A stretch of DNA of 64,000 nucleotides. Source: Candidatus Edwardsbacteria bacterium (GTDB taxonomy: Bacteria; Edwardsbacteria; AC1; EtOH8). This document shows, piece after piece, positions 1-64,000 of the stretch. The notes under the pieces are model-generated. The model made no database searches, was not told where the DNA came from, and was given only the letters and a program-made list of their open reading frames with translations. The translations under genes were made by a program, and so were the position numbers. The DNA lies in the NCBI GenBank assembly GCA_031082425.1, contig JAVHLB010000005.1, positions 100,927 through 164,926 on the forward strand, in the 5' to 3' direction. Position 1 is the stretch's first letter. Each line of letters starts with the position of its first letter.

Positions 1-21
1 TCAGGCCGGGGAAGTAATTCC

Positions 22-127
22 GTCACCCTGAGTTCGGCAACCATCCGGCAAGCCGAACGGGGACCCTTTGTCATCCCACAACTCAGGATATGACAAGTAA
101 TTCGTTCTCTGCGTCTCTGCGGTAAAA
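22..127. repeat. composite of intergenic hairpin repeats (GTCACCCTGAG-type x2, TCTCTGCG-type)
   Basis: Units: 22-64 (GTCACCCTGAG...CCGAACGGGGAC), 70-94 (GTCATCC...CAGGATATGAC) and 105-127 (TTCTCTGCGTCTCTGCGGTAAAA). Confidence 0.6.
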
Positions 128-172
128 AACCCTTTCGGTATTTTCGTGTATTTCGCGGGCAAGTAAACCTCT

Positions 173-802
173 TTATGCCATCAGTATTCCCTCCGGCATG
201 TCGGCCTTGGCGATCCGCCCCTTGATATACAAACTGCGGTAGATCCATACCCGGAAGAAAGCGTCCAGCTGCTCCTCGGCCCGGCTCCCCTCTATCACCC
301 CCAGGGCCCGGATGATGGCCTCGAAAGTGCATAACTTAAAGGGATCCTCTTGGGCGCGGATCCGGTATCTGGCCCGGATGCCGGCCGGGAGATGCACCTT
401 GACGGCCGTTTGCATCAGCGGTTCGCGCTTGACCATGCTGGAGGCCTGGTTCCAGCTGCCGTCCGGGATCAGCAGGCGAAGGGGATGCGCTGCTGGGGAC
501 AGGAACTTCTCATTCAGCTCCATCGAGCCATGGCCGGGGAAAAGCACCAGGTCGGTCTCATATTTTTTGTCGGGGGCGGCTTCCACCGGCTTGTCCTTTA
601 AACCCCGGACATGCACTGCGCTGTTTTGGAGGGCCAGCTTGACCAGCCTTCCGCTGTTGCTCATCTTGCGGATATCGGCATAATGGATCACCACCTCCAC
701 CCTGGTTTTCAGGTCCAGCCGGGGGGAAAGGTGGCAGACGCACAACTCAAGGTGCATCCGGCAGTCCGGACAGCGCAATCTCTGATCCAGTTTCTGTCTC
801 AT
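173..802 (-). CDS. DTW-domain protein (tRNA-uridine aminocarboxypropyltransferase family)
   Basis: 209-aa ORF with an N-terminal Cys cluster (CPDC...CVC) and the family-defining D-x-x-W motif (IPDGSWNQA). Confidence 0.75.
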   Translation of the reverse strand: MRQKLDQRLRCPDCRMHLELCVCHLSPRLDLKTRVEVVIHYADIRKMSNSGRLVKLALQNSAVHVRGLKDKPVEAAPDKKYETDLVLFPGHGSMELNEKFLSPAAHPLRLLIPDGSWNQASSMVKREPLMQTAVKVHLPAGIRARYRIRAQEDPFKLCTFEAIIRALGVIEGSRAEEQLDAFFRVWIYRSLYIKGRIAKADMPEGILMA

Positions 803-820
803 CGTCCGGATATTTCCTTT

Positions 821-1219
821 TCAGCAGGGATCATGGGTGAGATGCTGATTGATCATCGCCAATTTGAAGTTTCGGTCGATGATCTTCCCCCGGTCGAATA
901 TCTCCAGCATCACTCCGCCCTCTTCCAGGGTCATGGTCTGGCAGCAGCCGAAGATGGTGGGCGACCGGAAGATCCTCTGTTTTTTGAGGTCCAGCATCAG
1001 AAGGTAGAACCCGGGAATGTTGTACCCCGGATCCCAGCGCACCAGGATCAGCCGCTGTTTTGCGGGGTCGTAGGCGCAGCGGTCCTGAAAATCCCCCTGA
1101 TTCAGGTAGGGATGATCGAAACCTTCCACCCGGACCTTGCCCACGTTGTAGGGCGAGCCCATCCGGATCTCGCTCATGCCCGAGAATTTCACCGGGGCTT
1201 TGTTTTTCAGGTTAGGCAA
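821..1219 (-). CDS. hypothetical protein (132 aa)
   Basis: ORF with host-like composition. It overlaps the upstream gene end by 13 nt (1207-1219). No motif recognised. Confidence 0.45.
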   Translation of the reverse strand: MPNLKNKAPVKFSGMSEIRMGSPYNVGKVRVEGFDHPYLNQGDFQDRCAYDPAKQRLILVRWDPGYNIPGFYLLMLDLKKQRIFRSPTIFGCCQTMTLEEGGVMLEIFDRGKIIDRNFKLAMINQHLTHDPC

Positions 1220-1653
1220 TGAGATTGTGTCTCCTTCTCTGATTTGGTTTCAGTTATATTGCGCACCCATATCCAATGCATGATGAATACCAGCAGTGAT
1301 ATTATCATCATTAGGAGCCTTTTGATAAAATATCGCTTCGCCTGATATGTCAGTCTATCCATCTCCGAGGTTTTCTCGCTGTCGTACATTATCCTTAGCG
1401 CTTGATCATCGGGCGTTTGAACCTTCTCGATAATTTCTTTCTCTACTGCCTCGGCTTTCTTCTGGCTGGCAAGCTGTTTATATTTAAAACTTTCAAATGA
1501 TGTGTATTTGAGGGATAGCCTTGAAGAGATTGCCGAATCACTTTGATCCATTACCGATACCACAAATGCCGGAATGGAGACGATCGAGAAAATGAGAGCT
1601 ATAAGACATACGGTATATCCGTATATCTGGCTGAACAAGTGCTGTTTAGACAT
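1207..1653 (-). CDS. hypothetical membrane protein (148 aa, two hydrophobic helices)
   Basis: Hydrophobic segments CLIALIFSIVSIPAFVVSV and LLMMIISLLVFIMHWIWV flank a charged K/E-rich middle. The gene is visibly AT-rich compared with its neighbours. Confidence 0.5.
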   Translation of the reverse strand: MSKQHLFSQIYGYTVCLIALIFSIVSIPAFVVSVMDQSDSAISSRLSLKYTSFESFKYKQLASQKKAEAVEKEIIEKVQTPDDQALRIMYDSEKTSEMDRLTYQAKRYFIKRLLMMIISLLVFIMHWIWVRNITETKSEKETQSHCLT

Positions 1654-1720
1654 GGACCTGCTCCTTTTTTGTTGATATATCTTGGTTTAAATATCTCTTG
1701 GGCGATAAACCCTATCTTTT

Positions 1721-4168
1721 CTATCTGGCCGGGGCATTCTTGACATAACGGTCGAACCAGTCCAGCATTTCATACAGCACATGCTCCACCGATTCCCGGG
1801 CGATGTAACCGTGGTTCTCATAGGGCAGCATCACCAGCCGGGCGGTGCCGCCCGCCCCCCGGACGGCGTCATAAAGCTTTTCCGACTGCAGGGGCACCGT
1901 TCCGGGGTTGGCGTCCATTTCTCCGTGGATGATCAGCAGCGGCTCGTTGATCTTGTCGGCCTGGAGCACCGGGGAATTCTTGATGTAGGTATCCCTGGCC
2001 TGCCACAGCGTCCTCTTTTCGTTCTGATAGCCGAAGGGCCGCAGGGTGTGGTTATAGGCCCCGCTGCGGGCGATGCCGGCCCGAAAGATGTCGGTATAGG
2101 CCAGCAGATCTGCGGTCATCAGGGCGCCGTGGCTGTGCCCGGCCACCCCCACTCTGTTTGGATCTGTCACGCCCATCTCCACGGCCTTGTCCACCGCCGC
2201 TTTGGCATTGGCCGCTATCTGTTCGACAAAACCATCATAGGCGGTGCCGGGCGGGCCGACCACCGGCATCGAGGCGTCATCCAGCACGGCATAGCCGTTA
2301 AGCAGGAAGAACAGCTCCGAGGTCCCCCGGATGGTGGTGTACCTTTGGGAGCTTCCCTCCAGCTGCCCGGCCACCTCTTTTTGGGCCAGGTCGCTGGGAT
2401 AGGCCCACAACAGGGTGGGCAGGCGGATCCCCTTTTTATACCCCGGCGGCAGGTACAGGGTGAATGACAGTTGCAGTCCGTCATCCCGCTGATAGGTGAC
2501 GATCTGCTTCTTTATTTTGCGCAATACCGGGGCCGGGTCGGGAAATTTTGTTATGGGTTTTGAAGAAGATATCCAGGAAGCTTCGCCCGGGGTATATTTA
2601 CCCAGGGGCTTTTTATCCAGTCTTCGCTTAAAATAATTGGGCGGGTCGGTGGGGGACTCCCGCCGGGTGATGAAGGTTCCTTTTTCGGGATCGATCCAGG
2701 CGTAATAGGTCTCGTAGCAGTCCTGGTCGGACCGAAAAAGCCTTTCCGTTTCAAGGGTATTCAGATCCATCCGGTCCAGGAACGGCCGGTCTCCCTCGGG
2801 AGAGCTACCCGGTCCGTTCAGGTATATCCGATTCCCCTGCCGCCTGATGACATTGACGCCGTTGGGCATTATCTTCATCACCGGATCGCCGGGTTTTTGA
2901 TATCTTTCATGGATGCTCATGTTCCACACCAGAAGCGGGGCCTGGGCGGCATCATCGGCATCATGCAGATACACCTTGACCCATTTGCGGTCCCGGTCGT
3001 ATCCCCAGACCAATACTTTCCCGCTTTGCTGTATCCAGCGCATCTTGTAATAGCGATTTTCTGTTCGGCATAATTCCTCGGGAGGCCGGCCGATGGTTTT
3101 TTGCATCAGGCGGTCGCGATGGGGCACCTTTTTATCGGGATCACCCCCGTCCAAGGCCTCGGCCCAGATCACCGTGGCGTCGGCGGTGGGCCGCCAGGCA
3201 TGCTCGCGGGGTCCGGTGATCTCTCCGTCGATGGGCACCTGCTCGGCCAGCGGCTGGCTGGCCAGGTGTTCTATCATTTTCCCCTCGGCTGACCACACCT
3301 CCACCTCGCGGGGAAAGCGTTCGTAGGAACGCTGGTAGGAATACGGCCGGTGGATCCAATTCACCAACAGGTAACGACCGTCCGGCGACGGTTCAACCTG
3401 ATCATAGATCGCCGGTCTGCCGATAAATTCAACCTTGCCCGAAGGCAGTCGGACCAGGACCAATTGCGAGGTGGCGTAATGATCGAAAAGATCGGCGTCT
3501 CCCGGAGTTTTCAGCACGTCCCTGGCTTCGTAGGTGCTGCTGGCTGTTGCCGAACCGGAACTTTCCAAGATCCTGGGGCCCGGAGGCACTGCCTCAGTCT
3601 TAGGCGGCAAGCCTCTGTTCGCCGGAATGGTCTTGACCAACAGGCTCTGCTGGTCCGGCATCCATTTGAAGTAATTATCCAGCAATGGATTTATTTTAAT
3701 ACCTTCGATTTTTCGTGCTTTTCCAGCGACGGCATCCAGCATCCACAGCTCCACCCCGCTGTCGCTTTCGTTGATAAAAGAAACCAGGTTGCCTGTGGCA
3801 TTCCATTTGATGCCGTCTATCCGCTTGACCTCAGGCGGCAGAATTACGGGTGTCTCTTTCCCGGTAGCAATATCCTTTAGGGTCAGACTCACCCAATAAA
3901 AAATATAACTCCGCTCCATGTTGGTGCGGGGGTTCACCCGGACCCCGGCCAGGGGAAGCATCGGTTCGGCCAGGTCGGAGATGGAAGGATAAAGCGACGG
4001 CCGGGCCAGCAGCATCATCTGGGCCGTGGGGTCTATGAACACGGTCGGCGAGAGCGGCGCGTTGAGAACGTCCAGCACCGCCTGGGGCGGTTTTTGGTAG
4101 GTCTGCTGACAAAAGGCCTGGTGCAAATTGAGAAGGTGGATTAAGAGAAAAAGGAATGATTTTTTCAT
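1721..4168 (-). CDS. secreted S9-family serine peptidase (prolyl oligopeptidase / glutamyl endopeptidase-like)
   Basis: 815 aa with an N-terminal signal-like peptide. A long beta-propeller-like N-terminal region precedes a C-terminal alpha/beta hydrolase domain with nucleophile elbow GHSHGA, IIHGEMD and a late ENHGY His. Confidence 0.85.
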   Translation of the reverse strand: MKKSFLFLLIHLLNLHQAFCQQTYQKPPQAVLDVLNAPLSPTVFIDPTAQMMLLARPSLYPSISDLAEPMLPLAGVRVNPRTNMERSYIFYWVSLTLKDIATGKETPVILPPEVKRIDGIKWNATGNLVSFINESDSGVELWMLDAVAGKARKIEGIKINPLLDNYFKWMPDQQSLLVKTIPANRGLPPKTEAVPPGPRILESSGSATASSTYEARDVLKTPGDADLFDHYATSQLVLVRLPSGKVEFIGRPAIYDQVEPSPDGRYLLVNWIHRPYSYQRSYERFPREVEVWSAEGKMIEHLASQPLAEQVPIDGEITGPREHAWRPTADATVIWAEALDGGDPDKKVPHRDRLMQKTIGRPPEELCRTENRYYKMRWIQQSGKVLVWGYDRDRKWVKVYLHDADDAAQAPLLVWNMSIHERYQKPGDPVMKIMPNGVNVIRRQGNRIYLNGPGSSPEGDRPFLDRMDLNTLETERLFRSDQDCYETYYAWIDPEKGTFITRRESPTDPPNYFKRRLDKKPLGKYTPGEASWISSSKPITKFPDPAPVLRKIKKQIVTYQRDDGLQLSFTLYLPPGYKKGIRLPTLLWAYPSDLAQKEVAGQLEGSSQRYTTIRGTSELFFLLNGYAVLDDASMPVVGPPGTAYDGFVEQIAANAKAAVDKAVEMGVTDPNRVGVAGHSHGALMTADLLAYTDIFRAGIARSGAYNHTLRPFGYQNEKRTLWQARDTYIKNSPVLQADKINEPLLIIHGEMDANPGTVPLQSEKLYDAVRGAGGTARLVMLPYENHGYIARESVEHVLYEMLDWFDRYVKNAPAR

Positions 4169-4323
4169 AATGGTTTTATAAATAATATCTAATTTTATTA
4201 CTTTGTTTCATAGCTTGACTTATCACAGGAGACTAAATGTTGTTCTAATTTAGTAATGGGCTTTGTTTAGCAACCCAAATAGCATCCTTGTCGTTCAAAC
4301 TCGAAGATTAACTATTTCCTGTA

Positions 4324-6045
4324 TTATTCCTCAGTTAATTTCTGATCAATATAACCATGTGCCGGTTTTAATACAATTAATTTTATTAATTCAATAATAC
4401 CTTGCGATATGCTACTGTTTGGCAACTCTTTGCTTAATATGATAGACCACTCAGGTTTATGTTTTTTCATTATCTCATAACATAGTTTCAAATCATTATT
4501 ACCCCCACTCCCTTTTTTCTTTTCTTTATAACGATCAGGCAGGTATTTTTTAAATATAGATTTGATTATAGGCGCATTCGCTTTATTTAAAATAATTTTT
4601 TCGATATCCGTTGGGACACTTATTATCTTAAAGTGTTCATAAAGTACTTTCCGTATGTCATTATTCATGGGAATACTAGCCAGTTGCATCTTTGTTAAAT
4701 ATTTATATTTTATCGGATGTTTTTTATTTAATTTTAATGCATCTATGGTTCTCATAAAATCTTTTGGCCATTTGTCATCGTCACCAACAATCATCCAATC
4801 AATATTAAATGCATCTAATAAAGATATTGGACCGTGGAAATTACCACCAGTAACCTCAATAACTTGAATGTCATTCTGATCAAAGGATAACGTGATTTTA
4901 TTCTTATTAACTTTGGAAATTATTTTGTTAGATAAATTGGATAATATACGAGAATCGCTGATACCTTCAACGATTATAACACGTTTTGCAAAAAGGCACT
5001 CAGCATTTTTATTATAAATATATTTATAAAAATCATAAACATCCTTCTTCGTGATTTTTGGTTTAGATATTTTAGTATAGCCGTTTTTCTGAAATACGCG
5101 ATAAATATTCATCGGTTCTATAACGTCAACAACATTACAGCTGTGGGTTGTTAATATAATTTGTTTCTGCGTTGAAAGAGACAATAAAGACTGAATAAAT
5201 GGTCTTAAGTATGAAGGATGTAAATGAGATTCAGGTTCTTCAATCACGATGATGCTAGGTGAGTGATATTTAAATAATCCCAAAAATATATATGCAGCAA
5301 TATTTTTTATACCATGACCTTTTGATTGTAAATGGTGTACGGGATCCCCTTGGTTTATATATAACTTTACAAATGACATTAGTTTTTTCGCATCAATATC
5401 TAGCTTAAAACTAATATCTTTCTTTGATAACGAAAAATTATCAAGAAAACGCTGTTTTATAGGGCCGTAAAGACCGTCTATTTTTGCATTAAGATTTTTT
5501 AAGGCTGCTTCTGTTTTATCATTTATTTGTTTTTCTTGATAATCGCTAAATTTATTTTTTATCACATATCCGACTATACTTTCTAAATTATTATAATCAA
5601 TATGTTCATCATTTGCTAAATCAATAAATATAAAATGCTTTCTAAACAAACCTTGCAAATAATACAATTGGTTTTGTTTCAATAATGTACGGTTCTTTCC
5701 CCGTATGTAGTAATACTTTGCTGCTTCGTTAGTTTTATGCTTGCGTTCGATAGTCATTAGATCATTATTCACGAGAAACAATAAATTATATTTTGATATA
5801 TCTCTTTTATCCAATTTGCCAGAAATTTGTATTATGGCACGTAAAAGAATAGTATTGGATTGAATTTTTGCATGTGCATCATTTAAATCTGTTTGTGTTT
5901 TCGTATTAAAAAATAATTTTACCGCACTTAGAATATTTGTTTTTCCAGCATTATTAGGACCAACTAAAGCACTTATGTTATTACATTGTAGCGTTTGCTT
6001 TGATAAAGAGCGATAGTTGCCAATATAAAACTCGACTAATCGCAT
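4324..6045 (-). CDS. OLD-family ATP-dependent nuclease (ABC-type ATPase + Toprim), standalone
   Basis: 573 aa. Motifs: Walker A GPNNAGKT, Walker B/D-loop IIVIEEPESHLHP, H-loop LTTHS, Toprim Glu (VIIVEGISD) and DxD (MIVGDDDKW). The gene is strongly AT-rich against GC-rich flanks. Confidence 0.85.
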   Translation of the reverse strand: MRLVEFYIGNYRSLSKQTLQCNNISALVGPNNAGKTNILSAVKLFFNTKTQTDLNDAHAKIQSNTILLRAIIQISGKLDKRDISKYNLLFLVNNDLMTIERKHKTNEAAKYYYIRGKNRTLLKQNQLYYLQGLFRKHFIFIDLANDEHIDYNNLESIVGYVIKNKFSDYQEKQINDKTEAALKNLNAKIDGLYGPIKQRFLDNFSLSKKDISFKLDIDAKKLMSFVKLYINQGDPVHHLQSKGHGIKNIAAYIFLGLFKYHSPSIIVIEEPESHLHPSYLRPFIQSLLSLSTQKQIILTTHSCNVVDVIEPMNIYRVFQKNGYTKISKPKITKKDVYDFYKYIYNKNAECLFAKRVIIVEGISDSRILSNLSNKIISKVNKNKITLSFDQNDIQVIEVTGGNFHGPISLLDAFNIDWMIVGDDDKWPKDFMRTIDALKLNKKHPIKYKYLTKMQLASIPMNNDIRKVLYEHFKIISVPTDIEKIILNKANAPIIKSIFKKYLPDRYKEKKKGSGGNNDLKLCYEIMKKHKPEWSIILSKELPNSSISQGIIELIKLIVLKPAHGYIDQKLTEE

Positions 6046-6121
6046 TTTATTCCCTTCTTAACGCTGTTACTGTTATTTAACTGCTACGACATTACTTGCT
6101 AAATACTAGCAAATATAAATC

Positions 6122-6152
6122 ATTATACACCCTCTTACCCGATATATGTCAA
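6122..6152 (-). promoter_or_regulatory. possible promoter TTGACA-N19-TATAAT upstream of the OLD nuclease gene
   Basis: The minus strand reads TTGACAtatatcgggtaagagggtgTATAAT. The spacer is long (19 nt). It sits immediately after a terminator-like hairpin. Confidence 0.4.
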
Positions 6153-6187
6153 GGATAAAATAAGAAAGGCGGCTGTTAAGCCGCCTT
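6153..6187 (-). terminator. intrinsic terminator-like hairpin at the GC-rich / AT-rich boundary upstream of the OLD gene
   Basis: 8-bp stem AAGGCGGC/GCCGCCTT. On the minus strand it is followed by TCTTATTTTATCC. Confidence 0.5.
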
Positions 6188-6188
6188 C

Positions 6189-6510
6189 TTGACCTCTCCC
6201 TGCCCTTCCCAATGTGGGGAGGTGTTGGGTCAAAACCGGGACACCCCTCCTATCCTCCCCTTATTAGGGGAGATGCGGGTTGGGCAGGCAAGAAAAACCC
6301 CTTCCCACATTGGGAAGGGGTAGCGGTTAGATCGGAAACGGTTAACCAAATCAGTTAAATCCGCGTTAATCAGCGTCCCGTTAAGCCCTGGATTCCTGTC
6401 TTCACGGGAATGACACCATAGATTGCTTCGTTTGCCAGTTAGCAATGACTCCTCGCAATGACTAGCCCTTTTGAAAAACCTTTGTGTCCTTTGTGCGCTT
6501 TGTGGTTAAA
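6189..6510. repeat. composite array of at least four hairpin-repeat families
   Basis: GACCTCTCCCTGCCC... at 6191 is identical over 16 nt to 39231-39246. Hairpins lie at 6260-6277 and 6298-6320. A-unit CTGGATTCCTGTCTTCACGGGAATGACA is at 6388-6415, B-unit GATTGCTTCG...CTCGCAATGAC at 6421-6462, and C-unit TTTGTGTCCTTTGTGCGCTTTGTGGTTAAA at 6481-6510. Confidence 0.7.
6293..6320 (-). terminator. intrinsic terminator-like hairpin downstream of topA
   Basis: Perfect 10-bp stem CCCCTTCCCA/TGGGAAGGGG with a 3-nt loop. On the minus strand it is followed by TTTTTCTTG. Confidence 0.55.
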
Positions 6511-8748
6511 TTATTTTTTCTCCGCCTTGACCTCCGGCTCCCACTTGCACTTGGGGCAGGCCGGGAAGGCCCCCCGCTGCTTGGTGTATTTCTCCACCAG
6601 ATGCCCGAACCCGCAGTTCTCGCACTTCTGCGGCAGGGGCTTGTTCCACACCGCATACTTGCAGTCGGGGTACTTGCTGCAGGAGAAGAAGGCCTTCCCC
6701 CGTTTGGTCTTGCGCTCGGTCAGCTGGCCGTCGCAGCCCGGCTCGGGGCACGGCACCCCGGTGGAGATGGGCTTGATGGACTTGCACTGGGGATAGTTGG
6801 AGCAGGCCAGGAACTTCCCGAAGCGCCCCCGCTTGAGCACCATCGGCCCGCCGCATTTGTCGCATAACACGCCTTCCGCCGCCTTCTGCTGTTCCTCCTC
6901 CTCCTCCAAGGGCTTGGTGGTCTTGCATTCCGGATAGTTGGAACAGGCGTAGAACCGCCCGAAACGTCCCCATTTGATGACCATCGGGCTCTGGCAGTTG
7001 GGGCATTTGATGTCGGTCTGTTCCACCAGCGATTGTTTGATGGCCTCCTTGGAGGATTCGGCCGAGGTCAGGTCGCGGGAGAACGGTTCGTAAAAATCCT
7101 TCAGCACCTGGATGCGGTCCAGCTTGCCCTGCTCGATCTTGTCCAGCTCGTTCTCCATGTCGGCGGTGAACTGCACCTGGAAGATGTGGGGGAATTTCTC
7201 CACCAGGATCTTGCTGACCACCTGCCCCAGCTCGGTGGGCTTGAGCTGTTTCTGCTCCCGGTCCACGTATTTGCGGTCCAGCAGGGTGCTGATGATGGAG
7301 GCATAGGTGGAGGGCCGCCCGATGCCCTGGGCCTCCAGGGTCTTGATCAGGCTGGCCTCGTTGTAGCGGGCCGGGGGCTCGGTGAAATGCTGTTTGGGCA
7401 ATAATTCCAGCAAATTTAAAGCCTCTCCCGCGGTCAGCTCCGGCAGCATCTTGGAGTCGGCGTATTCTCCGGAGTCGTCCTCCTGCACCCCGTAAGCAGC
7501 CAGGAATCCCGGGAATTTCAAGGTGGACCCGGTGGCCCGGAAAAGATATTTGCCGGCGGTGATGTCCACCGCCTTGGTGGAATAGACCGCCGGGGTCATC
7601 TGGCAGGCGATGAAGCGGCTCCAGATCAGGCCGTATAATTTGAACTGGTCCAGGCTCAGAAAATTCTTGACCGCCTCCGGGGTCCTTCCGGCCATGGTGG
7701 GACGGATGGCCTCGTGGCCCTCCTGGGCCCCTTTGCGCGATTTGTAATGGTTGGCCTCGGCCGGCAGGTATTCGGCCCCGTATTTCCGGGCAATGAATTC
7801 CCGGGCCGCGCTTACGGCCTCCGGCGCCAGGCGGACGGCATCGGTGCGCATGTAGGTGATCAGACCCACCGCGCCTTCCTCCCCGATCTCGACACCCTCG
7901 TAAAGTTGCTGGGCCAGCATCATGGTCTTCTTGGCGCTGTAGCCGTAGGCCCGGGCGGCGGCCTGCTGCAGGGTGCTGGTGATGAACGGCGGATAGGTGG
8001 AACGCTTGCGGTCCTTCTCGTCGATGCTGGTGATGGAGAACTGGGATTTATTCAGCTCTTTGACAATGGCCTGGGAGGTCTTCCCGTCCTTGATGGCCGC
8101 CTTCTTGCCGTCTATCTTTAAAAGCGAAGCTTCGAAGGGCGATTTTGATTTTCCCTCCAGCCGGGCGGCCAGCGACCAGTATTCCTGGGGTTTGAAAGCG
8201 TTGATCTCATCCTCGCGCTCGCAGATCAGGCGCAAAGCCACGGTCTGCACCCGGCCGGCCGAAAGTCCGCGCCGCACGGTGGTCCACAAAAACGGGCTGA
8301 CCTGGTAGCCCACCAGCCGGTCCAGGATACGCCGGGCCTGCTGGGCCTCCACCCGGTTCATGTCGATCTTGCCGGGATGGGAAATGCCCTTGGTGATGCT
8401 GTCCTTGGTGATCTCGTAGAACATCACCCGGTGGACCTTTTTCTTGGCGTCCTTGACCTGCCCGGAGATGTGCCAGGCGATGGCCTCCCCCTCGCGATCG
8501 GGGTCGCAGGCCAGGTAGACCTTTTCGGCGGCGTTGGCGCTTTTCTTGATCTGTGACAGGGTCTTGGTCTTGCCCTTGATGGTCACATACTGGGGCTTGA
8601 AGTCGTCCTTGATGTCCACCCCCAGCTTGCTGGCCGGCAGGTCTATCACATGGCCCATGGACGACAGGACCTCAAAATCCTTGCCCAGGTATTTTTTGAT
8701 GGTCTTGGCCTTGGCCGGAGATTCCACAACTACCAGGTTCTTTGACAT
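6511..8748 (-). CDS. topA: DNA topoisomerase I
   Basis: 745 aa. N-terminal Toprim (LVVVESPAKAKTI), a type IA core, and four C-terminal CxxC...CxxC zinc ribbons. Confidence 0.95.
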   Translation of the reverse strand: MSKNLVVVESPAKAKTIKKYLGKDFEVLSSMGHVIDLPASKLGVDIKDDFKPQYVTIKGKTKTLSQIKKSANAAEKVYLACDPDREGEAIAWHISGQVKDAKKKVHRVMFYEITKDSITKGISHPGKIDMNRVEAQQARRILDRLVGYQVSPFLWTTVRRGLSAGRVQTVALRLICEREDEINAFKPQEYWSLAARLEGKSKSPFEASLLKIDGKKAAIKDGKTSQAIVKELNKSQFSITSIDEKDRKRSTYPPFITSTLQQAAARAYGYSAKKTMMLAQQLYEGVEIGEEGAVGLITYMRTDAVRLAPEAVSAAREFIARKYGAEYLPAEANHYKSRKGAQEGHEAIRPTMAGRTPEAVKNFLSLDQFKLYGLIWSRFIACQMTPAVYSTKAVDITAGKYLFRATGSTLKFPGFLAAYGVQEDDSGEYADSKMLPELTAGEALNLLELLPKQHFTEPPARYNEASLIKTLEAQGIGRPSTYASIISTLLDRKYVDREQKQLKPTELGQVVSKILVEKFPHIFQVQFTADMENELDKIEQGKLDRIQVLKDFYEPFSRDLTSAESSKEAIKQSLVEQTDIKCPNCQSPMVIKWGRFGRFYACSNYPECKTTKPLEEEEEQQKAAEGVLCDKCGGPMVLKRGRFGKFLACSNYPQCKSIKPISTGVPCPEPGCDGQLTERKTKRGKAFFSCSKYPDCKYAVWNKPLPQKCENCGFGHLVEKYTKQRGAFPACPKCKWEPEVKAEKK

Positions 8749-8783
8749 TGGATCAGCCTATATTTAAGTTTAAGATTTATTTT

Positions 8784-8932
8784 CACACAGATTACACAAA
8801 TTGGAACAGATTACCACAGACTTAATTAAACCACAGAGACACCAAGACACAAAGTTTTCTTTTAACTCTTCTTGCTTTGTTCACATCTCCCCTAGTAAGG
8901 GGAGAGAAAGAACTTGTCCTGAGGTCATTGCC
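8784..8932. repeat. composite of word-like repeats (CACAGAT-type, inverted C-unit, CTCCCCT hairpin, CCTGAGG-type)
   Basis: 8784-8821 is CACACAGATTACACAAATTGGAACAGATTACCACAGAC. 8831-8856 is the reverse complement of the C-unit seen at 37394-37420. A hairpin TCTCCCCTagtaAGGGGAGA lies at 8887-8906. 8914-8932 is CTTGTCCTGAGGTCATTGC. Confidence 0.6.
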
Positions 8933-8968
8933 AGAACACACCGTGGATATACAATCCGAAACCAAGCA

Positions 8969-9949
8969 TTATTTCTTCCTCTGAATAGCCCTTTTCACCG
9001 CCTTGATGATATCCCCGTCCATCAGATGATATTTCTTCATCAGCTCCCAGGGCTGGCCGGATTCGCCGAAGGTGTCTTTGACCCCCACCATCTCCATGGG
9101 AACCGGACATTCCTGCCCCAGCACCTCGGCCACCGCGCTGCCCATGCCCCCGGCCAGCTGGTGCTCCTCAGCCGTGATTACGGCTCCGGTCTTTTTGGCC
9201 GAAGCTATCAGCGCCTTCCGGTCTATCGGCTTGATGGTGTGCAGGTTGATCACCTGGCAGGAGATGCCATCTTTGGCCAGCTTCTGGGCCGCCAGCAGAG
9301 ATAAGTAGACCATCAATCCGCAGGCGACGATGGTGACATCCCTGCCCGGCCGCATGATCTGAGCTTGGCCGAACTTGAATGGCGTCTTATCGGTGGTTAT
9401 CACCGGTATCGGCTCGCGACCCAAGCGGATATATACCGGCCCGGATATCTTTACAGCTTCCAAAGTTGTCAGCCGCGCCTGGTGGGTGTCGCAGGGGACG
9501 ATCAGCTTCATGTTGGGCAGGACCCGCATGATGGAGATCTCCTCCAGGGCCTGGTGGGTGGCCCCATCCGGGCCGACCGACAGGCCGCCGTGGGCCCCGG
9601 CCAGCTTGACGTTAAGATCGGCATAGCAGATGGAGGTCCGTATCTGGTCCCAGGCCCTCCCGGCCAGAAAGACCCCGTAGGTGGTGACGAACGGGATCTT
9701 TCCGGTCAAAGACAGGCCTCCGGCCATCCCCAGCATGTTCTGCTCGGCGATGCCGATATCGAAGAACCTTTTGGGATATTTCTCGGCAAAGCGGCTGGTC
9801 AGGGTGGACTTTGACAGGTCGGCGTCCAGCACCACCACCCTTTTGTCCTTGGCCCCCAGTTCCAGCAGGGCTTCGGCATAGCCGAAGCGGGTGGGTTGCT
9901 GTTCCATTGACCCAAGTTCCGTTATCTTTGCCAAATGAAGATCGCTCAT
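8969..9949 (-). CDS. transketolase, C-terminal (pyrimidine-binding) subunit
   Basis: 326 aa with typical split-transketolase C-terminal-half motifs (FDIGIAEQNM, the pyrimidine-binding region, and a C-terminal domain). Confidence 0.9.
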   Translation of the reverse strand: MSDLHLAKITELGSMEQQPTRFGYAEALLELGAKDKRVVVLDADLSKSTLTSRFAEKYPKRFFDIGIAEQNMLGMAGGLSLTGKIPFVTTYGVFLAGRAWDQIRTSICYADLNVKLAGAHGGLSVGPDGATHQALEEISIMRVLPNMKLIVPCDTHQARLTTLEAVKISGPVYIRLGREPIPVITTDKTPFKFGQAQIMRPGRDVTIVACGLMVYLSLLAAQKLAKDGISCQVINLHTIKPIDRKALIASAKKTGAVITAEEHQLAGGMGSAVAEVLGQECPVPMEMVGVKDTFGESGQPWELMKKYHLMDGDIIKAVKRAIQRKK

Positions 9950-9952
9950 AAT

Positions 9953-10555
9953 CTATTTCAGAGGGTGTTTATCCAACAAACCCGTGAACGGCCAATTGAA
10001 TAACTCCATCACCGTTGGTTTTTGGGCCGGTTTTATTTCGCCGGAATTGATGTCATAATAATATCCCGGCAGTCTGGCGTAGACCAACCTGCCTTTTACC
10101 AGGCCCCGATAACGGGCATCCATTTCATCCATGACGATCCTGGCATAGCCGCCCGGCTCCCGGGATTCGTAGGCCAGGACCAACCCCTCTTTTGTGGTGG
10201 GGCGATAGGGCGGCCTAAAAGAAACACTGGAGTGCCCGGAATTCAGACTATCGCCAAATTCGATCTCCACTCCGACGGCGAGGCTATCAACATTCAATTC
10301 AATTTCGAGGCCCGGCAGGGGAAAGGATGAGATCTTTTTAACAGGAAACACAACATTTATGAATTTTGGGCGCGGTCCCAGATCATCATATCCCTCGATG
10401 GTGAAACCGGCGACGGGATCAGGCTCCCAAAGATACTTGGAGCCGTCCAGACGCATGGAGTAAGGTTCGGTTGGCGTTTTACTTGAAGAACATCCAACTA
10501 GAAGAAACACATTAAATATAATTGCTAATGACCTATGAATCAATTTATTAGACAT
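9953..10555 (-). CDS. hypothetical lipoprotein
   Basis: 200 aa with a signal peptide and lipobox (FLLVGC). A 3-nt gap separates it from the downstream transketolase C-subunit gene. Confidence 0.55.
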   Translation of the reverse strand: MSNKLIHRSLAIIFNVFLLVGCSSSKTPTEPYSMRLDGSKYLWEPDPVAGFTIEGYDDLGPRPKFINVVFPVKKISSFPLPGLEIELNVDSLAVGVEIEFGDSLNSGHSSVSFRPPYRPTTKEGLVLAYESREPGGYARIVMDEMDARYRGLVKGRLVYARLPGYYYDINSGEIKPAQKPTVMELFNWPFTGLLDKHPLK

Positions 10556-10561
10556 TGTGCT

Positions 10562-11698
10562 TTATTGTGATCTTAAGGACTGATGAACCTTTTCCAGCAG
10601 ATCGGGGATCCCCAGTTTTTGGGGACATTTAGGCAGGCATCTTTGACAGCCGGTGCAAGATGCCGCCCTCTCCCCCTCTTTCAGCCGGTTGGCATACTGC
10701 CATTTAGGGCCATTATAGTTATTATAGCGTTCGGCCTCGTTGTACATGGCGAAATTGGCCGGGATATTGACCCCATAGGGGCACGGCATACAATAGCCGC
10801 ACTGGGTGCAGTTTATGGCCTTGGAATCGAGGTAGGCCTTTCTGACCTCTGCTATGACCTTCAAATCGTTCTCGGACATTTTCAACGACCCGGAGTTCTC
10901 AGCGATCAGTAGATTATCCCTGACCTGTTTCAGGTTGCTCATCCCGCTGAGCACCAGGGAAACCCCCGGCTGGCTCCAAGCCCATAGAAGACCCCACTCC
11001 GCCGGAGTATGGTCGATGCCGGACTTAGCCAATATTGCTTTTACGTTTTCCGGAGGATTTGCCAAAGAGCCTCCCCGAAGCGGCTCCATCACTATCACCG
11101 GGATGCTCTTTGAGGCGGCGTATTGCAGACCGGCAGTGCCGGCCTGGTTCTCGGTGTCCATGTAGTTATACTGGATCTGGCAGAAATCCCACTTATGTTC
11201 GTCAATTATCTGTTTAAAGACCTCCGGCCCGTCGTGAAAGGAAAAGCCCAGGGAGCCGATCTGTCCGGCCTCCAACTTTCTTTGGGCCCATTCCAGCACC
11301 TTAAAGCCTTTCAGCTTGTCCCAGGCGGTCTGGCTGAGGGCGTGCAGCAGATAATAATCTATCTTCCCTGTCTCCAGCCTGGCCAGCTGCTCGGCAAATA
11401 TCCGGTCCATATCTTCGATTGAATTGACCGCCCAATAGGGAAGTTTGGTGGCCAGCCGGACCTTCTTTCGGTAACCGTCCCTGAGGGCCTGCCCCACCAC
11501 CGACTCGCTCTTTCCATTGTGATAGCCATAGGCGGTATCGATATAATTGACCCCATTGTCCACCGCTAGGCGGATCATTTCTATGGTCTGGGATAGATCA
11601 ATATCTGCCGTATCCGGACTGTTAAGCGGCAGTCGCATAGCCCCGAAGCCCAATATGGATGCCTGAAAGCCATCTGTTCCGAACTTACGGTAGTGCAT
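10562..11698 (-). CDS. aldo/keto reductase with C-terminal 4Fe-4S ferredoxin-type domain
   Basis: 378 aa. The AKR fold N-terminus (GFGAMRLP, IDTAYGY) is followed by two Cys clusters (CTQCGYCMPCP and CTGCQRCLPKCP). Confidence 0.85.
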   Translation of the reverse strand: MHYRKFGTDGFQASILGFGAMRLPLNSPDTADIDLSQTIEMIRLAVDNGVNYIDTAYGYHNGKSESVVGQALRDGYRKKVRLATKLPYWAVNSIEDMDRIFAEQLARLETGKIDYYLLHALSQTAWDKLKGFKVLEWAQRKLEAGQIGSLGFSFHDGPEVFKQIIDEHKWDFCQIQYNYMDTENQAGTAGLQYAASKSIPVIVMEPLRGGSLANPPENVKAILAKSGIDHTPAEWGLLWAWSQPGVSLVLSGMSNLKQVRDNLLIAENSGSLKMSENDLKVIAEVRKAYLDSKAINCTQCGYCMPCPYGVNIPANFAMYNEAERYNNYNGPKWQYANRLKEGERAASCTGCQRCLPKCPQKLGIPDLLEKVHQSLRSQ

Positions 11699-11728
11699 AA
11701 AATTGACTGTAAATTTTGTAAGATTTTT

Positions 11729-11821
11729 GTCATCCTGAGGACACTTTGAGGGAAGACAGGTTGAAGAATGACACTGTCCACCCGTTCGGCTGGGCTATCG
11801 AAGGTGTGTCCTCAGGGTGAC
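11729..11821. repeat. 16-nt inverted repeat GTCATCCTGAGGACAC / GTGTCCTCAGGGTGAC separated by 61 nt
   Basis: The arms at 11729-11744 and 11806-11821 are complementary with one mismatch. The right part resembles the GTCACCCTGAG...CCGAACG unit at 22-64, in inverted orientation. Confidence 0.7.
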
Positions 11822-11829
11822 AGGGAAAA

Positions 11830-12339
11830 TCACCACTTGTCATGGTGAACTTTTTTGGCGGAATATCGTTTTACCGGCTTGGCCTTAATTTTGGGGTAGC
11901 CGATCGAAATTACCGATAACGGCATGATGCTTTTGGGCATTCCCAATAATTTCTGCAGGTCCTTCAGCCTATCCATCCGGGGATAGACCCCCAGCCACAC
12001 CGCCCCCAGGCCCAGGGCATGGGCCGCCAGCAGGATGTTCTGGGTGGCCGCCGAGCAGTCCTGCACCCAATAATCCTTACATTGCTCGGCTTTGATATCC
12101 CCGCAGACCACGATGGCACAGGAGGCCTGTTTCAGCATCTGGGCATAGGGGTGGATCTTGGTGATGGCGGTCAATGTTTCACGGTCCGATACCACTACAA
12201 ATTGCCAGGCCTGCTGATTGCAGGCCGAGGGCGCGTTCATGGCCGCTTCCAGCAGTTTTTTGATCTGTGCTTCCGTGACCTTCCTGCCGGTATAACTGCG
12301 GATGCTGCGCCGGGTCATTATGGCTTTCAGGGCTTCCAT
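11830..12339 (-). CDS. nitroreductase-family protein
   Basis: 169 aa with the typical N-terminus (RRSIRSYT...APSACNQQAW). Confidence 0.8.
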   Translation of the reverse strand: MEALKAIMTRRSIRSYTGRKVTEAQIKKLLEAAMNAPSACNQQAWQFVVVSDRETLTAITKIHPYAQMLKQASCAIVVCGDIKAEQCKDYWVQDCSAATQNILLAAHALGLGAVWLGVYPRMDRLKDLQKLLGMPKSIMPLSVISIGYPKIKAKPVKRYSAKKVHHDKW

Positions 12340-12415
12340 CTATTACTTTCACGATTTTATAAAATGGCGTTGCCTGGAAAATATTTACCCTTTGGTTTTA
12401 TAATATTCAAAACAG

Positions 12416-14158
12416 TCAATTAATACGCACCATCCGCTTATTTCGATATATGCCGTTATATTCTAATCTATAAAATAAAATATTATTAGCTACTTTATTT
12501 CCCCTATTATCCTTACCATCCCAGCTTATGGTATGTATGCCTGCCGTTTCATATTTATTACATAGTTTCCTAATTTCCTGACCCATTATATTATAAATTT
12601 TCAGATTAACTGTCCCTGCTACGGGTACTTGATATTTTATTTTTGTGATATCTTTGAAGGGATTTGGCGTGTTTTGATATAAAACAAAATCCTTCGAAGC
12701 TGGACGGATATAATCATTAGCAACACCACTGGTATATATCTCGATCGGGCCTTGGGGAGTTAGATTCTGGCCCAACAGACCAGGATAATCCGGTGCGTAT
12801 CGATAAATACGAAAAACCATATTTTCTTTCCCGTCGAAAAAACCAATCCCTGGTATGGTATCCCCCTGTGTCATTGGGCCGGAAATGATAACAGGGTTGA
12901 TATATTCCCAAACTGTTTCTCCATCTGGAGTTACTTCAATGAAAGTGCCACCCCACCCGCTGCAGATCAAGGTATTCCCATTCGGCTGGCGTGTGGCCCC
13001 GGAAATATATGGGCTAAAAAAAATATCAACAGGGGTACTAATATAGTTCCAAGCCAGCGTTGAAGGCACATACGATGAATCAGCATTAAATTGATACGTA
13101 CCACTTATGGTGTCAAATGCTGGTTTGATCTGATCGATAGAAGAGTAATTACCTTCATCTCGACCCAACCCATTATTGAAAACCAAAATATCCTTCGCAC
13201 CGGGGAAGCCATCAGTTATCCAGTTGGCATTATGCTGCCCAAAAAAAACATGATTATCCAATGTTCCTCTGTTGTAGGCATAAGGATTTCCCCATCGAAA
13301 CAAAAGATCCCCACCTCTGCCTCGAATACCTCCGGAATGGCTGGCTGCTTCCGCGGTGGTTGTCCCATGATCTATTATCCATATTTCATCGAACTCCCGC
13401 GAGCTGACAACGATCTGATCAAGTTCCTGATTATAATCGATCGAATTCAAATGAATCCAATCAGCAGCAGAAGAAGACTCCAAACCGATAAAATTTATAT
13501 TTATCAATTCCGGATGATCAGCAACAATTCCATAATTAGGCTTGATAGAATCTATATCCTGAATTAAATGATCCCAAACATGCCATTCCCAGACAATATC
13601 CCCGCTGTCTTGACCAATTGGCTGCACTTCAATAATATGTTCAGGCCAAAGTTCTCCGGAAATCAACAAAGTCGAGTCCCGACCAGCGGCGATTGCCTCA
13701 TCGCGTGACTTGAGCTCCCAAGCGATCATTAGAATATTTCCATTAGGAAGCATCCGGACATCGTGATGTGATTGATAAGTCGAATCAGCATACTTATATT
13801 CCCAATGCACTGTCCCATCCCAGTTTATAAGTTGAATAACGCCACCAGAACCGCCAGCCAAGGAAAAATGATTGTTCAACACTCTACCCGCTAATAGCAG
13901 TTTGCCGTTATCGAGTAAATATGAGGAAAGTCCCGGTAAATAAACACTGGGCCAACTATTAATGAGCTCGCCGTTATTATCGATTAAATAAGTGGTTTTG
14001 TAACCCATTGGCGAGAATAAAGTATATCCCTCAAATGATTTTATCGTGTCATTGACCATAAGGCCAACCGTTCTGTCCTCGGCACTGGCCCAGAGAAAGG
14101 ATAAAAGCAATACAGTAATATTCACCAATAAAACTGTTGACATTTTTTTGATCAACAT
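12416..14158 (-). CDS. arylsulfotransferase (ASST)-like beta-propeller protein with T9SS-type C-terminal sorting domain
   Basis: 580 aa with a signal peptide and the HHD...LPNGN motif typical of ASST-like propellers. The C-terminal ~85 aa (NTPNPF...NLKIYNIMGQEI...WDGKDNRGNKV) match the T9SS/FlgD-Ig-like CTD pattern. The gene is AT-rich. Confidence 0.65.
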   Translation of the reverse strand: MLIKKMSTVLLVNITVLLLSFLWASAEDRTVGLMVNDTIKSFEGYTLFSPMGYKTTYLIDNNGELINSWPSVYLPGLSSYLLDNGKLLLAGRVLNNHFSLAGGSGGVIQLINWDGTVHWEYKYADSTYQSHHDVRMLPNGNILMIAWELKSRDEAIAAGRDSTLLISGELWPEHIIEVQPIGQDSGDIVWEWHVWDHLIQDIDSIKPNYGIVADHPELININFIGLESSSAADWIHLNSIDYNQELDQIVVSSREFDEIWIIDHGTTTAEAASHSGGIRGRGGDLLFRWGNPYAYNRGTLDNHVFFGQHNANWITDGFPGAKDILVFNNGLGRDEGNYSSIDQIKPAFDTISGTYQFNADSSYVPSTLAWNYISTPVDIFFSPYISGATRQPNGNTLICSGWGGTFIEVTPDGETVWEYINPVIISGPMTQGDTIPGIGFFDGKENMVFRIYRYAPDYPGLLGQNLTPQGPIEIYTSGVANDYIRPASKDFVLYQNTPNPFKDITKIKYQVPVAGTVNLKIYNIMGQEIRKLCNKYETAGIHTISWDGKDNRGNKVANNILFYRLEYNGIYRNKRMVRIN

Positions 14159-14217
14159 TTTCTAACCTTTCATTTGATAAATTATTTTTAATATTATGTA
14201 ACGCATCTTTGATAGCT

Positions 14218-15030
14218 TTATAACTGGAGTTCTCTCATTGCCATTTCATATTCTTCCTTATCCGGCGCCCGGCCGTGCCAGCCGGCCTGGTTCTCCATGA
14301 AGGAAACGCCCTTGCCCTTGACCGTCCGGGCTATGATGGCGGTGGGCTTTGTCTTTGACTGCCCCGCCTTGATGAAGGCCTTCTTGATCTGTAGAATATC
14401 ATGCCCGTCAACTTCGATGACGTTCCAGCGGAAGGACCGCCATTTGTCGGCCAGCGGGGCCAGGCCCATCACCTTCTCCACCGGACCGTCTATCTGCAGG
14501 TTGTTGTAATCCACAATGCCGATAAGATTATTCAGCTTGAAATGTCCGGCGGCCATGGCCGCCTCCCAGATCTGTCCCTCCTGCAATTCGCCGTCGCCCA
14601 TCAGGCAAAAAACCTTTGATTTACTGCCGTCCATTTTCAACCCCAGCGCCGTTCCGGCGGCAATGGACAATCCCTGTCCCAGCGAGCCGCTGGACATCTC
14701 CACTCCCGGCGTCTTCAAACGGTGGGGATGCCCCTGCAAGACAGAACCCAGATGCCGGAAGGCGGCCAGATGCTTTTTTGAAAAGTAATCCGCTTCGGCC
14801 AAGGCGGCATACAGCACCGGGCAGGCGTGGCCCTTGGATAAAAAGAACCGGTCCCGCTTTTGCCATACGGGATTCTTGGGATCGTGTTTCATGATGTCGA
14901 AATACAGGACCGCCAGGATGTCGGCCGCCGAAAGCGAACCGCCGGGATGCCCGGAGCCCGCCTGATAGGTCATCTCGATTATATCCCGGCGTATCTGTCG
15001 GGCTATTATTTTTAACTGCGGGAGGGTCAT
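14218..15030 (-). CDS. transketolase, N-terminal (thiamine-diphosphate-binding) subunit
   Basis: 270 aa with GHPGGSLS, SKGH and GDGELQEG motifs. Confidence 0.9.
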   Translation of the reverse strand: MTLPQLKIIARQIRRDIIEMTYQAGSGHPGGSLSAADILAVLYFDIMKHDPKNPVWQKRDRFFLSKGHACPVLYAALAEADYFSKKHLAAFRHLGSVLQGHPHRLKTPGVEMSSGSLGQGLSIAAGTALGLKMDGSKSKVFCLMGDGELQEGQIWEAAMAAGHFKLNNLIGIVDYNNLQIDGPVEKVMGLAPLADKWRSFRWNVIEVDGHDILQIKKAFIKAGQSKTKPTAIIARTVKGKGVSFMENQAGWHGRAPDKEEYEMAMRELQL

Positions 15031-15033
15031 CTT

Positions 15034-15678
15034 TTATTTCTTTGCCTTGGCCCAGTCGTCGTTGAATTTCTTGATCCCGATATCGGTCAGGGGATGCTGG
15101 GCCAGCATCTTCAGCACGTTGAAAGGCACCGTGGCGATGTGGGCCCCTATCTTGGCGCAGTCCAGCACATGCAGGGGCGTCCGGATGCTGGCCGCCAGCA
15201 CCTGGGTGGGCAGATCGTAGTTTCCGTAGATCTGGACGATCTCCTCTATCAGGCCGATGCCGTACTCCGAGACATCATCCAGCCGGCCCACGAAGGGGCT
15301 GATGAAGGTGGCCCCGGCCTTGGCCGCCAGCAGGGCCTGGTTGGCCGAAAATACCAGGGTGATGTGCGTCTTGATGCCCTGGGCCGAAAGTTCCTTGACC
15401 GCCTTCAGCCCCTCCAGGGTCATCGGTATCTTGACGGCCACATTGGGGTGGATCTTGATCAGCGGCTGGGCCTCCTTCAGCATGCCGGGGGCATCGGGGC
15501 TTAGCACCTCGGCCGACACCGGCCCGTCCACTATGTCGCAGATCTCCTTGACCACCTGGGCGAAATCGCGCCCCTCCTTGGCGATCAGGCTGGGATTGGT
15601 GGTCACCCCGTCGATGATCCCCCAGCTGGCGGCTTCTTTGATCTCGGACACGTTGGCGGTATCTATGAACAGCTTCAT
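15034..15678 (-). CDS. tal: transaldolase / fructose-6-phosphate aldolase (short Fsa/TalC type)
   Basis: 214 aa with MKLFIDTAN...GVTTNPSL and the active-site Lys region (VAVKIP). Confidence 0.9.
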
Positions 15679-15699
15679 TTTAGCGCTCCTGCATTAATT

Positions 15700-15731
15700 A
15701 AAAAACCTTCGTTCCTGATGATGAACGAAAG
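15700..15731 (-). terminator. intrinsic terminator-like hairpin between the tal promoter and the tal start codon
   Basis: The minus strand reads CTTTCGTTC-atcatcag-GAACGAAGG, a 9-bp stem with one G-U pair, followed by TTTTTTAATTAA. Confidence 0.55.
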
Positions 15732-15757
15732 CGACTGGTGACCTGACATCGGGTTTG

Positions 15758-15786
15758 ATTATACTTAAAATGCCCGGGTTTGTCAA
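15758..15786 (-). promoter_or_regulatory. sigma70-type promoter, exact consensus TTGACA-N17-TATAAT (upstream of tal)
   Basis: The minus strand reads TTGACAaacccgggcattttaagTATAAT. The -35 box starts 5 nt after the Omp85 stop, and the -10 lies about 80 nt upstream of the tal ATG. Confidence 0.6.
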
Positions 15787-15790
15787 CCGC

Positions 15791-17470
15791 CTAGAAATCG
15801 CTGTTCAGGCTGACATGGACCTTGCCCTGTCCCCAACCGTCACCCCGCCCCAGCCCGTAGACCAGGCTGATCCAGCCCAGGGCGCTGTCCATCCGGAAGC
15901 CGGCACCGTATCCGGAGCGGTAGCCCCGCAGCCCCCTTTCCGGATCATAGTAATAGCCCAGGTCATAGAAGGGGAACAGCTCCAAACGGCGGTCCGGCAA
16001 ATAGCGGTATTCCAGATTGCCCCAGGCCAGCTGGTTGGCGATGAACTGCTCCTCCCAGTAGCCCCGCAGGGAGGCGGCCCCCCCCATGGAGAACTGGTCC
16101 GGCCGGGGAACGGGCTTTTCGCTGGAGATCACCGCCCGGAGATGGGCGACCGCCGAAAGGGCCTGCCGTTTGAAAATATCCCGGACCTGGCTGGCGTCCA
16201 GTTTGACCCGGGAGACCGTCAATTGAACCGAGGGGTTATAATATCTCTTGCGGCCATATTCGATCTCTAATTTTGACCAGAAGCCCCGGGGGCTGACAGA
16301 CCCGTCCCGGTAATCGGCCTCCAGAGACCACAGCGAGTTGTATTTGATGTTCCGCCCGATAAGCTGGGCCGACCCCGGCACCACCCTCACCGCCTCGGCC
16401 CCCGCTCCGGCGGTGAAATGCTCTCCGGCCGGAAGATCCGCCATCAACCTGCCCGAGCTTTGGGTGTAGGTGGAGTCCTCTATGCGGTGGCTGACCGCGG
16501 CGGTAAGGCCCAGGTTCAGGGAGAATATCCAGGGGGTGGAGAATTCGGCCGACAGCCGGCTGTTCTCCTGGCGCAGGCGCTGCCAGCTGATCTTGGCCCG
16601 GCGCCCGACCCCGCCCAGATTGGAGAAGGCCATGTCAAGGCTGCCGGTCAGCCAGCCGTTCTGCCGGGTCTGATCACGGTTGTATCCCAGGGCACCGAAG
16701 ATATTGTTGTAACGCCCTTCCTCCAGGGCGATCAGCAGGTTCTCGGATCCCGCCCGGTCGCCGGCGGTCAGAACTGGCTCGGACACCGTCCGGAAAAGCC
16801 CGCTCTTGATGAGTCTGGCCCGTCCCTTTTCAATGTTTTTCCGGTTGAACACCACTCCCGGAGCCAGGCCCGATAATCTCAGCAAAGCATACTCTTTGGT
16901 CTGGAGATTGCCGGAAAACCTGATCTTATCTATGTTTACCCGGGAGCCTTCCACGATCTGGTAACTGTAATCCAGCCGGCTGCCGGACAGGGAGAAATCC
17001 CCGACCGCTATTCTGGCATGGGGGAACCCGTTATCGGCGTATACCAGGGACAGCGCCGCAATGTCACTTAGTATCTGGCCTTCCGAAAGAGTACCCTTCG
17101 GCCGGACAGATAGCTGGCTTTCCAGGTAATTCCGACCCAGATAGCTGTTGCCGGTGATTATTATATTTCCGGCCCTGGGAATGATGCCGTTGGTTATCTT
17201 TACTTTGGCCTGGGTGCTGTCGGGCGAATACTCCATCTCCAGCCCGGCCAGAAAACATCCGGCCCGGTTCAATTCCGCCAGCAGTTTGTTCAACCCCGCC
17301 GCCAAGCTTTCCGAAGACAGGCCGGTTCCCGATTGAAAGCCGATAATGGCATTCATCTGCTTTGGGCTGAACGGAGACTGCCCGTCATAATCCATCCGCC
17401 GGATCACCGCCGGCCAGGCCGCCGAAGCCAGGGTCAGCACCATGGCCGCCGGCAGAATGTATGCTCTCAT
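15791..17470 (-). CDS. Omp85-family outer-membrane protein (POTRA + surface-antigen barrel)
   Basis: I moved the start to the ATG at 17470, giving the signal peptide MRAYILPAAMVLTLASAAWP. That is 1 nt after the upstream stop; the track start at 17542 lies inside the upstream gene. It has a POTRA-like N-terminal half, a Gly/aromatic-rich barrel, and the Omp85-like C-terminus GYGAGFRMDS...VSLNSDF. Confidence 0.75.
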   Translation of the reverse strand: MRAYILPAAMVLTLASAAWPAVIRRMDYDGQSPFSPKQMNAIIGFQSGTGLSSESLAAGLNKLLAELNRAGCFLAGLEMEYSPDSTQAKVKITNGIIPRAGNIIITGNSYLGRNYLESQLSVRPKGTLSEGQILSDIAALSLVYADNGFPHARIAVGDFSLSGSRLDYSYQIVEGSRVNIDKIRFSGNLQTKEYALLRLSGLAPGVVFNRKNIEKGRARLIKSGLFRTVSEPVLTAGDRAGSENLLIALEEGRYNNIFGALGYNRDQTRQNGWLTGSLDMAFSNLGGVGRRAKISWQRLRQENSRLSAEFSTPWIFSLNLGLTAAVSHRIEDSTYTQSSGRLMADLPAGEHFTAGAGAEAVRVVPGSAQLIGRNIKYNSLWSLEADYRDGSVSPRGFWSKLEIEYGRKRYYNPSVQLTVSRVKLDASQVRDIFKRQALSAVAHLRAVISSEKPVPRPDQFSMGGAASLRGYWEEQFIANQLAWGNLEYRYLPDRRLELFPFYDLGYYYDPERGLRGYRSGYGAGFRMDSALGWISLVYGLGRGDGWGQGKVHVSLNSDF

Positions 17471-17471
17471 T

Positions 17472-20400
17472 TTAAAAATAAGCCCTGACCTCCATCCTTC
17501 CGTTGTGAGAGGTTCTGCTCCCGGATTCTTTCCGGCCGTCATAGGAAGCGGATATGGTGAAATAGCTGTTCATGCGGTAATCGTAAGTTGCCCGCCAGGT
17601 CTTGGTCCAGTCCAGGGGGCGGGTGTAGCGGAACTCCGGCGGAATGTTTTCCCAAAACTGGTCGGCCTTCCGGTAGGTCGCCCCGGCCTCCAGCCTAAGC
17701 TGTCCGGACAGAGACAACTTCCGGGACAGGCCGGGGGACAACGACCAATGCTGGAAATTTGTGACCGGCACCGCCAGGTTATATCGCTGGGTCCTCTCTC
17801 TTCCGGCCTCCAGCCTGGCGTTCAGATCAAGCTGCCGGCTGAGGCTATGCAATATATCAGTCCCCGTAAAATCAAGCCGGACGCTGCTTTCCAGGCCCAC
17901 CAGCTCGTTGTAGGCCTCCGTTATATTCGATGAAAAAAAGAACGATAACCGGGTCCTGTCATTCAGGGGATACCCTAACTCGGCTTTCCGCTGATTGCTG
18001 CGGCGCACCGTGGCGGCGGACAGGGTCTGGTTGTCGCGGTCCCTGCGCCAGCGGTACAGCAGCCTGGTGTTCCAGCCGCCCCCGGCATAATAGCCGACAT
18101 CCCCCGAAAGCTCCATCGACCCGGAAATATCCCGGGGATGGCTTTCCAGCGACGGCAGGGTGGCCAGCAGGGCGGGGTTTAATTTTCTCAGGGATTTTAC
18201 TGCCGAAAGAGCCGCCAGGTCCAGCCGGAAACCGGTCCACCAGGCCGGAGAAAAGTACTGCCCCGGGTTGAACTGCAGATAGCTTCTGGCCGAGATCTCG
18301 CTGGCCCGGCTGGACGGCCCCTCCTCCAGTATCTGTTTCAGGTAGTTCCCGGCGGTGTCGGGATAGTAGGCTCCGGAAAGGGAATCGTAGCTGTAATCCC
18401 CGGCCCGGTCCGGCACCTTGACATACACCTCCTTCAAGAGGCGGGCCTCGGTGGCATTGAGGCTGTAATCCAATCCGGTTCGAAGGGACTGCTGCCAGGC
18501 GGAGTGATCCACCCTCAGCAGTCCCAGGTTGCTTTTCTGGCCCTGTCCCGGGGAGTTCGGCCGAAGGACCTTGCTGCGGTAGGTGTGATCCAGGCTCAAG
18601 GCCAGCGATCCCCCGGCGCCATACTTCAGAAAACTGCTGACCTGATCGGTATGGCTGGTTCCCTGCCAGACCTGCCCCAGACTGTCACGCGACAGGTCCT
18701 CGCGCCGGGAATAGCGGCTGCCCCAGTCAAGTTTTTTGGGGCGGCAGGCAAACCCCAGGAAGCCTTCCATTATCCGGCCTCCCGAAGAGGCCCCGCTGTG
18801 ATAATGGATATCGTCCAAAGTATTGCTGCCACCGGCCTGGTAACTGACAATTCCCCGGGAGAGATCAGCCTCTGTCCGGTGCTCCTGCCGTCCGGCCGAA
18901 GACAGCAGGCTGTCGATCCAGGCCCGGCCCAGCAGGGTCTTCCGGTAATCATAGGATACGCTCAGGGCCGGCCAGGGCTTGAAGCTGGTGGACCCCTGAT
19001 ACTTGCGCAGCCACAACCCGTCCCTCAGATTGAGCCGTCCCCAACCCCCGCCGACCTTAAGATATCCGGCCGGCCAGTAGCCGGCCTTATATTCCTGGGA
19101 ACGCTGCCCCTCCAGGGGATCATTTTTCTTGAGGCCGGTCCAGCCCCCCAGCCCCCAACGGCTCTCGAAATCGCCCTCGGCCAGGCCCAGCTCCGGCCGG
19201 AAATCGCTGCCGTATGATATGCCCCGGCCGGATACTTCAAAACCGCCCCAGCCCAGGGTGTCCCGGCGCCAGAGCAGATCGTACCTGCCGCCGTCGCCGG
19301 CATTGTCGCCGTCATCCTGCGCCGACAGGGTGTTCAGATCCTTCCAGGTCCTGGCCCCGTTGACCGCCAGCCGCCCCCCCTCCCAAAGGGTATTCAGCTG
19401 CAGTCCCAGCGATCGGAATTCTTCGGGACGGGGATATCTTTTCAGAGCCGCGTAGTCGCCTTTCCCCTGACCGGCATAGACAAAAGCCCCCAGGACACTG
19501 TCATAGAGGTAATCCCCTTTTCCCGAACCCATCCAGGTGAAGGACACGGCATATTGGCCCAAACCCCTTCCGGCATACAGGTAGACGGAGTCCGGTTTAT
19601 CGTAGTCCCCGGTGCCGCTGTCGGCCAAAGACCCGCCGTCGCCCCAAAGCTTTGTGGTATCGTCCCCGGCCTCGGTTAAAACCGATCTCCAGACATCGTT
19701 CATCTCCCCGGCTGACGGTTGTTTGGGGTCGTCGGATTCCTGGTAATAGGCGCTGCTTATCAGCAGATTCTTCCCGGCATACAGGTCGCTGCTGACAAAA
19801 TACAGGTTTCGGGAAAAGCTCTCCAGCGAGTATTCGAACTCGGCGGTGATCCTGGAATCATCGGTGATCATCCGGCGGGGGGTGAACAATATCTGTCCCC
19901 GGTCATAGTCCAGGGTATAATCGCGGTCGCTGCCCCGCTGCAACAGCGTCCCGTCCAGCCAGATCCGGTCGCTGTTGGCCAGCACCCGGAAGAAATTGGA
20001 CCCTTCCGGCACCGTAAGCTGGTAAGGACCCTGTATCCCGTCCCGGCCGGAGAAACGGACATAGCCCGGCTTCCCCTTGGCGCTGGACACCGAGAACCCC
20101 AGGGAATTGGACCGGTAGGAGAAGGCCGCATCCAGCCCCTGCAACTGGCGCTGGACGTTAAGCAGCTGCTGGCGGTGGTACGACAGGTCGTAATCGCCCA
20201 CCACGGCCGACCAGTTGGAGGAGTTGGCCCGGATGAATATCTTGTCGATCTGGCTCAGCTCCTGGGTGCTGCCGCTGACCGGCATTCCCTGGTCGGACAG
20301 CAGGGCGTTCACCTCCAGGTCCTCTCCCAGGCGCCCGTTGACCCTGACGTTCAGGGACTGGTCCAGCGACAGGTCCCTCCCGCTGCCCAGGCTTATTCCC

Positions 20401-20852
20401 ACTGATTTGCTGCCGCCGAATCTCAGCTGTCCGTCCCTGGCCTGCAGCCATTGGCTCAGGCTGTCGGATCCGGCCGGCCGGCCCGAAGCCGGCAAGGGAA
20501 TCAGTCCAAAGGTATCGGGGAATAACTGCAGATGCTGTCTGTGCGGCGGTATCTGCAGAGGCAGGGCCGAATAAATAACATTGAGAGTATCCCCCCTGGC
20601 CAGGGGCGATGCCAGGTAGATGGTTCCCTGGTTGTAATCGATGACGTAATCCAGATTGCGCAGCAGGAGCTTCCCCCCCACCAGGGCGCTGTCGCTGCCG
20701 GCAAAAATAAAGGGCGCCCCCAGCCGGTATTCATTCAGGGCGGGGTCGCCGGCCAGCATGATGCTTTTCCGGATCGGTGAGATGCTCTCCGCCCCGGAAT
20801 AACCCAGCCACAGGCCCAGGACAGCGATGGTTATGGCCGTGCTGGTCCGCAT
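17472..20852 (-). CDS. very large predicted outer-membrane beta-barrel protein, function unknown (possibly SprA-like)
   Basis: 1126 aa with a signal peptide. Composition is rich in G/S/Y/R/D with alternating patterns, and the protein ends ...EVRAYF (terminal aromatic). It contains two copies of a DY-x-(I/L)-DY-x-x-G-x-I motif (DYVIDYNQGTIYL and DYTLDYDRGQILF). Confidence 0.55.
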   Translation of the reverse strand: MRTSTAITIAVLGLWLGYSGAESISPIRKSIMLAGDPALNEYRLGAPFIFAGSDSALVGGKLLLRNLDYVIDYNQGTIYLASPLARGDTLNVIYSALPLQIPPHRQHLQLFPDTFGLIPLPASGRPAGSDSLSQWLQARDGQLRFGGSKSVGISLGSGRDLSLDQSLNVRVNGRLGEDLEVNALLSDQGMPVSGSTQELSQIDKIFIRANSSNWSAVVGDYDLSYHRQQLLNVQRQLQGLDAAFSYRSNSLGFSVSSAKGKPGYVRFSGRDGIQGPYQLTVPEGSNFFRVLANSDRIWLDGTLLQRGSDRDYTLDYDRGQILFTPRRMITDDSRITAEFEYSLESFSRNLYFVSSDLYAGKNLLISSAYYQESDDPKQPSAGEMNDVWRSVLTEAGDDTTKLWGDGGSLADSGTGDYDKPDSVYLYAGRGLGQYAVSFTWMGSGKGDYLYDSVLGAFVYAGQGKGDYAALKRYPRPEEFRSLGLQLNTLWEGGRLAVNGARTWKDLNTLSAQDDGDNAGDGGRYDLLWRRDTLGWGGFEVSGRGISYGSDFRPELGLAEGDFESRWGLGGWTGLKKNDPLEGQRSQEYKAGYWPAGYLKVGGGWGRLNLRDGLWLRKYQGSTSFKPWPALSVSYDYRKTLLGRAWIDSLLSSAGRQEHRTEADLSRGIVSYQAGGSNTLDDIHYHSGASSGGRIMEGFLGFACRPKKLDWGSRYSRREDLSRDSLGQVWQGTSHTDQVSSFLKYGAGGSLALSLDHTYRSKVLRPNSPGQGQKSNLGLLRVDHSAWQQSLRTGLDYSLNATEARLLKEVYVKVPDRAGDYSYDSLSGAYYPDTAGNYLKQILEEGPSSRASEISARSYLQFNPGQYFSPAWWTGFRLDLAALSAVKSLRKLNPALLATLPSLESHPRDISGSMELSGDVGYYAGGGWNTRLLYRWRRDRDNQTLSAATVRRSNQRKAELGYPLNDRTRLSFFFSSNITEAYNELVGLESSVRLDFTGTDILHSLSRQLDLNARLEAGRERTQRYNLAVPVTNFQHWSLSPGLSRKLSLSGQLRLEAGATYRKADQFWENIPPEFRYTRPLDWTKTWRATYDYRMNSYFTISASYDGRKESGSRTSHNGRMEVRAYF

Positions 20853-20856
20853 AGAG

Positions 20857-21714
20857 CTAAAACTTGACGAAGGTCAGGCTTCCATCCTCGGCCACAATTC
20901 CTCTGCCGAACGGGCTCAGGGCTACGGCATAGGGCCTCCGGAAGGGAACCCCCAACTGTTTGACCCACTGTTCGCCCTCATAAACATACACCCCGACCAT
21001 CCCCTGTTCCGGCTGGCAGACCCACAGCCGCCCCAGGTAATCAAAGCCCACCGCCTGGGGATGGTTCCCCACCGTTATCTGCAGGGTGCTGTGCCTGGCC
21101 CCGTAAAGATTATAGAAAATGATGATCCCGCTGCGCGAATCGGCCAGGGCCATAATGTTCCGGGAGGCATCAACCGAGATCGAGCCGGGACGGAAAACTC
21201 CCCCGCCGGACAGCTCGATGTGAAAACTCCGCAGGTCGTATCCTGACCGGTCAACCACCTTGACCTGGGCGTTGCTGCCGTCCAGCAGATAGATGTCACC
21301 GGAGATGGTGGCGGCGCCGGTCGTTGCCGAGATGCCGGAAAAGCCGGCTTCGGACAACTGCTGTCCTTCCCGGTCGAAGCACTTGATCTTCCGGTCCAGG
21401 TTGTTCATCAGCCAATAGCAGTCAGCCCCGCCCGCTATTAGAACATCCCGGGGCTGGGACAGATCGGAACGGAATAGTTCCGTTCCGTCCCAGCCGGCCG
21501 AGGCCAGAACCCAGCCGGCCGCCTGGGTATAACAGGCATTGCCCGATCGGTCGGCGGCCAGTGAGGAGACCTGGGAGATGATCTGGAGCGGATAGTGCAG
21601 TGCGATATCAACCGTCCGTTCATTCATCCTTGCCGAGGGCCTCGGCGGGTCGATATAGGCGGTGCAGGAAAGGGCCGCCAGGCCGAAGACCAGCAGATAT
21701 TTTTTTGGCTTCAT
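20857..21714 (-). CDS. beta-propeller (NHL-like) lipoprotein
   Basis: 285 aa with a lipobox (LAALSC). It has repeated short beta-strand blades (e.g. DIYLLD, NIMALAD, RLWVCQ). A 4-nt gap separates it from the downstream giant-barrel gene. Confidence 0.5.
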   Translation of the reverse strand: MKPKKYLLVFGLAALSCTAYIDPPRPSARMNERTVDIALHYPLQIISQVSSLAADRSGNACYTQAAGWVLASAGWDGTELFRSDLSQPRDVLIAGGADCYWLMNNLDRKIKCFDREGQQLSEAGFSGISATTGAATISGDIYLLDGSNAQVKVVDRSGYDLRSFHIELSGGGVFRPGSISVDASRNIMALADSRSGIIIFYNLYGARHSTLQITVGNHPQAVGFDYLGRLWVCQPEQGMVGVYVYEGEQWVKQLGVPFRRPYAVALSPFGRGIVAEDGSLTFVKF

Positions 21715-21733
21715 GATGTTCGATCCCCAACAA

Positions 21734-21779
21734 CCAAAAAATCCTCCGAGGCTGCATCCACAGGTGGGAGGATTTTTGG
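21734..21779 (-). terminator. intrinsic terminator-like hairpin inside the envelope operon
   Basis: The arms are CCAAAAAATCCTCC and GGAGGATTTTTGG. The GC core is ATCCTCC/GGAGGAT, and on the minus strand it is followed by a T6 run. It sits in the 78-nt gap between the 270-aa gene and the propeller lipoprotein gene. Confidence 0.55.
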
Positions 21780-21792
21780 TTTATCGCTGAAT

Positions 21793-22605
21793 TTAAAAAC
21801 TTTTTCCCAGGGCCACCCCGATATCGCAGCTGCGGGTGGTCAGGAACTTAAACTGCCAGCTCTCCCCGTGCTCCGCCCTTTTCAGCCGGTTTTTGTTGTA
21901 TCGCTTGGTCAAACGGGCGGCATTGACCGCCGAAAGAAGGTGGTTCAAAATGGCGGCCCCGTAGGAGTAGCTTATCCGGTGCAATGCCTCCTGGCTCCTG
22001 ACCCGCAGGCCCCGGTATTGATACCAATCAGCCTGGGTCTGCCAGGCCCAGTCATCGGGGGACCCGTATAGCAGGCCGGCCACATAGGTTTCCTGGGCCT
22101 GGGGGTCATCGGGGTAGATCATCCGGGCCTCGGCCCAGATATCCTCGTTGTACCAGTAACTGCTGGGGTATTCATAGATATTCTGATAGTAGATATCCTC
22201 GGTCTTTTCCGGGTTGGCCCCGGCCTGCTGGGCGGCAAAGTTGCGGTAGTCACGCTTCCACATCTCCCCCTGAAATTTGGAGAAGGCGGCGAAGGACCAG
22301 ATCATGGCCTCGGCCCCCAAAAAAACCTTGGCCTGGGTCCTGGCCCCGGCATAATACTCGCCGGCTCCCGGAAGGACCAGAGACATGAAGAAAGCTTTTT
22401 TTAAGGATTTCTTCGGGACTCGTATTCTTTCAGTTTGGCTGTTGGGATCCTCGGGAAGGGGTGCAACCGAAGGCCTGATCTCAACCTCATTGATTCTCAG
22501 GCTATCGGGCCTTGGCTTATCACCTTCAACCGCATTCCCCGCCGCCGGCAGGCTGCCGGCCAGAAATACCGCCAGCATAAATGTATAGATAGAATGCTTC
22601 GTCAT
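21793..22605 (-). CDS. hypothetical secreted/envelope protein (270 aa)
   Basis: Signal peptide, a hydrophobic SLVLPGAGEYYAG segment, a W/Y/D-rich middle and a terminal Phe. Its start overlaps the upstream M6 peptidase stop (ATGA). Confidence 0.5.
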   Translation of the reverse strand: MTKHSIYTFMLAVFLAGSLPAAGNAVEGDKPRPDSLRINEVEIRPSVAPLPEDPNSQTERIRVPKKSLKKAFFMSLVLPGAGEYYAGARTQAKVFLGAEAMIWSFAAFSKFQGEMWKRDYRNFAAQQAGANPEKTEDIYYQNIYEYPSSYWYNEDIWAEARMIYPDDPQAQETYVAGLLYGSPDDWAWQTQADWYQYRGLRVRSQEALHRISYSYGAAILNHLLSAVNAARLTKRYNKNRLKRAEHGESWQFKFLTTRSCDIGVALGKSF

Positions 22606-25600
22606 CGTATCACCGCCGCTTTCAATATCTGATATTGGGTGTCGTTAGTGGATACCGCCTCCAGCCGGATCAGGTAGACACCGAAGGCCAGGTTGCCCAG
22701 TTTCCACAATATTTCGTTCTCGGTTCCGGCAAACCCCGGCTGGCTGAATTCCTGGACCAGGTCCCCGGCCAGGTTGAAAACCTTGATATTCACGCTGGCT
22801 TGAGCGTTCAGGGAGAATCGTATCTTGGCAAAATTCCCCCGGGCCGGATTGGGGTACACATAGGCGTTGGCCAGCAGTTTATCCGAAATCTTCAGCGGAT
22901 GCCGGGAAAGGTCCCAATTCAAGTATCCGGAGTTGGCCTGGTCGTTATGGAACCCGGTCCAGTGGCTGGTTTGGATGGAGAAGGCCGACGGCAGGCTCCA
23001 GGCATAAACCATTCCGTCATCGCAGCCGATGGCCAGTTCGGTGCCGGTGGTATCGCCGTCCAGATCGAAGGCCAAAGGCGTGGAATAGGTGCGACCCCCC
23101 AGGGTCAATGGGAAGCCGGCCGCGTTGGTACCGTCATGGTTGAAGGCCATCACCGCATTGTCCGGGGAGCCGATCACGATCTCCGGCAGACGGTCCCCGT
23201 CCACATCGGCCATTACCGGAGAGGACTGCACCAATTGTGATGAAGACACCTCCACCGGGAATCCCTCCACCGCAGTGCCGTTATAGTTGTAAACATGGAG
23301 TTTATTGTTGATGGCCACCGCCAGTTCCAGATATCCGTCCCCGTCGATGTCGCCCAAGGCCGGAGAGGAAATAATCGTATAGTACAGCCCGGTAAAATCA
23401 ATAGGCCAACCCTTTAACATCTTGCCGGCGCGGTTGACCGCGGAGATGCCCTTGTTGGTGCAACAGATGATATCGGGGTTTCCGTCCCGGTCGATATCTC
23501 CCACCGCCGGGGAGGAGCTGACCATATCGGCCCAGGGCTTTAATGCCGGGAATCCCGCCACCAATCCGCCGTTCCCCTTGAAGACGAACACCCGGCTGTC
23601 GCCGGAAAGAACGATGATCTCCTTGCCGGGCGAAGCTGGGTCAATATCCGCCAGGGCCGGAGTGGAACGGGTCTCCATAGCCAGATCATATGGAAAGCCC
23701 GTCAGCATATTCCCTCGATGGTCCCAGACATGAAGTTTCATATCATCGCCGGCCGCGATCACCTCCAGGGTGTCGTCGCCGGTGACATCGCCCAGGGCCA
23801 CCGAGGAATATATTGGCGCAGAAACATTGACCGGAAATCCCGGCATTGGCGTGGCGTGGTAAACCACATAGGGATTGCCCATGTCAGATAGAACTGTATC
23901 CGGCTGGGGGATCAGGCTGAACCCGGATACCTGACCCTCGGTCATGGAATATGACGAGGTGATGAACACCTCGGGCACACCATCCAGATTTATATCCGCC
24001 ACCGCCGGTGAGGAATAAACATAACTGCCTTCCTTGACCCGGGCGATCTCGGCCCGGATGCTTATCGTGTCGTATCCGGCCAACACCGTATCGCGCTCCT
24101 GGTTGAACAGCCCTGAACCATCAGCCTTCCAGGCGTACAATCTGCCCAGCACCCCGGCGGCCAGCACCGCCTTATAGGATGAATCGGTGCCGGGATGCAT
24201 GGTCAGGTAATTGGCGCTGTTCCAGTCCACCGTATCCCCCAGCACCGCCGGGAAGCCCGGCACCGACCAGCCCACCTTCACCCGGGCCTTCATGGTATCC
24301 CCCGGAAGAGAGATATTGTAGATGGAGATATGGGTGGAAGAGCCGTCGTTGGCCAGGCTGGCCGGATCGCTGGCGTCATCCAGCCGGTCGTTGTTGCCCC
24401 TGAAATAGGCATCGTAGGGGCTGGCGATGGTGGAATAAGGCGAGCTGACCCAGTGCCGCAGGTCCTGGATGTGGTCGGCCTCCAGCAGATAAATGGCCTT
24501 TACATTGCCGGTCATCAGGCTGTTGTCATACCAGCGCTGCCGGATCAGGTCATCGTCCACATGATAGACCAGCAGGCCGCCTTTGCCCAGGTCGAAGGGC
24601 AGTGACATATCGTAATCATCCACCTTCACCAGCACTCCGTTTCGCCAAACCCTGACGGCACTGCTGTCCGATCCGTAGCCGTATATCGAATCTTGATAAA
24701 TTACCTGATCATTGGGGTTGGCCCAGGCCCGGCGGTTCTCGATCAGATAATACTCGTGGGAGTTGATGGGGATCTTGACGATGGCCCTGGGATCCTTGGC
24801 CACCCAGGCAAAGACCTGCTCGCTGTCGTCCCCCGGCTTGAGCTCGATGGGTTCGGCCCAGCCCAGAAACACCTTGCACCAGGCCGAAAGATGCGGCGGC
24901 ACATAGGCGTTCATGTTGAAGGAGCCCCAGGACATCAGCTCCCACTCCCCCAGCCCGGCCGACTCGTAGGTGTAGTCGTAAAGGTCCGGCAGGCCCAGCT
25001 GGTGGCCGAACTCGTGGGCGAACTCGCCCTGCGACCCCAGCACCATGCCGTCCTGGCTCTGGGTGGCGGCGTCCAGTATGCCGTCGTAGATGGTATCCAG
25101 CCCGGCATTGGCGATCAGCGGCTGGTCGCCCAAAGAGATGAACACCGAGGGGATGTCGGCCCCCCAGGGATCGGTCTGCCAGCAGGAGCCGGCATGAATG
25201 ATCATATATGATTGGTAATCGCGGAAGGAAATGTTGGCCGGATCCTGGTCGGCCGCCACGATGGCGTCCCGGAACAGGAAATACAGCCCGGCTCCCCAAT
25301 TGTCCCAGTTGTTGTAATAGTCGCTGTAGAATGACATCTGGTGCGGCAGGGTATAGGCGGCGGTATCGCCCTTGGGAAACTGCTCGAACTCGATATGGAG
25401 TTTCCCGTAGGAGACCGCCCGGTAGTAATTGCGCATGGCCAGCATCTGGTTGTGGATATAGGTGCTGTCGTGGGGCGGCTCGTAATAGAGGTTGTGCCCC
25501 TGGGCCGGATCGTTGTTGGTGTAGACCGGCTCCCCGTTGCCGGCATAGTCGAAATGCCCGTTCCCGGTGGTATTGATGTCGCTGTCCAGCTGGAACTGGG

Positions 25601-25862
25601 CCTTGATCACCAGCACCCTGATGGTGTCGGGGGTGGCGGCCTTGATGCCCTTTTTTGCCTTGGCGGCCCGGATCCCGCCCAGGATATCGCGGGTGGAGAC
25701 GGCGTCCCGGTAGCCCCTGGGCTGCTGTTTGATCTGTTCGGCAATGGTCATGGAGCTCTTCCAGGTCTCCTTCAGGCCCCTCAACTCATCACCCTGCAGA
25801 CTGCCGGCCAGCAATGCCGTTATCAAGGCTGGCCTGATTATGTAATTAAATGAAAACCTCAA
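22602..25862 (-). CDS. M6 (immune inhibitor A-like) metalloprotease with FG-GAP/VCBS repeats and T9SS-type C-terminal sorting domain
   Basis: 1086 aa with a signal peptide and zinc site HEFGHQLGLPDLYD. It has at least six GD(I/V)DGDG-type FG-GAP repeats. The C-terminal ~85 aa (YVYPNPARG...IKVFNLAGDLV...GVYLIRL) fit the CTD pattern. Confidence 0.8.
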   Translation of the reverse strand: MRFSFNYIIRPALITALLAGSLQGDELRGLKETWKSSMTIAEQIKQQPRGYRDAVSTRDILGGIRAAKAKKGIKAATPDTIRVLVIKAQFQLDSDINTTGNGHFDYAGNGEPVYTNNDPAQGHNLYYEPPHDSTYIHNQMLAMRNYYRAVSYGKLHIEFEQFPKGDTAAYTLPHQMSFYSDYYNNWDNWGAGLYFLFRDAIVAADQDPANISFRDYQSYMIIHAGSCWQTDPWGADIPSVFISLGDQPLIANAGLDTIYDGILDAATQSQDGMVLGSQGEFAHEFGHQLGLPDLYDYTYESAGLGEWELMSWGSFNMNAYVPPHLSAWCKVFLGWAEPIELKPGDDSEQVFAWVAKDPRAIVKIPINSHEYYLIENRRAWANPNDQVIYQDSIYGYGSDSSAVRVWRNGVLVKVDDYDMSLPFDLGKGGLLVYHVDDDLIRQRWYDNSLMTGNVKAIYLLEADHIQDLRHWVSSPYSTIASPYDAYFRGNNDRLDDASDPASLANDGSSTHISIYNISLPGDTMKARVKVGWSVPGFPAVLGDTVDWNSANYLTMHPGTDSSYKAVLAAGVLGRLYAWKADGSGLFNQERDTVLAGYDTISIRAEIARVKEGSYVYSSPAVADINLDGVPEVFITSSYSMTEGQVSGFSLIPQPDTVLSDMGNPYVVYHATPMPGFPVNVSAPIYSSVALGDVTGDDTLEVIAAGDDMKLHVWDHRGNMLTGFPYDLAMETRSTPALADIDPASPGKEIIVLSGDSRVFVFKGNGGLVAGFPALKPWADMVSSSPAVGDIDRDGNPDIICCTNKGISAVNRAGKMLKGWPIDFTGLYYTIISSPALGDIDGDGYLELAVAINNKLHVYNYNGTAVEGFPVEVSSSQLVQSSPVMADVDGDRLPEIVIGSPDNAVMAFNHDGTNAAGFPLTLGGRTYSTPLAFDLDGDTTGTELAIGCDDGMVYAWSLPSAFSIQTSHWTGFHNDQANSGYLNWDLSRHPLKISDKLLANAYVYPNPARGNFAKIRFSLNAQASVNIKVFNLAGDLVQEFSQPGFAGTENEILWKLGNLAFGVYLIRLEAVSTNDTQYQILKAAVIR

Positions 25863-25895
25863 GATGCCTCCCCCGATTCATAGATTTGAATGATT

Positions 25896-28370
25896 TTAAA
25901 ACACCGCCGACAGCGAGAATTTCTTGTTGAAATTCTGCAGGTCGCCGCCCGGCTCCATGGCAAAGTCAAATTGTATCTTGCGGAATCCCACCCCGGCGCC
26001 GTAGGTGGGTCCCTTGATGTGTCCCACTTCGTCCAGTACATAGCCGGCCCGCAGGGCCAGGCTGGCCGGGCCCAGGTACCAGTACTCCATCCCCAGATGG
26101 TGGACCACGTCCTGGAGCTCTTCCTTCCACGGCCGGTCGGGGGAAAGGTCGACGATGGTCTTGGTGAAGTCCCAGGCCGCGGTCAGTTTGGAGTATTTGC
26201 CGTCCAGGATGTCGTAAGCCGTGCCGACCCTGAGGTTGCGGGACAGGGGATCGGCCTCCTGGGCGTCGATATAGGTGAGCTTGGGCCCGATGTTCTGGAC
26301 GTTCAGGCCCAGGGCCAGACCGTCGAACGGCCCGTGATAAAGCAGCCCCAGGTCCACCGCCCAGGTGGTGGCGATCCCCTTTCCCTGCTCGCCCGGAGCC
26401 CCGAAGGGCGCCAGGTGCGAATAGATCAGCTTCAGGTTGATCCCGCCGGCCAGGTTGCTGTATATTTTGTTGGCATAGGTGAGGGTGGGCGAGAATTCGT
26501 AGCTGGAGAAGGTCCCCAGGACATGTTCATTTTCATCTATCCGCTGGTTGGTCCCTTCCGAGAGAAAGACCACATTCCCGCCGAAGACCCCCCAGTCCTT
26601 TACCGGCTGGGCATAGGCGATGAACTCATAATACATGTCCCCCACATCGCTCCAGATCTCGGAAAGCCAGGGGGAATGCATCATGGTGGCGTAATGCGGA
26701 GTGGGCTCCACCTTTCTTTTCAGCGAGCCGGGCAGGGCCGATTCCAGCAGTTTCCGGTTCAAGGCGGTAAGATCTTCAATGCTCAGATAATCGATCCCCT
26801 CCTGGATGTAGCCCCGGGCCGCCGGATCCAGGTCTTCATTTTTGAAATATTCGGCTCTATATAAAGCCCGGTTGGCCAGCAGCTGGTTCAGCCCTCCCAG
26901 CAGCGATTCCTTGTCCTCCCGGCTGACAACCTTGTTGGTCCGGTATCTGTCGCAGATGGCGATGAATTCAGAAGCCAGCAAGCTTCTGATATGCATCTGG
27001 GGCGAAGCCAGGGTTTTTTTGCGGTATGAGGCCAGGTCGGACGGAAACAGGATTTCCAGGGCCTCCCGTTTTGCCTTTAAGGCCGGCAGGTTGTCCTTCT
27101 GTCCGGCTTCCCCGGTTTCATAGCCGTTGATGACGGTATTCATGAATTCCAGAACGCCGGTCTCCTCCTCCGGGGTCATTGCCTGCTGGCCCTGATATTT
27201 CTTCAGGCTTTCCCAGCCCGGTTCCCCGATCTTATTGACGATATACAACGACAGGGAGTCTTTCCCCATTCTCTGGGCGTAAGGTTTGATGATCTCCGGC
27301 AGGTAGCTTTCCAGCAGGGTTCGGTTCAGCTTGATCGAGTTATCCGGGCCTATCTTCCGGTGATCGACCGTCAGGGATATCTGCCGGGGATAGGCGGCCT
27401 CCAATAGTTGCATATTGAATAATGCCAGGTCTTCGCCTTTGAGGCCGGCCGCCGATCTTTCTTTCAGGGCATCAGACAACACCACGTTAGCCAATCTGGC
27501 GGGCTGGTAAAGTCTCCCCTTGATTATTTTGCTGAACTCCGCCGCCAGGACAGCCGCCGCCGAATCAGCCGGCAAGCCGTTTTTCAGAACGGTCCTGCTG
27601 CGCGAAGCAAGCCTGCCCCAGAGGTATCGGGACAGGGGATCATCGGCCGCCACCAGTTGCTGGACCAGTCCCAGGGGATCGGCAAAATCCCGGGAGGCCA
27701 GCTCATTTTTATCCCGGGAATATTTACCGGTCAGTACCAGCTCCCGGACGGTTGGCGGGGTTTCCATTCCATCCAAAACCGACCGGCGATAGATATCCCG
27801 GTCGGACGATATCTGTTTGTTCAGGCGGTATAATACGGTCCATCTATCCTGCAGGGTCATCACGCTGTCGGAGTTGAAGATGGCGGCCCGGGCGGTGCTG
27901 TCCAGCCACCCGGATACCAGCCGGTAAGCCCGGCTGTCCCTGGTGGAATCACGCAGCAATTCGCCCAGCTTGTTCCAATCGGCAATATCCCCCGCGGTCA
28001 GCAGGGGCGACTGCCCGGCCTGCAGGATGATGGATGCGGGATCGAGCAGGTCCGGCTGCTGGAACAGATAGAAGGCGTCCTTCTCCTGCAGGTTGGACAC
28101 CAAGACCGCCCAATCCTTGATATCATCCTCCTGGAAATACTGGACCGCATCCGGCATCAAAAAGGCCAGCCCGGCCGGGTTGAAATAGGTGGCGGTGGCG
28201 TCGTCGGAGATGGCGGCGAAGGCGCTGCCCATACCGCTGGGCCTGGCCCCGGGACGGATCAAAAGGAAGATGGCCCCGCCCTCGGATATGGCGTAAGCCG
28301 GGCCGGTTGCCAAACCAAGGAACATCACGGCCAACAGCATAACGATGCCGGTTGATCTTTTAAACAACAT
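25896..28370 (-). CDS. PorV-family-like outer-membrane barrel with a large internal insertion
   Basis: 824 aa. The N-terminal signature FLLIRPGARPSGMGSAFAAISDDATATYFNPAGLAF matches the PorV/PorQ-family opening motif. A beta-barrel-like tail of about 266 aa ends ...FSLSAVF. About 490 mostly helical residues lie between them. Confidence 0.6.
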   Translation of the reverse strand: MLFKRSTGIVMLLAVMFLGLATGPAYAISEGGAIFLLIRPGARPSGMGSAFAAISDDATATYFNPAGLAFLMPDAVQYFQEDDIKDWAVLVSNLQEKDAFYLFQQPDLLDPASIILQAGQSPLLTAGDIADWNKLGELLRDSTRDSRAYRLVSGWLDSTARAAIFNSDSVMTLQDRWTVLYRLNKQISSDRDIYRRSVLDGMETPPTVRELVLTGKYSRDKNELASRDFADPLGLVQQLVAADDPLSRYLWGRLASRSRTVLKNGLPADSAAAVLAAEFSKIIKGRLYQPARLANVVLSDALKERSAAGLKGEDLALFNMQLLEAAYPRQISLTVDHRKIGPDNSIKLNRTLLESYLPEIIKPYAQRMGKDSLSLYIVNKIGEPGWESLKKYQGQQAMTPEEETGVLEFMNTVINGYETGEAGQKDNLPALKAKREALEILFPSDLASYRKKTLASPQMHIRSLLASEFIAICDRYRTNKVVSREDKESLLGGLNQLLANRALYRAEYFKNEDLDPAARGYIQEGIDYLSIEDLTALNRKLLESALPGSLKRKVEPTPHYATMMHSPWLSEIWSDVGDMYYEFIAYAQPVKDWGVFGGNVVFLSEGTNQRIDENEHVLGTFSSYEFSPTLTYANKIYSNLAGGINLKLIYSHLAPFGAPGEQGKGIATTWAVDLGLLYHGPFDGLALGLNVQNIGPKLTYIDAQEADPLSRNLRVGTAYDILDGKYSKLTAAWDFTKTIVDLSPDRPWKEELQDVVHHLGMEYWYLGPASLALRAGYVLDEVGHIKGPTYGAGVGFRKIQFDFAMEPGGDLQNFNKKFSLSAVF

Positions 28371-28403
28371 TGAATGAACTCCCCTAAAGTTTATCTTGTT
28401 CCA

Positions 28404-31400
28404 TTAACGCATTATCACTAATTTTCCGAACCCGGAGTTTTCCAGGCCGTCCTCCCGGGCGGTTATCTTATAAAGATACACCCCGTTGGCCGGGATGCTT
28501 CCCCGGTCGTCCCTTCCGTTCCAATGCACCTGGTTGTAACCGGCGTTCAGGTTCTTGGCGGGGATCTCCCGGATCAGGTTCCCGGCCACGGTGAATATTC
28601 TGATGACCACATCCCCCGGCTGGGAAAGCATGAAAGTAAAATAGGTCCCGTCCTTCAGGGGATTGGGAAAATTGTATATCGAGGATACCTTCAGTTCGGT
28701 CTCCACATTGATCGCATTTTCCCACAGTCCCTTCCTCAGCCTGGTATCATAGGCTTCCACCCGGACGGTATATTTGCCGCTGGTGATAAAATTATAGGCG
28801 TACTCCGCCGCGCCCGTTGCCAGGGTATCGTTGGAAAGGCTGTAGATAAAATCCTTGGCGATATCGGTTGAGATCAATTGTTTTCCGTCTTTTATAATGG
28901 TGAATTTTATCTCGCCGTATTTGGAGACGCCGGGGGCGATGTTGATGCCGCTTCTATCCGATATCTCCACCCGGAACCTGGCCTGGCTGGGCAGGTAATC
29001 GTTCTGCTTCAAGGCCAGCCCCCCGGCGTATACCGTTATCTTCGGGGCGGAAGTATCCTGATAAGTGGTGTCGGGATCGGGGTCTACCCCGCCTATCCAG
29101 ATGGTGTCGGAGGTAACCCCGGCGGCATCCACCGATGAATTCCAGGCATAGGCCCGGATCCCGGCTCCCGAAACCGGACCGGTATGCAGCTGGTCCGGTA
29201 TGTTGACGACTGTTTGAAAGCTGTCATTGACCACCGGGAACTCCCCCCGGAAGACGATGTCCCCGGGAAGCAGAAAGTTAAAATCGGTGTTCAAATGAGG
29301 GATATCCCTCAACTCCAGCATCACCCTGCCCGAAAAATTCCCGGAAGCCTGAACAATCCCGCTGATATTATATCGCCCCTGATTGTAAAGGGTGTCGGAG
29401 CTGATGGTGATATCAATCGGGTTTTGGGGCTGGCTGAACCTGATCCCGGGGTCGCCCAACAAAGTGTAGCACTCATTGTTGATAGGATCGACCGAAATAA
29501 ACTTAGCGTATAACACGGATGTTCCCAAGTCATAAAGCGAGTCAAATAGAGCGTGATATAAATTATAGTTCAAGTTTTCATTACGCCCCACAAACCCTTC
29601 ACGGGTGCTTCCAAAGGAGGCTACGGCCCCGCCGGAGGCCTTGGTGACCACCAGGGAATTGATGCACTTGTAATAGGGATTGTCGAAACGGGAGACGCCG
29701 CAGGAAGCGGTTATCACCAATGGCAGACGGCTGTCGTTTGCCAGATAGGGTATATCGGTATCACGAAAGTACCACTCGTGGCCCCAGGTCCACCAGGCGC
29801 CATGGCCGATAAAATTGATTATACCCGCTCCTTCATTCCAGAATTTGTTAAGATCGGCCCTGGCTTTGGGCTTGTAATCACCCTCCAGGGGATAGCTGAT
29901 CCCATATACCTTCTGAACAGAATATATTTCCGGCAAGTATCCGTATAATGTTTCAGTTGCGTTCTTATCATCATCATCAGCTACCAACAATGCCTGAGAC
30001 CGCCAGGGATAAAAGGTGTTGGGTGAATCGTAATTGATCGTTTTATTTACCACCGCCCAGGCCTCCTCGCTGTTGGCTGCCGGCAGGCGGGCGATGGAGA
30101 ACTGGGGATACAGGCCGGTGGTAAAATATGCGTACCAGTCATCGTGGGAATGCAGTTGATACTCCTTCAGCATAAAATAAAGAACATCCTCTTGATGGGC
30201 GGGCACCAGATTGGAATTGGCGATGGAACGGTCGATATGCCGGTAGTCGTAGGTGCCGTTTCCAAAAAGAACGCACCAGACCGGGCTGGTTCCGCCGGAG
30301 TTTGTATAAATATATTTAAGAAAGTTGCGGATGGCCGCCGGGTCGCTGAGACCAAAGCCGAACTCATTGTATATCCATGAAAGTTTTACCGCCCGGGCCG
30401 GTTGCTGCTCCAACTTGTTTTTATGATGGTTCAACAGTGCCTGGGCCTGGGGCCAAAACTGATCGGCAGCGATGATAAGATATTTAACATCGGCCAATGA
30501 TTCTCTCAAACGATTTGGATCATAGGCCTCAATTCTGCTCGGTTTAAGCCAGACAGAAGCTGCGGAAGCGCAATATTTATTGTCTTTTTTCCACCCATCG
30601 TCAAACTGAATATAGGCCGGAAACATCTTTGAGGTCTGCAGAGACTTCGGGGCCTCGGGATCAGAGATATCCAGCAATTGGCAGCTGTCGGAATTGAACC
30701 CGGTCAGATAGAAACGGTTAACATATTGGCCCGAAGAATCAGCTCGGAACTTAAGGTCACCTTTGTAGGCCTGATATTTGCGTGAGTAGGCTAATTCCGC
30801 CCAGTTGAAATATATGGCATCGGTAGTATCCGCATCTTCCTTTAAAAGTCTTATTGTCAGAGCGTTGGTTGCATCCTGCAGATTATCGATACTCGTTGAA
30901 TCGGTCAATTCCCTGCTGCTGATCGGCTCGTGACCACCATCGGCTGTCGGTCCAGGACTGCCGGTCCACGATAAATCTTTAGTGGTTAGCCCATTCAATC
31001 CCCATACAAAATGATGCTTGGAATATATGCCGGCCCTTAGTGATATGCGCAACTTCCCGTTTGTTCCTTGTACCCCGGGGGTGGCCAGGTCATACGAATA
31101 TGTCCGGCTGTTTTCCGAAGTGGCCCTTCGCATATTGGCCCAGTAATAGAACTCGCCGGAATTGAAGGGATTGAACTTGTCCTGTTCAAAATGCAAAGTA
31201 TCGGCAAAAGACTGTAACGGTTGCAGGTTTCCCGGGCCGGGTTCGCAATTTCTGACCTGCATGCGCAAACCGTTACCGCCGCCCCAGGTCAGCCAATAGC
31301 AGTTGGTGTCGGCGTAGGGGTTGAAGAACTGCGGGGTGGCCAATTTTGAATTCTTGTGCCAGCCCGACAGGTCCTGCCCGTAGAATATTATCTGATCGCC

Positions 31401-32318
31401 CTGGTCGAACCGCCCGTCCTCCTGCCCCCGGACCAATATGGCCACCTGTTTCATGGTGTCCGGCGCGGCGATGTTCCGGTCCTTGGGCAGGGCCGCCGAG
31501 CCGCCGGAGAAGATCTTGATGGTCCGGGGATCGATGACCGCCGGGTCGATGCCGTTGCGCAGCAGATACTCATAATCCAGGCGGTAGACGCCCTCCTGCA
31601 GCACCGATAATTTGTACCAGACGGAATGGCCGTCAAAGGGGTCGGCCGCTTTTGATTTGATGGTCTTTTCCGAGATCTTCCAGTTGCGGCACTGGGGATA
31701 ATTGATCAGCAGTTTTGAGAATACCGGGGCAAACGCCGGATCCGGCCGGGGATGGTTATCCCGCCCGGCAATATCCCAGCTGACCCTGACCAAAATTCTT
31801 TTGTTCAGCCTTAATACGCCCGCCAACGGATCGTATTGGACCGGGCTCATCTTTATTCCGGCGATGTTATATTGCCGCAGCCTTTCGACCGACGCCAGGA
31901 TGGCAATTGCCCCGGGAAACATGCCCGCCCGGCCGTAGATCGAAGGGTTTTTGATGTTTTTATATTCGCCCAAGCCGGGCTGCTCAGATGATACCAGTGC
32001 GGGGACCGGGGCCAGAGAAAAATCGCGGATATCCTCCGATTCAACGGATATGACCTGCACCTTGACCCGGGCCCCTTCCGGAACACCCAGGCTGATCGGG
32101 TGCTCCAACGTAGCCGGCGCGCCGGGCTCCTCAGCCGTCTGGCAGCCGGGCAGAAATATGGTCTGCTCCCCATCGACATTAAGCTTGAACTCCGGCTGTT
32201 CCATGCTGTATTCGATGAGGGCGGAGTAGGCATCGGCCGAAACCAACCTGGTCTCCGCCCTAAGCGGGCCGCAGGCCGCCATGATCAGCATCAGGATATA
32301 TGTGATCTTTTTTATCAT
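28404..32318 (-). CDS. C25 (gingipain-like) cysteine peptidase, PorU-like, with T9SS-type C-terminal domain
   Basis: 1304 aa with a signal peptide. The C25 catalytic region has a His (NFIGHGAWW) and a Cys (VITASCGVSRF). The C-terminal ~90 aa (NFPNPLKDGTYF...IRIFTVAGNLI...WNGRDDRG...GVYLYKI) fit the CTD pattern. Confidence 0.8.
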   Translation of the reverse strand: MIKKITYILMLIMAACGPLRAETRLVSADAYSALIEYSMEQPEFKLNVDGEQTIFLPGCQTAEEPGAPATLEHPISLGVPEGARVKVQVISVESEDIRDFSLAPVPALVSSEQPGLGEYKNIKNPSIYGRAGMFPGAIAILASVERLRQYNIAGIKMSPVQYDPLAGVLRLNKRILVRVSWDIAGRDNHPRPDPAFAPVFSKLLINYPQCRNWKISEKTIKSKAADPFDGHSVWYKLSVLQEGVYRLDYEYLLRNGIDPAVIDPRTIKIFSGGSAALPKDRNIAAPDTMKQVAILVRGQEDGRFDQGDQIIFYGQDLSGWHKNSKLATPQFFNPYADTNCYWLTWGGGNGLRMQVRNCEPGPGNLQPLQSFADTLHFEQDKFNPFNSGEFYYWANMRRATSENSRTYSYDLATPGVQGTNGKLRISLRAGIYSKHHFVWGLNGLTTKDLSWTGSPGPTADGGHEPISSRELTDSTSIDNLQDATNALTIRLLKEDADTTDAIYFNWAELAYSRKYQAYKGDLKFRADSSGQYVNRFYLTGFNSDSCQLLDISDPEAPKSLQTSKMFPAYIQFDDGWKKDNKYCASAASVWLKPSRIEAYDPNRLRESLADVKYLIIAADQFWPQAQALLNHHKNKLEQQPARAVKLSWIYNEFGFGLSDPAAIRNFLKYIYTNSGGTSPVWCVLFGNGTYDYRHIDRSIANSNLVPAHQEDVLYFMLKEYQLHSHDDWYAYFTTGLYPQFSIARLPAANSEEAWAVVNKTINYDSPNTFYPWRSQALLVADDDDKNATETLYGYLPEIYSVQKVYGISYPLEGDYKPKARADLNKFWNEGAGIINFIGHGAWWTWGHEWYFRDTDIPYLANDSRLPLVITASCGVSRFDNPYYKCINSLVVTKASGGAVASFGSTREGFVGRNENLNYNLYHALFDSLYDLGTSVLYAKFISVDPINNECYTLLGDPGIRFSQPQNPIDITISSDTLYNQGRYNISGIVQASGNFSGRVMLELRDIPHLNTDFNFLLPGDIVFRGEFPVVNDSFQTVVNIPDQLHTGPVSGAGIRAYAWNSSVDAAGVTSDTIWIGGVDPDPDTTYQDTSAPKITVYAGGLALKQNDYLPSQARFRVEISDRSGINIAPGVSKYGEIKFTIIKDGKQLISTDIAKDFIYSLSNDTLATGAAEYAYNFITSGKYTVRVEAYDTRLRKGLWENAINVETELKVSSIYNFPNPLKDGTYFTFMLSQPGDVVIRIFTVAGNLIREIPAKNLNAGYNQVHWNGRDDRGSIPANGVYLYKITAREDGLENSGFGKLVIMR

Positions 32319-32331
32319 ATTTTCAATAATA

Positions 32332-32362
32332 ATAAAAACCGGTATCCCGTTAAGAGACCCGG
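32332..32362 (-). terminator. weak terminator-like hairpin 14 nt upstream of the PorU-like start codon
   Basis: The CCGG...CCGG closing pairs have imperfect inner pairing. The hairpin is flanked by an A-run and a T-run, and the minus strand continues TTTTTATTATTATT. Confidence 0.3.
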
Positions 32363-32529
32363 CTTTTGTGGAGTTAAGATAACAGTAAAAGCCAGTGTCG
32401 TTTAAATATTTATATGCCGAAACGTGATATTTATCAACTTTAAGTTGGTAAATACCTCCAAGTGCTAAATATTTAAACCAGGGTCACTGACTTTAAGATA
32501 CTTATATGATCTCCATTTAATCTACCCTA

Positions 32530-32558
32530 ACTATAATCTAAATTGGGTTATTTGTCAA
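32530..32558 (-). promoter_or_regulatory. sigma70-type promoter TTGACA-N17-TATAGT (head of the PorU-like operon)
   Basis: The minus strand reads TTGACAaataacccaatttagatTATAGT. It starts 17 nt after the pilD stop and lies about 210 nt upstream of the PorU-like ATG. Confidence 0.5.
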
Positions 32559-32574
32559 GGGGTTAGATTGCTTT

Positions 32575-33420
32575 TTACATCCCGAAAAGGCTTAAATAAA
32601 ACCCCAGCAATTCCCTGCCCCAGAAAAGGGACAGGATGGCGCCCCAGGCCAAAAACGGCCCGAAGGGAACCATGGCCTTGGGCTTTATTCCTTTCGGAGC
32701 TTCACTTTTTTTAGCCCGGCCCAATAGGATCAGCAGCACACCGACAACCGATCCGGTCAGGAAGGCCAGGAAGAAACTTACCAGCACGGCCTTCCAGCCG
32801 AAAAAGGCCCCGATCATGGCCGCCAGCTTGATGTCCCCCCCGCCCATGGCCTCCTGTTTGAACACCTTTTCCCCCAGCCAGGCCGCCAGCCAAAGGAATC
32901 CACCCCCCAGCACCACGCCGATGGCGCTGTCCGCCAAGGGCCACAGCGACAGGACATCCCCCCGGCCGAATACCGTTTGGTCCACCGGAAGTCCGAAGGT
33001 AGCCAGGGCCGCCAATAGAAGACCCATAGCCAGACCGGAGAGGGAAAAGACATCGGGGATGATGTAGTGTTCGAGGTCTATGGCCGAGATAACCAGCATG
33101 GCCCAGACGAAGGGTATATACCCCGCCAGTTTCCAATCGGCCCCGAATTTAAGATAGACCCCCAGGAATAAAAGCGCGCTCAATAGCTCCACCAGCGGAT
33201 AGCGCCATGATATCTCGGCCTGGCAGCTGCGGCATTTCCGGCCCAACAGCAGGAAACTGATCACCGGAATATTGTCGTACCATTTGATCCCGGTCAAACA
33301 CTTGGGGCAATGCGAAGGAGTGAAGACGATCTCCTCTTTGCGGGGTATCCGCCAGATGCAGACATTGGCGAAGGAGCCGAACAACAGCCCCAGGATGAAG
33401 ATTATAATTCCCTGAAACAT
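32575..33420 (-). CDS. pilD: prepilin peptidase (A24 family)
   Basis: 281 aa. N-terminal Cys pairs (CPKC...CRSC) followed by polytopic membrane helices with a GGGDIKL motif. Confidence 0.9.
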   Translation of the reverse strand: MFQGIIIFILGLLFGSFANVCIWRIPRKEEIVFTPSHCPKCLTGIKWYDNIPVISFLLLGRKCRSCQAEISWRYPLVELLSALLFLGVYLKFGADWKLAGYIPFVWAMLVISAIDLEHYIIPDVFSLSGLAMGLLLAALATFGLPVDQTVFGRGDVLSLWPLADSAIGVVLGGGFLWLAAWLGEKVFKQEAMGGGDIKLAAMIGAFFGWKAVLVSFFLAFLTGSVVGVLLILLGRAKKSEAPKGIKPKAMVPFGPFLAWGAILSLFWGRELLGFYLSLFGM

Positions 33421-33435
33421 CTTTTGCCTGTCATA

Positions 33436-34788
33436 TTATTTTATGATGAATCCGCCCAGATCATAAGCCCAGGCCTTCTCCAGGGCGGCCTGATAAATTC
33501 TGCCCGGAACCAGGGGGCGGGAACAGCGGATATATATCTTGCCGTCTATCTCCGGGGCCTCGCCATCGCTCCGTCCGAAGTATTGATAACCGGACTTGAA
33601 TGGGATATTGTTATCACCCTTCGTCATCCGTCCTTCAATGATAACCAAAACAGGTTGACCCACTCTTAACCGATTTTTGGCAGAAGAAACCTTTTGCTGC
33701 AATCGCATCAAAGAATCCAACCGTTGGAATTTTATTTTTTCGGAGACCTGACCAGTCATCTTGGCGGCCCTGGTCCCCGGCTCTCGGGAATACGCGAAGA
33801 CCCCCACCCGGTCCAGTTTCATCTCACCGGCAAAATCATGCAGTTCGGAGAAATCCTCCGCCCTCTCTCCGGGGAACCCGATGATGAAGGTGGTGCGCAG
33901 GATTATCCCGGGAATTTTGGCGCGAAGTTTGTGGAGCAGTCCGATTATTCTCTGCTTCGTCACCTTTCGTCCCATTTTCGCCAGAAGCCGGTCGGATACA
34001 TGCTGCAGCGGGATATCCAGGTATTTTACTATCTTCTTCTCCCGGGCAATTATGTCTATCAGCTCATCGTCGATATGGGCCGGATGGGTGTAGAGGATGC
34101 GGATCCATTCCAGGCCATCTATTCGGGCCAATGCTTTCAGCAAACGGGGAAGGCTGCGCCGGCCGTAGATATCCGAACCGTAGGCGGTGGTGTCCTGGGC
34201 GATCAGGTTGATCTCCCTCACCCCCCGGCTGACCAGGATTTTGGCCTCCCGGATGATCTCCGGCAGCGGACGGCTGCGGAATCTTCCCCTGATGGACGGT
34301 ATCAGACAGTAGGAGCAGCGGTTGTCGCAGCCGTCGGCTATCCGCAAATAGGCCCAGCCCGGCCCGGTGCTGACCAGGCGGTTTTGATAGAATTGCGCAG
34401 AGTAATTGCCGGCCTTGGCCGGGATGGAATTTTTCCTGCCGTCTTCCAGCGCCGCCAGGATATTGATGTAACCGTGAACGCCCACCAGGCCGTCTATCTC
34501 CGGGATCTCTTTTTTCAATGACCGGCCCATCCTCTGGACCAGACAGCCGGTGACCACCAGCCGGAACCCCAGGTTCTCTTTTTTCATTGCCAGGGCCGAT
34601 ATCTCGGCCAGCCCTTCCTCCACCGCCTCCTGCAGGAACCCGCAGGTGTTGACGATCACCGTCCCGGCGTCATTGATGTCATTGGTGAAGCGGTATCCCT
34701 TCTGCGCCAGCTGGCCCATCACGGCCTCGGTGTCGATGCGGTTCTTGGGACAGCCCAGGGAGATGATATGGACGTTATTGGACAGCAT
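33436..34788 (-). CDS. rimO: ribosomal protein S12 methylthiotransferase
   Basis: 450 aa with an MTTase N-domain (ISLGCPKN), radical-SAM CxxxCxxC (CDNRCSYC) and a C-terminal TRAM domain. Confidence 0.85.
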   Translation of the reverse strand: MLSNNVHIISLGCPKNRIDTEAVMGQLAQKGYRFTNDINDAGTVIVNTCGFLQEAVEEGLAEISALAMKKENLGFRLVVTGCLVQRMGRSLKKEIPEIDGLVGVHGYINILAALEDGRKNSIPAKAGNYSAQFYQNRLVSTGPGWAYLRIADGCDNRCSYCLIPSIRGRFRSRPLPEIIREAKILVSRGVREINLIAQDTTAYGSDIYGRRSLPRLLKALARIDGLEWIRILYTHPAHIDDELIDIIAREKKIVKYLDIPLQHVSDRLLAKMGRKVTKQRIIGLLHKLRAKIPGIILRTTFIIGFPGERAEDFSELHDFAGEMKLDRVGVFAYSREPGTRAAKMTGQVSEKIKFQRLDSLMRLQQKVSSAKNRLRVGQPVLVIIEGRMTKGDNNIPFKSGYQYFGRSDGEAPEIDGKIYIRCSRPLVPGRIYQAALEKAWAYDLGGFIIK

Positions 34789-35803
34789 CGGAAGTTAAGA
34801 ATACGTTCAGATCGCTTTTTTTGACCAGATAATCACGGGAGGAGAATTTGAATTCGTATCCCATGTCCTTATTTATGCCATCCATAAATTTATTTATGGG
34901 ATTGGTATCGGTCCGGATCTCCACCAGGCCAGGGAAATCATTCACCAGCTTTTTGTACATCGCCGCTTTGAGCCATTTGCCCAACTGCCGGCCCCGGTAA
35001 TCACGGCGCACCCCGGTCATGAACTGATAAATCGACCGGGGATTGTTCCTATCTATGGCTACGTTGCTCATGGCTACCATCTGCCGGTCACCGGCAAACA
35101 ACAGATAGCTGTAGACGATCCGGTTCTTTTGTTTGTCTTCCTCATACGCCTTTCTGATCTCATCCGGGGTCACCTGATAGTCATCGGCTATGGGGTCGGG
35201 CGGCATTTCCTTTAGCAGGACCGTGAATAATTTGCAATACTCTTCCAGATGTATTTCAGGAATGATCTGATGGAATTCCAAGCGCAGATCCTTGTTTTTC
35301 CCCGGAATGGTTTCCAGCCATTCATTTATGCTCCCGATATCGGCTTTGGCAATCTCTAAGACATATCGGTTGACGTTTCGCTTGATAACGCCTTTGAAGG
35401 CTGCAGCCAGCTGTTCATTCAGCTTCCCGGCCGAACCGAAGGTCACGGAATCGTGTTGGGATGAATAACCGTTGATCTCCCCGGCCAACAGTATTATCAG
35501 GTCCGGCGGAACGGAATCTCCCAGATAATCGAAAGCCATTCGCACCTGTTCAAAGGTTGTCCCCTTTCCGGTTATCTGAAACGACAGCCAACCGTTGAGG
35601 CTCCCTTGGCGGAGGACCAGGGATAACACATAGCCGGCCTCCGGATCCATCCTGTCCAGGTAGGCTTTTTTGAATTGTTCCAGGGTTTCGGGCAGGTATC
35701 TATTGTTGCCCTGCAACTCTAATTTTCCCCGGAGATCATAGAAGTCCAGCCATTCCTGCTGGGTGAATCTATCAGGCATTGCCCGGATCAAGGTATGCTT
35801 CAT
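34775..35803 (-). CDS. GNAT-family N-acetyltransferase (two-lobed, 342 aa)
   Basis: The C-terminal lobe carries the acetyl-CoA loop pattern (VRRDYRGRQLGKWL). It overlaps rimO by 14 nt and the upstream PLD gene by 4 nt. Confidence 0.55.
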   Translation of the reverse strand: MKHTLIRAMPDRFTQQEWLDFYDLRGKLELQGNNRYLPETLEQFKKAYLDRMDPEAGYVLSLVLRQGSLNGWLSFQITGKGTTFEQVRMAFDYLGDSVPPDLIILLAGEINGYSSQHDSVTFGSAGKLNEQLAAAFKGVIKRNVNRYVLEIAKADIGSINEWLETIPGKNKDLRLEFHQIIPEIHLEEYCKLFTVLLKEMPPDPIADDYQVTPDEIRKAYEEDKQKNRIVYSYLLFAGDRQMVAMSNVAIDRNNPRSIYQFMTGVRRDYRGRQLGKWLKAAMYKKLVNDFPGLVEIRTDTNPINKFMDGINKDMGYEFKFSSRDYLVKKSDLNVFLTSDAVQ

Positions 35804-36330
35804 GACATTTCCCGGTATTCAAAACAATATTTCTTTCGTTTGCAGGCGGAACAAGGCTGCCCCATCCATAACTCGTCAAACTGCTTCATGACCAGCCCCA
35901 CCAGGGCCGGATCCCTGGTGATTATGCCGGATTCGAAATTGCGCTTACCGTCGCACTTGGCGCCCATCCCGGCCCCGGTCAGGTTGGCGCTGCCGGAATA
36001 GGCGAATTTGCCGTCCACTATCACCGACTTGAAATGTATCCGGGGGCACAACAGTTTTTCCATGCCGCTGATCAGGTTGGGATACCGGTCGAAATCCTTC
36101 CTGAAGTTGGGGCCCGGCTCCTTGGCGTGGATCAACCGGATGGACACATTGTCTTTTGCCAGTTGCGAGAGAAGTTTTAGAAAGGGGACCTTCTTTTTCC
36201 CCTGGTCGATGTAAAGGTCCTTCAGGTCGGAGGTGCCCATCCACAGGAACTTTTGGGCGGCCGGGATCTCCTGCAGTATCACCTTCCGGTAGATCTCGGC
36301 ATCGGAGATGAATTCCAGGTCGTATCTCAT
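35800..36330 (-). CDS. phospholipase D-superfamily protein with a single HKD motif (Nuc-like nuclease type)
   Basis: 176 aa. One HxK(x)4D motif plus GSxN (HFKSVIVDGKFAYSGSANLT). The small size is typical of Nuc-type homodimeric enzymes. It has a C-terminal CxxC. Confidence 0.7.
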   Translation of the reverse strand: MRYDLEFISDAEIYRKVILQEIPAAQKFLWMGTSDLKDLYIDQGKKKVPFLKLLSQLAKDNVSIRLIHAKEPGPNFRKDFDRYPNLISGMEKLLCPRIHFKSVIVDGKFAYSGSANLTGAGMGAKCDGKRNFESGIITRDPALVGLVMKQFDELWMGQPCSACKRKKYCFEYREMS

Positions 36331-36674
36331 TTCAGGGTTTTTCGGATATCATCCAGCACCTGCCTGGCCTCCGGGACCATCCCGAAGAATTCATTCAGCC
36401 TGACGCAGGCGTATTCCGGGCAGTGGGCACAGCTCTCCAATTCTTTGGCCCGGCCGCACTCCCGGATCTGGCAGACGCGGCAATGCCCAAATAAAAGGGT
36501 CCCTTCGGAGGTACACCCGTCGCAGAAGATATCCTCCGGCTTGATGTCGGCGCCGTAGATCTGGGACCAGGTGGCGGCGGTCTTCCGCCGCAGTTCGGGA
36601 TCGTCGGCGTACCGGGCGATGTAAGCCGGACAGGCTGTGCAGTCCAGCCCGCAGAAAGAGATTTTCTTGTTCAT
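36327..36674 (-). CDS. DUF3795-like Cys-rich protein
   Basis: 115 aa. It opens FCGLDCTACPAY and has further CDGC and CRVCQIRECG clusters typical of DUF3795. Confidence 0.65.
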   Translation of the reverse strand: MNKKISFCGLDCTACPAYIARYADDPELRRKTAATWSQIYGADIKPEDIFCDGCTSEGTLLFGHCRVCQIRECGRAKELESCAHCPEYACVRLNEFFGMVPEARQVLDDIRKTLK

Positions 36675-36698
36675 ATTTTAACTCGTTTATTTTTGCGT

Positions 36699-36809
36699 GT
36701 CACCCTGAGCATAGCCGCATGCCTAACAAACCGAACGAGTGACGATATTTTCATTCATTATGATAAGAAATATGATCTTTTATGGATTCCCGCCTACGCG
36801 GGAATGACA
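36699..36809. repeat. GTCACCCTGAG-type unit plus an A-unit
   Basis: 36699-36743 is GTCACCCTGAGCATAGCC...CCGAACGAGTGAC. 36783-36809 is TGGATTCCCGCCTACGCGGGAATGACA. Confidence 0.65.
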
Positions 36810-37055
36810 TATCATTGGCGTGTCGAAAATTTGATGAGAGGATTCACTTCTTGGCCGGACCGACCAATTTCCCGGGTCCCCGCCTTCAGCAATTTTGCTT
36901 TGGCTGAAACGGACGTTAAGAATTCATTGCAGCGATTATCACCTCGCCCTGGTCTAGGAATTTAGTCCGTGGATATACCTGCCACCGGAAATTGCTGGGC
37001 GGGTAAGGCTCTTTTGTTACTTTTCTGGCCTACAGAAAAGTAAGTGCCAAGTTCT

Positions 37056-37420
37056 CTGGATTCCTGCTTTCGCAGGAATGACACGGCAGACCGGCAAAAG
37101 CGAAAAGCATCTGTGCTCTTTGTGGTTTAAATCCCTCGGATTGCTTCGTTTGTCGATCTTAGAAGGCACCTCGCAATGACTACTCCCTCTCCAGATTTAT
37201 TTGGAGAGAGCCTGCACTGAGAATACCCCCATCATTTTTCTACCGAAGTGGTCGGGGTGAGGTCAAAGCCTGGATTCCTGCTCCCCGCCTTCGCGAGGAC
37301 AAGCTTCACAGGAATGACAACTGGAGATTGCTTCGCCGCTATGCTTCGGTGCAGTCCTCGCAATGACACGTGAGTTCGCTAAAAGTAAAAATGTTTTGTG
37401 CCTTGGTGTCTTTGTGGCAA
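37056..37420. repeat. dense composite array A-C-B-D-A-B-C of hairpin repeats
   Basis: Units in order: A 37056-37083, C 37109-37131, B 37139-37180, CTCTCCA...TGGAGAG hairpin 37186-37209, GGGGTGAGGTC tail 37253-37264, long A 37269-37319, B 37326-37367, C 37394-37420. Confidence 0.75.
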
Positions 37421-37424
37421 ATAA

Positions 37425-37841
37425 TCACCTCTTGGCCGGTCTTACCAGTTTCCCGCTGGCGCTGGCCAGGATATTCCCCTGCCGGTCGGTTATCTCCGAT
37501 CCGGCCTCCACCATCCGGCCCTTGTCGTTTAGCACCCGACCGGCCAGGATCACCGATTCTCCTATCTTGACCGGTTTTTTAAATCTGACTGTCAGCTCGG
37601 CGGTGACCGCTCCGGAGGCCCCGCCTCCGCCCTCAGAGCCGCCTACGGCGTGGGCCAGGGCCTCGTCCAGCAGCGTTGAGACTATTCCGCCGTGCAGTAT
37701 CCCCTGCCAGCCCTGGAATTTTGCCGGGGGAACGAATTCCGCCCGGCACTGCCCGGCCTGGGGATAGGAGAATTTAATTTGAAGCCCGTCGGGGTTATTG
37801 CTCCCGCAGGCAAAACAAAAATGATCGTCGTTAAGCTTCAT
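37425..37841 (-). CDS. PaaI/4HBT-type hotdog thioesterase
   Basis: 138 aa with CFACG..NP.GL at the N-terminus and a HGG(I)xxxLLDE core. Confidence 0.8.
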   Translation of the reverse strand: MKLNDDHFCFACGSNNPDGLQIKFSYPQAGQCRAEFVPPAKFQGWQGILHGGIVSTLLDEALAHAVGGSEGGGGASGAVTAELTVRFKKPVKIGESVILAGRVLNDKGRMVEAGSEITDRQGNILASASGKLVRPAKR

Positions 37842-38961
37842 GCATCCCCCGGGGAATGTCGAACTTCAACGGCTCGGGGATGAACACTTCGTGAATGCAC
37901 TTCAGGGCGTAATCGTCGGTCATACCGGCGATGTAATCGCCCACTATCACCGGGGCCGGGGTCTTTTCCTTTTTATAAATGTCATGATACTTTTCCAGGT
38001 GCCGGCCGAAGCGGCGGAACAGCGGGACCGGGTCATGGGCGTAGCGCTCGTTGTCCTCCCCGTATCTTTGGTAGACGCTGGTCAGCTCCTCGAACAGGGT
38101 CCTCAGGATCTTCTCGCTGAACAGCCCGTATTCCTCCAAGGGCGGCGAGGTGTAGATGTTCTTCATGTTGAAATCGTACAGGGCCTTCATCAGCTGGTGG
38201 TTCTCCTCGGACAGCGAGATGCGCCCGGTGCGCTGGGTCTGGGTGATGATGTCCTTGACCAGGGTGTCGATGATCTCGCCGTTCTTGCGCCCCAGCTTCT
38301 GCTTGATGCCGGACGGCACCTGGTCCTCGTCCACCAGCCCGGCCCGGATGGCGTCCTCCAGGTCGCGTCCCAGGTAGGAGACCTTGTCGGCCATCCGGAC
38401 TATGGCCCCCTCGTATGAGGCCGGATAGATCCCCAGTTTCTTGATGCCTTCCAGTTCCACCTTGTCATTCCGGGGGGAGATCTCCTTTTCGTACTTCTCG
38501 CCGCAGTGGCAGATGATCCCGTCCCGCACCCCGTAGGTGAGGTTGAGCCCAGCCCCGTCGTTGGCCAGCTGGTCCACCACCCGCAGGGCGTACAGCTCGT
38601 GGTGGAATCCTCCCTGGTCCTTGAGCAGATCCTGCAGCACCTCCTCCCCCCGGTGCCCGAACGGGGCGTGCCCCAGGTCGTGCCCGAAGGCGATGGCCTG
38701 GGCCAGGTCCACGTCCAGGCCGAAGGCCCGGCAGATGGCCGAGGCGATGGTGGCCACGTGCAGGGTGTGCTCCATCCGGGTGCAGACATGGTCGTTGTCC
38801 GGGGAGAAGAACACCTGGGTCTTGTGCTTCAGCCGCCGGAAGGGCATGGAATGGATGATGGCGGTCTGGTCCCGGAAATACGGGCCCCGGATGTCCTCCT
38901 CGCGGGGGCGGACCCTTTCGGTGTAAACTTCAGGCTTCAGCGGGTTCTTCAGTTCTTGCAT
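37831..38961 (-). CDS. dGTP triphosphohydrolase-like HD-domain protein
   Basis: 376 aa with FRRLKHKTQVF, TRMEHTLHV and GHDLGHAPFGH motifs. Confidence 0.85.
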   Translation of the reverse strand: MQELKNPLKPEVYTERVRPREEDIRGPYFRDQTAIIHSMPFRRLKHKTQVFFSPDNDHVCTRMEHTLHVATIASAICRAFGLDVDLAQAIAFGHDLGHAPFGHRGEEVLQDLLKDQGGFHHELYALRVVDQLANDGAGLNLTYGVRDGIICHCGEKYEKEISPRNDKVELEGIKKLGIYPASYEGAIVRMADKVSYLGRDLEDAIRAGLVDEDQVPSGIKQKLGRKNGEIIDTLVKDIITQTQRTGRISLSEENHQLMKALYDFNMKNIYTSPPLEEYGLFSEKILRTLFEELTSVYQRYGEDNERYAHDPVPLFRRFGRHLEKYHDIYKKEKTPAPVIVGDYIAGMTDDYALKCIHEVFIPEPLKFDIPRGMHEA

Positions 38962-39014
38962 AAAAACTCCTATTACTAATCCCGGCGATTGATTGCAGTC
39001 CTTGAGAATTCAAA

Positions 39015-39290
39015 CACCGCCAAGACGCCAAGTTCGCAAAGTTTACTGTTTAAGGGAATTCAACACTTAACCCATAGGCCCGATCCATTAGCGTTCTTTG
39101 CGCCTTTGCGGTTAAAGCCCGTGGATTGCTTCGTCGCTATGCTTCGATGCCATACTCGCAATGACGAACGATAGTTGAAAGTTCAAAGTCGAAAGTTAAA
39201 AGAATAAAAGTCTCTGTGCCTTTGTGTCTCTGACCTCTCCCTGCCCGACGGCTTCCCTCCCCGCTGCGGGGAGGGAGTGAGGGTGTGGTC
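39015..39290. repeat. composite array (inverted C-like, C, B, GTTCAAAG-type words, C, GACCTCTCCCTGCCC + CCCTCCCC hairpin)
   Basis: Units: 39015-39041, C 39095-39116, B 39124-39165, GTTGAAAGTTCAAAGTCGAAAGTTAAAAG 39173-39201, C 39211-39232, and 39232-39290 with an 8-bp stem CCCTCCCC/GGGGAGGG. Confidence 0.7.
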
Positions 39291-41080
39291 TACCCCGAGA
39301 CGGAGTAGACCTCCTCGTAGGTGGTCACCCCCTCGATCATCTTGCGCAGGGCCACCTGCTTGAGGTCCATCATGCCGTCGGCGGCGATGGCCCTGTTCAA
39401 TTTGTTGATGGTGACGGTGCGGGTCAGGGCTGCTTTTACGTTCTCGGTCATCTCCATCACCTCGAAGATGCCAGTGCGCCCCTTGTAGCCGGTGTTGCGG
39501 CACTCGCTGCAGCCCTCGCCGTAATACAGCTTGGATACCTTCTCCTCCAGCAGTTTGTTCTCGGGATCGTCCGGCCCCACCTCCCGGATGGCGCGGCAGT
39601 GGGGGCAGATCTTGCGCACCAGACGCTGGGCCACTATCCCCACCACGGTGGAGGCGATCAGGTAATACGGGATGCCGATGTCCATCAGCCGGATGATGGC
39701 CGAGGGCGAGTCGTTGGTGTGCAGGGTGGTCAGCACCAGGTGCCCGGTGAGGGCCGACTGGATGGCATGGTCGGCGGTCTCCTTGTCCCGGATCTCGCCC
39801 ACCATGATGATGTCGGGGTCCTGGCGCAGGATGTAGGGCAGGATGTTGGCGAAGGACACCCCGGCGGTGTGCTGGACCCCTATCTGGTTGAAGTCCTCGA
39901 TCACCATCTCGATGGGGTCCTCCACCGTGATGATGTTGACGTCCGGCGAGGACAGCGATTTGAGCGAGGAGTACAGGGTGGTGGTCTTGCCGCTGCCGGT
40001 GGGCCCGGTCACCAGGATAATGCCGTTGGGCCGGTGGATGAAGGCGTTGTATAATTGATATTCCCGGGGGTAGAATCCCAGCTGGTCCAGGTCCTGCATC
40101 AGCACCTCGGGGTCGAAGATCCGGATCACCACCTTTTCGCCGAAGGCCACCGGGATGGTGGACACCCTCAGCTCCATCTCCTTGCCGCCGTAGCTGGTCT
40201 TGATCCGGCCGTCCTGGGGCCGCCGCTTCTCGGCGATGTTCATCCGGGACATGATCTTTATCCGTGAAAGTATCGGGGCGTGCAGGGCCCGGGGGATGGT
40301 GTAGATGTAGTGCATCACCCCGTCGATCCGCAGGCGGACGTAGGATTTCTCCCGCTTGGGCTCGATGTGAATGTCGCTGGCCCGCTGGTCGAAGGCGTAG
40401 TGCATCAGGTATTCCACCGCGCTGGTGATGTGCTGGTCGTTGGCCTCGATCTCGTCCTGGCCCCGCAGCTTGATGTACTGCTCCAAATTTCCCAGCTCGG
40501 TGGAGGTGATCCGCTCGGACTCGGCCGCCTGGACCGAGGCCCTAAAGCCGTAGAACTCCCGGATGATCTTCAGCACATCGGTCTTGGAGGCCAGCACCAG
40601 GCTGACCTTGATGTTCTTGGCGATCTGCAGGCTCTCGATGTGGTCCAGGTTATAGGGATCCACCACCGCCAGGGTCACCAGGGTATTGTTCTCCTCTATG
40701 GGCACCACCAGGTGCCGCATGGCGTAGGGCTTGGAGATGTGCGAGGTGACCACGTCCAGTTTGAGCTTCAAGGGGTCGATCTTTTTATACTCCATGCCTG
40801 ATTCCTCGGCCACCGCCCGGGTGATGTCGTCCTCGGACAGCAGGCGCCCGCTGCCGTCGGGTATCAGCAGGTTGAACGAGGAGATGATCTCGGCCGGGGT
40901 GATGATGTTGGCGGCCTGGTACTGCCTCCGGCTGGCGTTGGTCTCCTGGTATTTCTGGAGCTTGGCCCGCTGGGCGTTGCCCTTGATCTGGACATCCTGG
41001 TGCTGGTCCTGGGTGATCTTCCCCTTTTTGAGGAGCACCTCCAGCACGTATTCCACGGTGAGATGGGTGGGTTTTTTCAT
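39290..41080 (-). CDS. pilB: type IV pilus / type II secretion assembly ATPase (PilB/GspE family)
   Basis: 596 aa with Walker A GPTGSGKTTT, Asp/His boxes and the tetracysteine CPHC...CSEC. Confidence 0.9.
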   Translation of the reverse strand: MKKPTHLTVEYVLEVLLKKGKITQDQHQDVQIKGNAQRAKLQKYQETNASRRQYQAANIITPAEIISSFNLLIPDGSGRLLSEDDITRAVAEESGMEYKKIDPLKLKLDVVTSHISKPYAMRHLVVPIEENNTLVTLAVVDPYNLDHIESLQIAKNIKVSLVLASKTDVLKIIREFYGFRASVQAAESERITSTELGNLEQYIKLRGQDEIEANDQHITSAVEYLMHYAFDQRASDIHIEPKREKSYVRLRIDGVMHYIYTIPRALHAPILSRIKIMSRMNIAEKRRPQDGRIKTSYGGKEMELRVSTIPVAFGEKVVIRIFDPEVLMQDLDQLGFYPREYQLYNAFIHRPNGIILVTGPTGSGKTTTLYSSLKSLSSPDVNIITVEDPIEMVIEDFNQIGVQHTAGVSFANILPYILRQDPDIIMVGEIRDKETADHAIQSALTGHLVLTTLHTNDSPSAIIRLMDIGIPYYLIASTVVGIVAQRLVRKICPHCRAIREVGPDDPENKLLEEKVSKLYYGEGCSECRNTGYKGRTGIFEVMEMTENVKAALTRTVTINKLNRAIAADGMMDLKQVALRKMIEGVTTYEEVYSVSG

Positions 41081-41195
41081 ATGATCTAATTATTAGTGTT
41101 GCAGGGGGATGGATGAAATATTATCGCAGATAGAGGGGTAAAATGCAAGGGGAGAATAAAATTCACCCTCCGTCCTCCCGGACCTGTCTGTAGGG

Positions 41196-41472
41196 AAGGT
41201 TTCAAACCCTCCCCTACGATATTGGGCCATCCTGTTGGTTTGGGCGTTTCGGACACGGCGCGCCGTGTATTCAGCCGGACATGCATGTAGGGGCACGATG
41301 CATCGTGCCCCTACGATAAATCGCAATAATACAGACCTGGATTCCTGCCTTCGCAGGAATGACATGTTAGGCGGACATGTGGGTCAGGGCGATTTGCCAA
41401 TCGCTCCTACGGTATACGGGCATACAAAAATCCCCTCTCCAAATTCATTTGGAGAGGGGCAGGGATGAGGTC
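41196..41472. repeat. composite array of GTAGGG...CCCTAC palindromes, an A-unit and a terminator-like D hairpin
   Basis: 41196-41224 is GTAGGGAAGG...CCTCCCCTAC. 41287-41314 is the perfect 28-nt palindrome GTAGGGGCACGATGCATCGTGCCCCTAC. An A-unit lies at 41336-41364. 41390-41405 is GCGATTtgccAATCGC. The D hairpin is at 41432-41459 with a CAGGGATGAGGTC tail. Confidence 0.75.
41425..41459 (-). terminator. intrinsic terminator-like hairpin downstream of yajQ
   Basis: Perfect 12-bp stem CCCCTCTCCAAA/TTTGGAGAGGGG with a 4-nt loop. On the minus strand it is followed by ATTTTTGTATG. Confidence 0.6.
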
Positions 41473-41475
41473 GGC

Positions 41476-41970
41476 CTATGTCGTCCTATAATTGGTGTAT
41501 TGCAGGGCCAGCCCCAGGTCGTCCTCCCGGAACAAGGCGATCACCTTCTGCAGGTCGTCCTTGTCCTTTCCGGAGACCCGCACCTGCTGGTCCTGGATCT
41601 GGGCCTGGACCCTGATGCCGCTGGCCTTGATCCGCTTGACCATCTCCTTGGCCTTGTCCATGGGAATGCCCTGCACCAGGTTCAGCTCCTGGCGGATCAT
41701 GCCCTTGGCGGCGGTATCCACCGGTCCCAGCTCCAGGCATTTTACCGACAGCCCGCGCTTGACCATCTTGCCGTAAAGGATATCCAGCATGCTCTTGCGC
41801 TTGAACTCGTCGCTGGCCAGCAGGGTGATCTTCTCGGGGCCCAGGTCGATCTGGCAGTTGGCGCCCTTGAAATCGAACCGCCCGATCATCTCCTTCTGGG
41901 CCATCACCACGGCGTTCTTCATCTCCTGGGCGTCGATCTTGGATACGATATCGAATGAACTCTGGCTCAT
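41476..41970 (-). CDS. yajQ: YajQ-family nucleotide (c-di-GMP)-binding protein
   Basis: 164 aa. The SFDIVSKID...EMIGRFDFKG opening is typical of UPF0234/YajQ. Confidence 0.9.
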   Translation of the reverse strand: MSQSSFDIVSKIDAQEMKNAVVMAQKEMIGRFDFKGANCQIDLGPEKITLLASDEFKRKSMLDILYGKMVKRGLSVKCLELGPVDTAAKGMIRQELNLVQGIPMDKAKEMVKRIKASGIRVQAQIQDQQVRVSGKDKDDLQKVIALFREDDLGLALQYTNYRTT

Positions 41971-41976
41971 GATCAG

Positions 41977-42099
41977 TTGTTAGATATTAGTTATTAGATG
42001 TTAGTGTGAACCGTGAACCGTGAACTGTAAATTGTAAAAGGAGAACTGTGAATTCTAAACTGTTAACTGTCCGCTATACCCTATTCGCTATACGCTGGT
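41977..42099. repeat. degenerate short tandem word repeats (TTAGAT-, GTGAAC-, CGCTATAC-type)
   Basis: The region reads TTGTTAGATATTAGTTATTAGATGTTAG, then GTGAACCGTGAACCGTGAACTGTAAATTGTAAAA...AACTGTGAATTCTAAACTGTTAACTGT, then CCGCTATACCCTATTCGCTATACGC. Confidence 0.6.
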
Positions 42100-42104
42100 A
42101 TTTA

Positions 42105-42731
42105 TCAATTGGCGTCGATCAGCTTGGCATTCTTGGGCACCACAAACTGGAAACGGTCGTCCTTGATGCCGGAATTGGTCTTGATCTTCGTAAAGATATA
42201 CTCGCTGGAATTGTCGTCATGGTCCACCACGTCTATCCCGGTGATCTCGTAGGTCATCTTGTCCACGATGATCTTGACCTCCTTGAACAGGTCCTTGAAC
42301 TCCGGAATATCCAGCCAGCACTGATGATTGCCATTGGTCTTGCAGCTGTTCTTGACCTTTCCGGTCAGCAATTTGTCCAGGGGGTTCAGCAGCACCAGAA
42401 AATCCCTGGTCTCCTCGATATTGGTCCGGATCACCTGCTTGTCCTTCTCCAGGAACAGCCACAGGCTCTTTCCGTCGCAGACCACCTGCTGAACCTCCGG
42501 CTTCTTGATGTCCATCCTCAGTTTGTTGGGGCGTTTCATCTCCACCCTGCCCTGGAAGCGGTGGCAGGTGCCGGTGGCCGAAGTGCAGGAGATCAATTCC
42601 AGGTCGGCCTTGAAATCGGAGACGTTCTTGTACCTGGCCCTGACCTGGGCCATGATGGCCTCCGCCTCCTGGGCCCAGGACATCCCGGAGATCAGCAGTA
42701 AGGCAGCCCAGAGAACAGCCGTTTTTTTCAT
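42105..42731 (-). CDS. LolA-like outer-membrane lipoprotein carrier protein
   Basis: 208 aa with a signal peptide and LolA-like length and pattern. It sits directly downstream of ftsK (1-nt stop/start overlap), a conserved ftsK-lolA arrangement. Confidence 0.7.
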   Translation of the reverse strand: MKKTAVLWAALLLISGMSWAQEAEAIMAQVRARYKNVSDFKADLELISCTSATGTCHRFQGRVEMKRPNKLRMDIKKPEVQQVVCDGKSLWLFLEKDKQVIRTNIEETRDFLVLLNPLDKLLTGKVKNSCKTNGNHQCWLDIPEFKDLFKEVKIIVDKMTYEITGIDVVDHDDNSSEYIFTKIKTNSGIKDDRFQFVVPKNAKLIDAN

Positions 42732-44953
42732 CAGTCAGCCTCCTGGTCTTTGATTAATACTTCGCGGGCCTTGCTTCCATCGAAGGGGCCCACCACGCTG
42801 GCGGCCTCCAGCTGGTCTATCAGCCTGGCCGCCCGGGAATAGCCCACCTTAAGCCGGCGCTGCAGCAGCGATACCGATCCCTGCTGGTGCCTGACCACCA
42901 GGGCCTTGGCCTCCTCGAAAAGCTCGTCCTGGCCGTCCTCCCCGGCCGAACCCTCGGGAGGCAGAGCCACCTCCATGCTGTATTCGGCATTGTTATTCTC
43001 GGGCTGGCTCTCCGGGGCCGATTGGTCCTGCCCCTCGGTGACCCCGTACCATTGCTTGATGAAACTGACCACTTTTTCGGTTTCGGCGGTGGAGATGAAC
43101 GGCCCGTGCAGCCTCTGGGGCTCGGCCTTGCCCGGCGGCATGTAAAGCATATCTCCCCTGCCCAGCAGGGTCTCGGCCCCGTTGGCATCCAGCACCGTGC
43201 GGGAGTCGGTCTTGGAGGCCACCTGAAAGGCGATCCGGGCCGGGAAATTGGCCTTGATCACCCCGGTGATGACATCCACCGATGGCCGCTGGGTGGCCAG
43301 GATCAGGTGTATCCCCACCGCCCGCGACATCTGGGCCAGCTTGGCGATCCGGCTCTCTATCTCCGAGGCTTCGCGGGAAAGCATCAGATCAGCCAGTTCA
43401 TCTATAACTATAAGCAGGTACGACATCTTTTTGTCGGACTTGCGGTTATAATCACTGATATTGCGGCATCCCTCCTTGGCCAGCACCCGGTACCGGGAAT
43501 CCATCTCGCTTACCGCCAGGCGGAACACCTGCACCACCTCCTGAGAATCGGTGACCACCCCCTCGATGGTCCGGGATATCGGCTTATCGCCGGTATTCTC
43601 CACCTTGTACTGGAACTGCAGATGCGGTATGCCGCGATAGATGGACAGTTCGATCCGCTTGGGATCGATCATGATGAAGTGCAGGTCCTCCGGGGTGCAC
43701 AGGTACAGCAGGCTGGTGATGATGGTGTTAAGGCAGACGCTCTTGCCCGACCCGGTGGAGCCGGCGATCAGCAAATGCGGCATCTCCGACAGATCGGCCG
43801 AAAAGGATTCTCCGGTGATGGTCTTGCCCAAGGCCATGGTCAGCGGCCCCTCCTGGGTCCTGAAATTGCCGGACAAAAAGAGGTCCTTCAGCATCACCAG
43901 CTTGCGATGCATATTGGGTATCTCTATGCCCACCACCCCCTTGCCGGGGATGGGGGCCAGGATGCGGATGCGGTGGGCCTGCATGGCCAGGGCCAGGTCG
44001 TCGGACAGGTTGGATATTTGGTTGACCTTGACCCCGGGGGCCGGCTTGAACTCGTATCGGGTGACCACCGGGCCGGTGTAGCGGTCGGTGATCTCGCCCT
44101 CGATGCCGAATTCCTTGAGTTTCTCCAGCAGGATCTCGGTCTTGTCCTCCTCCTCGACCTCGGCCTTGTCCCGATCGTCCTCCAACAGCGCCAGCAGACG
44201 GGCCTGATAATCGTTGCCCAGCTTGGTGAGCCGGGGTTTGGATTCGGCCCTGGGCTTGGCCGGTTCCTTGGCCCGGACCGGCTTGACCGGCTGGTCCGGT
44301 TCTTCAACCGGCGTTTCCGGCTCCGAATTCTCGTTCTTAGCTGCCGGCCTCTTTTTAAAGGTCAATTCCCTGGGCGCCTCCTGGGCCTTTTTTAGCCCGT
44401 CCTTGACCGGCTTGACCGCGATGTTGAGCCAGTGCTGAAAATTGACCTCGGTGCCCACCAGCAGCAGGATCAGGAAAAGGCCGGATATTATCAGCCAGCC
44501 TCCCACCGGGCCGAAGGTACTGCGGGTCAGCTCGGATAAAAAGGTGCCCGCCACCCCTCCCCCGGCTAAATAACCGGTATAGTAAGGAACCTGCAGCAGC
44601 CCGAGGGTGGCCAGGCACAACAGGGTGAAGGTCAGGAAAAGCAGGCTGTTGATCATGGAGCGGCCCAGGGGCTTGTGCCTCAGCCAGATCCATCCCCAGA
44701 TCAGCAGCAGCGCGCTTAGCAGGAAGCCGGCGTAGCCCAGCAGATGGACGGCGCCATAGGCCAGCATATCGCCCAGCGGCCCGCCCCAATTGGCCCGGGT
44801 CCAGTCCTGGCGCCATTGGTGGCTGTCGCTCCCGGAAAAAGAAACCAGGCCCACCAGCAGGAACAGGCCCAGGATCATCACCGACAGCCCGAAGATCTCC
44901 CGGCTGCGGCTTATTTTAGCCTCTTTTTTTGTCTTGCTATCCGCTTTCATCAA
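42731..44953 (-). CDS. ftsK: DNA translocase FtsK/SpoIIIE
   Basis: 740 aa. N-terminal membrane helices, a Pro/Glu-rich linker, a motor domain (GSTGSGKSV) and a C-terminal winged-helix gamma domain. Confidence 0.95.
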   Translation of the reverse strand: MMKADSKTKKEAKISRSREIFGLSVMILGLFLLVGLVSFSGSDSHQWRQDWTRANWGGPLGDMLAYGAVHLLGYAGFLLSALLLIWGWIWLRHKPLGRSMINSLLFLTFTLLCLATLGLLQVPYYTGYLAGGGVAGTFLSELTRSTFGPVGGWLIISGLFLILLLVGTEVNFQHWLNIAVKPVKDGLKKAQEAPRELTFKKRPAAKNENSEPETPVEEPDQPVKPVRAKEPAKPRAESKPRLTKLGNDYQARLLALLEDDRDKAEVEEEDKTEILLEKLKEFGIEGEITDRYTGPVVTRYEFKPAPGVKVNQISNLSDDLALAMQAHRIRILAPIPGKGVVGIEIPNMHRKLVMLKDLFLSGNFRTQEGPLTMALGKTITGESFSADLSEMPHLLIAGSTGSGKSVCLNTIITSLLYLCTPEDLHFIMIDPKRIELSIYRGIPHLQFQYKVENTGDKPISRTIEGVVTDSQEVVQVFRLAVSEMDSRYRVLAKEGCRNISDYNRKSDKKMSYLLIVIDELADLMLSREASEIESRIAKLAQMSRAVGIHLILATQRPSVDVITGVIKANFPARIAFQVASKTDSRTVLDANGAETLLGRGDMLYMPPGKAEPQRLHGPFISTAETEKVVSFIKQWYGVTEGQDQSAPESQPENNNAEYSMEVALPPEGSAGEDGQDELFEEAKALVVRHQQGSVSLLQRRLKVGYSRAARLIDQLEAASVVGPFDGSKAREVLIKDQEAD

Positions 44954-44963
44954 GTGCTTTTCG

Positions 44964-45683
44964 TTATGATTTCATTATCCGGCCGTCCTTGAATACCGGC
45001 ACGGTTCTGGATATATCCAGCTGGGAGGCGTATTTCAGGTCCTCCAGGTAGCCTAAGGAGACCAGATAACCGCCATGCTGGCTCTGCTTGAAGGCCTTCA
45101 GCAGGGATTTCCCCTCCTTCTTGTAAAGGGAGACGGCCATTCTGGCGCCGTCGGTAAGGATGGCCTCCGGGTTTGCTTCCCAGACCAGCCCGGCCAGCAG
45201 CCCGGCGCACAGCATATCCTCCAGGGAGAAGCGCCCCAGTTTTCCCGAGCAGATCAGCAGGATGTCGCTGCCGCCGGAGGCCAGAAATCCGGCCACCGCC
45301 CCGGCGTTCAGAAAACCGGCGATGGAAAGCACCGCCGCCGGCTTGGCCCGGGAGATGACCGAGGTGCCGTTGGTGGTGGACATCAGCAGGGTCTTGTTCT
45401 TGACCACCGGCTCGGTGAATTCCAGGGGGGAGTTCCCCAGGTCGAAGCCGTTGATCTTGTTGCCATCGCGCTCCCCGCACAGGATCACGTTCTCCCGGCC
45501 CAGGGTCTCGGCCAGCCGGGTGGCCTCCTCCACGCTGGGGCAGGGAATGATGTCCCGGCATCCGGCATCCAGGGCGGCCACCATGGTGGTGGTGGCCCGG
45601 AGCACATCGATCACCGTGGCCGAACGGCCCGACAGGTTGATGTCGTTCAGCTCGGAGGGGGTTAAAATTACGTCTATCTGCAC
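44964..45683 (-). CDS. 2-phosphosulfolactate phosphatase (ComB) family protein
   Basis: 239 aa with VIDVLRATTT and TTNGT motifs. Confidence 0.8.
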   Translation of the reverse strand: MQIDVILTPSELNDINLSGRSATVIDVLRATTTMVAALDAGCRDIIPCPSVEEATRLAETLGRENVILCGERDGNKINGFDLGNSPLEFTEPVVKNKTLLMSTTNGTSVISRAKPAAVLSIAGFLNAGAVAGFLASGGSDILLICSGKLGRFSLEDMLCAGLLAGLVWEANPEAILTDGARMAVSLYKKEGKSLLKAFKQSQHGGYLVSLGYLEDLKYASQLDISRTVPVFKDGRIMKS

Positions 45684-45689
45684 TGTTTT

Positions 45690-46808
45690 TTATTTCTTGG
45701 TGGTTGACGGATCGAAGGTTTCCCAGCCCCGGGAATCGGTGGACTCGATGCCCCGCAGGCGGAGCTTGAACTCGTCGGGGTTGGTGACGCTCTGGATGGC
45801 GGTCTCGTAGGTGATCAGCCCGTCCCGGTAATGCTTCATGATCGACTGGTCGAAGGACTGCATGCCGTATTGGGAGCTTCCCTCCTGGATCAGCTGGGGG
45901 ATATCCATGGTCTTGATGGGGTCCAGCAAATAATCCCTGATGGTCTGGTTGTTGATCATCACCTCCACCGCCGGGACCCGCCCCTTGCCGTCGGCCCGGG
46001 GCAGCAGCCGGAGAGAGATCACCCCCACCAGGGTGGCCGAAAGCAGCACCCGGACGTGCTCGTGCTGGTGCGGCGGGAAGAAGGAGATGATTCGGTTGAT
46101 GGTCTCCGGGGCGTTAAGGGTGTGCAGGGTGCTGAACACCATGTGTCCGGTATCGGCCGCCTGCAGCGCGGTGGCCAGGGTGGTCTTGTCCCGGATCTCC
46201 CCGATCAATATCACATCCGGATCCTGCCGCAGCACATGCTTCAGGGCGGCGGCGAAGGTCTTGGTATCGGTGCCTATCTCCCGCTGGCTGATCAGGGATT
46301 TCTTGTCCCGGAAGATGAACTCGATGGGGTCCTCCACCGTGATGATGTTGCGGTTCTCGGTCTCGTTGATGAACTCCAGCATCGAGGCCAGGGTGGTGGA
46401 CTTGCCCGAGCCGGTGGTCCCGGTCACCAGCAGCAGCCCCCGGTTGCTGAGGGCCAGCTCCTTGGTTATCGGCGGCAGCATCAGCTCGTCGACCTTCTTG
46501 ATGTTGAAGGGAATGGCCCGCATGGCCAGGGCCACCGAGCCCCGCTGCATGTAAACATTCACCCGGAAGCGCCCCAGGCCGGCCACCCCCATGGAGAAAT
46601 CCAGCTCCTTCTCGTCGGCGAACAGCTGCTGCTGGTCCTTGGGCATCAGCTGCAGGGCCACCTGGCGCAGCTCCTCCGGAGACAGGGGGGGCTCCTCCAG
46701 GGGGCGCAGGAACCCGTCGATCCTCAGCACCGGCGGCAGGCCGGCCTTGAGATGCAGGTCCGAGGCGTTCTCCTTGACCATCCGCTCCAAGGTTCTTTTA
46801 AGATCCAT
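45690..46808 (-). CDS. pilT: type IV pilus retraction ATPase PilT
   Basis: 372 aa with ASDLHL, GTTGSGKSTT and a PilT-type C-terminus. Confidence 0.9.
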   Translation of the reverse strand: MDLKRTLERMVKENASDLHLKAGLPPVLRIDGFLRPLEEPPLSPEELRQVALQLMPKDQQQLFADEKELDFSMGVAGLGRFRVNVYMQRGSVALAMRAIPFNIKKVDELMLPPITKELALSNRGLLLVTGTTGSGKSTTLASMLEFINETENRNIITVEDPIEFIFRDKKSLISQREIGTDTKTFAAALKHVLRQDPDVILIGEIRDKTTLATALQAADTGHMVFSTLHTLNAPETINRIISFFPPHQHEHVRVLLSATLVGVISLRLLPRADGKGRVPAVEVMINNQTIRDYLLDPIKTMDIPQLIQEGSSQYGMQSFDQSIMKHYRDGLITYETAIQSVTNPDEFKLRLRGIESTDSRGWETFDPSTTKK

Positions 46809-46814
46809 CTTCTA

Positions 46815-47372
46815 TCACACTCTTTCCAAATATTTTCCGGTCCGGGTGTCAATTTTGAGCACATTCCCCTCATTGATGAACAGCGGGACCTGCGCCACCA
46901 GGCCCGATTCCAGGGTGGCCGGTTTGGTGACCGATGAGGCGGTGTCGCCCTTGAAGCCGGGATCGGTCTGGACCACCTTCAATTCCACCGACATGGGCAC
47001 CTCCACCCCGATGACCTCCTCCTTGTTCATCAGCACCTGGACCTCCATGTTCTCCTTGAAGTAAAGCCTGATGTCATGGACCATCTCCTCGGGCAGCTCC
47101 ATCTGCTCGTAGGACTGGGAATCCATGAAATTATAGGTCGAGCCGTCGTTGTACAGATACTGCATCTTGCGGCGCTCCAGCCGGACCTCGGTTATCGATT
47201 CCCCGGAGCGGTAGGTGCGTTCGATCACCGCGCCGGTCTTGACGTTCTTTAATTTTGTCCGGACGAAAGCCCCGCCCTTCCCGGGCTTGACGTGCTGGAA
47301 CTCCACCAGGTAGAACAAAACCCCGTCTATATTCAGCGCCATGCCGGTCCTGAAATCTGCTGTGGATGCCAA
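46815..47372 (-). CDS. efp: elongation factor P
   Basis: 185 aa with the FQHVKPGKGGAFVRTKLKN signature. Confidence 0.95.
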   Translation of the reverse strand: MASTADFRTGMALNIDGVLFYLVEFQHVKPGKGGAFVRTKLKNVKTGAVIERTYRSGESITEVRLERRKMQYLYNDGSTYNFMDSQSYEQMELPEEMVHDIRLYFKENMEVQVLMNKEEVIGVEVPMSVELKVVQTDPGFKGDTASSVTKPATLESGLVAQVPLFINEGNVLKIDTRTGKYLERV

Positions 47373-47398
47373 AACCTACCTCCTTGATTATATGCGTT

Positions 47399-48484
47399 CT
47401 ATGCTTTGATGATTATCAGTTTTTTGGTCGATCGGCTCAATATCCGGCAGTCCCCCTTGGCCACCACCACCAGGTCCTCGATCCGGACCCCGCCCCACCC
47501 CGGCAGGTAGATGCCCGGCTCTACGGTGACCACGGAGTTATCCGGCAGGAGGTTCTCGGCTTTCATGCCCACCCCGGGGGCCTCGTGGACCGCCAGGCCC
47601 ACGCCGTGGCCCAGGCCGTGACCGTAATATTTCCCGTAGCCGGCATCATTGATGATTTTGCGGGCGGCCGCATCGGCCTCCCGACCCCTGACTCCGGCCC
47701 TGACCGCCCTCAGCCCGACAGCCTGAGCTTGGGTGACGATATCGTATATTTTAAGGTGCTTTTCGGATGGTTTGCCCAGGCACACCGTCCGGGTCATGTC
47801 GGAGTGATAGCCCCGGTGGATGGCCCCGAAATCCAGCACGATAAAATCGCCTTTTCTCACCTTGCGGTCGCTGGGCTGGGCATGGGGCAGCGCCCCGTTG
47901 GGGCCCGAGCCCACAATGCTGTCGAAGGAGGGGTTGTCGGCCCCCAGCAGCTTGAGGGTGTGGTCCAGCTGGGAGGCGATCATCTTTTCGGTCAGGCCGG
48001 GCTTGATGAACTTCACTATCCCGGCAAAGGCCTGATCGGCTATCTGGGCGGCCCGGGCGATATTCCGGATCTCATCGCCGGTCTTCACCTGGCGCAGATT
48101 TTCGGCCATCCCGCTGGCCGGGATGAATTTCTTCCCGGGCGCCAGCTTCTGCAGCTGCAGGAACTGGGCATAGCTCAGGTTCTGATCCTCGATGCCGATC
48201 TTTCTGGACCTTACAAAGGCCGGCAGGCGGATGAGCTCCTCCAGCAGGCTGCTTGCTATGATAGTGGTCCTGGCATTTTTGACCTCCCTGGCCGACTGTT
48301 CCTGGTATCTGAAGTCGGTCAGAAAGTCCGCCCCCCGGGAATTCACCAGCAGCATCCCGGAGCTGCCGGAATATCCCGCCAGGTACCTGATGTTAATCAG
48401 ATTGGTGAACAGCATGGCGTCCAGTTTCTTCAGACCCAGGGTTTTTTTAATGCTATCGATACGGTTGTTGGCCATTGAGCGCAA
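47399..48484 (-). CDS. M24-family Xaa-Pro aminopeptidase/dipeptidase
   Basis: 361 aa with a creatinase-like N-domain and pita-bread metal ligands (DFG...D, HGLGHGVG, EPG, IED). Confidence 0.85.
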   Translation of the reverse strand: MRSMANNRIDSIKKTLGLKKLDAMLFTNLINIRYLAGYSGSSGMLLVNSRGADFLTDFRYQEQSAREVKNARTTIIASSLLEELIRLPAFVRSRKIGIEDQNLSYAQFLQLQKLAPGKKFIPASGMAENLRQVKTGDEIRNIARAAQIADQAFAGIVKFIKPGLTEKMIASQLDHTLKLLGADNPSFDSIVGSGPNGALPHAQPSDRKVRKGDFIVLDFGAIHRGYHSDMTRTVCLGKPSEKHLKIYDIVTQAQAVGLRAVRAGVRGREADAAARKIINDAGYGKYYGHGLGHGVGLAVHEAPGVGMKAENLLPDNSVVTVEPGIYLPGWGGVRIEDLVVVAKGDCRILSRSTKKLIIIKA

Positions 48485-48555
48485 CTCCTAAATATTTCAT
48501 CAGAGACGGAGGACCGCCCCGGGGCATTTTAAAATTTGCCTGGACGGGGATATTG

Positions 48556-49983
48556 CTACTTTTGGATCTGGGACAGCCAGGACTGAAAACTGCTTACGGT
48601 GTCATCGGCGTTGCCGGCTTTCTCCCCGGATTTGTCTTCGGGCGCAGGCTTGGCGGTCCCGGCGGCTGGTGCGGTCTCCTCCGGAACGGCTGGGGATGTC
48701 CCGGCATCGTTGAACAGGGCGCCGAAATCCATGCCCGAAGCATCCCCGGTCGGTTCCGGGGCTTTCTCCTGGGCCGCCGGAGAGACGGCCGGTTCAGGGG
48801 TTGTCTCCTGGGCGGGAGCCGGCGCAGATGTTTCGGGAATGACCGGTTGGACCGCAGGTTCTTGCTTTTTATCCGATGAACCGAACAGCTGGGCAAAGGG
48901 ATCCTCGGCCGGCGCCGGCATTTCACCTTCGGTCACCGCCGGAGCAGGCTTCTCCGGGGTCTTTCCCGCCGCCGCTTCAATTGGCGCCTCCAGGGCCGGG
49001 GCATCTTCCGGGTAGGCCTTCTCCAAAAGCTCATCCATCCGGTTCTTGTATTCCTCGTTATCCGGCTGGGCGGAGACCAGTTCCTTGTAGATATCTATGG
49101 CCTTCTCCAGAAAGCCCTGCTGAACATAGATCTCGGCCAGGGTGCTGGTGGGTCCCTGGGATTCGGCCTCGGTGGCTTCCGGCCGGGGCTCCTCCGCCGG
49201 TTCAGCGGCAGCGGAGGGAACCTCTGCTTCAGCCGGCGGGACCTGGGTGGTTTCCGACTTGGTTTCTTCTTCAACCGCAGTCGGCTGATCAGCAATGGCA
49301 ACCTCGGCGGCCGGCTCCTCGGCCAACACTGGCGGCAAAGCGATCTCCGGCGATCCCTCCTCGGCGGCCGGCTCCGCTTCAGCCTGCAGCACCTCGGGCA
49401 TGACGGGCATCTCCTGAACAAACGCTTGGGGCGCCGGCTCAGCCGGGGAAATTACCGGCCCGGCCATGGCGGTTTCAGCTGGTGCGGTTTCGACGACCTC
49501 GGCCGCCGGCGGGGCGGCTGGCTCCGGCTGGGGCGGCGCAGCCTCGGCCTGCGGCTCGGTCTGCATCAAGCTTTTAAGCTTGGCGGTCTTTTCCGACAAC
49601 TCGGCATCGGCCGGCTCCAGGTCCAGGACCATCTGGTAATATTTCAGGGCCTCGGGATACATGTTCTGTTTTTCGTAGGTCTCGCCCAGCAGTTTATAGC
49701 CCACCAGGTTCTGCATGTCGTTCTTGATGGTCAGCTCGAACTCCTCCCGGGCCAGGGCGTACATTCCCTTGGCCAGATAGCAGCGGCCCAGTATCAGATG
49801 GGCGATGGCGTAATTGGGGTGGTTCTCCAGGCCTCTTTTGGCAGTGTCTATCGCTTCATCCAGAAGATCCGATTTACGATAAGCGTCGGCCAGCTGGGCA
49901 AAGACCCTCGATTTGGGGTCAGCCTGCAGTTTTTCGCTGAGCTGTTCGATCTCCGGAGAAAGTTTTACATTTTCCTGGGCCAT
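48556..49983 (-). CDS. TPR-repeat protein with long Pro/Ala/Glu-rich disordered regions
   Basis: 475 aa. There are TPR units at the N-terminus and one mid-protein, and the remainder is low-complexity P/A/E. Confidence 0.65.
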   Translation of the reverse strand: MAQENVKLSPEIEQLSEKLQADPKSRVFAQLADAYRKSDLLDEAIDTAKRGLENHPNYAIAHLILGRCYLAKGMYALAREEFELTIKNDMQNLVGYKLLGETYEKQNMYPEALKYYQMVLDLEPADAELSEKTAKLKSLMQTEPQAEAAPPQPEPAAPPAAEVVETAPAETAMAGPVISPAEPAPQAFVQEMPVMPEVLQAEAEPAAEEGSPEIALPPVLAEEPAAEVAIADQPTAVEEETKSETTQVPPAEAEVPSAAAEPAEEPRPEATEAESQGPTSTLAEIYVQQGFLEKAIDIYKELVSAQPDNEEYKNRMDELLEKAYPEDAPALEAPIEAAAGKTPEKPAPAVTEGEMPAPAEDPFAQLFGSSDKKQEPAVQPVIPETSAPAPAQETTPEPAVSPAAQEKAPEPTGDASGMDFGALFNDAGTSPAVPEETAPAAGTAKPAPEDKSGEKAGNADDTVSSFQSWLSQIQK

Positions 49984-50057
49984 ATCCTTAACTCCCTTAA
50001 ATTTGCAAATTGATAGGCGGCATCAACCGGAAGGCATAAAATCTAAGTTATAGTGAT

Positions 50058-50086
50058 ATTATATGCTTACCGGCCTGGTTTGTCAA
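50058..50086 (-). promoter_or_regulatory. sigma70-type promoter, exact consensus TTGACA-N17-TATAAT (upstream of the TPR gene)
   Basis: The minus strand reads TTGACAaaccaggccggtaagcaTATAAT. It lies between the mtnA stop and the TPR-protein start. An AGGGAG Shine-Dalgarno sequence precedes the ATG. Confidence 0.6.
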
Positions 50087-50116
50087 CATTTTTCGCCTTA
50101 TATTGCCGGCCCATGA

Positions 50117-51148
50117 TCAGCCGGATATCGCTTTGATTGACCTGCCGAAGGGCGGCCGGATGACACCCTTTTCGGTGATGATGGCGCTGACCAGCTTGCC
50201 GGGGGTGACATCGAAGGACGGGTTGAAAACAGCCATCTTACCGGGTGCGGCGCGGCATTGGCCGAACCTTCTGACCTCATCCGGGTTTCTCTGCTCGATG
50301 GGTATCCGGCTGCCGTCCTTCAACGACCGGTCGAAGGTCGAAAGCGGCGCGGCCACATAGAAGGGTACCCCGTGATGCCGGGCGTTGACCGCCAGACTGT
50401 AGGTGCCTATCTTGTTGGCAAAATCCCCGTTGGCGCATATGCGGTCGGCCCCCACTATGGCGCAGTCGATCTTACCAGACGCCATCAGAGAGGCCGCCAT
50501 GTTGTCGCAGATCAGAACGGCAGGGATCTTCAGCCGGGCCAGCTCCCAGGCCGTCAGCCGGGCCCCCTGCAGCAGGGGCCGGGTCTCATCGACATAGACG
50601 GATCCTACCCTGCCCATTTTGTAGGCGGTGGAGATGATGCCCAGGGCGGTGCCGATGCCCCCGGTGGCCAGGGCCCCGGTGTTGCAGTGGGTGATTATCA
50701 CCGAGTCCTTTCCCAACAAACTTGCCCCCTGCCTTCCGATCAGGCCGCAGGTCACGGCATCTTCAGCATGGATGCCCCTGGCGGCCTGCAGCAGCTTCTT
50801 CTTGATGGCCTCGGCCGGGCCGCCGGACATGATCAGTGAATTGAACCGGGCCTCCATCCTGTCCAGGGCCCAGAAAATATTGACCGCGGTGGGCCGGGTC
50901 TTTTTTATCCTCAGATAACTCTTCCGGAAATCGGCCGAGATATTCTCGGCTCCGGAGCGCCAGATGCCCAGCACCAGGCCGTAGGCCCCGGCGATCCCGA
51001 TCAGCGGGGCGCCCCGGACCGCCAGGCCCTCGATGGCCAGGGCCAGGTCCTCCACTTTCCGGCAGACCAGGTATTCGGCCCTCAGCGGGAGCCGCCGTTG
51101 GTCCAGTAATCTTACCGTGCCGTTCCGCCAGGCGAGGACTTTTTGCAT
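50117..51148 (-). CDS. mtnA: S-methyl-5-thioribose-1-phosphate isomerase (eIF-2B alpha/beta/delta family)
   Basis: 343 aa with LLDQRRLP, RGAPLIG and GADRI motifs. Confidence 0.85.
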   Translation of the reverse strand: MQKVLAWRNGTVRLLDQRRLPLRAEYLVCRKVEDLALAIEGLAVRGAPLIGIAGAYGLVLGIWRSGAENISADFRKSYLRIKKTRPTAVNIFWALDRMEARFNSLIMSGGPAEAIKKKLLQAARGIHAEDAVTCGLIGRQGASLLGKDSVIITHCNTGALATGGIGTALGIISTAYKMGRVGSVYVDETRPLLQGARLTAWELARLKIPAVLICDNMAASLMASGKIDCAIVGADRICANGDFANKIGTYSLAVNARHHGVPFYVAAPLSTFDRSLKDGSRIPIEQRNPDEVRRFGQCRAAPGKMAVFNPSFDVTPGKLVSAIITEKGVIRPPFGRSIKAISG

Positions 51149-51756
51149 TTCAATATTTCCATTCTCTGTATCATGGCATTCAGTTTGACCAGGGGCAGCC
51201 CCATCACGTTGAAATAGCAGCCGTCTATCCTCTCCACCAGCAGCGACCCCAGGCCTTGGATGCCGTAGGCCCCGGCCTTGTCCATCGGCTCACCGGTGGC
51301 GGCATATCTTTTTATCTCCCAAAGGGACAGCTGGCGGAACTTGACCCTGGTCATCTCATGGCCAATGAGCTCGATCTGGCTGTGGGGATCATACAGACAG
51401 AGGCCGGTATAAACCTGGTGCCACCGGCCGGACAATATTTTGATCATCCGCCGGGCATCCTTTTCATCGACCGGTTTTCCCAGAACATGGTGGCGGTAGG
51501 CCACCACCGTATCCGCCCCCAGTATCAGGCGGGAGGCTGAAGATGTCCGCCGTTTCTTTCCCAGAAACCGGGCCTTTAGCTCGGCCAGGTATTCCGCTAT
51601 CTTTTGGGGGTCGGAAAAACCGCAGTTCCCCTCGTCCACTTCGGCCGGTTTGATGATGATATCCGCCCCCAGCCCCTCCAGCAATGCTTTGCGGCGGGGC
51701 GAGGCCGAGGCCAGCAGCAAAGGCGGCCAGTTCATTAAGTTTGATATCTTGGCCAA
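51112..51756 (-). CDS. maf: Maf-family nucleoside triphosphate pyrophosphatase
   Basis: 214 aa with LLLASASPRR, GADT and KAGAYGIQG motifs. Its 3' end overlaps mtnA by 37 nt. Confidence 0.85.
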   Translation of the reverse strand: MAKISNLMNWPPLLLASASPRRKALLEGLGADIIIKPAEVDEGNCGFSDPQKIAEYLAELKARFLGKKRRTSSASRLILGADTVVAYRHHVLGKPVDEKDARRMIKILSGRWHQVYTGLCLYDPHSQIELIGHEMTRVKFRQLSLWEIKRYAATGEPMDKAGAYGIQGLGSLLVERIDGCYFNVMGLPLVKLNAMIQRMEILKCKKSSPGGTAR

Positions 51757-52751
51757 ACCGCCCTGGCGCTCACTTTATATTCGAACTGTTTGTCAGGCGA
51801 ATTCCGGTATAGATGATAGCCGCAGCAGGCGATCATGGCGGCATTGTCGGTGCAAAGCTCGGGATCGGGAATGATCACCTCATGGCCCTCCTGGCTGCCG
51901 AACCAAGCCATTTTTTCACGGAGGGCCCGGTTGGAGGCCACCCCGCCCACTACCGCCATGGTATGGCAGTTCGTCAGGCAGGACGCCCTTCGAAGCTTTT
52001 CCACCAGCACCTCGAACACCGCCTCCTGAAAGCCGGCGCAGATGGCGGAAAGTTCCTGATCGGAAACAGCACCCTTTCCCCGGCCCTGCAGATGATTAAG
52101 CACCGCCGTCTTCAGGCCGGAGAAGGAGAAATCCAGGCTGCCCTGCCCCAGCAGGGCCCGGGGAAATTTCACCGGCTTGAGCTTATTGGCCGCCGCCTGC
52201 CGCTCGATCAGCGGACCGCCGGGATAGCCCAGCCCCATCATCTTGGCGCACTTGTCAAAGGCCTCGCCGGCGGCATCGTCCAGGGTCTGGCCCATCAGGG
52301 ATATCCCGTGATCGCGGTCCATGAAAAACAGCGAGGTATGCCCGCCGGAGACCGCCAGGGCCAGCAGCGGCAGCTTCAGGTCCGGCCGGCTCAGAAAAGC
52401 GGAATAGATATGGCCGGCCACGTGATTAACCGGAACCAATGGTTTCCCCAGGCTCAGGGCCAGTCCCTGGGCGTAGCTATATCCCACCAGCAGGGCCCCG
52501 GCCAGGCCGGGCCTGTTGGTCACCGCTATCAGGTCGAGCCGGCCATGGTCAGCCCCGGCTTTGGTCAAAGCCTCCTCCGCCACCTGGGACACCCGGTTCA
52601 GATGGTCCCGGGCTGCCAGCTCCGGCACCACCCCGCCGTATTGCTGGTGGATCAGCTGGGAATGGATCACATTGCTTAACACGATCTCCCCGTCCTGCAC
52701 CAGGCCGGCCGAGGTCTCGTCGCATGAACTCTCGATCCCCAGCACCATCAT
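51735..52751 (-). CDS. tsaD: tRNA N6-adenosine threonylcarbamoyltransferase
   Basis: 338 aa with LGIESSCDET, NHVAGH and GGVASN motifs. Confidence 0.95.
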   Translation of the reverse strand: MMVLGIESSCDETSAGLVQDGEIVLSNVIHSQLIHQQYGGVVPELAARDHLNRVSQVAEEALTKAGADHGRLDLIAVTNRPGLAGALLVGYSYAQGLALSLGKPLVPVNHVAGHIYSAFLSRPDLKLPLLALAVSGGHTSLFFMDRDHGISLMGQTLDDAAGEAFDKCAKMMGLGYPGGPLIERQAAANKLKPVKFPRALLGQGSLDFSFSGLKTAVLNHLQGRGKGAVSDQELSAICAGFQEAVFEVLVEKLRRASCLTNCHTMAVVGGVASNRALREKMAWFGSQEGHEVIIPDPELCTDNAAMIACCGYHLYRNSPDKQFEYKVSARAVWPRYQT

Positions 52752-53677
52752 CGGATGTTGACCTCGAAATCCCGGGGACTGGCGGCGATCAGCACCAGCT
52801 TGTCCGGAAGCTCGATGGTGGCCTGCAGCTGGTGCTTGCCCGGAGGAAGATCCTTCAGGTCAAGCACAATTTTCAGGTCGGATTGTTTGGCGGCGTCCAG
52901 AACGTTCCGGGGGCCGGACACCACCAGATCTATGGCGCCGGGGGCGAAGCTGACCAGGTAATCACTGCTCCGGTTGATCACCGCTAGCGGTATGTTCTTG
53001 AACACCCGCTCCCCGCTCTTCTCAAACCGAAGGAACACATCGATGGATTCGGGGCTGACTGCGAACAGGCAGGAATCCGGCAGCAGCAAGGCCGATCTCA
53101 CCAATGTTCCCACCGAGAAGCCATCGATTCTTATGGGGGCCGAATAAACGGCATCCAGCATCTCCAGCTGCCGGGCCGGGCCCTTTAACAGAGCCGAAGC
53201 CGGTTCATACCGGATGCTGTCGGAGAGCACCAAACCGTCCGCCGGGTCGCCCACCAGGTCGAGCAGGATGCTCACCAATTTCTCGGTTTGGCGGTCCAGA
53301 TTGACCTCCATTTCCTGTTCCAGGAACTGGACCGACCGGATCTTAAGCCGGAAAGGCAGCACCAGATGATCCGGGGTAAGCTTGACCTTGAATTTTTTGA
53401 TCTGGCGGTTCTCGGCATCGATCACCACCGCCGGTTTTTTGAACTGAAAGGCGACCAGGTCCTTACCCCTGGCCTCGATATCGCAGGTAACCGGGGGCAG
53501 GCACCGGGCCAGGGAATGCCCCGGGGGGATATTTTTGACCTCCACCGGGCAATGGAAGGCAAGTTTATAATACCTTTCGGTGGAGGCGTACAGCCACAGG
53601 GTGACCGCCAGCACCAGGGAGACTATCCTGATATCCAGGTTTCTGAATATCTTATGTTTATTTCCGGTGATCTTCAT
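52748..53677 (-). CDS. YbbR-domain protein
   Basis: 309 aa with an N-terminal membrane anchor followed by repeated YbbR-like beta modules. Confidence 0.65.
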   Translation of the reverse strand: MKITGNKHKIFRNLDIRIVSLVLAVTLWLYASTERYYKLAFHCPVEVKNIPPGHSLARCLPPVTCDIEARGKDLVAFQFKKPAVVIDAENRQIKKFKVKLTPDHLVLPFRLKIRSVQFLEQEMEVNLDRQTEKLVSILLDLVGDPADGLVLSDSIRYEPASALLKGPARQLEMLDAVYSAPIRIDGFSVGTLVRSALLLPDSCLFAVSPESIDVFLRFEKSGERVFKNIPLAVINRSSDYLVSFAPGAIDLVVSGPRNVLDAAKQSDLKIVLDLKDLPPGKHQLQATIELPDKLVLIAASPRDFEVNIR

Positions 53678-54265
53678 TTATCTTGCAAAATCCTTCTCCA
53701 CCAGATCGCAGATGGCATGCTCGGCCATCAGCATGGATTCCTGGATCCGGAATGTTTTATCTCCCGCAGCCTTTATGCATACCCGGCAATATTTTCCCAA
53801 CGCACCGGAAGCCGGCCCGGTCAGCCCGATAACGGCCAGCCCCTTTTTCTTGGCGGCTTTGGCCGCTTCGATGACATTGGGCGACCGGCCGCTGGTGGTG
53901 ATGGCCAGCAGCACATCCCCCTTTTTCCCCAATGCCTCCACCTGTCGGGAGAAGACGGTGTCGAAGCCATGGTCGTTGGCCTCCGAGGTGATGATGGAGC
54001 TGTCGGCGGTCAGGGCCATGGCCGGCAGGGCCTTTCTCTCTTTTAGAAAGCGGACCACCATCTCGGCCGCGATGTGCTGGCTGTCGGCGGCGCTGCCCCC
54101 GTTCCCGCAGATCAAAAGCTTTCCGCCTTTTTTGAATGCCCCGGCGATTATATCGGCCGCTTTGATTATATCGCCCGCAGAGCTTTCCGCCGTATCGATG
54201 AGGGCCTGGGCGCTTTTCAGCATTTCCCGCCGCAATTGAGCCGAGGTGATATTCATATTTTTCAT
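53678..54265 (-). CDS. gmhA: SIS-domain phosphoheptose isomerase (GmhA-like)
   Basis: 195 aa with CGNGGSAADSQH and TTSGRSPNV motifs. Confidence 0.8.
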   Translation of the reverse strand: MKNMNITSAQLRREMLKSAQALIDTAESSAGDIIKAADIIAGAFKKGGKLLICGNGGSAADSQHIAAEMVVRFLKERKALPAMALTADSSIITSEANDHGFDTVFSRQVEALGKKGDVLLAITTSGRSPNVIEAAKAAKKKGLAVIGLTGPASGALGKYCRVCIKAAGDKTFRIQESMLMAEHAICDLVEKDFAR

Positions 54266-54278
54266 GTATCCTTAAGTA

Positions 54279-55124
54279 TTATTTGATCTCCCCGGTTTCC
54301 TTGAGATAGTCCCTTAAGCCTTCCTCCCAGGGCCTCAATGTTTCCCCGAAGGTCCTTTCCCAGCAAAAATTCCGCAACACGGAATACGAAGGTCGGGTGG
54401 TCGGGGTGGGATATTCAGAGGAAGCAATGGGCAACACCTCGGACTTGATCCCGGACATTTCCACCGCCTTCCTGGCAAGATCGTACCAGCTGCAGGCTCC
54501 CGAGTTTGACAGGTGGTAGGTGCCGTATTTGTCGCTGGCGATCAGGCGGGCAATGGCCCGGCACAGGTCCCGGACATAGGTGGGCGATCCCACCTGGTCA
54601 TTGACCACCTTTATCGTTCCGGCCTCTTTTGCCTTAGCCAGGATGGTGCTGATGAAATTGCGGCCCTGCTTACCATACAGCCAGGAGGTGCGGACGATGT
54701 AGAATTTTTTCAACAGCTCCCTGACGGAATTCTCGCCGTCCAGTTTGGATCTTCCGTAATGCCCCAACGGCCTCGGCTCATCCCATTCGCAATAGGGCTC
54801 GCCTTTTTTGCCGTCGAACACAAAGTCGGTGCTGACGTACAGCATGGGGATATCTAGCTGCCGGGAGGCCAAAGCTACATTTCTGGTACCCAGTCCGTTG
54901 ACGGCATAGGCGGCAGCGGGATCTTTTTCGCAGCCGTCCACGTTGGTCATGGCGGCGCAGTGCAGAATGATCTCGGGATCGTACCCGACAAGCCTTTCGA
55001 CCGCATCTGCGCTGACCAGATCAACCTCCTGAACATCTATGCCGGTCACCTGGTGGCCGCCAGCCACCTCTCGGCACAGGTCGGCGCCCAGCATCCCTTT
55101 GGCCCCGGTGACTAAAATCTTCAT
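54279..55124 (-). CDS. rfbD: dTDP-4-dehydrorhamnose reductase
   Basis: 281 aa with a Rossmann GAKGMLG motif and the STDFVFDG signature. Confidence 0.85.
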   Translation of the reverse strand: MKILVTGAKGMLGADLCREVAGGHQVTGIDVQEVDLVSADAVERLVGYDPEIILHCAAMTNVDGCEKDPAAAYAVNGLGTRNVALASRQLDIPMLYVSTDFVFDGKKGEPYCEWDEPRPLGHYGRSKLDGENSVRELLKKFYIVRTSWLYGKQGRNFISTILAKAKEAGTIKVVNDQVGSPTYVRDLCRAIARLIASDKYGTYHLSNSGACSWYDLARKAVEMSGIKSEVLPIASSEYPTPTTRPSYSVLRNFCWERTFGETLRPWEEGLRDYLKETGEIK

Positions 55125-55852
55125 TTTTTATTCCTGGCCCTTTGCCCGATGAACTGGTTGACCACCCACAGGTCCTCGATGGACGAACCGGCGTCGCCCC
55201 ACCAGCCCTTGATGATCTCGTAGGTCATCTGGCCTTTCTTGATGAAGGCGTTGTTGACGTCGGTGATCTCCAACTCGCCCCGGCCCGACGGCTTCAGGGT
55301 CTTCAGGATGTCCCACACTTGGGAGTCGTACATGTAGATGCCGATCACGGCGTAATTGCTCTTGGGGTTCCTGGGTTTCTCCACGATGTTCTTCACCAGC
55401 CGGCCCTTGACCTCCGCCACCCCGTATTCCCGGGGGTTGGCCACCGTCTTCAGGAATATCTTGGCACCGGATTCCTGTTTCTGAAAATCGCCCACCGCCT
55501 TTTTGATGGATCCGTCCAGGATGTTGTCGCCCAGCATCACCACCACCTTGTCATGGCCCACAAAATGGCGGCACAGCCCCAGAGCCTCGGCGATCCCGCC
55601 CTCGCGCTTCTGATAGGTGTAGTTGATGTGCTTCAGCCCGAACTCCTCGCCATTGCCCAGCAGGCGCAGGAAATCGCCGGCCGCGTTGCCGCCGGTCACC
55701 AGCATGATGTCATTGATGCCTGCCTGCACCAGGGTCTGGATGGGATAATAGATCATGGGACGGTCATACACCGGCAGCAGATGTTTGTTGGTGATGCTGG
55801 TCAGGGGACGCAGGCGAGTGCCCAGCCCTCCGGCCAATATTACGCCTTTCAT
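55121..55852 (-). CDS. glucose-1-phosphate thymidylyltransferase-like sugar nucleotidyltransferase (short form)
   Basis: 243 aa with the GGLGTRLRPLT..NKHLLPV opening. Confidence 0.8.
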   Translation of the reverse strand: MKGVILAGGLGTRLRPLTSITNKHLLPVYDRPMIYYPIQTLVQAGINDIMLVTGGNAAGDFLRLLGNGEEFGLKHINYTYQKREGGIAEALGLCRHFVGHDKVVVMLGDNILDGSIKKAVGDFQKQESGAKIFLKTVANPREYGVAEVKGRLVKNIVEKPRNPKSNYAVIGIYMYDSQVWDILKTLKPSGRGELEITDVNNAFIKKGQMTYEIIKGWWGDAGSSIEDLWVVNQFIGQRARNKK

Positions 55853-56598
55853 TTTTTCTCCTTATAGTGGATCATTCTGGCAAACTTATTTATGATATCG
55901 TTTTTGATTTTCCCTTCCAGCACATTCCCTATGACCACTGCCGTGGCCCCGGCCCGGGCCTTTGTCCCGGCGGTCTCGGGATCCTTGATCCCCCCGCCCA
56001 CCACCACCGGCAGGCCGGCATATCTGGCCACCCCGCCGATCATCTTCTCCGACACCGGAGAAAGGGCGCCGCTGCCGGCGTCCATGTAGATGAGCTTCAT
56101 GCCAAGATATCTGGCCGCCAGGGCATGGGCCATGGCGATGTCCGGCTTGTCGTGCGGGATGGGGATGGAATGGCTCATATAGTTGGCCGAGGTCAGACGT
56201 CCGGATTCCACCAGCATGTAGCCGGTGGGGACCACCTCCAGCCCGGAGCGTTTGACCATCGGCGCGGCCTTGACCTGCTCCTCGATCAACAGATTGGCGT
56301 TGCGTCCGCTGATCAGCGAAAGATACAGCAGGGCGTCGGCCTCTTTGGTCACCTGGTAGGCGCTGCCGGGAAAGATCGCTATCGGCCGTTTGAAATTTCT
56401 TTTCAGGGCCCTGGCAACCAGGCCGATCTGATCCGACATCAGCAGGCTGGTGCCCAGAAATACGGCGTCCACCCCTTCCTTCTGGAAGACCGCCCCCAGT
56501 TTGGCTGCCTGGGCCGGCTTGACCTTGTCGGGATCCACCAGCACCACAAAAGCCGCTCCCTTGGCCTTGGCGGTTTTTAAAAGATATTCGTAAAACAT
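55849..56598 (-). CDS. geranylgeranylglyceryl/heptaprenylglyceryl phosphate synthase family protein (GGGPS/PcrB)
   Basis: 249 aa with a TIM-barrel pattern, LIYMDAGSGA, and the C-terminal phosphate loop VVGGGIKDPE...VVIGNVLE. Confidence 0.8.
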   Translation of the reverse strand: MFYEYLLKTAKAKGAAFVVLVDPDKVKPAQAAKLGAVFQKEGVDAVFLGTSLLMSDQIGLVARALKRNFKRPIAIFPGSAYQVTKEADALLYLSLISGRNANLLIEEQVKAAPMVKRSGLEVVPTGYMLVESGRLTSANYMSHSIPIPHDKPDIAMAHALAARYLGMKLIYMDAGSGALSPVSEKMIGGVARYAGLPVVVGGGIKDPETAGTKARAGATAVVIGNVLEGKIKNDIINKFARMIHYKEKK

Positions 56599-56696
56599 AA
56601 CTTTCCTTTCGACCTTCTCGATTGATCTCCTTCCCCTGCGGGGAAGAGCCTGGACTGATGAGAATATTTACTCTTCCCGACGAAGTAGGCCGGGGG

Positions 56697-56870
56697 TCAG
56701 GTTGGTGAGGTCAGCGCCCCGGTGGGGCAGACTGTGCCGCATTTCCCGCAGGAGATGCATTTATCCTGGTCTATCTCCAGTCCCCAGCCGTGCAGGACAA
56801 TGGCCAGCGCCGGGCAGACACCCGAGCACAGGCCGCAGTTCCCGCAGAGATTTTTTTGGATTACTATCAT
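56697..56870 (-). CDS. small 2x[4Fe-4S] ferredoxin (57 aa; below the ORF-track size cutoff)
   Basis: My own translation of the minus strand gives MIVIQKNLCGNCGLCSGVCPALAIVLHGWGLEIDQDKCISCGKCGTVCPTGALTSPT*. It contains two CxxCxxCxxxCP motifs. The ATG overlaps the alaS TGA (ATGA). Confidence 0.7.
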   Translation of the reverse strand: MIVIQKNLCGNCGLCSGVCPALAIVLHGWGLEIDQDKCISCGKCGTVCPTGALTSPT

Positions 56871-59509
56871 GCTTGGCCGTTGAATAAACTTCCGATCTGT
56901 CCCATATATTCCTTCAGTTTGCCGTCATCCTTGCCGCCCACCTGGGCCAGCTGGGGCCGACCGCCGCCTTTGCCGCCGGTGATCGCGGCGACCTGCTTGG
57001 CGAGGTCCCCGGCCATGAACTTCTTGGCTTTAACCAGCTCATCGCCCACCGCGATGGTGAACCCGAACTTGCTTTCGTCCGTACTGGCCAGAATGATCAC
57101 TCCGCCCGGAAGTTTCATCCGCAGTTTGTCGGCCATCTCCCGCATGTCTTCCTGGGAAAGACCATCCAGCAATTTGACCAGCAATTGAACCTCTTGATCC
57201 TTTTTAACCTCTTGAACCAAGGCTTCTATCATTCCGCCCTGTTGAAGTTTCGCCGCATCTTTCTTTGCCTTCTCCAGTGCTTTCAGCTCCTCCATCTGGG
57301 CATTGAGCTTTTTGACGATGTCCTCGCGGTTGGCCTTAAGACGGTCCTGGATCTCGGACACCAACAGCTGGTCCTGTTTGGCGAGGCGGTAGGCGGCCTC
57401 GCCGGTCACGGCCTCGATCCGCCGCACTCCGGAGGCGATGGCCTCCTCCCTGACTATCTTGAACAGCCCCAGCTCGCCGCTGTGCTTGACGTGGGTCCCG
57501 CCGCATAGTTCCTTGGAGAAATCCCCGCAGGATATCACCCGGACCTCCTCCCCGTATTTCTCCCCGAACAGGGCCATGGCCCCGGTCTTCTGGGCCTCGG
57601 CCAGCTTCATGTGCCGGTCGGTCACCGGAATGTTGTCCATGATCTTTCGGTTCACCAGGTGTTCCACCTCTTCCAATTGCATCGGATCCAGGGCGGCAAA
57701 ATTGGTGAAGTCAAAGCGCAGTCGCTCCGGACCGACCATCGAGCCCTGCTGCTGGACATGCTTGCCCACCACCTGCTGCAGGGCCGCCTGCAGAAGATGG
57801 GTGGCGGTGTGATGCCGGGCGGTGCTAAGCCTGGCTGCTTGGTCGACCGAGGCGGTGACCTCGTCTTTGACCTTGATAGTGCCGGAAACTATCTCCGCCC
57901 GGTGGATGGTCGAAGCGTTGAAAGCCTTGACGGTATTGAGCACCTTGATCCGGCAGTTTGAGTTTTCAATGATGCCCACGTCGCCGGCCTGCCCTCCGCC
58001 CTCGGCATAGAAGGGGGTGTTCTCCAGGGTGAGGTCGACGGTCTCCCCCTTTTCGGCGGACTCCAGTTTGAGTTCTTTGCGATAGATTCCGGTGATCCTG
58101 GTGTTTCCCTGAAGCCTGTCGTATCCCACAAAAATGCAGGATGGATATTCAACCTCCTTGGCAGCGGTGAACGCCACCTCGCCCCGGGCCGCCCGGGCCC
58201 TCTCCTTCTGCTGTTCCATGGCCTGGTTGAACCCCTCCAGGTCCAGGGTCAGGCCCTGTTCCGCGGCGATCTCCTGGGCCAGGTCTATGGGAAAGCCGAA
58301 GGTGTCGTAGAGCTTGAACAGCACCTCGCCGGGGATGGCCTTTTTGTTGGGCGGGGTGATGGCCGCGGCCGATTCCAGCAGTTTGGTCAGCCCCAGCGCC
58401 ACGGTGGAGACGAAATTCTCCTCCTCGTTTCTGACCACCATGGCAATGTGCTCGGTCCGGGGCTTAAGGTCGGGATAGGCCTGGCCCATGATCTCTATGA
58501 CGCCCGGCACCAGATGGTGCAGGAAAGGCTCGGTCAGTCCCAGCAGGCGCCCGTGCCGGGCGGCCCGCCGCAGGATCCGCCGGATGACATATCCCCGCCC
58601 CTCGTTGGACGGCAGCACCCCGTCCCCGATGGTGAAGACCAGGGCTCTTATGTGGTCGGCGACCACCCGGAAGGAAACATCGGTCTGCCCCTGGCCGTAG
58701 GTTATCCCGGATATCTTCTCCACCGCCTTGATGACCGGATAAAACAGGTCAGTGTCATAGTTGGAATTTTTCTTCTGCAGCACCCGGACGATTCGCTCAA
58801 AGCCCATTCCGGTGTCCACGTGCCTGCTGGGCAGTTCGGTCAGATTTCCGTCCGGCCCCCGGTCGTACTGGATGAACACCAGGTTCCAGATCTCCACGAA
58901 CCGCCCGCAGCCGTCCACGTTCACCCCGCAGACATGCCCGTCCTCGCCGGCCTTGGTACAGGTGCCTTCCCCCATGTCCATGTGTATCTCGGAGCAGGGG
59001 CCGCAGGGGCCGGTCTCGCCCATCTCCCAAAAATTGTCCTTCTCGCCGTGGCGGCTGATGTGCGAAGGGTCGATATCGGTCAGATCCTTCCAGAAACCAA
59101 AAGCCTCTTCATCGTTGACATAGACCGTGGCGTAGAGTTTTTCCTGGGGCAGTTTCCAGACAGCGGTCAGCAGTTCCCAGGCCCAGGAGATGGCCTCCTT
59201 CTTGTAATAGTCTCCGAAGGACCAGTTGCCCAGCATCTCGAAGAAGGTGTGATGGGTGTGGTCCCGCCCCACCTCCTCCAGGTCGTTGTGCTTACCGGAG
59301 ACCCTCAACACCTTCTGGCTGTCGGCCACCCGCTTGTAGCCCCGGTCCTCCAAGCCCAGGAAGATCTTCTTGAACTGGTTCATCCCGGCATTGGTGAACA
59401 GCAAGGTGGGATCGTCCTGGGGCACCACCGAATCCGACGGCACGATGGTGTGGCCTTTAGATCTGAAGAAATCCAGGAATGATCGGCGTATTTGATCTGA
59501 TGTTTGCAT
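56867..59509 (-). CDS. alaS: alanine--tRNA ligase
   Basis: 880 aa with a class II core, an editing domain (HHTATHLL) and a C-terminal DHHA1-like domain. Confidence 0.97.
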   Translation of the reverse strand: MQTSDQIRRSFLDFFRSKGHTIVPSDSVVPQDDPTLLFTNAGMNQFKKIFLGLEDRGYKRVADSQKVLRVSGKHNDLEEVGRDHTHHTFFEMLGNWSFGDYYKKEAISWAWELLTAVWKLPQEKLYATVYVNDEEAFGFWKDLTDIDPSHISRHGEKDNFWEMGETGPCGPCSEIHMDMGEGTCTKAGEDGHVCGVNVDGCGRFVEIWNLVFIQYDRGPDGNLTELPSRHVDTGMGFERIVRVLQKKNSNYDTDLFYPVIKAVEKISGITYGQGQTDVSFRVVADHIRALVFTIGDGVLPSNEGRGYVIRRILRRAARHGRLLGLTEPFLHHLVPGVIEIMGQAYPDLKPRTEHIAMVVRNEEENFVSTVALGLTKLLESAAAITPPNKKAIPGEVLFKLYDTFGFPIDLAQEIAAEQGLTLDLEGFNQAMEQQKERARAARGEVAFTAAKEVEYPSCIFVGYDRLQGNTRITGIYRKELKLESAEKGETVDLTLENTPFYAEGGGQAGDVGIIENSNCRIKVLNTVKAFNASTIHRAEIVSGTIKVKDEVTASVDQAARLSTARHHTATHLLQAALQQVVGKHVQQQGSMVGPERLRFDFTNFAALDPMQLEEVEHLVNRKIMDNIPVTDRHMKLAEAQKTGAMALFGEKYGEEVRVISCGDFSKELCGGTHVKHSGELGLFKIVREEAIASGVRRIEAVTGEAAYRLAKQDQLLVSEIQDRLKANREDIVKKLNAQMEELKALEKAKKDAAKLQQGGMIEALVQEVKKDQEVQLLVKLLDGLSQEDMREMADKLRMKLPGGVIILASTDESKFGFTIAVGDELVKAKKFMAGDLAKQVAAITGGKGGGRPQLAQVGGKDDGKLKEYMGQIGSLFNGQA

Positions 59510-59546
59510 GATATTATGATTTGATATTTTTTCGATAGGGTCTTGT

Positions 59547-60248
59547 CTATTTGGGCAGCAAAAACAGTATGGTAAAAAAGTGGCAGATGCTCCCGGCCAG
59601 CACGAACAGGTGCCAGACCGCGTGGTGGTATTTCAATCTGCGCCACAGGTAGAAAACCGTCCCCAGCGTGTAGAACAGCCCTCCCACCCCCAGGAACACC
59701 AGGCTGACCGTGTTCAGATTCTCCAGCACCGGTTTTATCACCACCACCACCAGCCATCCCATGGCAATGTACAGCAAGGTGGACATGAACACGAATTTGT
59801 GGGTCCAGAAGGCCTTGCCCACTATGCCCAGAACAGCGATGCCCCACACCACGTCGAACACGGTCCAACCCAGCCGGCCGTGCAGGGTGATCAACGCGAT
59901 CGGGGTGTAGGTTCCGGCTATCAGAAGGAATATGGCCGAGTGGTCGAAGATCCGGAACAACTGCTTGGCCCGCCCGGCGTAAAAACCGTGGTACAGGGTG
60001 GACGACAGATACAGCAACACCAACGTCGCCCCGTAGATGCTGAAGCTGACGATGTACCAGGCGTTCCCGGACAGACTGGCCAGCACCACCAGCACCGCTA
60101 GGGCCGCAATGGCCAGCCCCAGTCCCACCCCGTGCAGGATGGCGTTGGTGGTCTCCTCGCCCGGGGAGTAACGCTCCACCGAATCGGCATCGGAGTCACG
60201 CACCGCAGTCATTAGCTTTAGCCAGCGCCTGAAGGTGGTTTGAATCAT
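59547..60248 (-). CDS. hemolysin III / PAQR-family membrane protein
   Basis: 233 aa with seven hydrophobic helices, conserved His residues and an FDHS motif. Confidence 0.85.
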   Translation of the reverse strand: MIQTTFRRWLKLMTAVRDSDADSVERYSPGEETTNAILHGVGLGLAIAALAVLVVLASLSGNAWYIVSFSIYGATLVLLYLSSTLYHGFYAGRAKQLFRIFDHSAIFLLIAGTYTPIALITLHGRLGWTVFDVVWGIAVLGIVGKAFWTHKFVFMSTLLYIAMGWLVVVVIKPVLENLNTVSLVFLGVGGLFYTLGTVFYLWRRLKYHHAVWHLFVLAGSICHFFTILFLLPK

Positions 60249-60718
60249 TCTGAATTATTTTCCTTCAGCAGTTCCTTCAGCACTTTTGAGACTATCGAGG
60301 CTTCGTACCCCCGGCGGGCCAGAAACCCCGCCAGCCGCCGCTTGGCAGTATCGGAATCAAGCTTGCGGTAAAGCTTCATCTTTCTCCGGGCCAGATCCAG
60401 GGCCGCCGGGAACTCATCCGAATTGATTTTATACTCCCTGACGGCCTGATCAACTATCTCCCGGTCTATCCCCTTGGCAAAGAGCTCCTGCCGCAAACGG
60501 ACCACGCCGGTGGGCCGAAAGTGCTGCCGGTTCTCGATCCAGTCCCGGGCGAACTTCTCATCGTCCAACAGCCCCAGCGACAGCAGGTCGTCTATCACCA
60601 GATCGATATCCCCGGGGGAGGCGCCTTTTACCTTAAGCTTGTCCCTGACGTCTTTGACCGAGCGTCCGCGTAGCTCCAGCAGCCGCAGGGCATAATTCCG
60701 GGCCTTGTTTATATCCAT
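60245..60718 (-). CDS. recX: RecA regulator RecX
   Basis: 157 aa with a three-repeat helical pattern. It sits directly downstream of recA. Confidence 0.85.
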   Translation of the reverse strand: MDINKARNYALRLLELRGRSVKDVRDKLKVKGASPGDIDLVIDDLLSLGLLDDEKFARDWIENRQHFRPTGVVRLRQELFAKGIDREIVDQAVREYKINSDEFPAALDLARRKMKLYRKLDSDTAKRRLAGFLARRGYEASIVSKVLKELLKENNSE

Positions 60719-60750
60719 GGTTTATTCCCGCAGACCTTACCTCCCCTTAT

Positions 60751-60787
60751 CCCCTCCTTGATCAAGGAGGGGATTTTGGGGTGGTCT
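60751..60787. repeat. perfect 22-nt palindrome CCCCTCCTTGATCAAGGAGGGG with a GGGGTGGTC-type tail
   Basis: Seen directly between recA and recX. The tail resembles those at 39281-39290 and 41460-41472. Confidence 0.7.
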
Positions 60788-60806
60788 ATCACGAATAATG
60801 TGCGCT

Positions 60807-61880
60807 TTATTTCCGCCCCCGTTTCTTGGGCTCTTCCTTCTCCTCTTTCTCCGGCTCCTGGCCCTCCGCCTTCTGCCCGGCCGGCGGATCGAGCTTGGCC
60901 TTGAGGTCGATCTCTATCTTCTCCAGCAGGTCGGGATTCTGCTTGAGCATGGCCTTGATGTTGTCCCGGCCCTGGCCCAGCCGCTCGCCCTTGTAGGAGA
61001 ACCAGGCCCCGGCCTTCTCGATGATGTTGTTCTCCACCGCCAGGTCCATCAGGTCGCCGACATAGGAGATGCCCTCGCCGAAGATGATCTCGAACTCGGT
61101 GGTCCGGAAGGGCGGGGCCATCTTGTTCTTGACCACCTTGACCCGCACCCGGTTGCCGATCATCTGCTCGCCCTGCTTGATGGTCTCTATCCGGCGGATG
61201 TCCATCCGCACCGAGGCGTGGAATTTTAAGGCCAGGCCGCCCGGGGTGGTCTCGGGGTTACCGAACATCACCCCGATCTTCATCCGGATCTGGTTGATGA
61301 ACACGATGCAGGTCTTGGAGCGGTTGGCCACTGCCGTCAGCTTGCGCAGGGCCTGGGACATCAGCCGGGCCTGCAGGCCCATGTGGGAATCGCCCATGTC
61401 GCCCTCGATCTCGGCCTTGGGCACCAGGGCCGCCACCGAATCGATCACGATCACGTCCATGGCGTTGCTGCGGACCAGGGTCTCGGTGATCTCCAGGGCG
61501 TCCTCGCCGGTGTCGGGCTGGGAGATCAGCAGGTTGTCCACGTCCACCCCCAGGGCCCGGGCGTATTTGGAATCCAGGGCATGCTCGGCGTCGATATAGG
61601 CGGCGGTGCCGCCCTTCTTCTGGGCCTGGGCCACTATCGACAGGGCCAGGGTGGTCTTGCCCGAGGCCTCGGGGCCGTAGATCTCCACCACCCTGCCGCG
61701 GGGCACCCCGCCCACCCCCAGGGCATAGTCCAGCGATATGGAGCCGGTGGGTATCACCTCCACGTTGACCCCGGCATCGCGGCTGCCCCATTTCATGATG
61801 GCACCCTTGCCGAATTGTTTTTCGATCTGCGATACCGCCAGATCCAAGGCTTTTGCTTTTTCACCCTCCGCCATTTTCAT
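60807..61880 (-). CDS. recA: recombinase RecA
   Basis: 357 aa with GPEASGKTT and the L1/L2 loops. A K/E-rich C-terminal tail is present. Confidence 0.97.
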
Positions 61881-61984
61881 GCTCCTCTCAAAATAATACG
61901 TTGAATATAATTACTAAGTTTATTTTAAACCATTGAACACGGGGCCGGTATTAGCCACATAAGGCACAAAATAATTTTCTTGTG

Positions 61985-62013
61985 TTGCATCTTTATCAAC
62001 ACATCCCTATAAT
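61985..62013 (+). promoter_or_regulatory. plus-strand promoter-like element TTGCAT-N17-TATAAT in the recA / RnfD-like intergenic region
   Basis: This is the only good plus-strand -35/-10 pair I saw. It points at the 3' end of the RnfD-like gene. No plus-strand CDS follows it. Confidence 0.3.
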
Positions 62014-62046
62014 ACAACAACCCTTCAATATTTCTTTCCCATCAAT

Positions 62047-62076
62047 TTTGTGTCATGGGTGCCTTTTGTGGTTGAA
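62047..62076. repeat. C-type unit TTTGTGTCATGGGTGCCTTTTGTGGTTGAA
   Basis: It resembles the units at 6481-6510 and 37394-37420. An inverted partial copy lies at 61954-61972. Confidence 0.55.
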
Positions 62077-62111
62077 TGGTTACGCATAGTCTACCGTTCA
62101 ACTTAAAGGCG

Positions 62112-63002
62112 TCAAACCCCGGGGTCGACGGGCAGGTTGAATGTTTCAGCCGCCCGCATAGCCACCCCGCCAATCTTGTCCAGCAGGGGCGTGGCCAGCC
62201 CGGCGATGACGGGAGCAAAAAGGATCCCCTCCAGCATCAGGCCCTTTAAGGAGAACAGGAATATCAGAATGCCGCAGAGCATTCCGTACCAATACTGCCC
62301 CCAGTGCCGGGCCGGGGTTGACATCTGGTCGGCTCCCAGCACCCCCAGCGAGAACAGGAACAGGTTGGCCGTCCAGGACAATTGAAATATATCCAGCCCC
62401 CCGTCAGCCCGGTATTGCAGATAGAGGAAAGCCAGGGGCATCAGCAGGCCGGCCAGCAATATCCTCCATTTGTAAAGCCGGTGGAGGAATAAAAACGAGA
62501 ACATAATGGTCAGTCCCACCGGCAGCCAGCCGGAGATGAAATACAGCCGGCCGCTGAAAACCGCCCCCCGCCCGGCGAGATTGGCCAGGCCTGACCCCCC
62601 GCCGAAATAATCGCCCCCCGCCAGGACCAGCAGCGCCAGCACCAGGGGGAAGTTCAGGGGATAGGCGTACTCCCGGTCCCTGACGTAGGTTCGCAGCAAG
62701 CCGCAGGCCGCCGTCAGCCCGGCCGGAATTATCAGGCTGATGCCGGCCGGGATCAGCAGGCAGATCAGGATGGCGTCGTTGACGAACCAAAGATCCGATC
62801 TTTTCCGGCGGCCTTTTTTCAAAGCATAGATGTGCCAGACCAGCCCCAGGAACAGGGACAACAACAGCCTTGAGGCCAGGCCCCAGCCCCACAGATAGAG
62901 GCCGAACCCGGCCAGCGGCAGCAGGGCTATGAAACTGCGGAAGCCCAGCTGCTTCCAGTCAAAGCGGGTGCGGATATGGGGCCACAACGATACGTTGAAC
63001 AT
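62112..63002 (-). CDS. RnfD/NqrB-family-like membrane protein (short, divergent)
   Basis: 296 aa. It opens with a ...WPHIRTR motif (compare SPH in RnfD) and has FGGGSGLANLAGRGAVF (compare FGGLG.N.FNPAL.GR) and a C-terminal PEG-like LEGILFAPV..PLLDK. I could not see the FMN-attachment (S/T)GAT(P) motif. Confidence 0.55.
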   Translation of the reverse strand: MFNVSLWPHIRTRFDWKQLGFRSFIALLPLAGFGLYLWGWGLASRLLLSLFLGLVWHIYALKKGRRKRSDLWFVNDAILICLLIPAGISLIIPAGLTAACGLLRTYVRDREYAYPLNFPLVLALLVLAGGDYFGGGSGLANLAGRGAVFSGRLYFISGWLPVGLTIMFSFLFLHRLYKWRILLAGLLMPLAFLYLQYRADGGLDIFQLSWTANLFLFSLGVLGADQMSTPARHWGQYWYGMLCGILIFLFSLKGLMLEGILFAPVIAGLATPLLDKIGGVAMRAAETFNLPVDPGV

Positions 63003-63080
63003 TTACGCAGCGAACCTTTAAGTTAAAATATTAATCACTTTCGATGAGCCCCTTAACCGTTCAAGGCCTTTGCCTCTCTG

Positions 63081-64000
63081 TCATGCAAAAGGCTCAAAGT
63101 TTGCCTTCCCCATCGACTTGCCCACCTTGATCTGGTGCAGCAGATGCAGCCGCGACGGGCAGACGAAGCTGCACAGTCCGCACTCCAGGCATTTTTCCAG
63201 GCCCAGGGCGGAATATTTTTCCGTCCGGCCATCACCCACCGCGGCATACAGGCATTGGGGGCTCAAGTTCCGGGGGCAGATGTTGGAGCATTCACCGCAG
63301 TTGATGCACAGGCTGTCCTCCCAGGAAATGTCGTCCTTCATCATGATCACCCCGTCGGTGTCCGGGGTCACCGGCATCTTCGGGCTGTAATAGCTCTGGC
63401 CGGTCATCAGCCCGCCCAGGATCAGCTTGATGTTCCGGTAGCGCGACAGGTCGCGCTTGAACACCTGCTCCAGGGTAGTTCCCAGCGGCAGCCGGACATT
63501 GGCCGACTGCCCGGAGGTCTGGTCCCAGACGGTGCACAGCTTGGTGGTCATCGGCCATCCCTCGATCACCGCCTGCCGGATGTTCCACACCTCCTCCAGA
63601 CCGTAGACCCTGGAGCTCTGGGATCCCGGGAAATTATCCTGCAGCAGGCCGGCATGGCCCTGGGGATATTTGGGCTCCACGACTTCCACCGAAAGGTTCA
63701 CCGCGCTGGTCAACAGCACCTTCATCCGTTCTATCAGGTCCGGCATGTCGGATGAAATGACCACCCGCCCCCGCACCGAACGGTGGAGCTGCATCAATAT
63801 CCGCATCCCCTCTATCAGCTTCTCCGGGGCCTCTTTCAGCAGGCGGATGTTGCCGGATACCGGCGGCTCCAGGCTCAGGCCGTTGAATATCAGCAGGTCC
63901 GTATCCGGCGGCTCCTGCAGGTCCCTGATCCCGGCCTCCCATATCCGGTGGCCCAGATCGCCCCGGGTCCTCTCCCAGAACCGGGGAAAGGCCTCCAGCA
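63081..64000 (-). CDS. RnfC-like iron-sulfur protein (5' end outside the window)
   Basis: The reading frame stays open from the track ORF (63081-63806) to the window edge. It has two ferredoxin clusters (CINCGECSNICP and CLECGLCSFVCP) after an RnfC-like SLBB/GGxMxG region. The N-terminal ...LLIFNGLSLEPP aligns with the RnfC NGAECEP region but lacks the Cys. Confidence 0.6.
   Translation of the reverse strand, partial: LEAFPRFWERTRGDLGHRIWEAGIRDLQEPPDTDLLIFNGLSLEPPVSGNIRLLKEAPEKLIEGMRILMQLHRSVRGRVVISSDMPDLIERMKVLLTSAVNLSVEVVEPKYPQGHAGLLQDNFPGSQSSRVYGLEEVWNIRQAVIEGWPMTTKLCTVWDQTSGQSANVRLPLGTTLEQVFKRDLSRYRNIKLILGGLMTGQSYYSPKMPVTPDTDGVIMMKDDISWEDSLCINCGECSNICPRNLSPQCLYAAVGDGRTEKYSALGLEKCLECGLCSFVCPSRLHLLHQIKVGKSMGKANFEPFA

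Follow-up and report, generated by a model that had tools for sequence, protein, structure and literature searches.

A composite seven-gene envelope operon of Candidatus Edwardsbacteria joins PorU and PorV homologues to an SprA-like giant barrel and an Omp85 paralogue

Background

Among the described systems nearest to the operon analysed here is that for type IX secretion (T9SS), in which transport requires energy input from a motor, PorL/M, and a ring, PorK/N, and in Bacteroidota the porU and porV genes are adjacent. SprA/Sov, characterised structurally in F. johnsoniae (PDB 6H3I, 6H3J, 8GL6 and 8GL8), is a single-chain giant beta-barrel of about 2400 amino acids with a cap exceeding 150 kDa on its extracellular side. 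In a published survey (PMC12611786), every FCB phylum other than Chlorobiota had representatives reported to carry SprA.

We analysed a 64-kb stretch (the window) of a contig listed at 252 kb from Candidatus Edwardsbacteria, an uncultured groundwater bacterium. We read the operon found there as a composite in which one module (A) would carry out type IX cargo shuttling and removal of the C-terminal domain (CTD) and encodes one cargo, while the barrel of a second module (B) would be an SprA-like conduit; to this reading we assign a probability of roughly 0.4.

Layout of the operon

The block spans positions 15791-32318 on the minus strand and consists of seven same-strand genes, each with a signal peptide. 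All seven ORFs of the initial annotation were recovered, and its junctions, measured again in transcription order, were 33 nt, 33 nt, a 4-nt ATGA overlap, 78 nt, 4 nt and 1 nt. The last of these requires that the Omp85 gene start at the ATG at 17470: its longest ORF (15791-17542) encodes 583 aa, and direct reading from this ATG gives 559 aa with the signal peptide MRAYILPAAMVLTLASAAWP; the NCBI gene call for a 96%-identical orthologue (locus L086) takes the same start. In the orthologues the M6 metalloprotease gene is called from a start three codons further in, so that its product has 1083 aa and the gap before it widens to 42 nt.

Two modules make up the operon, separated by the 78-nt gap (21715-21792). 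Module A encodes a PorU sortase, a PorV homologue, a CTD-tagged M6 metalloprotease and a DUF5683-like protein, and module B an NHL-propeller lipoprotein, a barrel of 1126 aa and an Omp85 paralogue with three POTRA domains. Among the other ORFs of the window that were scanned against NCBIfam, none matched PorK/L/M/N or full-size SprA, in agreement with what had been noticed initially, nor any other T9SS component, and neither PorQ nor PorZ is present in the locus. The absence of SprA and PorKLMN genes from 64 kb of the 252-kb contig is the sole basis for the idea of a compact machine replacing SprA and PorKLMN.

A promoter-like element (TTGACA-17-TATAGT, 32530..32558, minus strand) had been placed at the head of the block, upstream of porU. 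It is real as a consensus match (11 of 12 positions), but comparable matches are not rare, 15 being found in the 18.5-kb region against 10.1 expected. A sigma-70-like site with all 12 consensus positions (TTGACA-17-TATAAT, 15758..15786, minus strand) lies directly 3′ of the Omp85 stop, where it delimits the 3′ end of the block and probably serves a transaldolase gene.

Module A: sortase, shuttle and cargo

The first gene (28404..32318, minus strand) encodes a protein of 1304 aa with a signal peptide, a propeptide, a C25 domain and a type-A CTD. Annotated initially as a C25 peptidase with a T9SS-type CTD, it is a true PorU sortase: it scores 623.7 bits against NF033707 (cutoff 420), and its His/Cys dyad is intact, GHG and ...ITASC being aligned with GHG and ...ITATC of P. 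gingivalis PorU. Peptidase_C25 was matched at 1.9e-75 together with Propeptide_C25, and the CTD matched TIGR04183 with 24.4 bits (cutoff 23). Residues 229-1302 align to P. gingivalis PorU (6za2_A, 4.5e-45), and residues ~22-183 form an extra N-terminal propeptide of the gingipain type.

The PorV homologue (25896..28370, minus strand, 824 aa) belongs to the PorV/PorQ family, as its PorV signature had suggested, with 195 bits against PorV_fam (cutoff 90) and 129 bits against the PorV equivalog, under the 250 required there. Between a conserved N-terminal segment and the barrel it carries an all-alpha insert of ~470 aa (residues ~80-545). In the AF2 model the pLDDT was 76 overall and ~90 in the helical insert, and the barrel (residues 560-823) matched best F. 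johnsoniae PorV (8gl6_F, 3.3e-10, TMt 0.57). Such a long form turned up solely in 45 full-length relatives (~815-855 aa), those named being Edwardsbacteria/TA06.

The third gene (22602..25862, minus strand; 1086 aa from TTG or 1083 from ATG) encodes an M6-type metalloprotease with FG-GAP repeats and a CTD, domain searches agreeing with the initial reading (Peptidase_M6, FG-GAP_3 and Por_Secre_tail). Its CTD scores 31.4 bits against TIGR04183 (cutoff 23), HEFGH is intact at residue 283, and the protein is related to NF052323 (T9SSA_dep_M6i; 399 bits, under 600); it is a probable cargo of type IX secretion. The start of the next gene (21793..22605, minus strand) overlaps the M6 stop by ATGA. Its secreted product of 270 aa is weakly DUF5683-like (21 bits, under the cutoff of 26.7), and homologues occur only in loci that hold module A (L003, L005-L011, L084-L089, L096, L125 and L131).

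A secreted protein of 580 aa is encoded outside the block (12416..14158, minus strand), in a stretch of lower GC (0.437 for 12001-14000). The initial annotation took it for a third CTD protein: a 29-bit match to the CTD region of PorU speaks for this, but the type-A CTD stays sub-threshold (TIGR04183, 19.5 bits, cutoff 23), so that it has a probable CTD and is a possible further cargo.

Module B: lipoprotein, giant barrel and Omp85 paralogue

The propeller lipoprotein (20857..21714, minus strand, 285 aa) is of the NHL type and has a lipobox-like ...LAALSC; its orthologue in L096 matches NHL at 6.5e-35. An iterative search placed a member of this family directly upstream of the barrel in every non-Bacteroidota locus examined, L002 and L013 excepted; in L003 the two lie in one reading frame, an apparent fusion.

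The 1126-aa protein (17472..20852, minus strand), predicted initially to be a barrel, is a giant SprA-like outer-membrane beta-barrel of about 38-40 strands, modelled confidently by AF2 (pLDDT 81, pTM 0.67). Its four best Foldseek matches in the PDB are all SprA (1.5e-13 to 2.6e-9), the top E-value being about five orders of magnitude ahead of other barrels, and the next match is a TonB-dependent transporter (4e-8). The TM-scores against SprA are low, about 0.23, and length alone may favour the alignment of any very large barrel to the largest one solved. The SprA model TIGR04189 was matched partially, with 37 bits (cutoff 200), residues 40-83 corresponding to model positions 595-638; in the divergent barrel of L003 residues 663-715 correspond to positions 601-651, equivalent in position to the match of the window barrel. 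Sequence searches with the barrel gave no match in Pfam or the PDB, its family has no Pfam or NCBIfam model, and a search of the family profile against the PDB did not recover F. johnsoniae SprA. The family comprises 5806 clusters at 50% identity, with members of ~1100-1200 aa, spread over many FCB-type lineages, Bacteroidota included.

TonB-dependent transporters and SusC being the next-best structural matches, we considered whether barrel and lipoprotein could form an uptake channel, by SusCD or giant-porin logic, importing large products of PorU/PorV-attached surface enzymes such as the M6 protease. The pairing of a lipoprotein gene with a barrel gene recalls SusCD or LptDE, and the same operon encodes the protease cargo. 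However, the transporters rank far behind SprA, domain searches detected neither a TonB-dependent receptor nor a plug domain, and the tight linkage to a dedicated Omp85 would be left unexplained; we hold this reading to be very improbable.

The Omp85-family paralogue (15791..17470, minus strand, 559 aa) starts 1 nt after the barrel stop and has ~3 POTRA domains followed by the Omp85 barrel. The possibility that it is the housekeeping BamA with a known partner, which would have assigned it to a familiar system, was rejected: it scores 92.6 bits against TIGR03303 (cutoff 297), and in L013 the paralogue is accompanied, 7 kb away, by the start of a canonical BamA. It has no TamA or TamL match, passing none of the TamA, TamL and ShlB models, and its nearest PDB sequences are remote.

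Conservation of the cassette

Module B is a widespread, previously unannotated outer-membrane cassette: of the 28 metagenome loci with enough flank, 23 have the barrel gene immediately upstream of that for the Omp85 paralogue. The full seven-gene order, tightly packed, is conserved in Edwardsbacteria/UBP2/TA06-type MAGs (barrel identity 38-96%); the loci showing it are L005-L011 and L084-L089, and variant arrangements of both modules occur in L003/L125 and L096/L131.

The initial annotation had called the PorU/PorV pair hard-wired to the Omp85 and barrel, and this holds in a few lineages only: about 17 of 23 cassette loci have no PorU/PorV beside them (module A being sought within 5-6 kb). It is therefore possible, if doubtful in our estimation, that the cassette is an independent outer-membrane machine, that a canonical T9SS elsewhere secretes the CTD proteins and that the cassette adjoins porU/porV through the joint regulation of envelope genes rather than through a shared pathway. 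Bacteroidota orders in which canonical T9SS is known have many barrel homologues, solitary ones that do not adjoin porU/porV; the PorU of the window, an orthologue of canonical PorU, points to a canonical system, and, with SprA reported for all FCB phyla but one (PMC12611786), Edwardsbacteria may well have it. Against independence stand the SprA-like fold of the barrel and the adjacency of both modules, which a rough NJ tree of the barrels shows for at least three deep branches with ~30% identity between them. The gene packing argues likewise, the M6 and 270-aa genes overlapping and just 78 nt separating the latter from the cassette, as does the recurrence of cargo genes: some ten further loci have CTD-bearing ORFs close to the cassette, in Flavilitoribacter the barrel is followed directly by the gene of a type-A CTD cargo, and in one group of Flavobacteriales loci type-B CTD cargo genes adjoin the barrel.

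The neighbourhoods of the cassette or barrel fit a role in outer-membrane protein biogenesis equally well, since they include rpsB-tsf-pyrH-frr in L001, the BamA of L013 and, in some Bacteroidota, the PorG-UppS-BamA-Skp-Skp operon, just downstream of which a barrel homologue lies. By TAM/BAM logic the Omp85, with its BamA-like POTRA domains, would be the active insertase, and the barrel and propeller its partners or dedicated client, serving the assembly of large surface proteins, the substrates of PorU/PorV among them; in L096 and L131 there is also a second Omp85-like protein, which carries Peptidase_MA and PD40 domains. We consider this unlikely: no TamB/DUF490 or BamD-like partner is present, and in Cloacimonadota and Bacteroidota the barrel persists where this Omp85 is missing, so that it has its own function and does not need the paralogue for its assembly.

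A putative conduit for CTD proteins

All seven proteins cross the inner membrane via Sec, as their signal peptides show. If the barrel is an SprA-like conduit serving PorU and PorV, the Omp85 paralogue would insert the giant barrel or stay bound to it, to judge from the near-obligate gene adjacency, and the propeller lipoprotein may bind the barrel, to which both adjacency and the apparent fusion in L003 point. Folded CTD proteins would then pass through the barrel, a role that fold similarity and recurrent linkage to porU/porV make conceivable; PorV would collect the cargo there, its helical insert, presumably periplasmic, perhaps acting as a scaffold, and PorU would remove the CTD. Against the conduit, the sequence link to SprA is thin, the TIGR04189 match covering one small domain, and the window holds no gene for the PorL/M motor or the PorK/N ring. 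A translocon role is plausible but unproven: the barrel family occurs in Bacteroidota orders known for canonical T9SS, and the cassette is usually found without PorU/PorV beside it.

Comparison with known systems

As for TamA-TamB, TamL and TpsB-TpsA, a short Omp85 with ~3 POTRA domains is encoded beside a very large beta-rich partner. However, the window Omp85 passes none of the corresponding models, and its partner is itself a giant barrel, not a periplasmic bridge of the TamB kind or an exoprotein such as TpsA. The Aim operon of P. gingivalis (PorG-...-BamA-Skp; PMC12773653) likewise links outer-membrane insertion genes with T9SS components in the genome, and in some Bacteroidota a barrel homologue follows an operon of this type; Aim itself includes a small barrel, PorG, along with the housekeeping BamA, but neither a giant barrel nor PorU/PorV.

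The trio of PorU-like, PorV-like and M6-like CTD proteins is shared with the NCBIfam "putative type IX sorting system" (PorU2, NF052324; PorV2, NF052325; NF052323), but all three window proteins score under the cutoffs. The window PorU is a canonical PorU, and NF052323 describes a T9SS-dependent M6-like inactivated metalloprotease, whereas the window M6 domain, keeping HEFGH, is not inactivated.

Compared with the PorU-PorV pair of Bacteroidota, PorU passes the equivalog and keeps both dyad and CTD, the PorV barrel matches a solved PorV, and the two genes are again adjacent. The differences are the gingipain-like propeptide of PorU, the helical insert of PorV, seen only in the Edwardsbacteria/TA06 clade, and a locus without PorQ or PorZ.

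Compared with SprA, the window barrel is half as long, which leaves no room for the extracellular cap, it falls far under the HMM cutoff with no detectable sequence match to solved SprA, and a dedicated Omp85 and an NHL lipoprotein accompany it in place of PPI, Plug, SprE or SkpA; its family occurs also in Bacteroidota orders known to carry SprA. Both are nevertheless single-chain giant beta-barrels, SprA providing the four best structural matches, both have the small beta-domain recognised by TIGR04189, and the window barrel shares its operon with porV and porU.

Organisation of the seven-gene block and its surroundings

The initial annotation described seven co-directional ORFs, and all of them were found as it had listed them, on the minus strand (15791-32318). 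The junctions in transcription order also agreed with it, being 33 nt, 33 nt, a 4-nt ATGA overlap, 78 nt, 4 nt and 1 nt. Precisely, the 1-nt gap between the barrel and Omp85 genes requires that Omp85 begin at the ATG at 17470, which gives 559 aa and a clear signal peptide, and not at the longest-ORF start at 17542; the NCBI gene call of a near-identical genome has the same start. Signal peptides were present at the N-terminus of all seven products, the 285-aa one with a lipobox-like LAALSC. The promoter-like element proposed at 32558-32530 (minus strand) is present as TTGACA-17-TATAGT, and a perfect 12/12 promoter-like match after the last stop codon (15786-15758, minus strand) bounds the block; matches to the promoter consensus are only slightly commoner in this region than in shuffled sequence. 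In what follows, module A indicates the first four genes and module B, or cassette B, the last three, and handles from L001 to L131 indicate loci carrying relatives of the barrel or of the Omp85 protein in genome-collection and metagenome sequences.

The flanking genes are housekeeping ones (RimO, prepilin peptidase, transaldolase, transketolase halves, topA, type IV pilus ATPases, LolA, FtsK, alaS, recA), and Rfam and tRNA scans of the whole window gave no matches. Candidatus Edwardsbacteria bacterium RifOxyA12_full_54_48 (GCA_001780135.1) has a protein with 96% identity to the PorV-like one, and on the contig of that genome the seven genes recur with unchanged upstream neighbours.

Some features of the flanks were recorded separately. 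The transketolase is split into C-terminal and N-terminal halves (8969-9949 and 14218-15030, minus strand) about 4 kb apart, which enclose an unknown 200-aa gene, an aldo-keto reductase, a nitroreductase and a lower-GC gene for a 580-aa protein with a probable T9SS C-terminal sorting domain (CTD). An AT-rich island (4001-6000, GC 0.31 against ~57% around it) holds a 573-aa AAA ATPase (4324-6045, minus strand) that resembles the retron Eco8/PtuA/MAD3 defence effectors and is probably a horizontally acquired defence gene. At 55849-56598 (minus strand) there is a 249-aa protein of the geranylgeranylglyceryl/heptaprenylglyceryl phosphate synthase family (NF003198, 256 bits against a cutoff of 247), an archaeal-type ether-lipid enzyme, here in a bacterium; genes of this type have been reported in bacteria of the FCB group.

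Module A

The 1304-aa protein (28404-32318, minus strand), annotated as PorU-like, passes the equivalog model NF033707 with 623.7 bits (cutoff 420). Its residues 229-1302 align to P. gingivalis PorU (6za2_A, 4.5e-45), the catalytic His/Cys dyad is kept, with GHG and ...ASC in register with GHG and ...ATC of 6za2_A, and the protein has its own type-A CTD (TIGR04183, 24.4 bits against 23; FlgD_ig, 1.1e-9). Judged by its sequence, it is a genuine PorU.

The 824-aa protein (25896-28370, minus strand), in which a PorV signature had been noticed, scored 195 bits on the PorV/PorQ family model, above the cutoff of 90, and 129 bits on the PorV equivalog model, whose cutoff is 250. The best PDB matches of its C-terminal barrel were to F. 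johnsoniae PorV (Foldseek; 8gl6_F, 3.3e-10, TMt 0.57; 6h3i_F, TMt 0.60), and by this match to solved PorV the model is that of a FadL-like barrel. AlphaFold2 (pLDDT 76) gave a confident all-helical domain at residues ~80-545; this domain of ~470 aa is inserted between an invariant N-terminal segment and the C-terminal barrel. Only 45 full-length relatives of this long form were found (~815-855 aa), the named ones being of Edwardsbacteria/TA06 type. The insert is an all-alpha repeat domain, and its structural matches beyond the barrel classes were only helical-repeat-plus-barrel proteins, such as BcsC and PelBC.

The 1086-aa protein consists of an M6 domain, with HEFGH intact at residue 283, FG-GAP repeats and a type-A CTD. 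The 270-aa protein has a match to DUF5683 below threshold, and its homologues are confined to loci that also carry PorU/PorV/M6 genes.

The giant barrel and its likeness to SprA

The 1126-aa protein has no Pfam match, and its sole notable NCBIfam match is a partial one to the SprA model TIGR04189 (37.1 bits against a cutoff of 200), in which barrel residues 40-83 correspond to model positions 595-638; a divergent family member in locus L003 matches the same region. The AlphaFold2 model, built from a 32-sequence alignment, had a pLDDT of 81 and a pTM of 0.67, and DSSP assigned to it about 40 long beta-strands after residue 144, this number being approximate. When the model was compared with the PDB by Foldseek, the four best matches were four SprA entries (1.5e-13 to 2.6e-9), with low TM-scores of about 0.23. 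Sequence searches of the PDB chains with the barrel and with its family profile did not find SprA. Since the TM-scores are low and the family profile finds no SprA in the PDB, we treat the modelled barrel as SprA-like in architecture, with one small domain in common.

The next Foldseek match after SprA was a TonB-dependent transporter (4e-8). The reading of the barrel as an uptake channel appears very improbable next to the better SprA matches. We also considered LptD as a candidate and rejected it, as no OstA/LptD HMM matched and LptD came at Foldseek rank 13.

A small beta-domain motif (…SD…L.G.LL.R..DY.IDY..G.I…) occurs twice in the barrel protein, at residues ~48-80 and ~289-321, and one of the copies is what the SprA HMM recognises. 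The internal-repeat alignment scored 56, where shuffled sequences gave a mean of 33.5 (sd 5.2) and at most 57; a duplication of the small domain within the barrel is weakly suggested by the sequence.

The partners of the barrel in cassette B

The 285-aa protein belongs to an NHL-propeller family, and a propeller gene lies directly upstream of the barrel gene in all the non-Bacteroidota loci examined, including Cloacimonadota, except L002 and L013. In L003 the propeller shares the reading frame of the barrel, and the two are apparently fused, with a frameshift.

According to the initial annotation, its proposal would fail if the 1126-aa protein and the Omp85 belonged to an unrelated, well-known system, such as the housekeeping BamA with a known partner. 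The Omp85 protein is not a housekeeping BamA: its score on TIGR03303 is below the cutoff (92.6 bits against 297), the N-terminal part of about 280 residues corresponds to roughly 3 POTRA domains, where BamA has five, and in L013 the Omp85 paralogue stands beside the barrel while a canonical BamA starts 7 kb further on. TamA/TamL was rejected because neither model matched at E <0.01 and the downstream neighbour is transaldolase, not TamB (DUF490), and TpsB (FhaC/ShlB) because the ShlB score was 19.4 bits against 22.7 and a TpsA-like gene is absent. That cassette B is a BAM/TAM-like biogenesis module appears quite improbable.

A metagenome scan with an alignment of the Omp85 paralogues gave 508 relatives. 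Upstream sequence of 4.5 kb or more was available at 28 loci; the barrel was immediately upstream of the paralogue in 23 of these, the propeller was present in 21 and module A in 6. In three loci with cassette B (L001, L096 and L131), a gene for a UbiA-family prenyltransferase directly follows the paralogue.

Distribution of the barrel family

The barrel family comprises 5806 clusters at 50% identity with E <=1e-3, and 2642 with E <=1e-30. The best 150 representatives are mostly ~1050-1240 aa long, and the few that are shorter are partial matches. The family has neither a Pfam nor an NCBIfam model, and all its named members are annotated as 'hypothetical protein' and have no Pfam domain. In a collection of species-representative genomes, 315 stretches encode a barrel relative; most of the 80 that were listed belong to Flavobacteriales, Chitinophagales and Bacteroidales. 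NCBIfam found nothing in the Bacteroidota members tested, and clustering of the neighbours of Bacteroidota barrel loci gave no universal neighbour.

In L034 (3231-13069) a ~1160-aa barrel homologue is just downstream of the PorG-UppS-BamA-Skp-Skp ('Aim') operon, with only an oppositely oriented exonuclease III gene in between. In L016, L025, L027, L028, L032, L038 and L074 a ~830-aa Omp85 is placed as in L034, the correspondence being in the Omp85 position only. In the Flavobacteriales loci L029, L045, L049, L063, L068, L070 and L082, ORFs of ~2330-2600 aa are convergent to the barrel homologue (at about 14.2-22 kb; 4.4-11.4 kb in L063), and a related neighbour cluster extends over 15 loci. 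We considered these ~2400-aa ORFs as SprA candidates and rejected them as type-B CTD cargo: both of those tested (L029 and L068) have type-B T9SS sorting domains.

Linkage of modules A and B

The synteny that the initial annotation proposed to examine was observed: the full seven-gene order is kept in L005-L011 and L084-L089, with barrels 38-96% identical. Variant arrangements of the two modules occur in L003 and L125, the PorV of L003 being of normal size (316 aa), and in L096 and L131, which have an added Peptidase_MA + PD40 + Omp85-like protein. In the latter two loci (L096, 1250-4282; L131, 1391-4477) this protein of ~1010-1028 aa has a copy of the 270-aa family on either side; it consists of Peptidase_MA_2, PD40 propeller repeats and, at its C-terminus, an Omp85-like barrel.

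The link between PorV and the barrel is purely one of gene linkage, that is, one operon plus adjacency of the two modules on at least three deep branches of a rough neighbour-joining tree of the barrel. On these several branches the loci with both modules are interleaved with those having cassette B only, a pattern that favours a functional tie over chance. The alternative of an independent outer-membrane machine, merely co-regulated with porU and porV, agrees with the many loci in which cassette B stands by itself and takes the adjacency to porU and porV as shared regulation; we regard it as possible, if doubtful.

Some ten other loci also have ORFs with a CTD close to the cassette, a count with no background rate for comparison. 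A type-A CTD cargo gene is directly 3' of the Flavilitoribacter barrel, and type-B CTD cargo genes adjoin the barrel in a group of Flavobacteriales loci.

Proposed function

In the best-supported reading, to which we assign a probability of about 0.4, the barrel would be a conduit related to SprA, assembled by its dedicated Omp85 and bound by the NHL lipoprotein. PorV and PorU would be its partners in Edwardsbacteria and a few further lineages, with CTD proteins, the M6 protease among them, as the cargo. The analysis itself establishes PorU and the PorV homologue, the CTDs, cassette B with its conservation and the fold class of the modelled barrel; physical contact among the components, transport direction, a role for the PorV insert and the energy source are inferred.

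The initial annotation had made the stronger claim of a compact system replacing SprA and PorKLMN. In agreement with it, neither PorK/L/M/N nor a full-size SprA was found among the window ORFs scanned, nor were the PorL/M motor, the PorK/N ring, SprE/PorW, PorT or further T9SS components outside the block. Against it, Bacteroidota orders known for canonical T9SS also have the barrel family, cassette B is mostly without module A nearby, and the absence of SprA and PorKLMN refers to the 64-kb window. Moreover, a survey reports SprA in all the FCB phyla sampled except Chlorobiota (PMC12611786).

An extension of the conduit reading, which we consider unlikely, is that the ~1150-aa family is a second, minimal T9SS-like translocon ('mini-SprA'). 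Edwardsbacteria and many other uncultured FCB-type lineages would then export CTD proteins through a self-contained gate made of this barrel, the Omp85 and the NHL lipoprotein, and Bacteroidota would retain the barrel as an unrecognised paralogous channel. If so, lineages without a full-size SprA would have the barrel as their only translocon, which would show the minimal T9SS pore.

Novelty and comparison with known systems

PorU, PorV and CTD cargo were already known, and T9SS genes in FCB phyla outside Bacteroidota have been reported (PMC11285876). Our literature search gave no description of the family of ~1150-aa SprA-like barrels, of the cassette that joins it to an NHL lipoprotein and a dedicated Omp85, of a PorV of the long form or of an operon in which modules A and B are fused. 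A 2021 preprint (10.1101/2021.02.17.431615) mentions a superfamily, left without a name, whose barrels have 40 strands or more; the present family may overlap with it.

The barrel family may bear on the origin of SprA and on which of its parts are essential. Half-size SprA-like barrels tied to PorU and PorV in several deep lineages would offer a natural minimal pore for testing, a possible second route for CTD proteins and a further case of an Omp85 paralogue reserved for one giant client; Bacteroidota members are accessible to experiment, for example protein CRP01_06855 of the culture-collection strain Flavilitoribacter nigricans DSM 23189. Even if the barrel were unrelated to T9SS, the lipoprotein-barrel-Omp85 cassette would be a widespread, uncharacterised envelope machine of candidate phyla.

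Compared with P. gingivalis PorU, the PorU of the window has an extra N-terminal gingipain-type propeptide (Propeptide_C25, residues ~22-183; 4ief_A at 1.3e-7), outside the region in which the two proteins align. The M6 protein is related to NCBIfam NF052323 (T9SS-dependent M6-like inactivated metalloprotease), but it scores 399 bits, below the cutoff of 600, and retains its zinc motif, so that it does not qualify as a member. The usual PorV is compact, of ~350-400 aa and without extra domains, whereas the homologue in the window, with its helical insert, reaches 824 aa. Among known single-chain outer-membrane barrels SprA is the largest, and no other T9SS pore is known; it has 36 strands, about 2300-2600 aa and a large extracellular cap, whereas the barrel of the window falls below the cutoff of the SprA model and has only 1126 aa.
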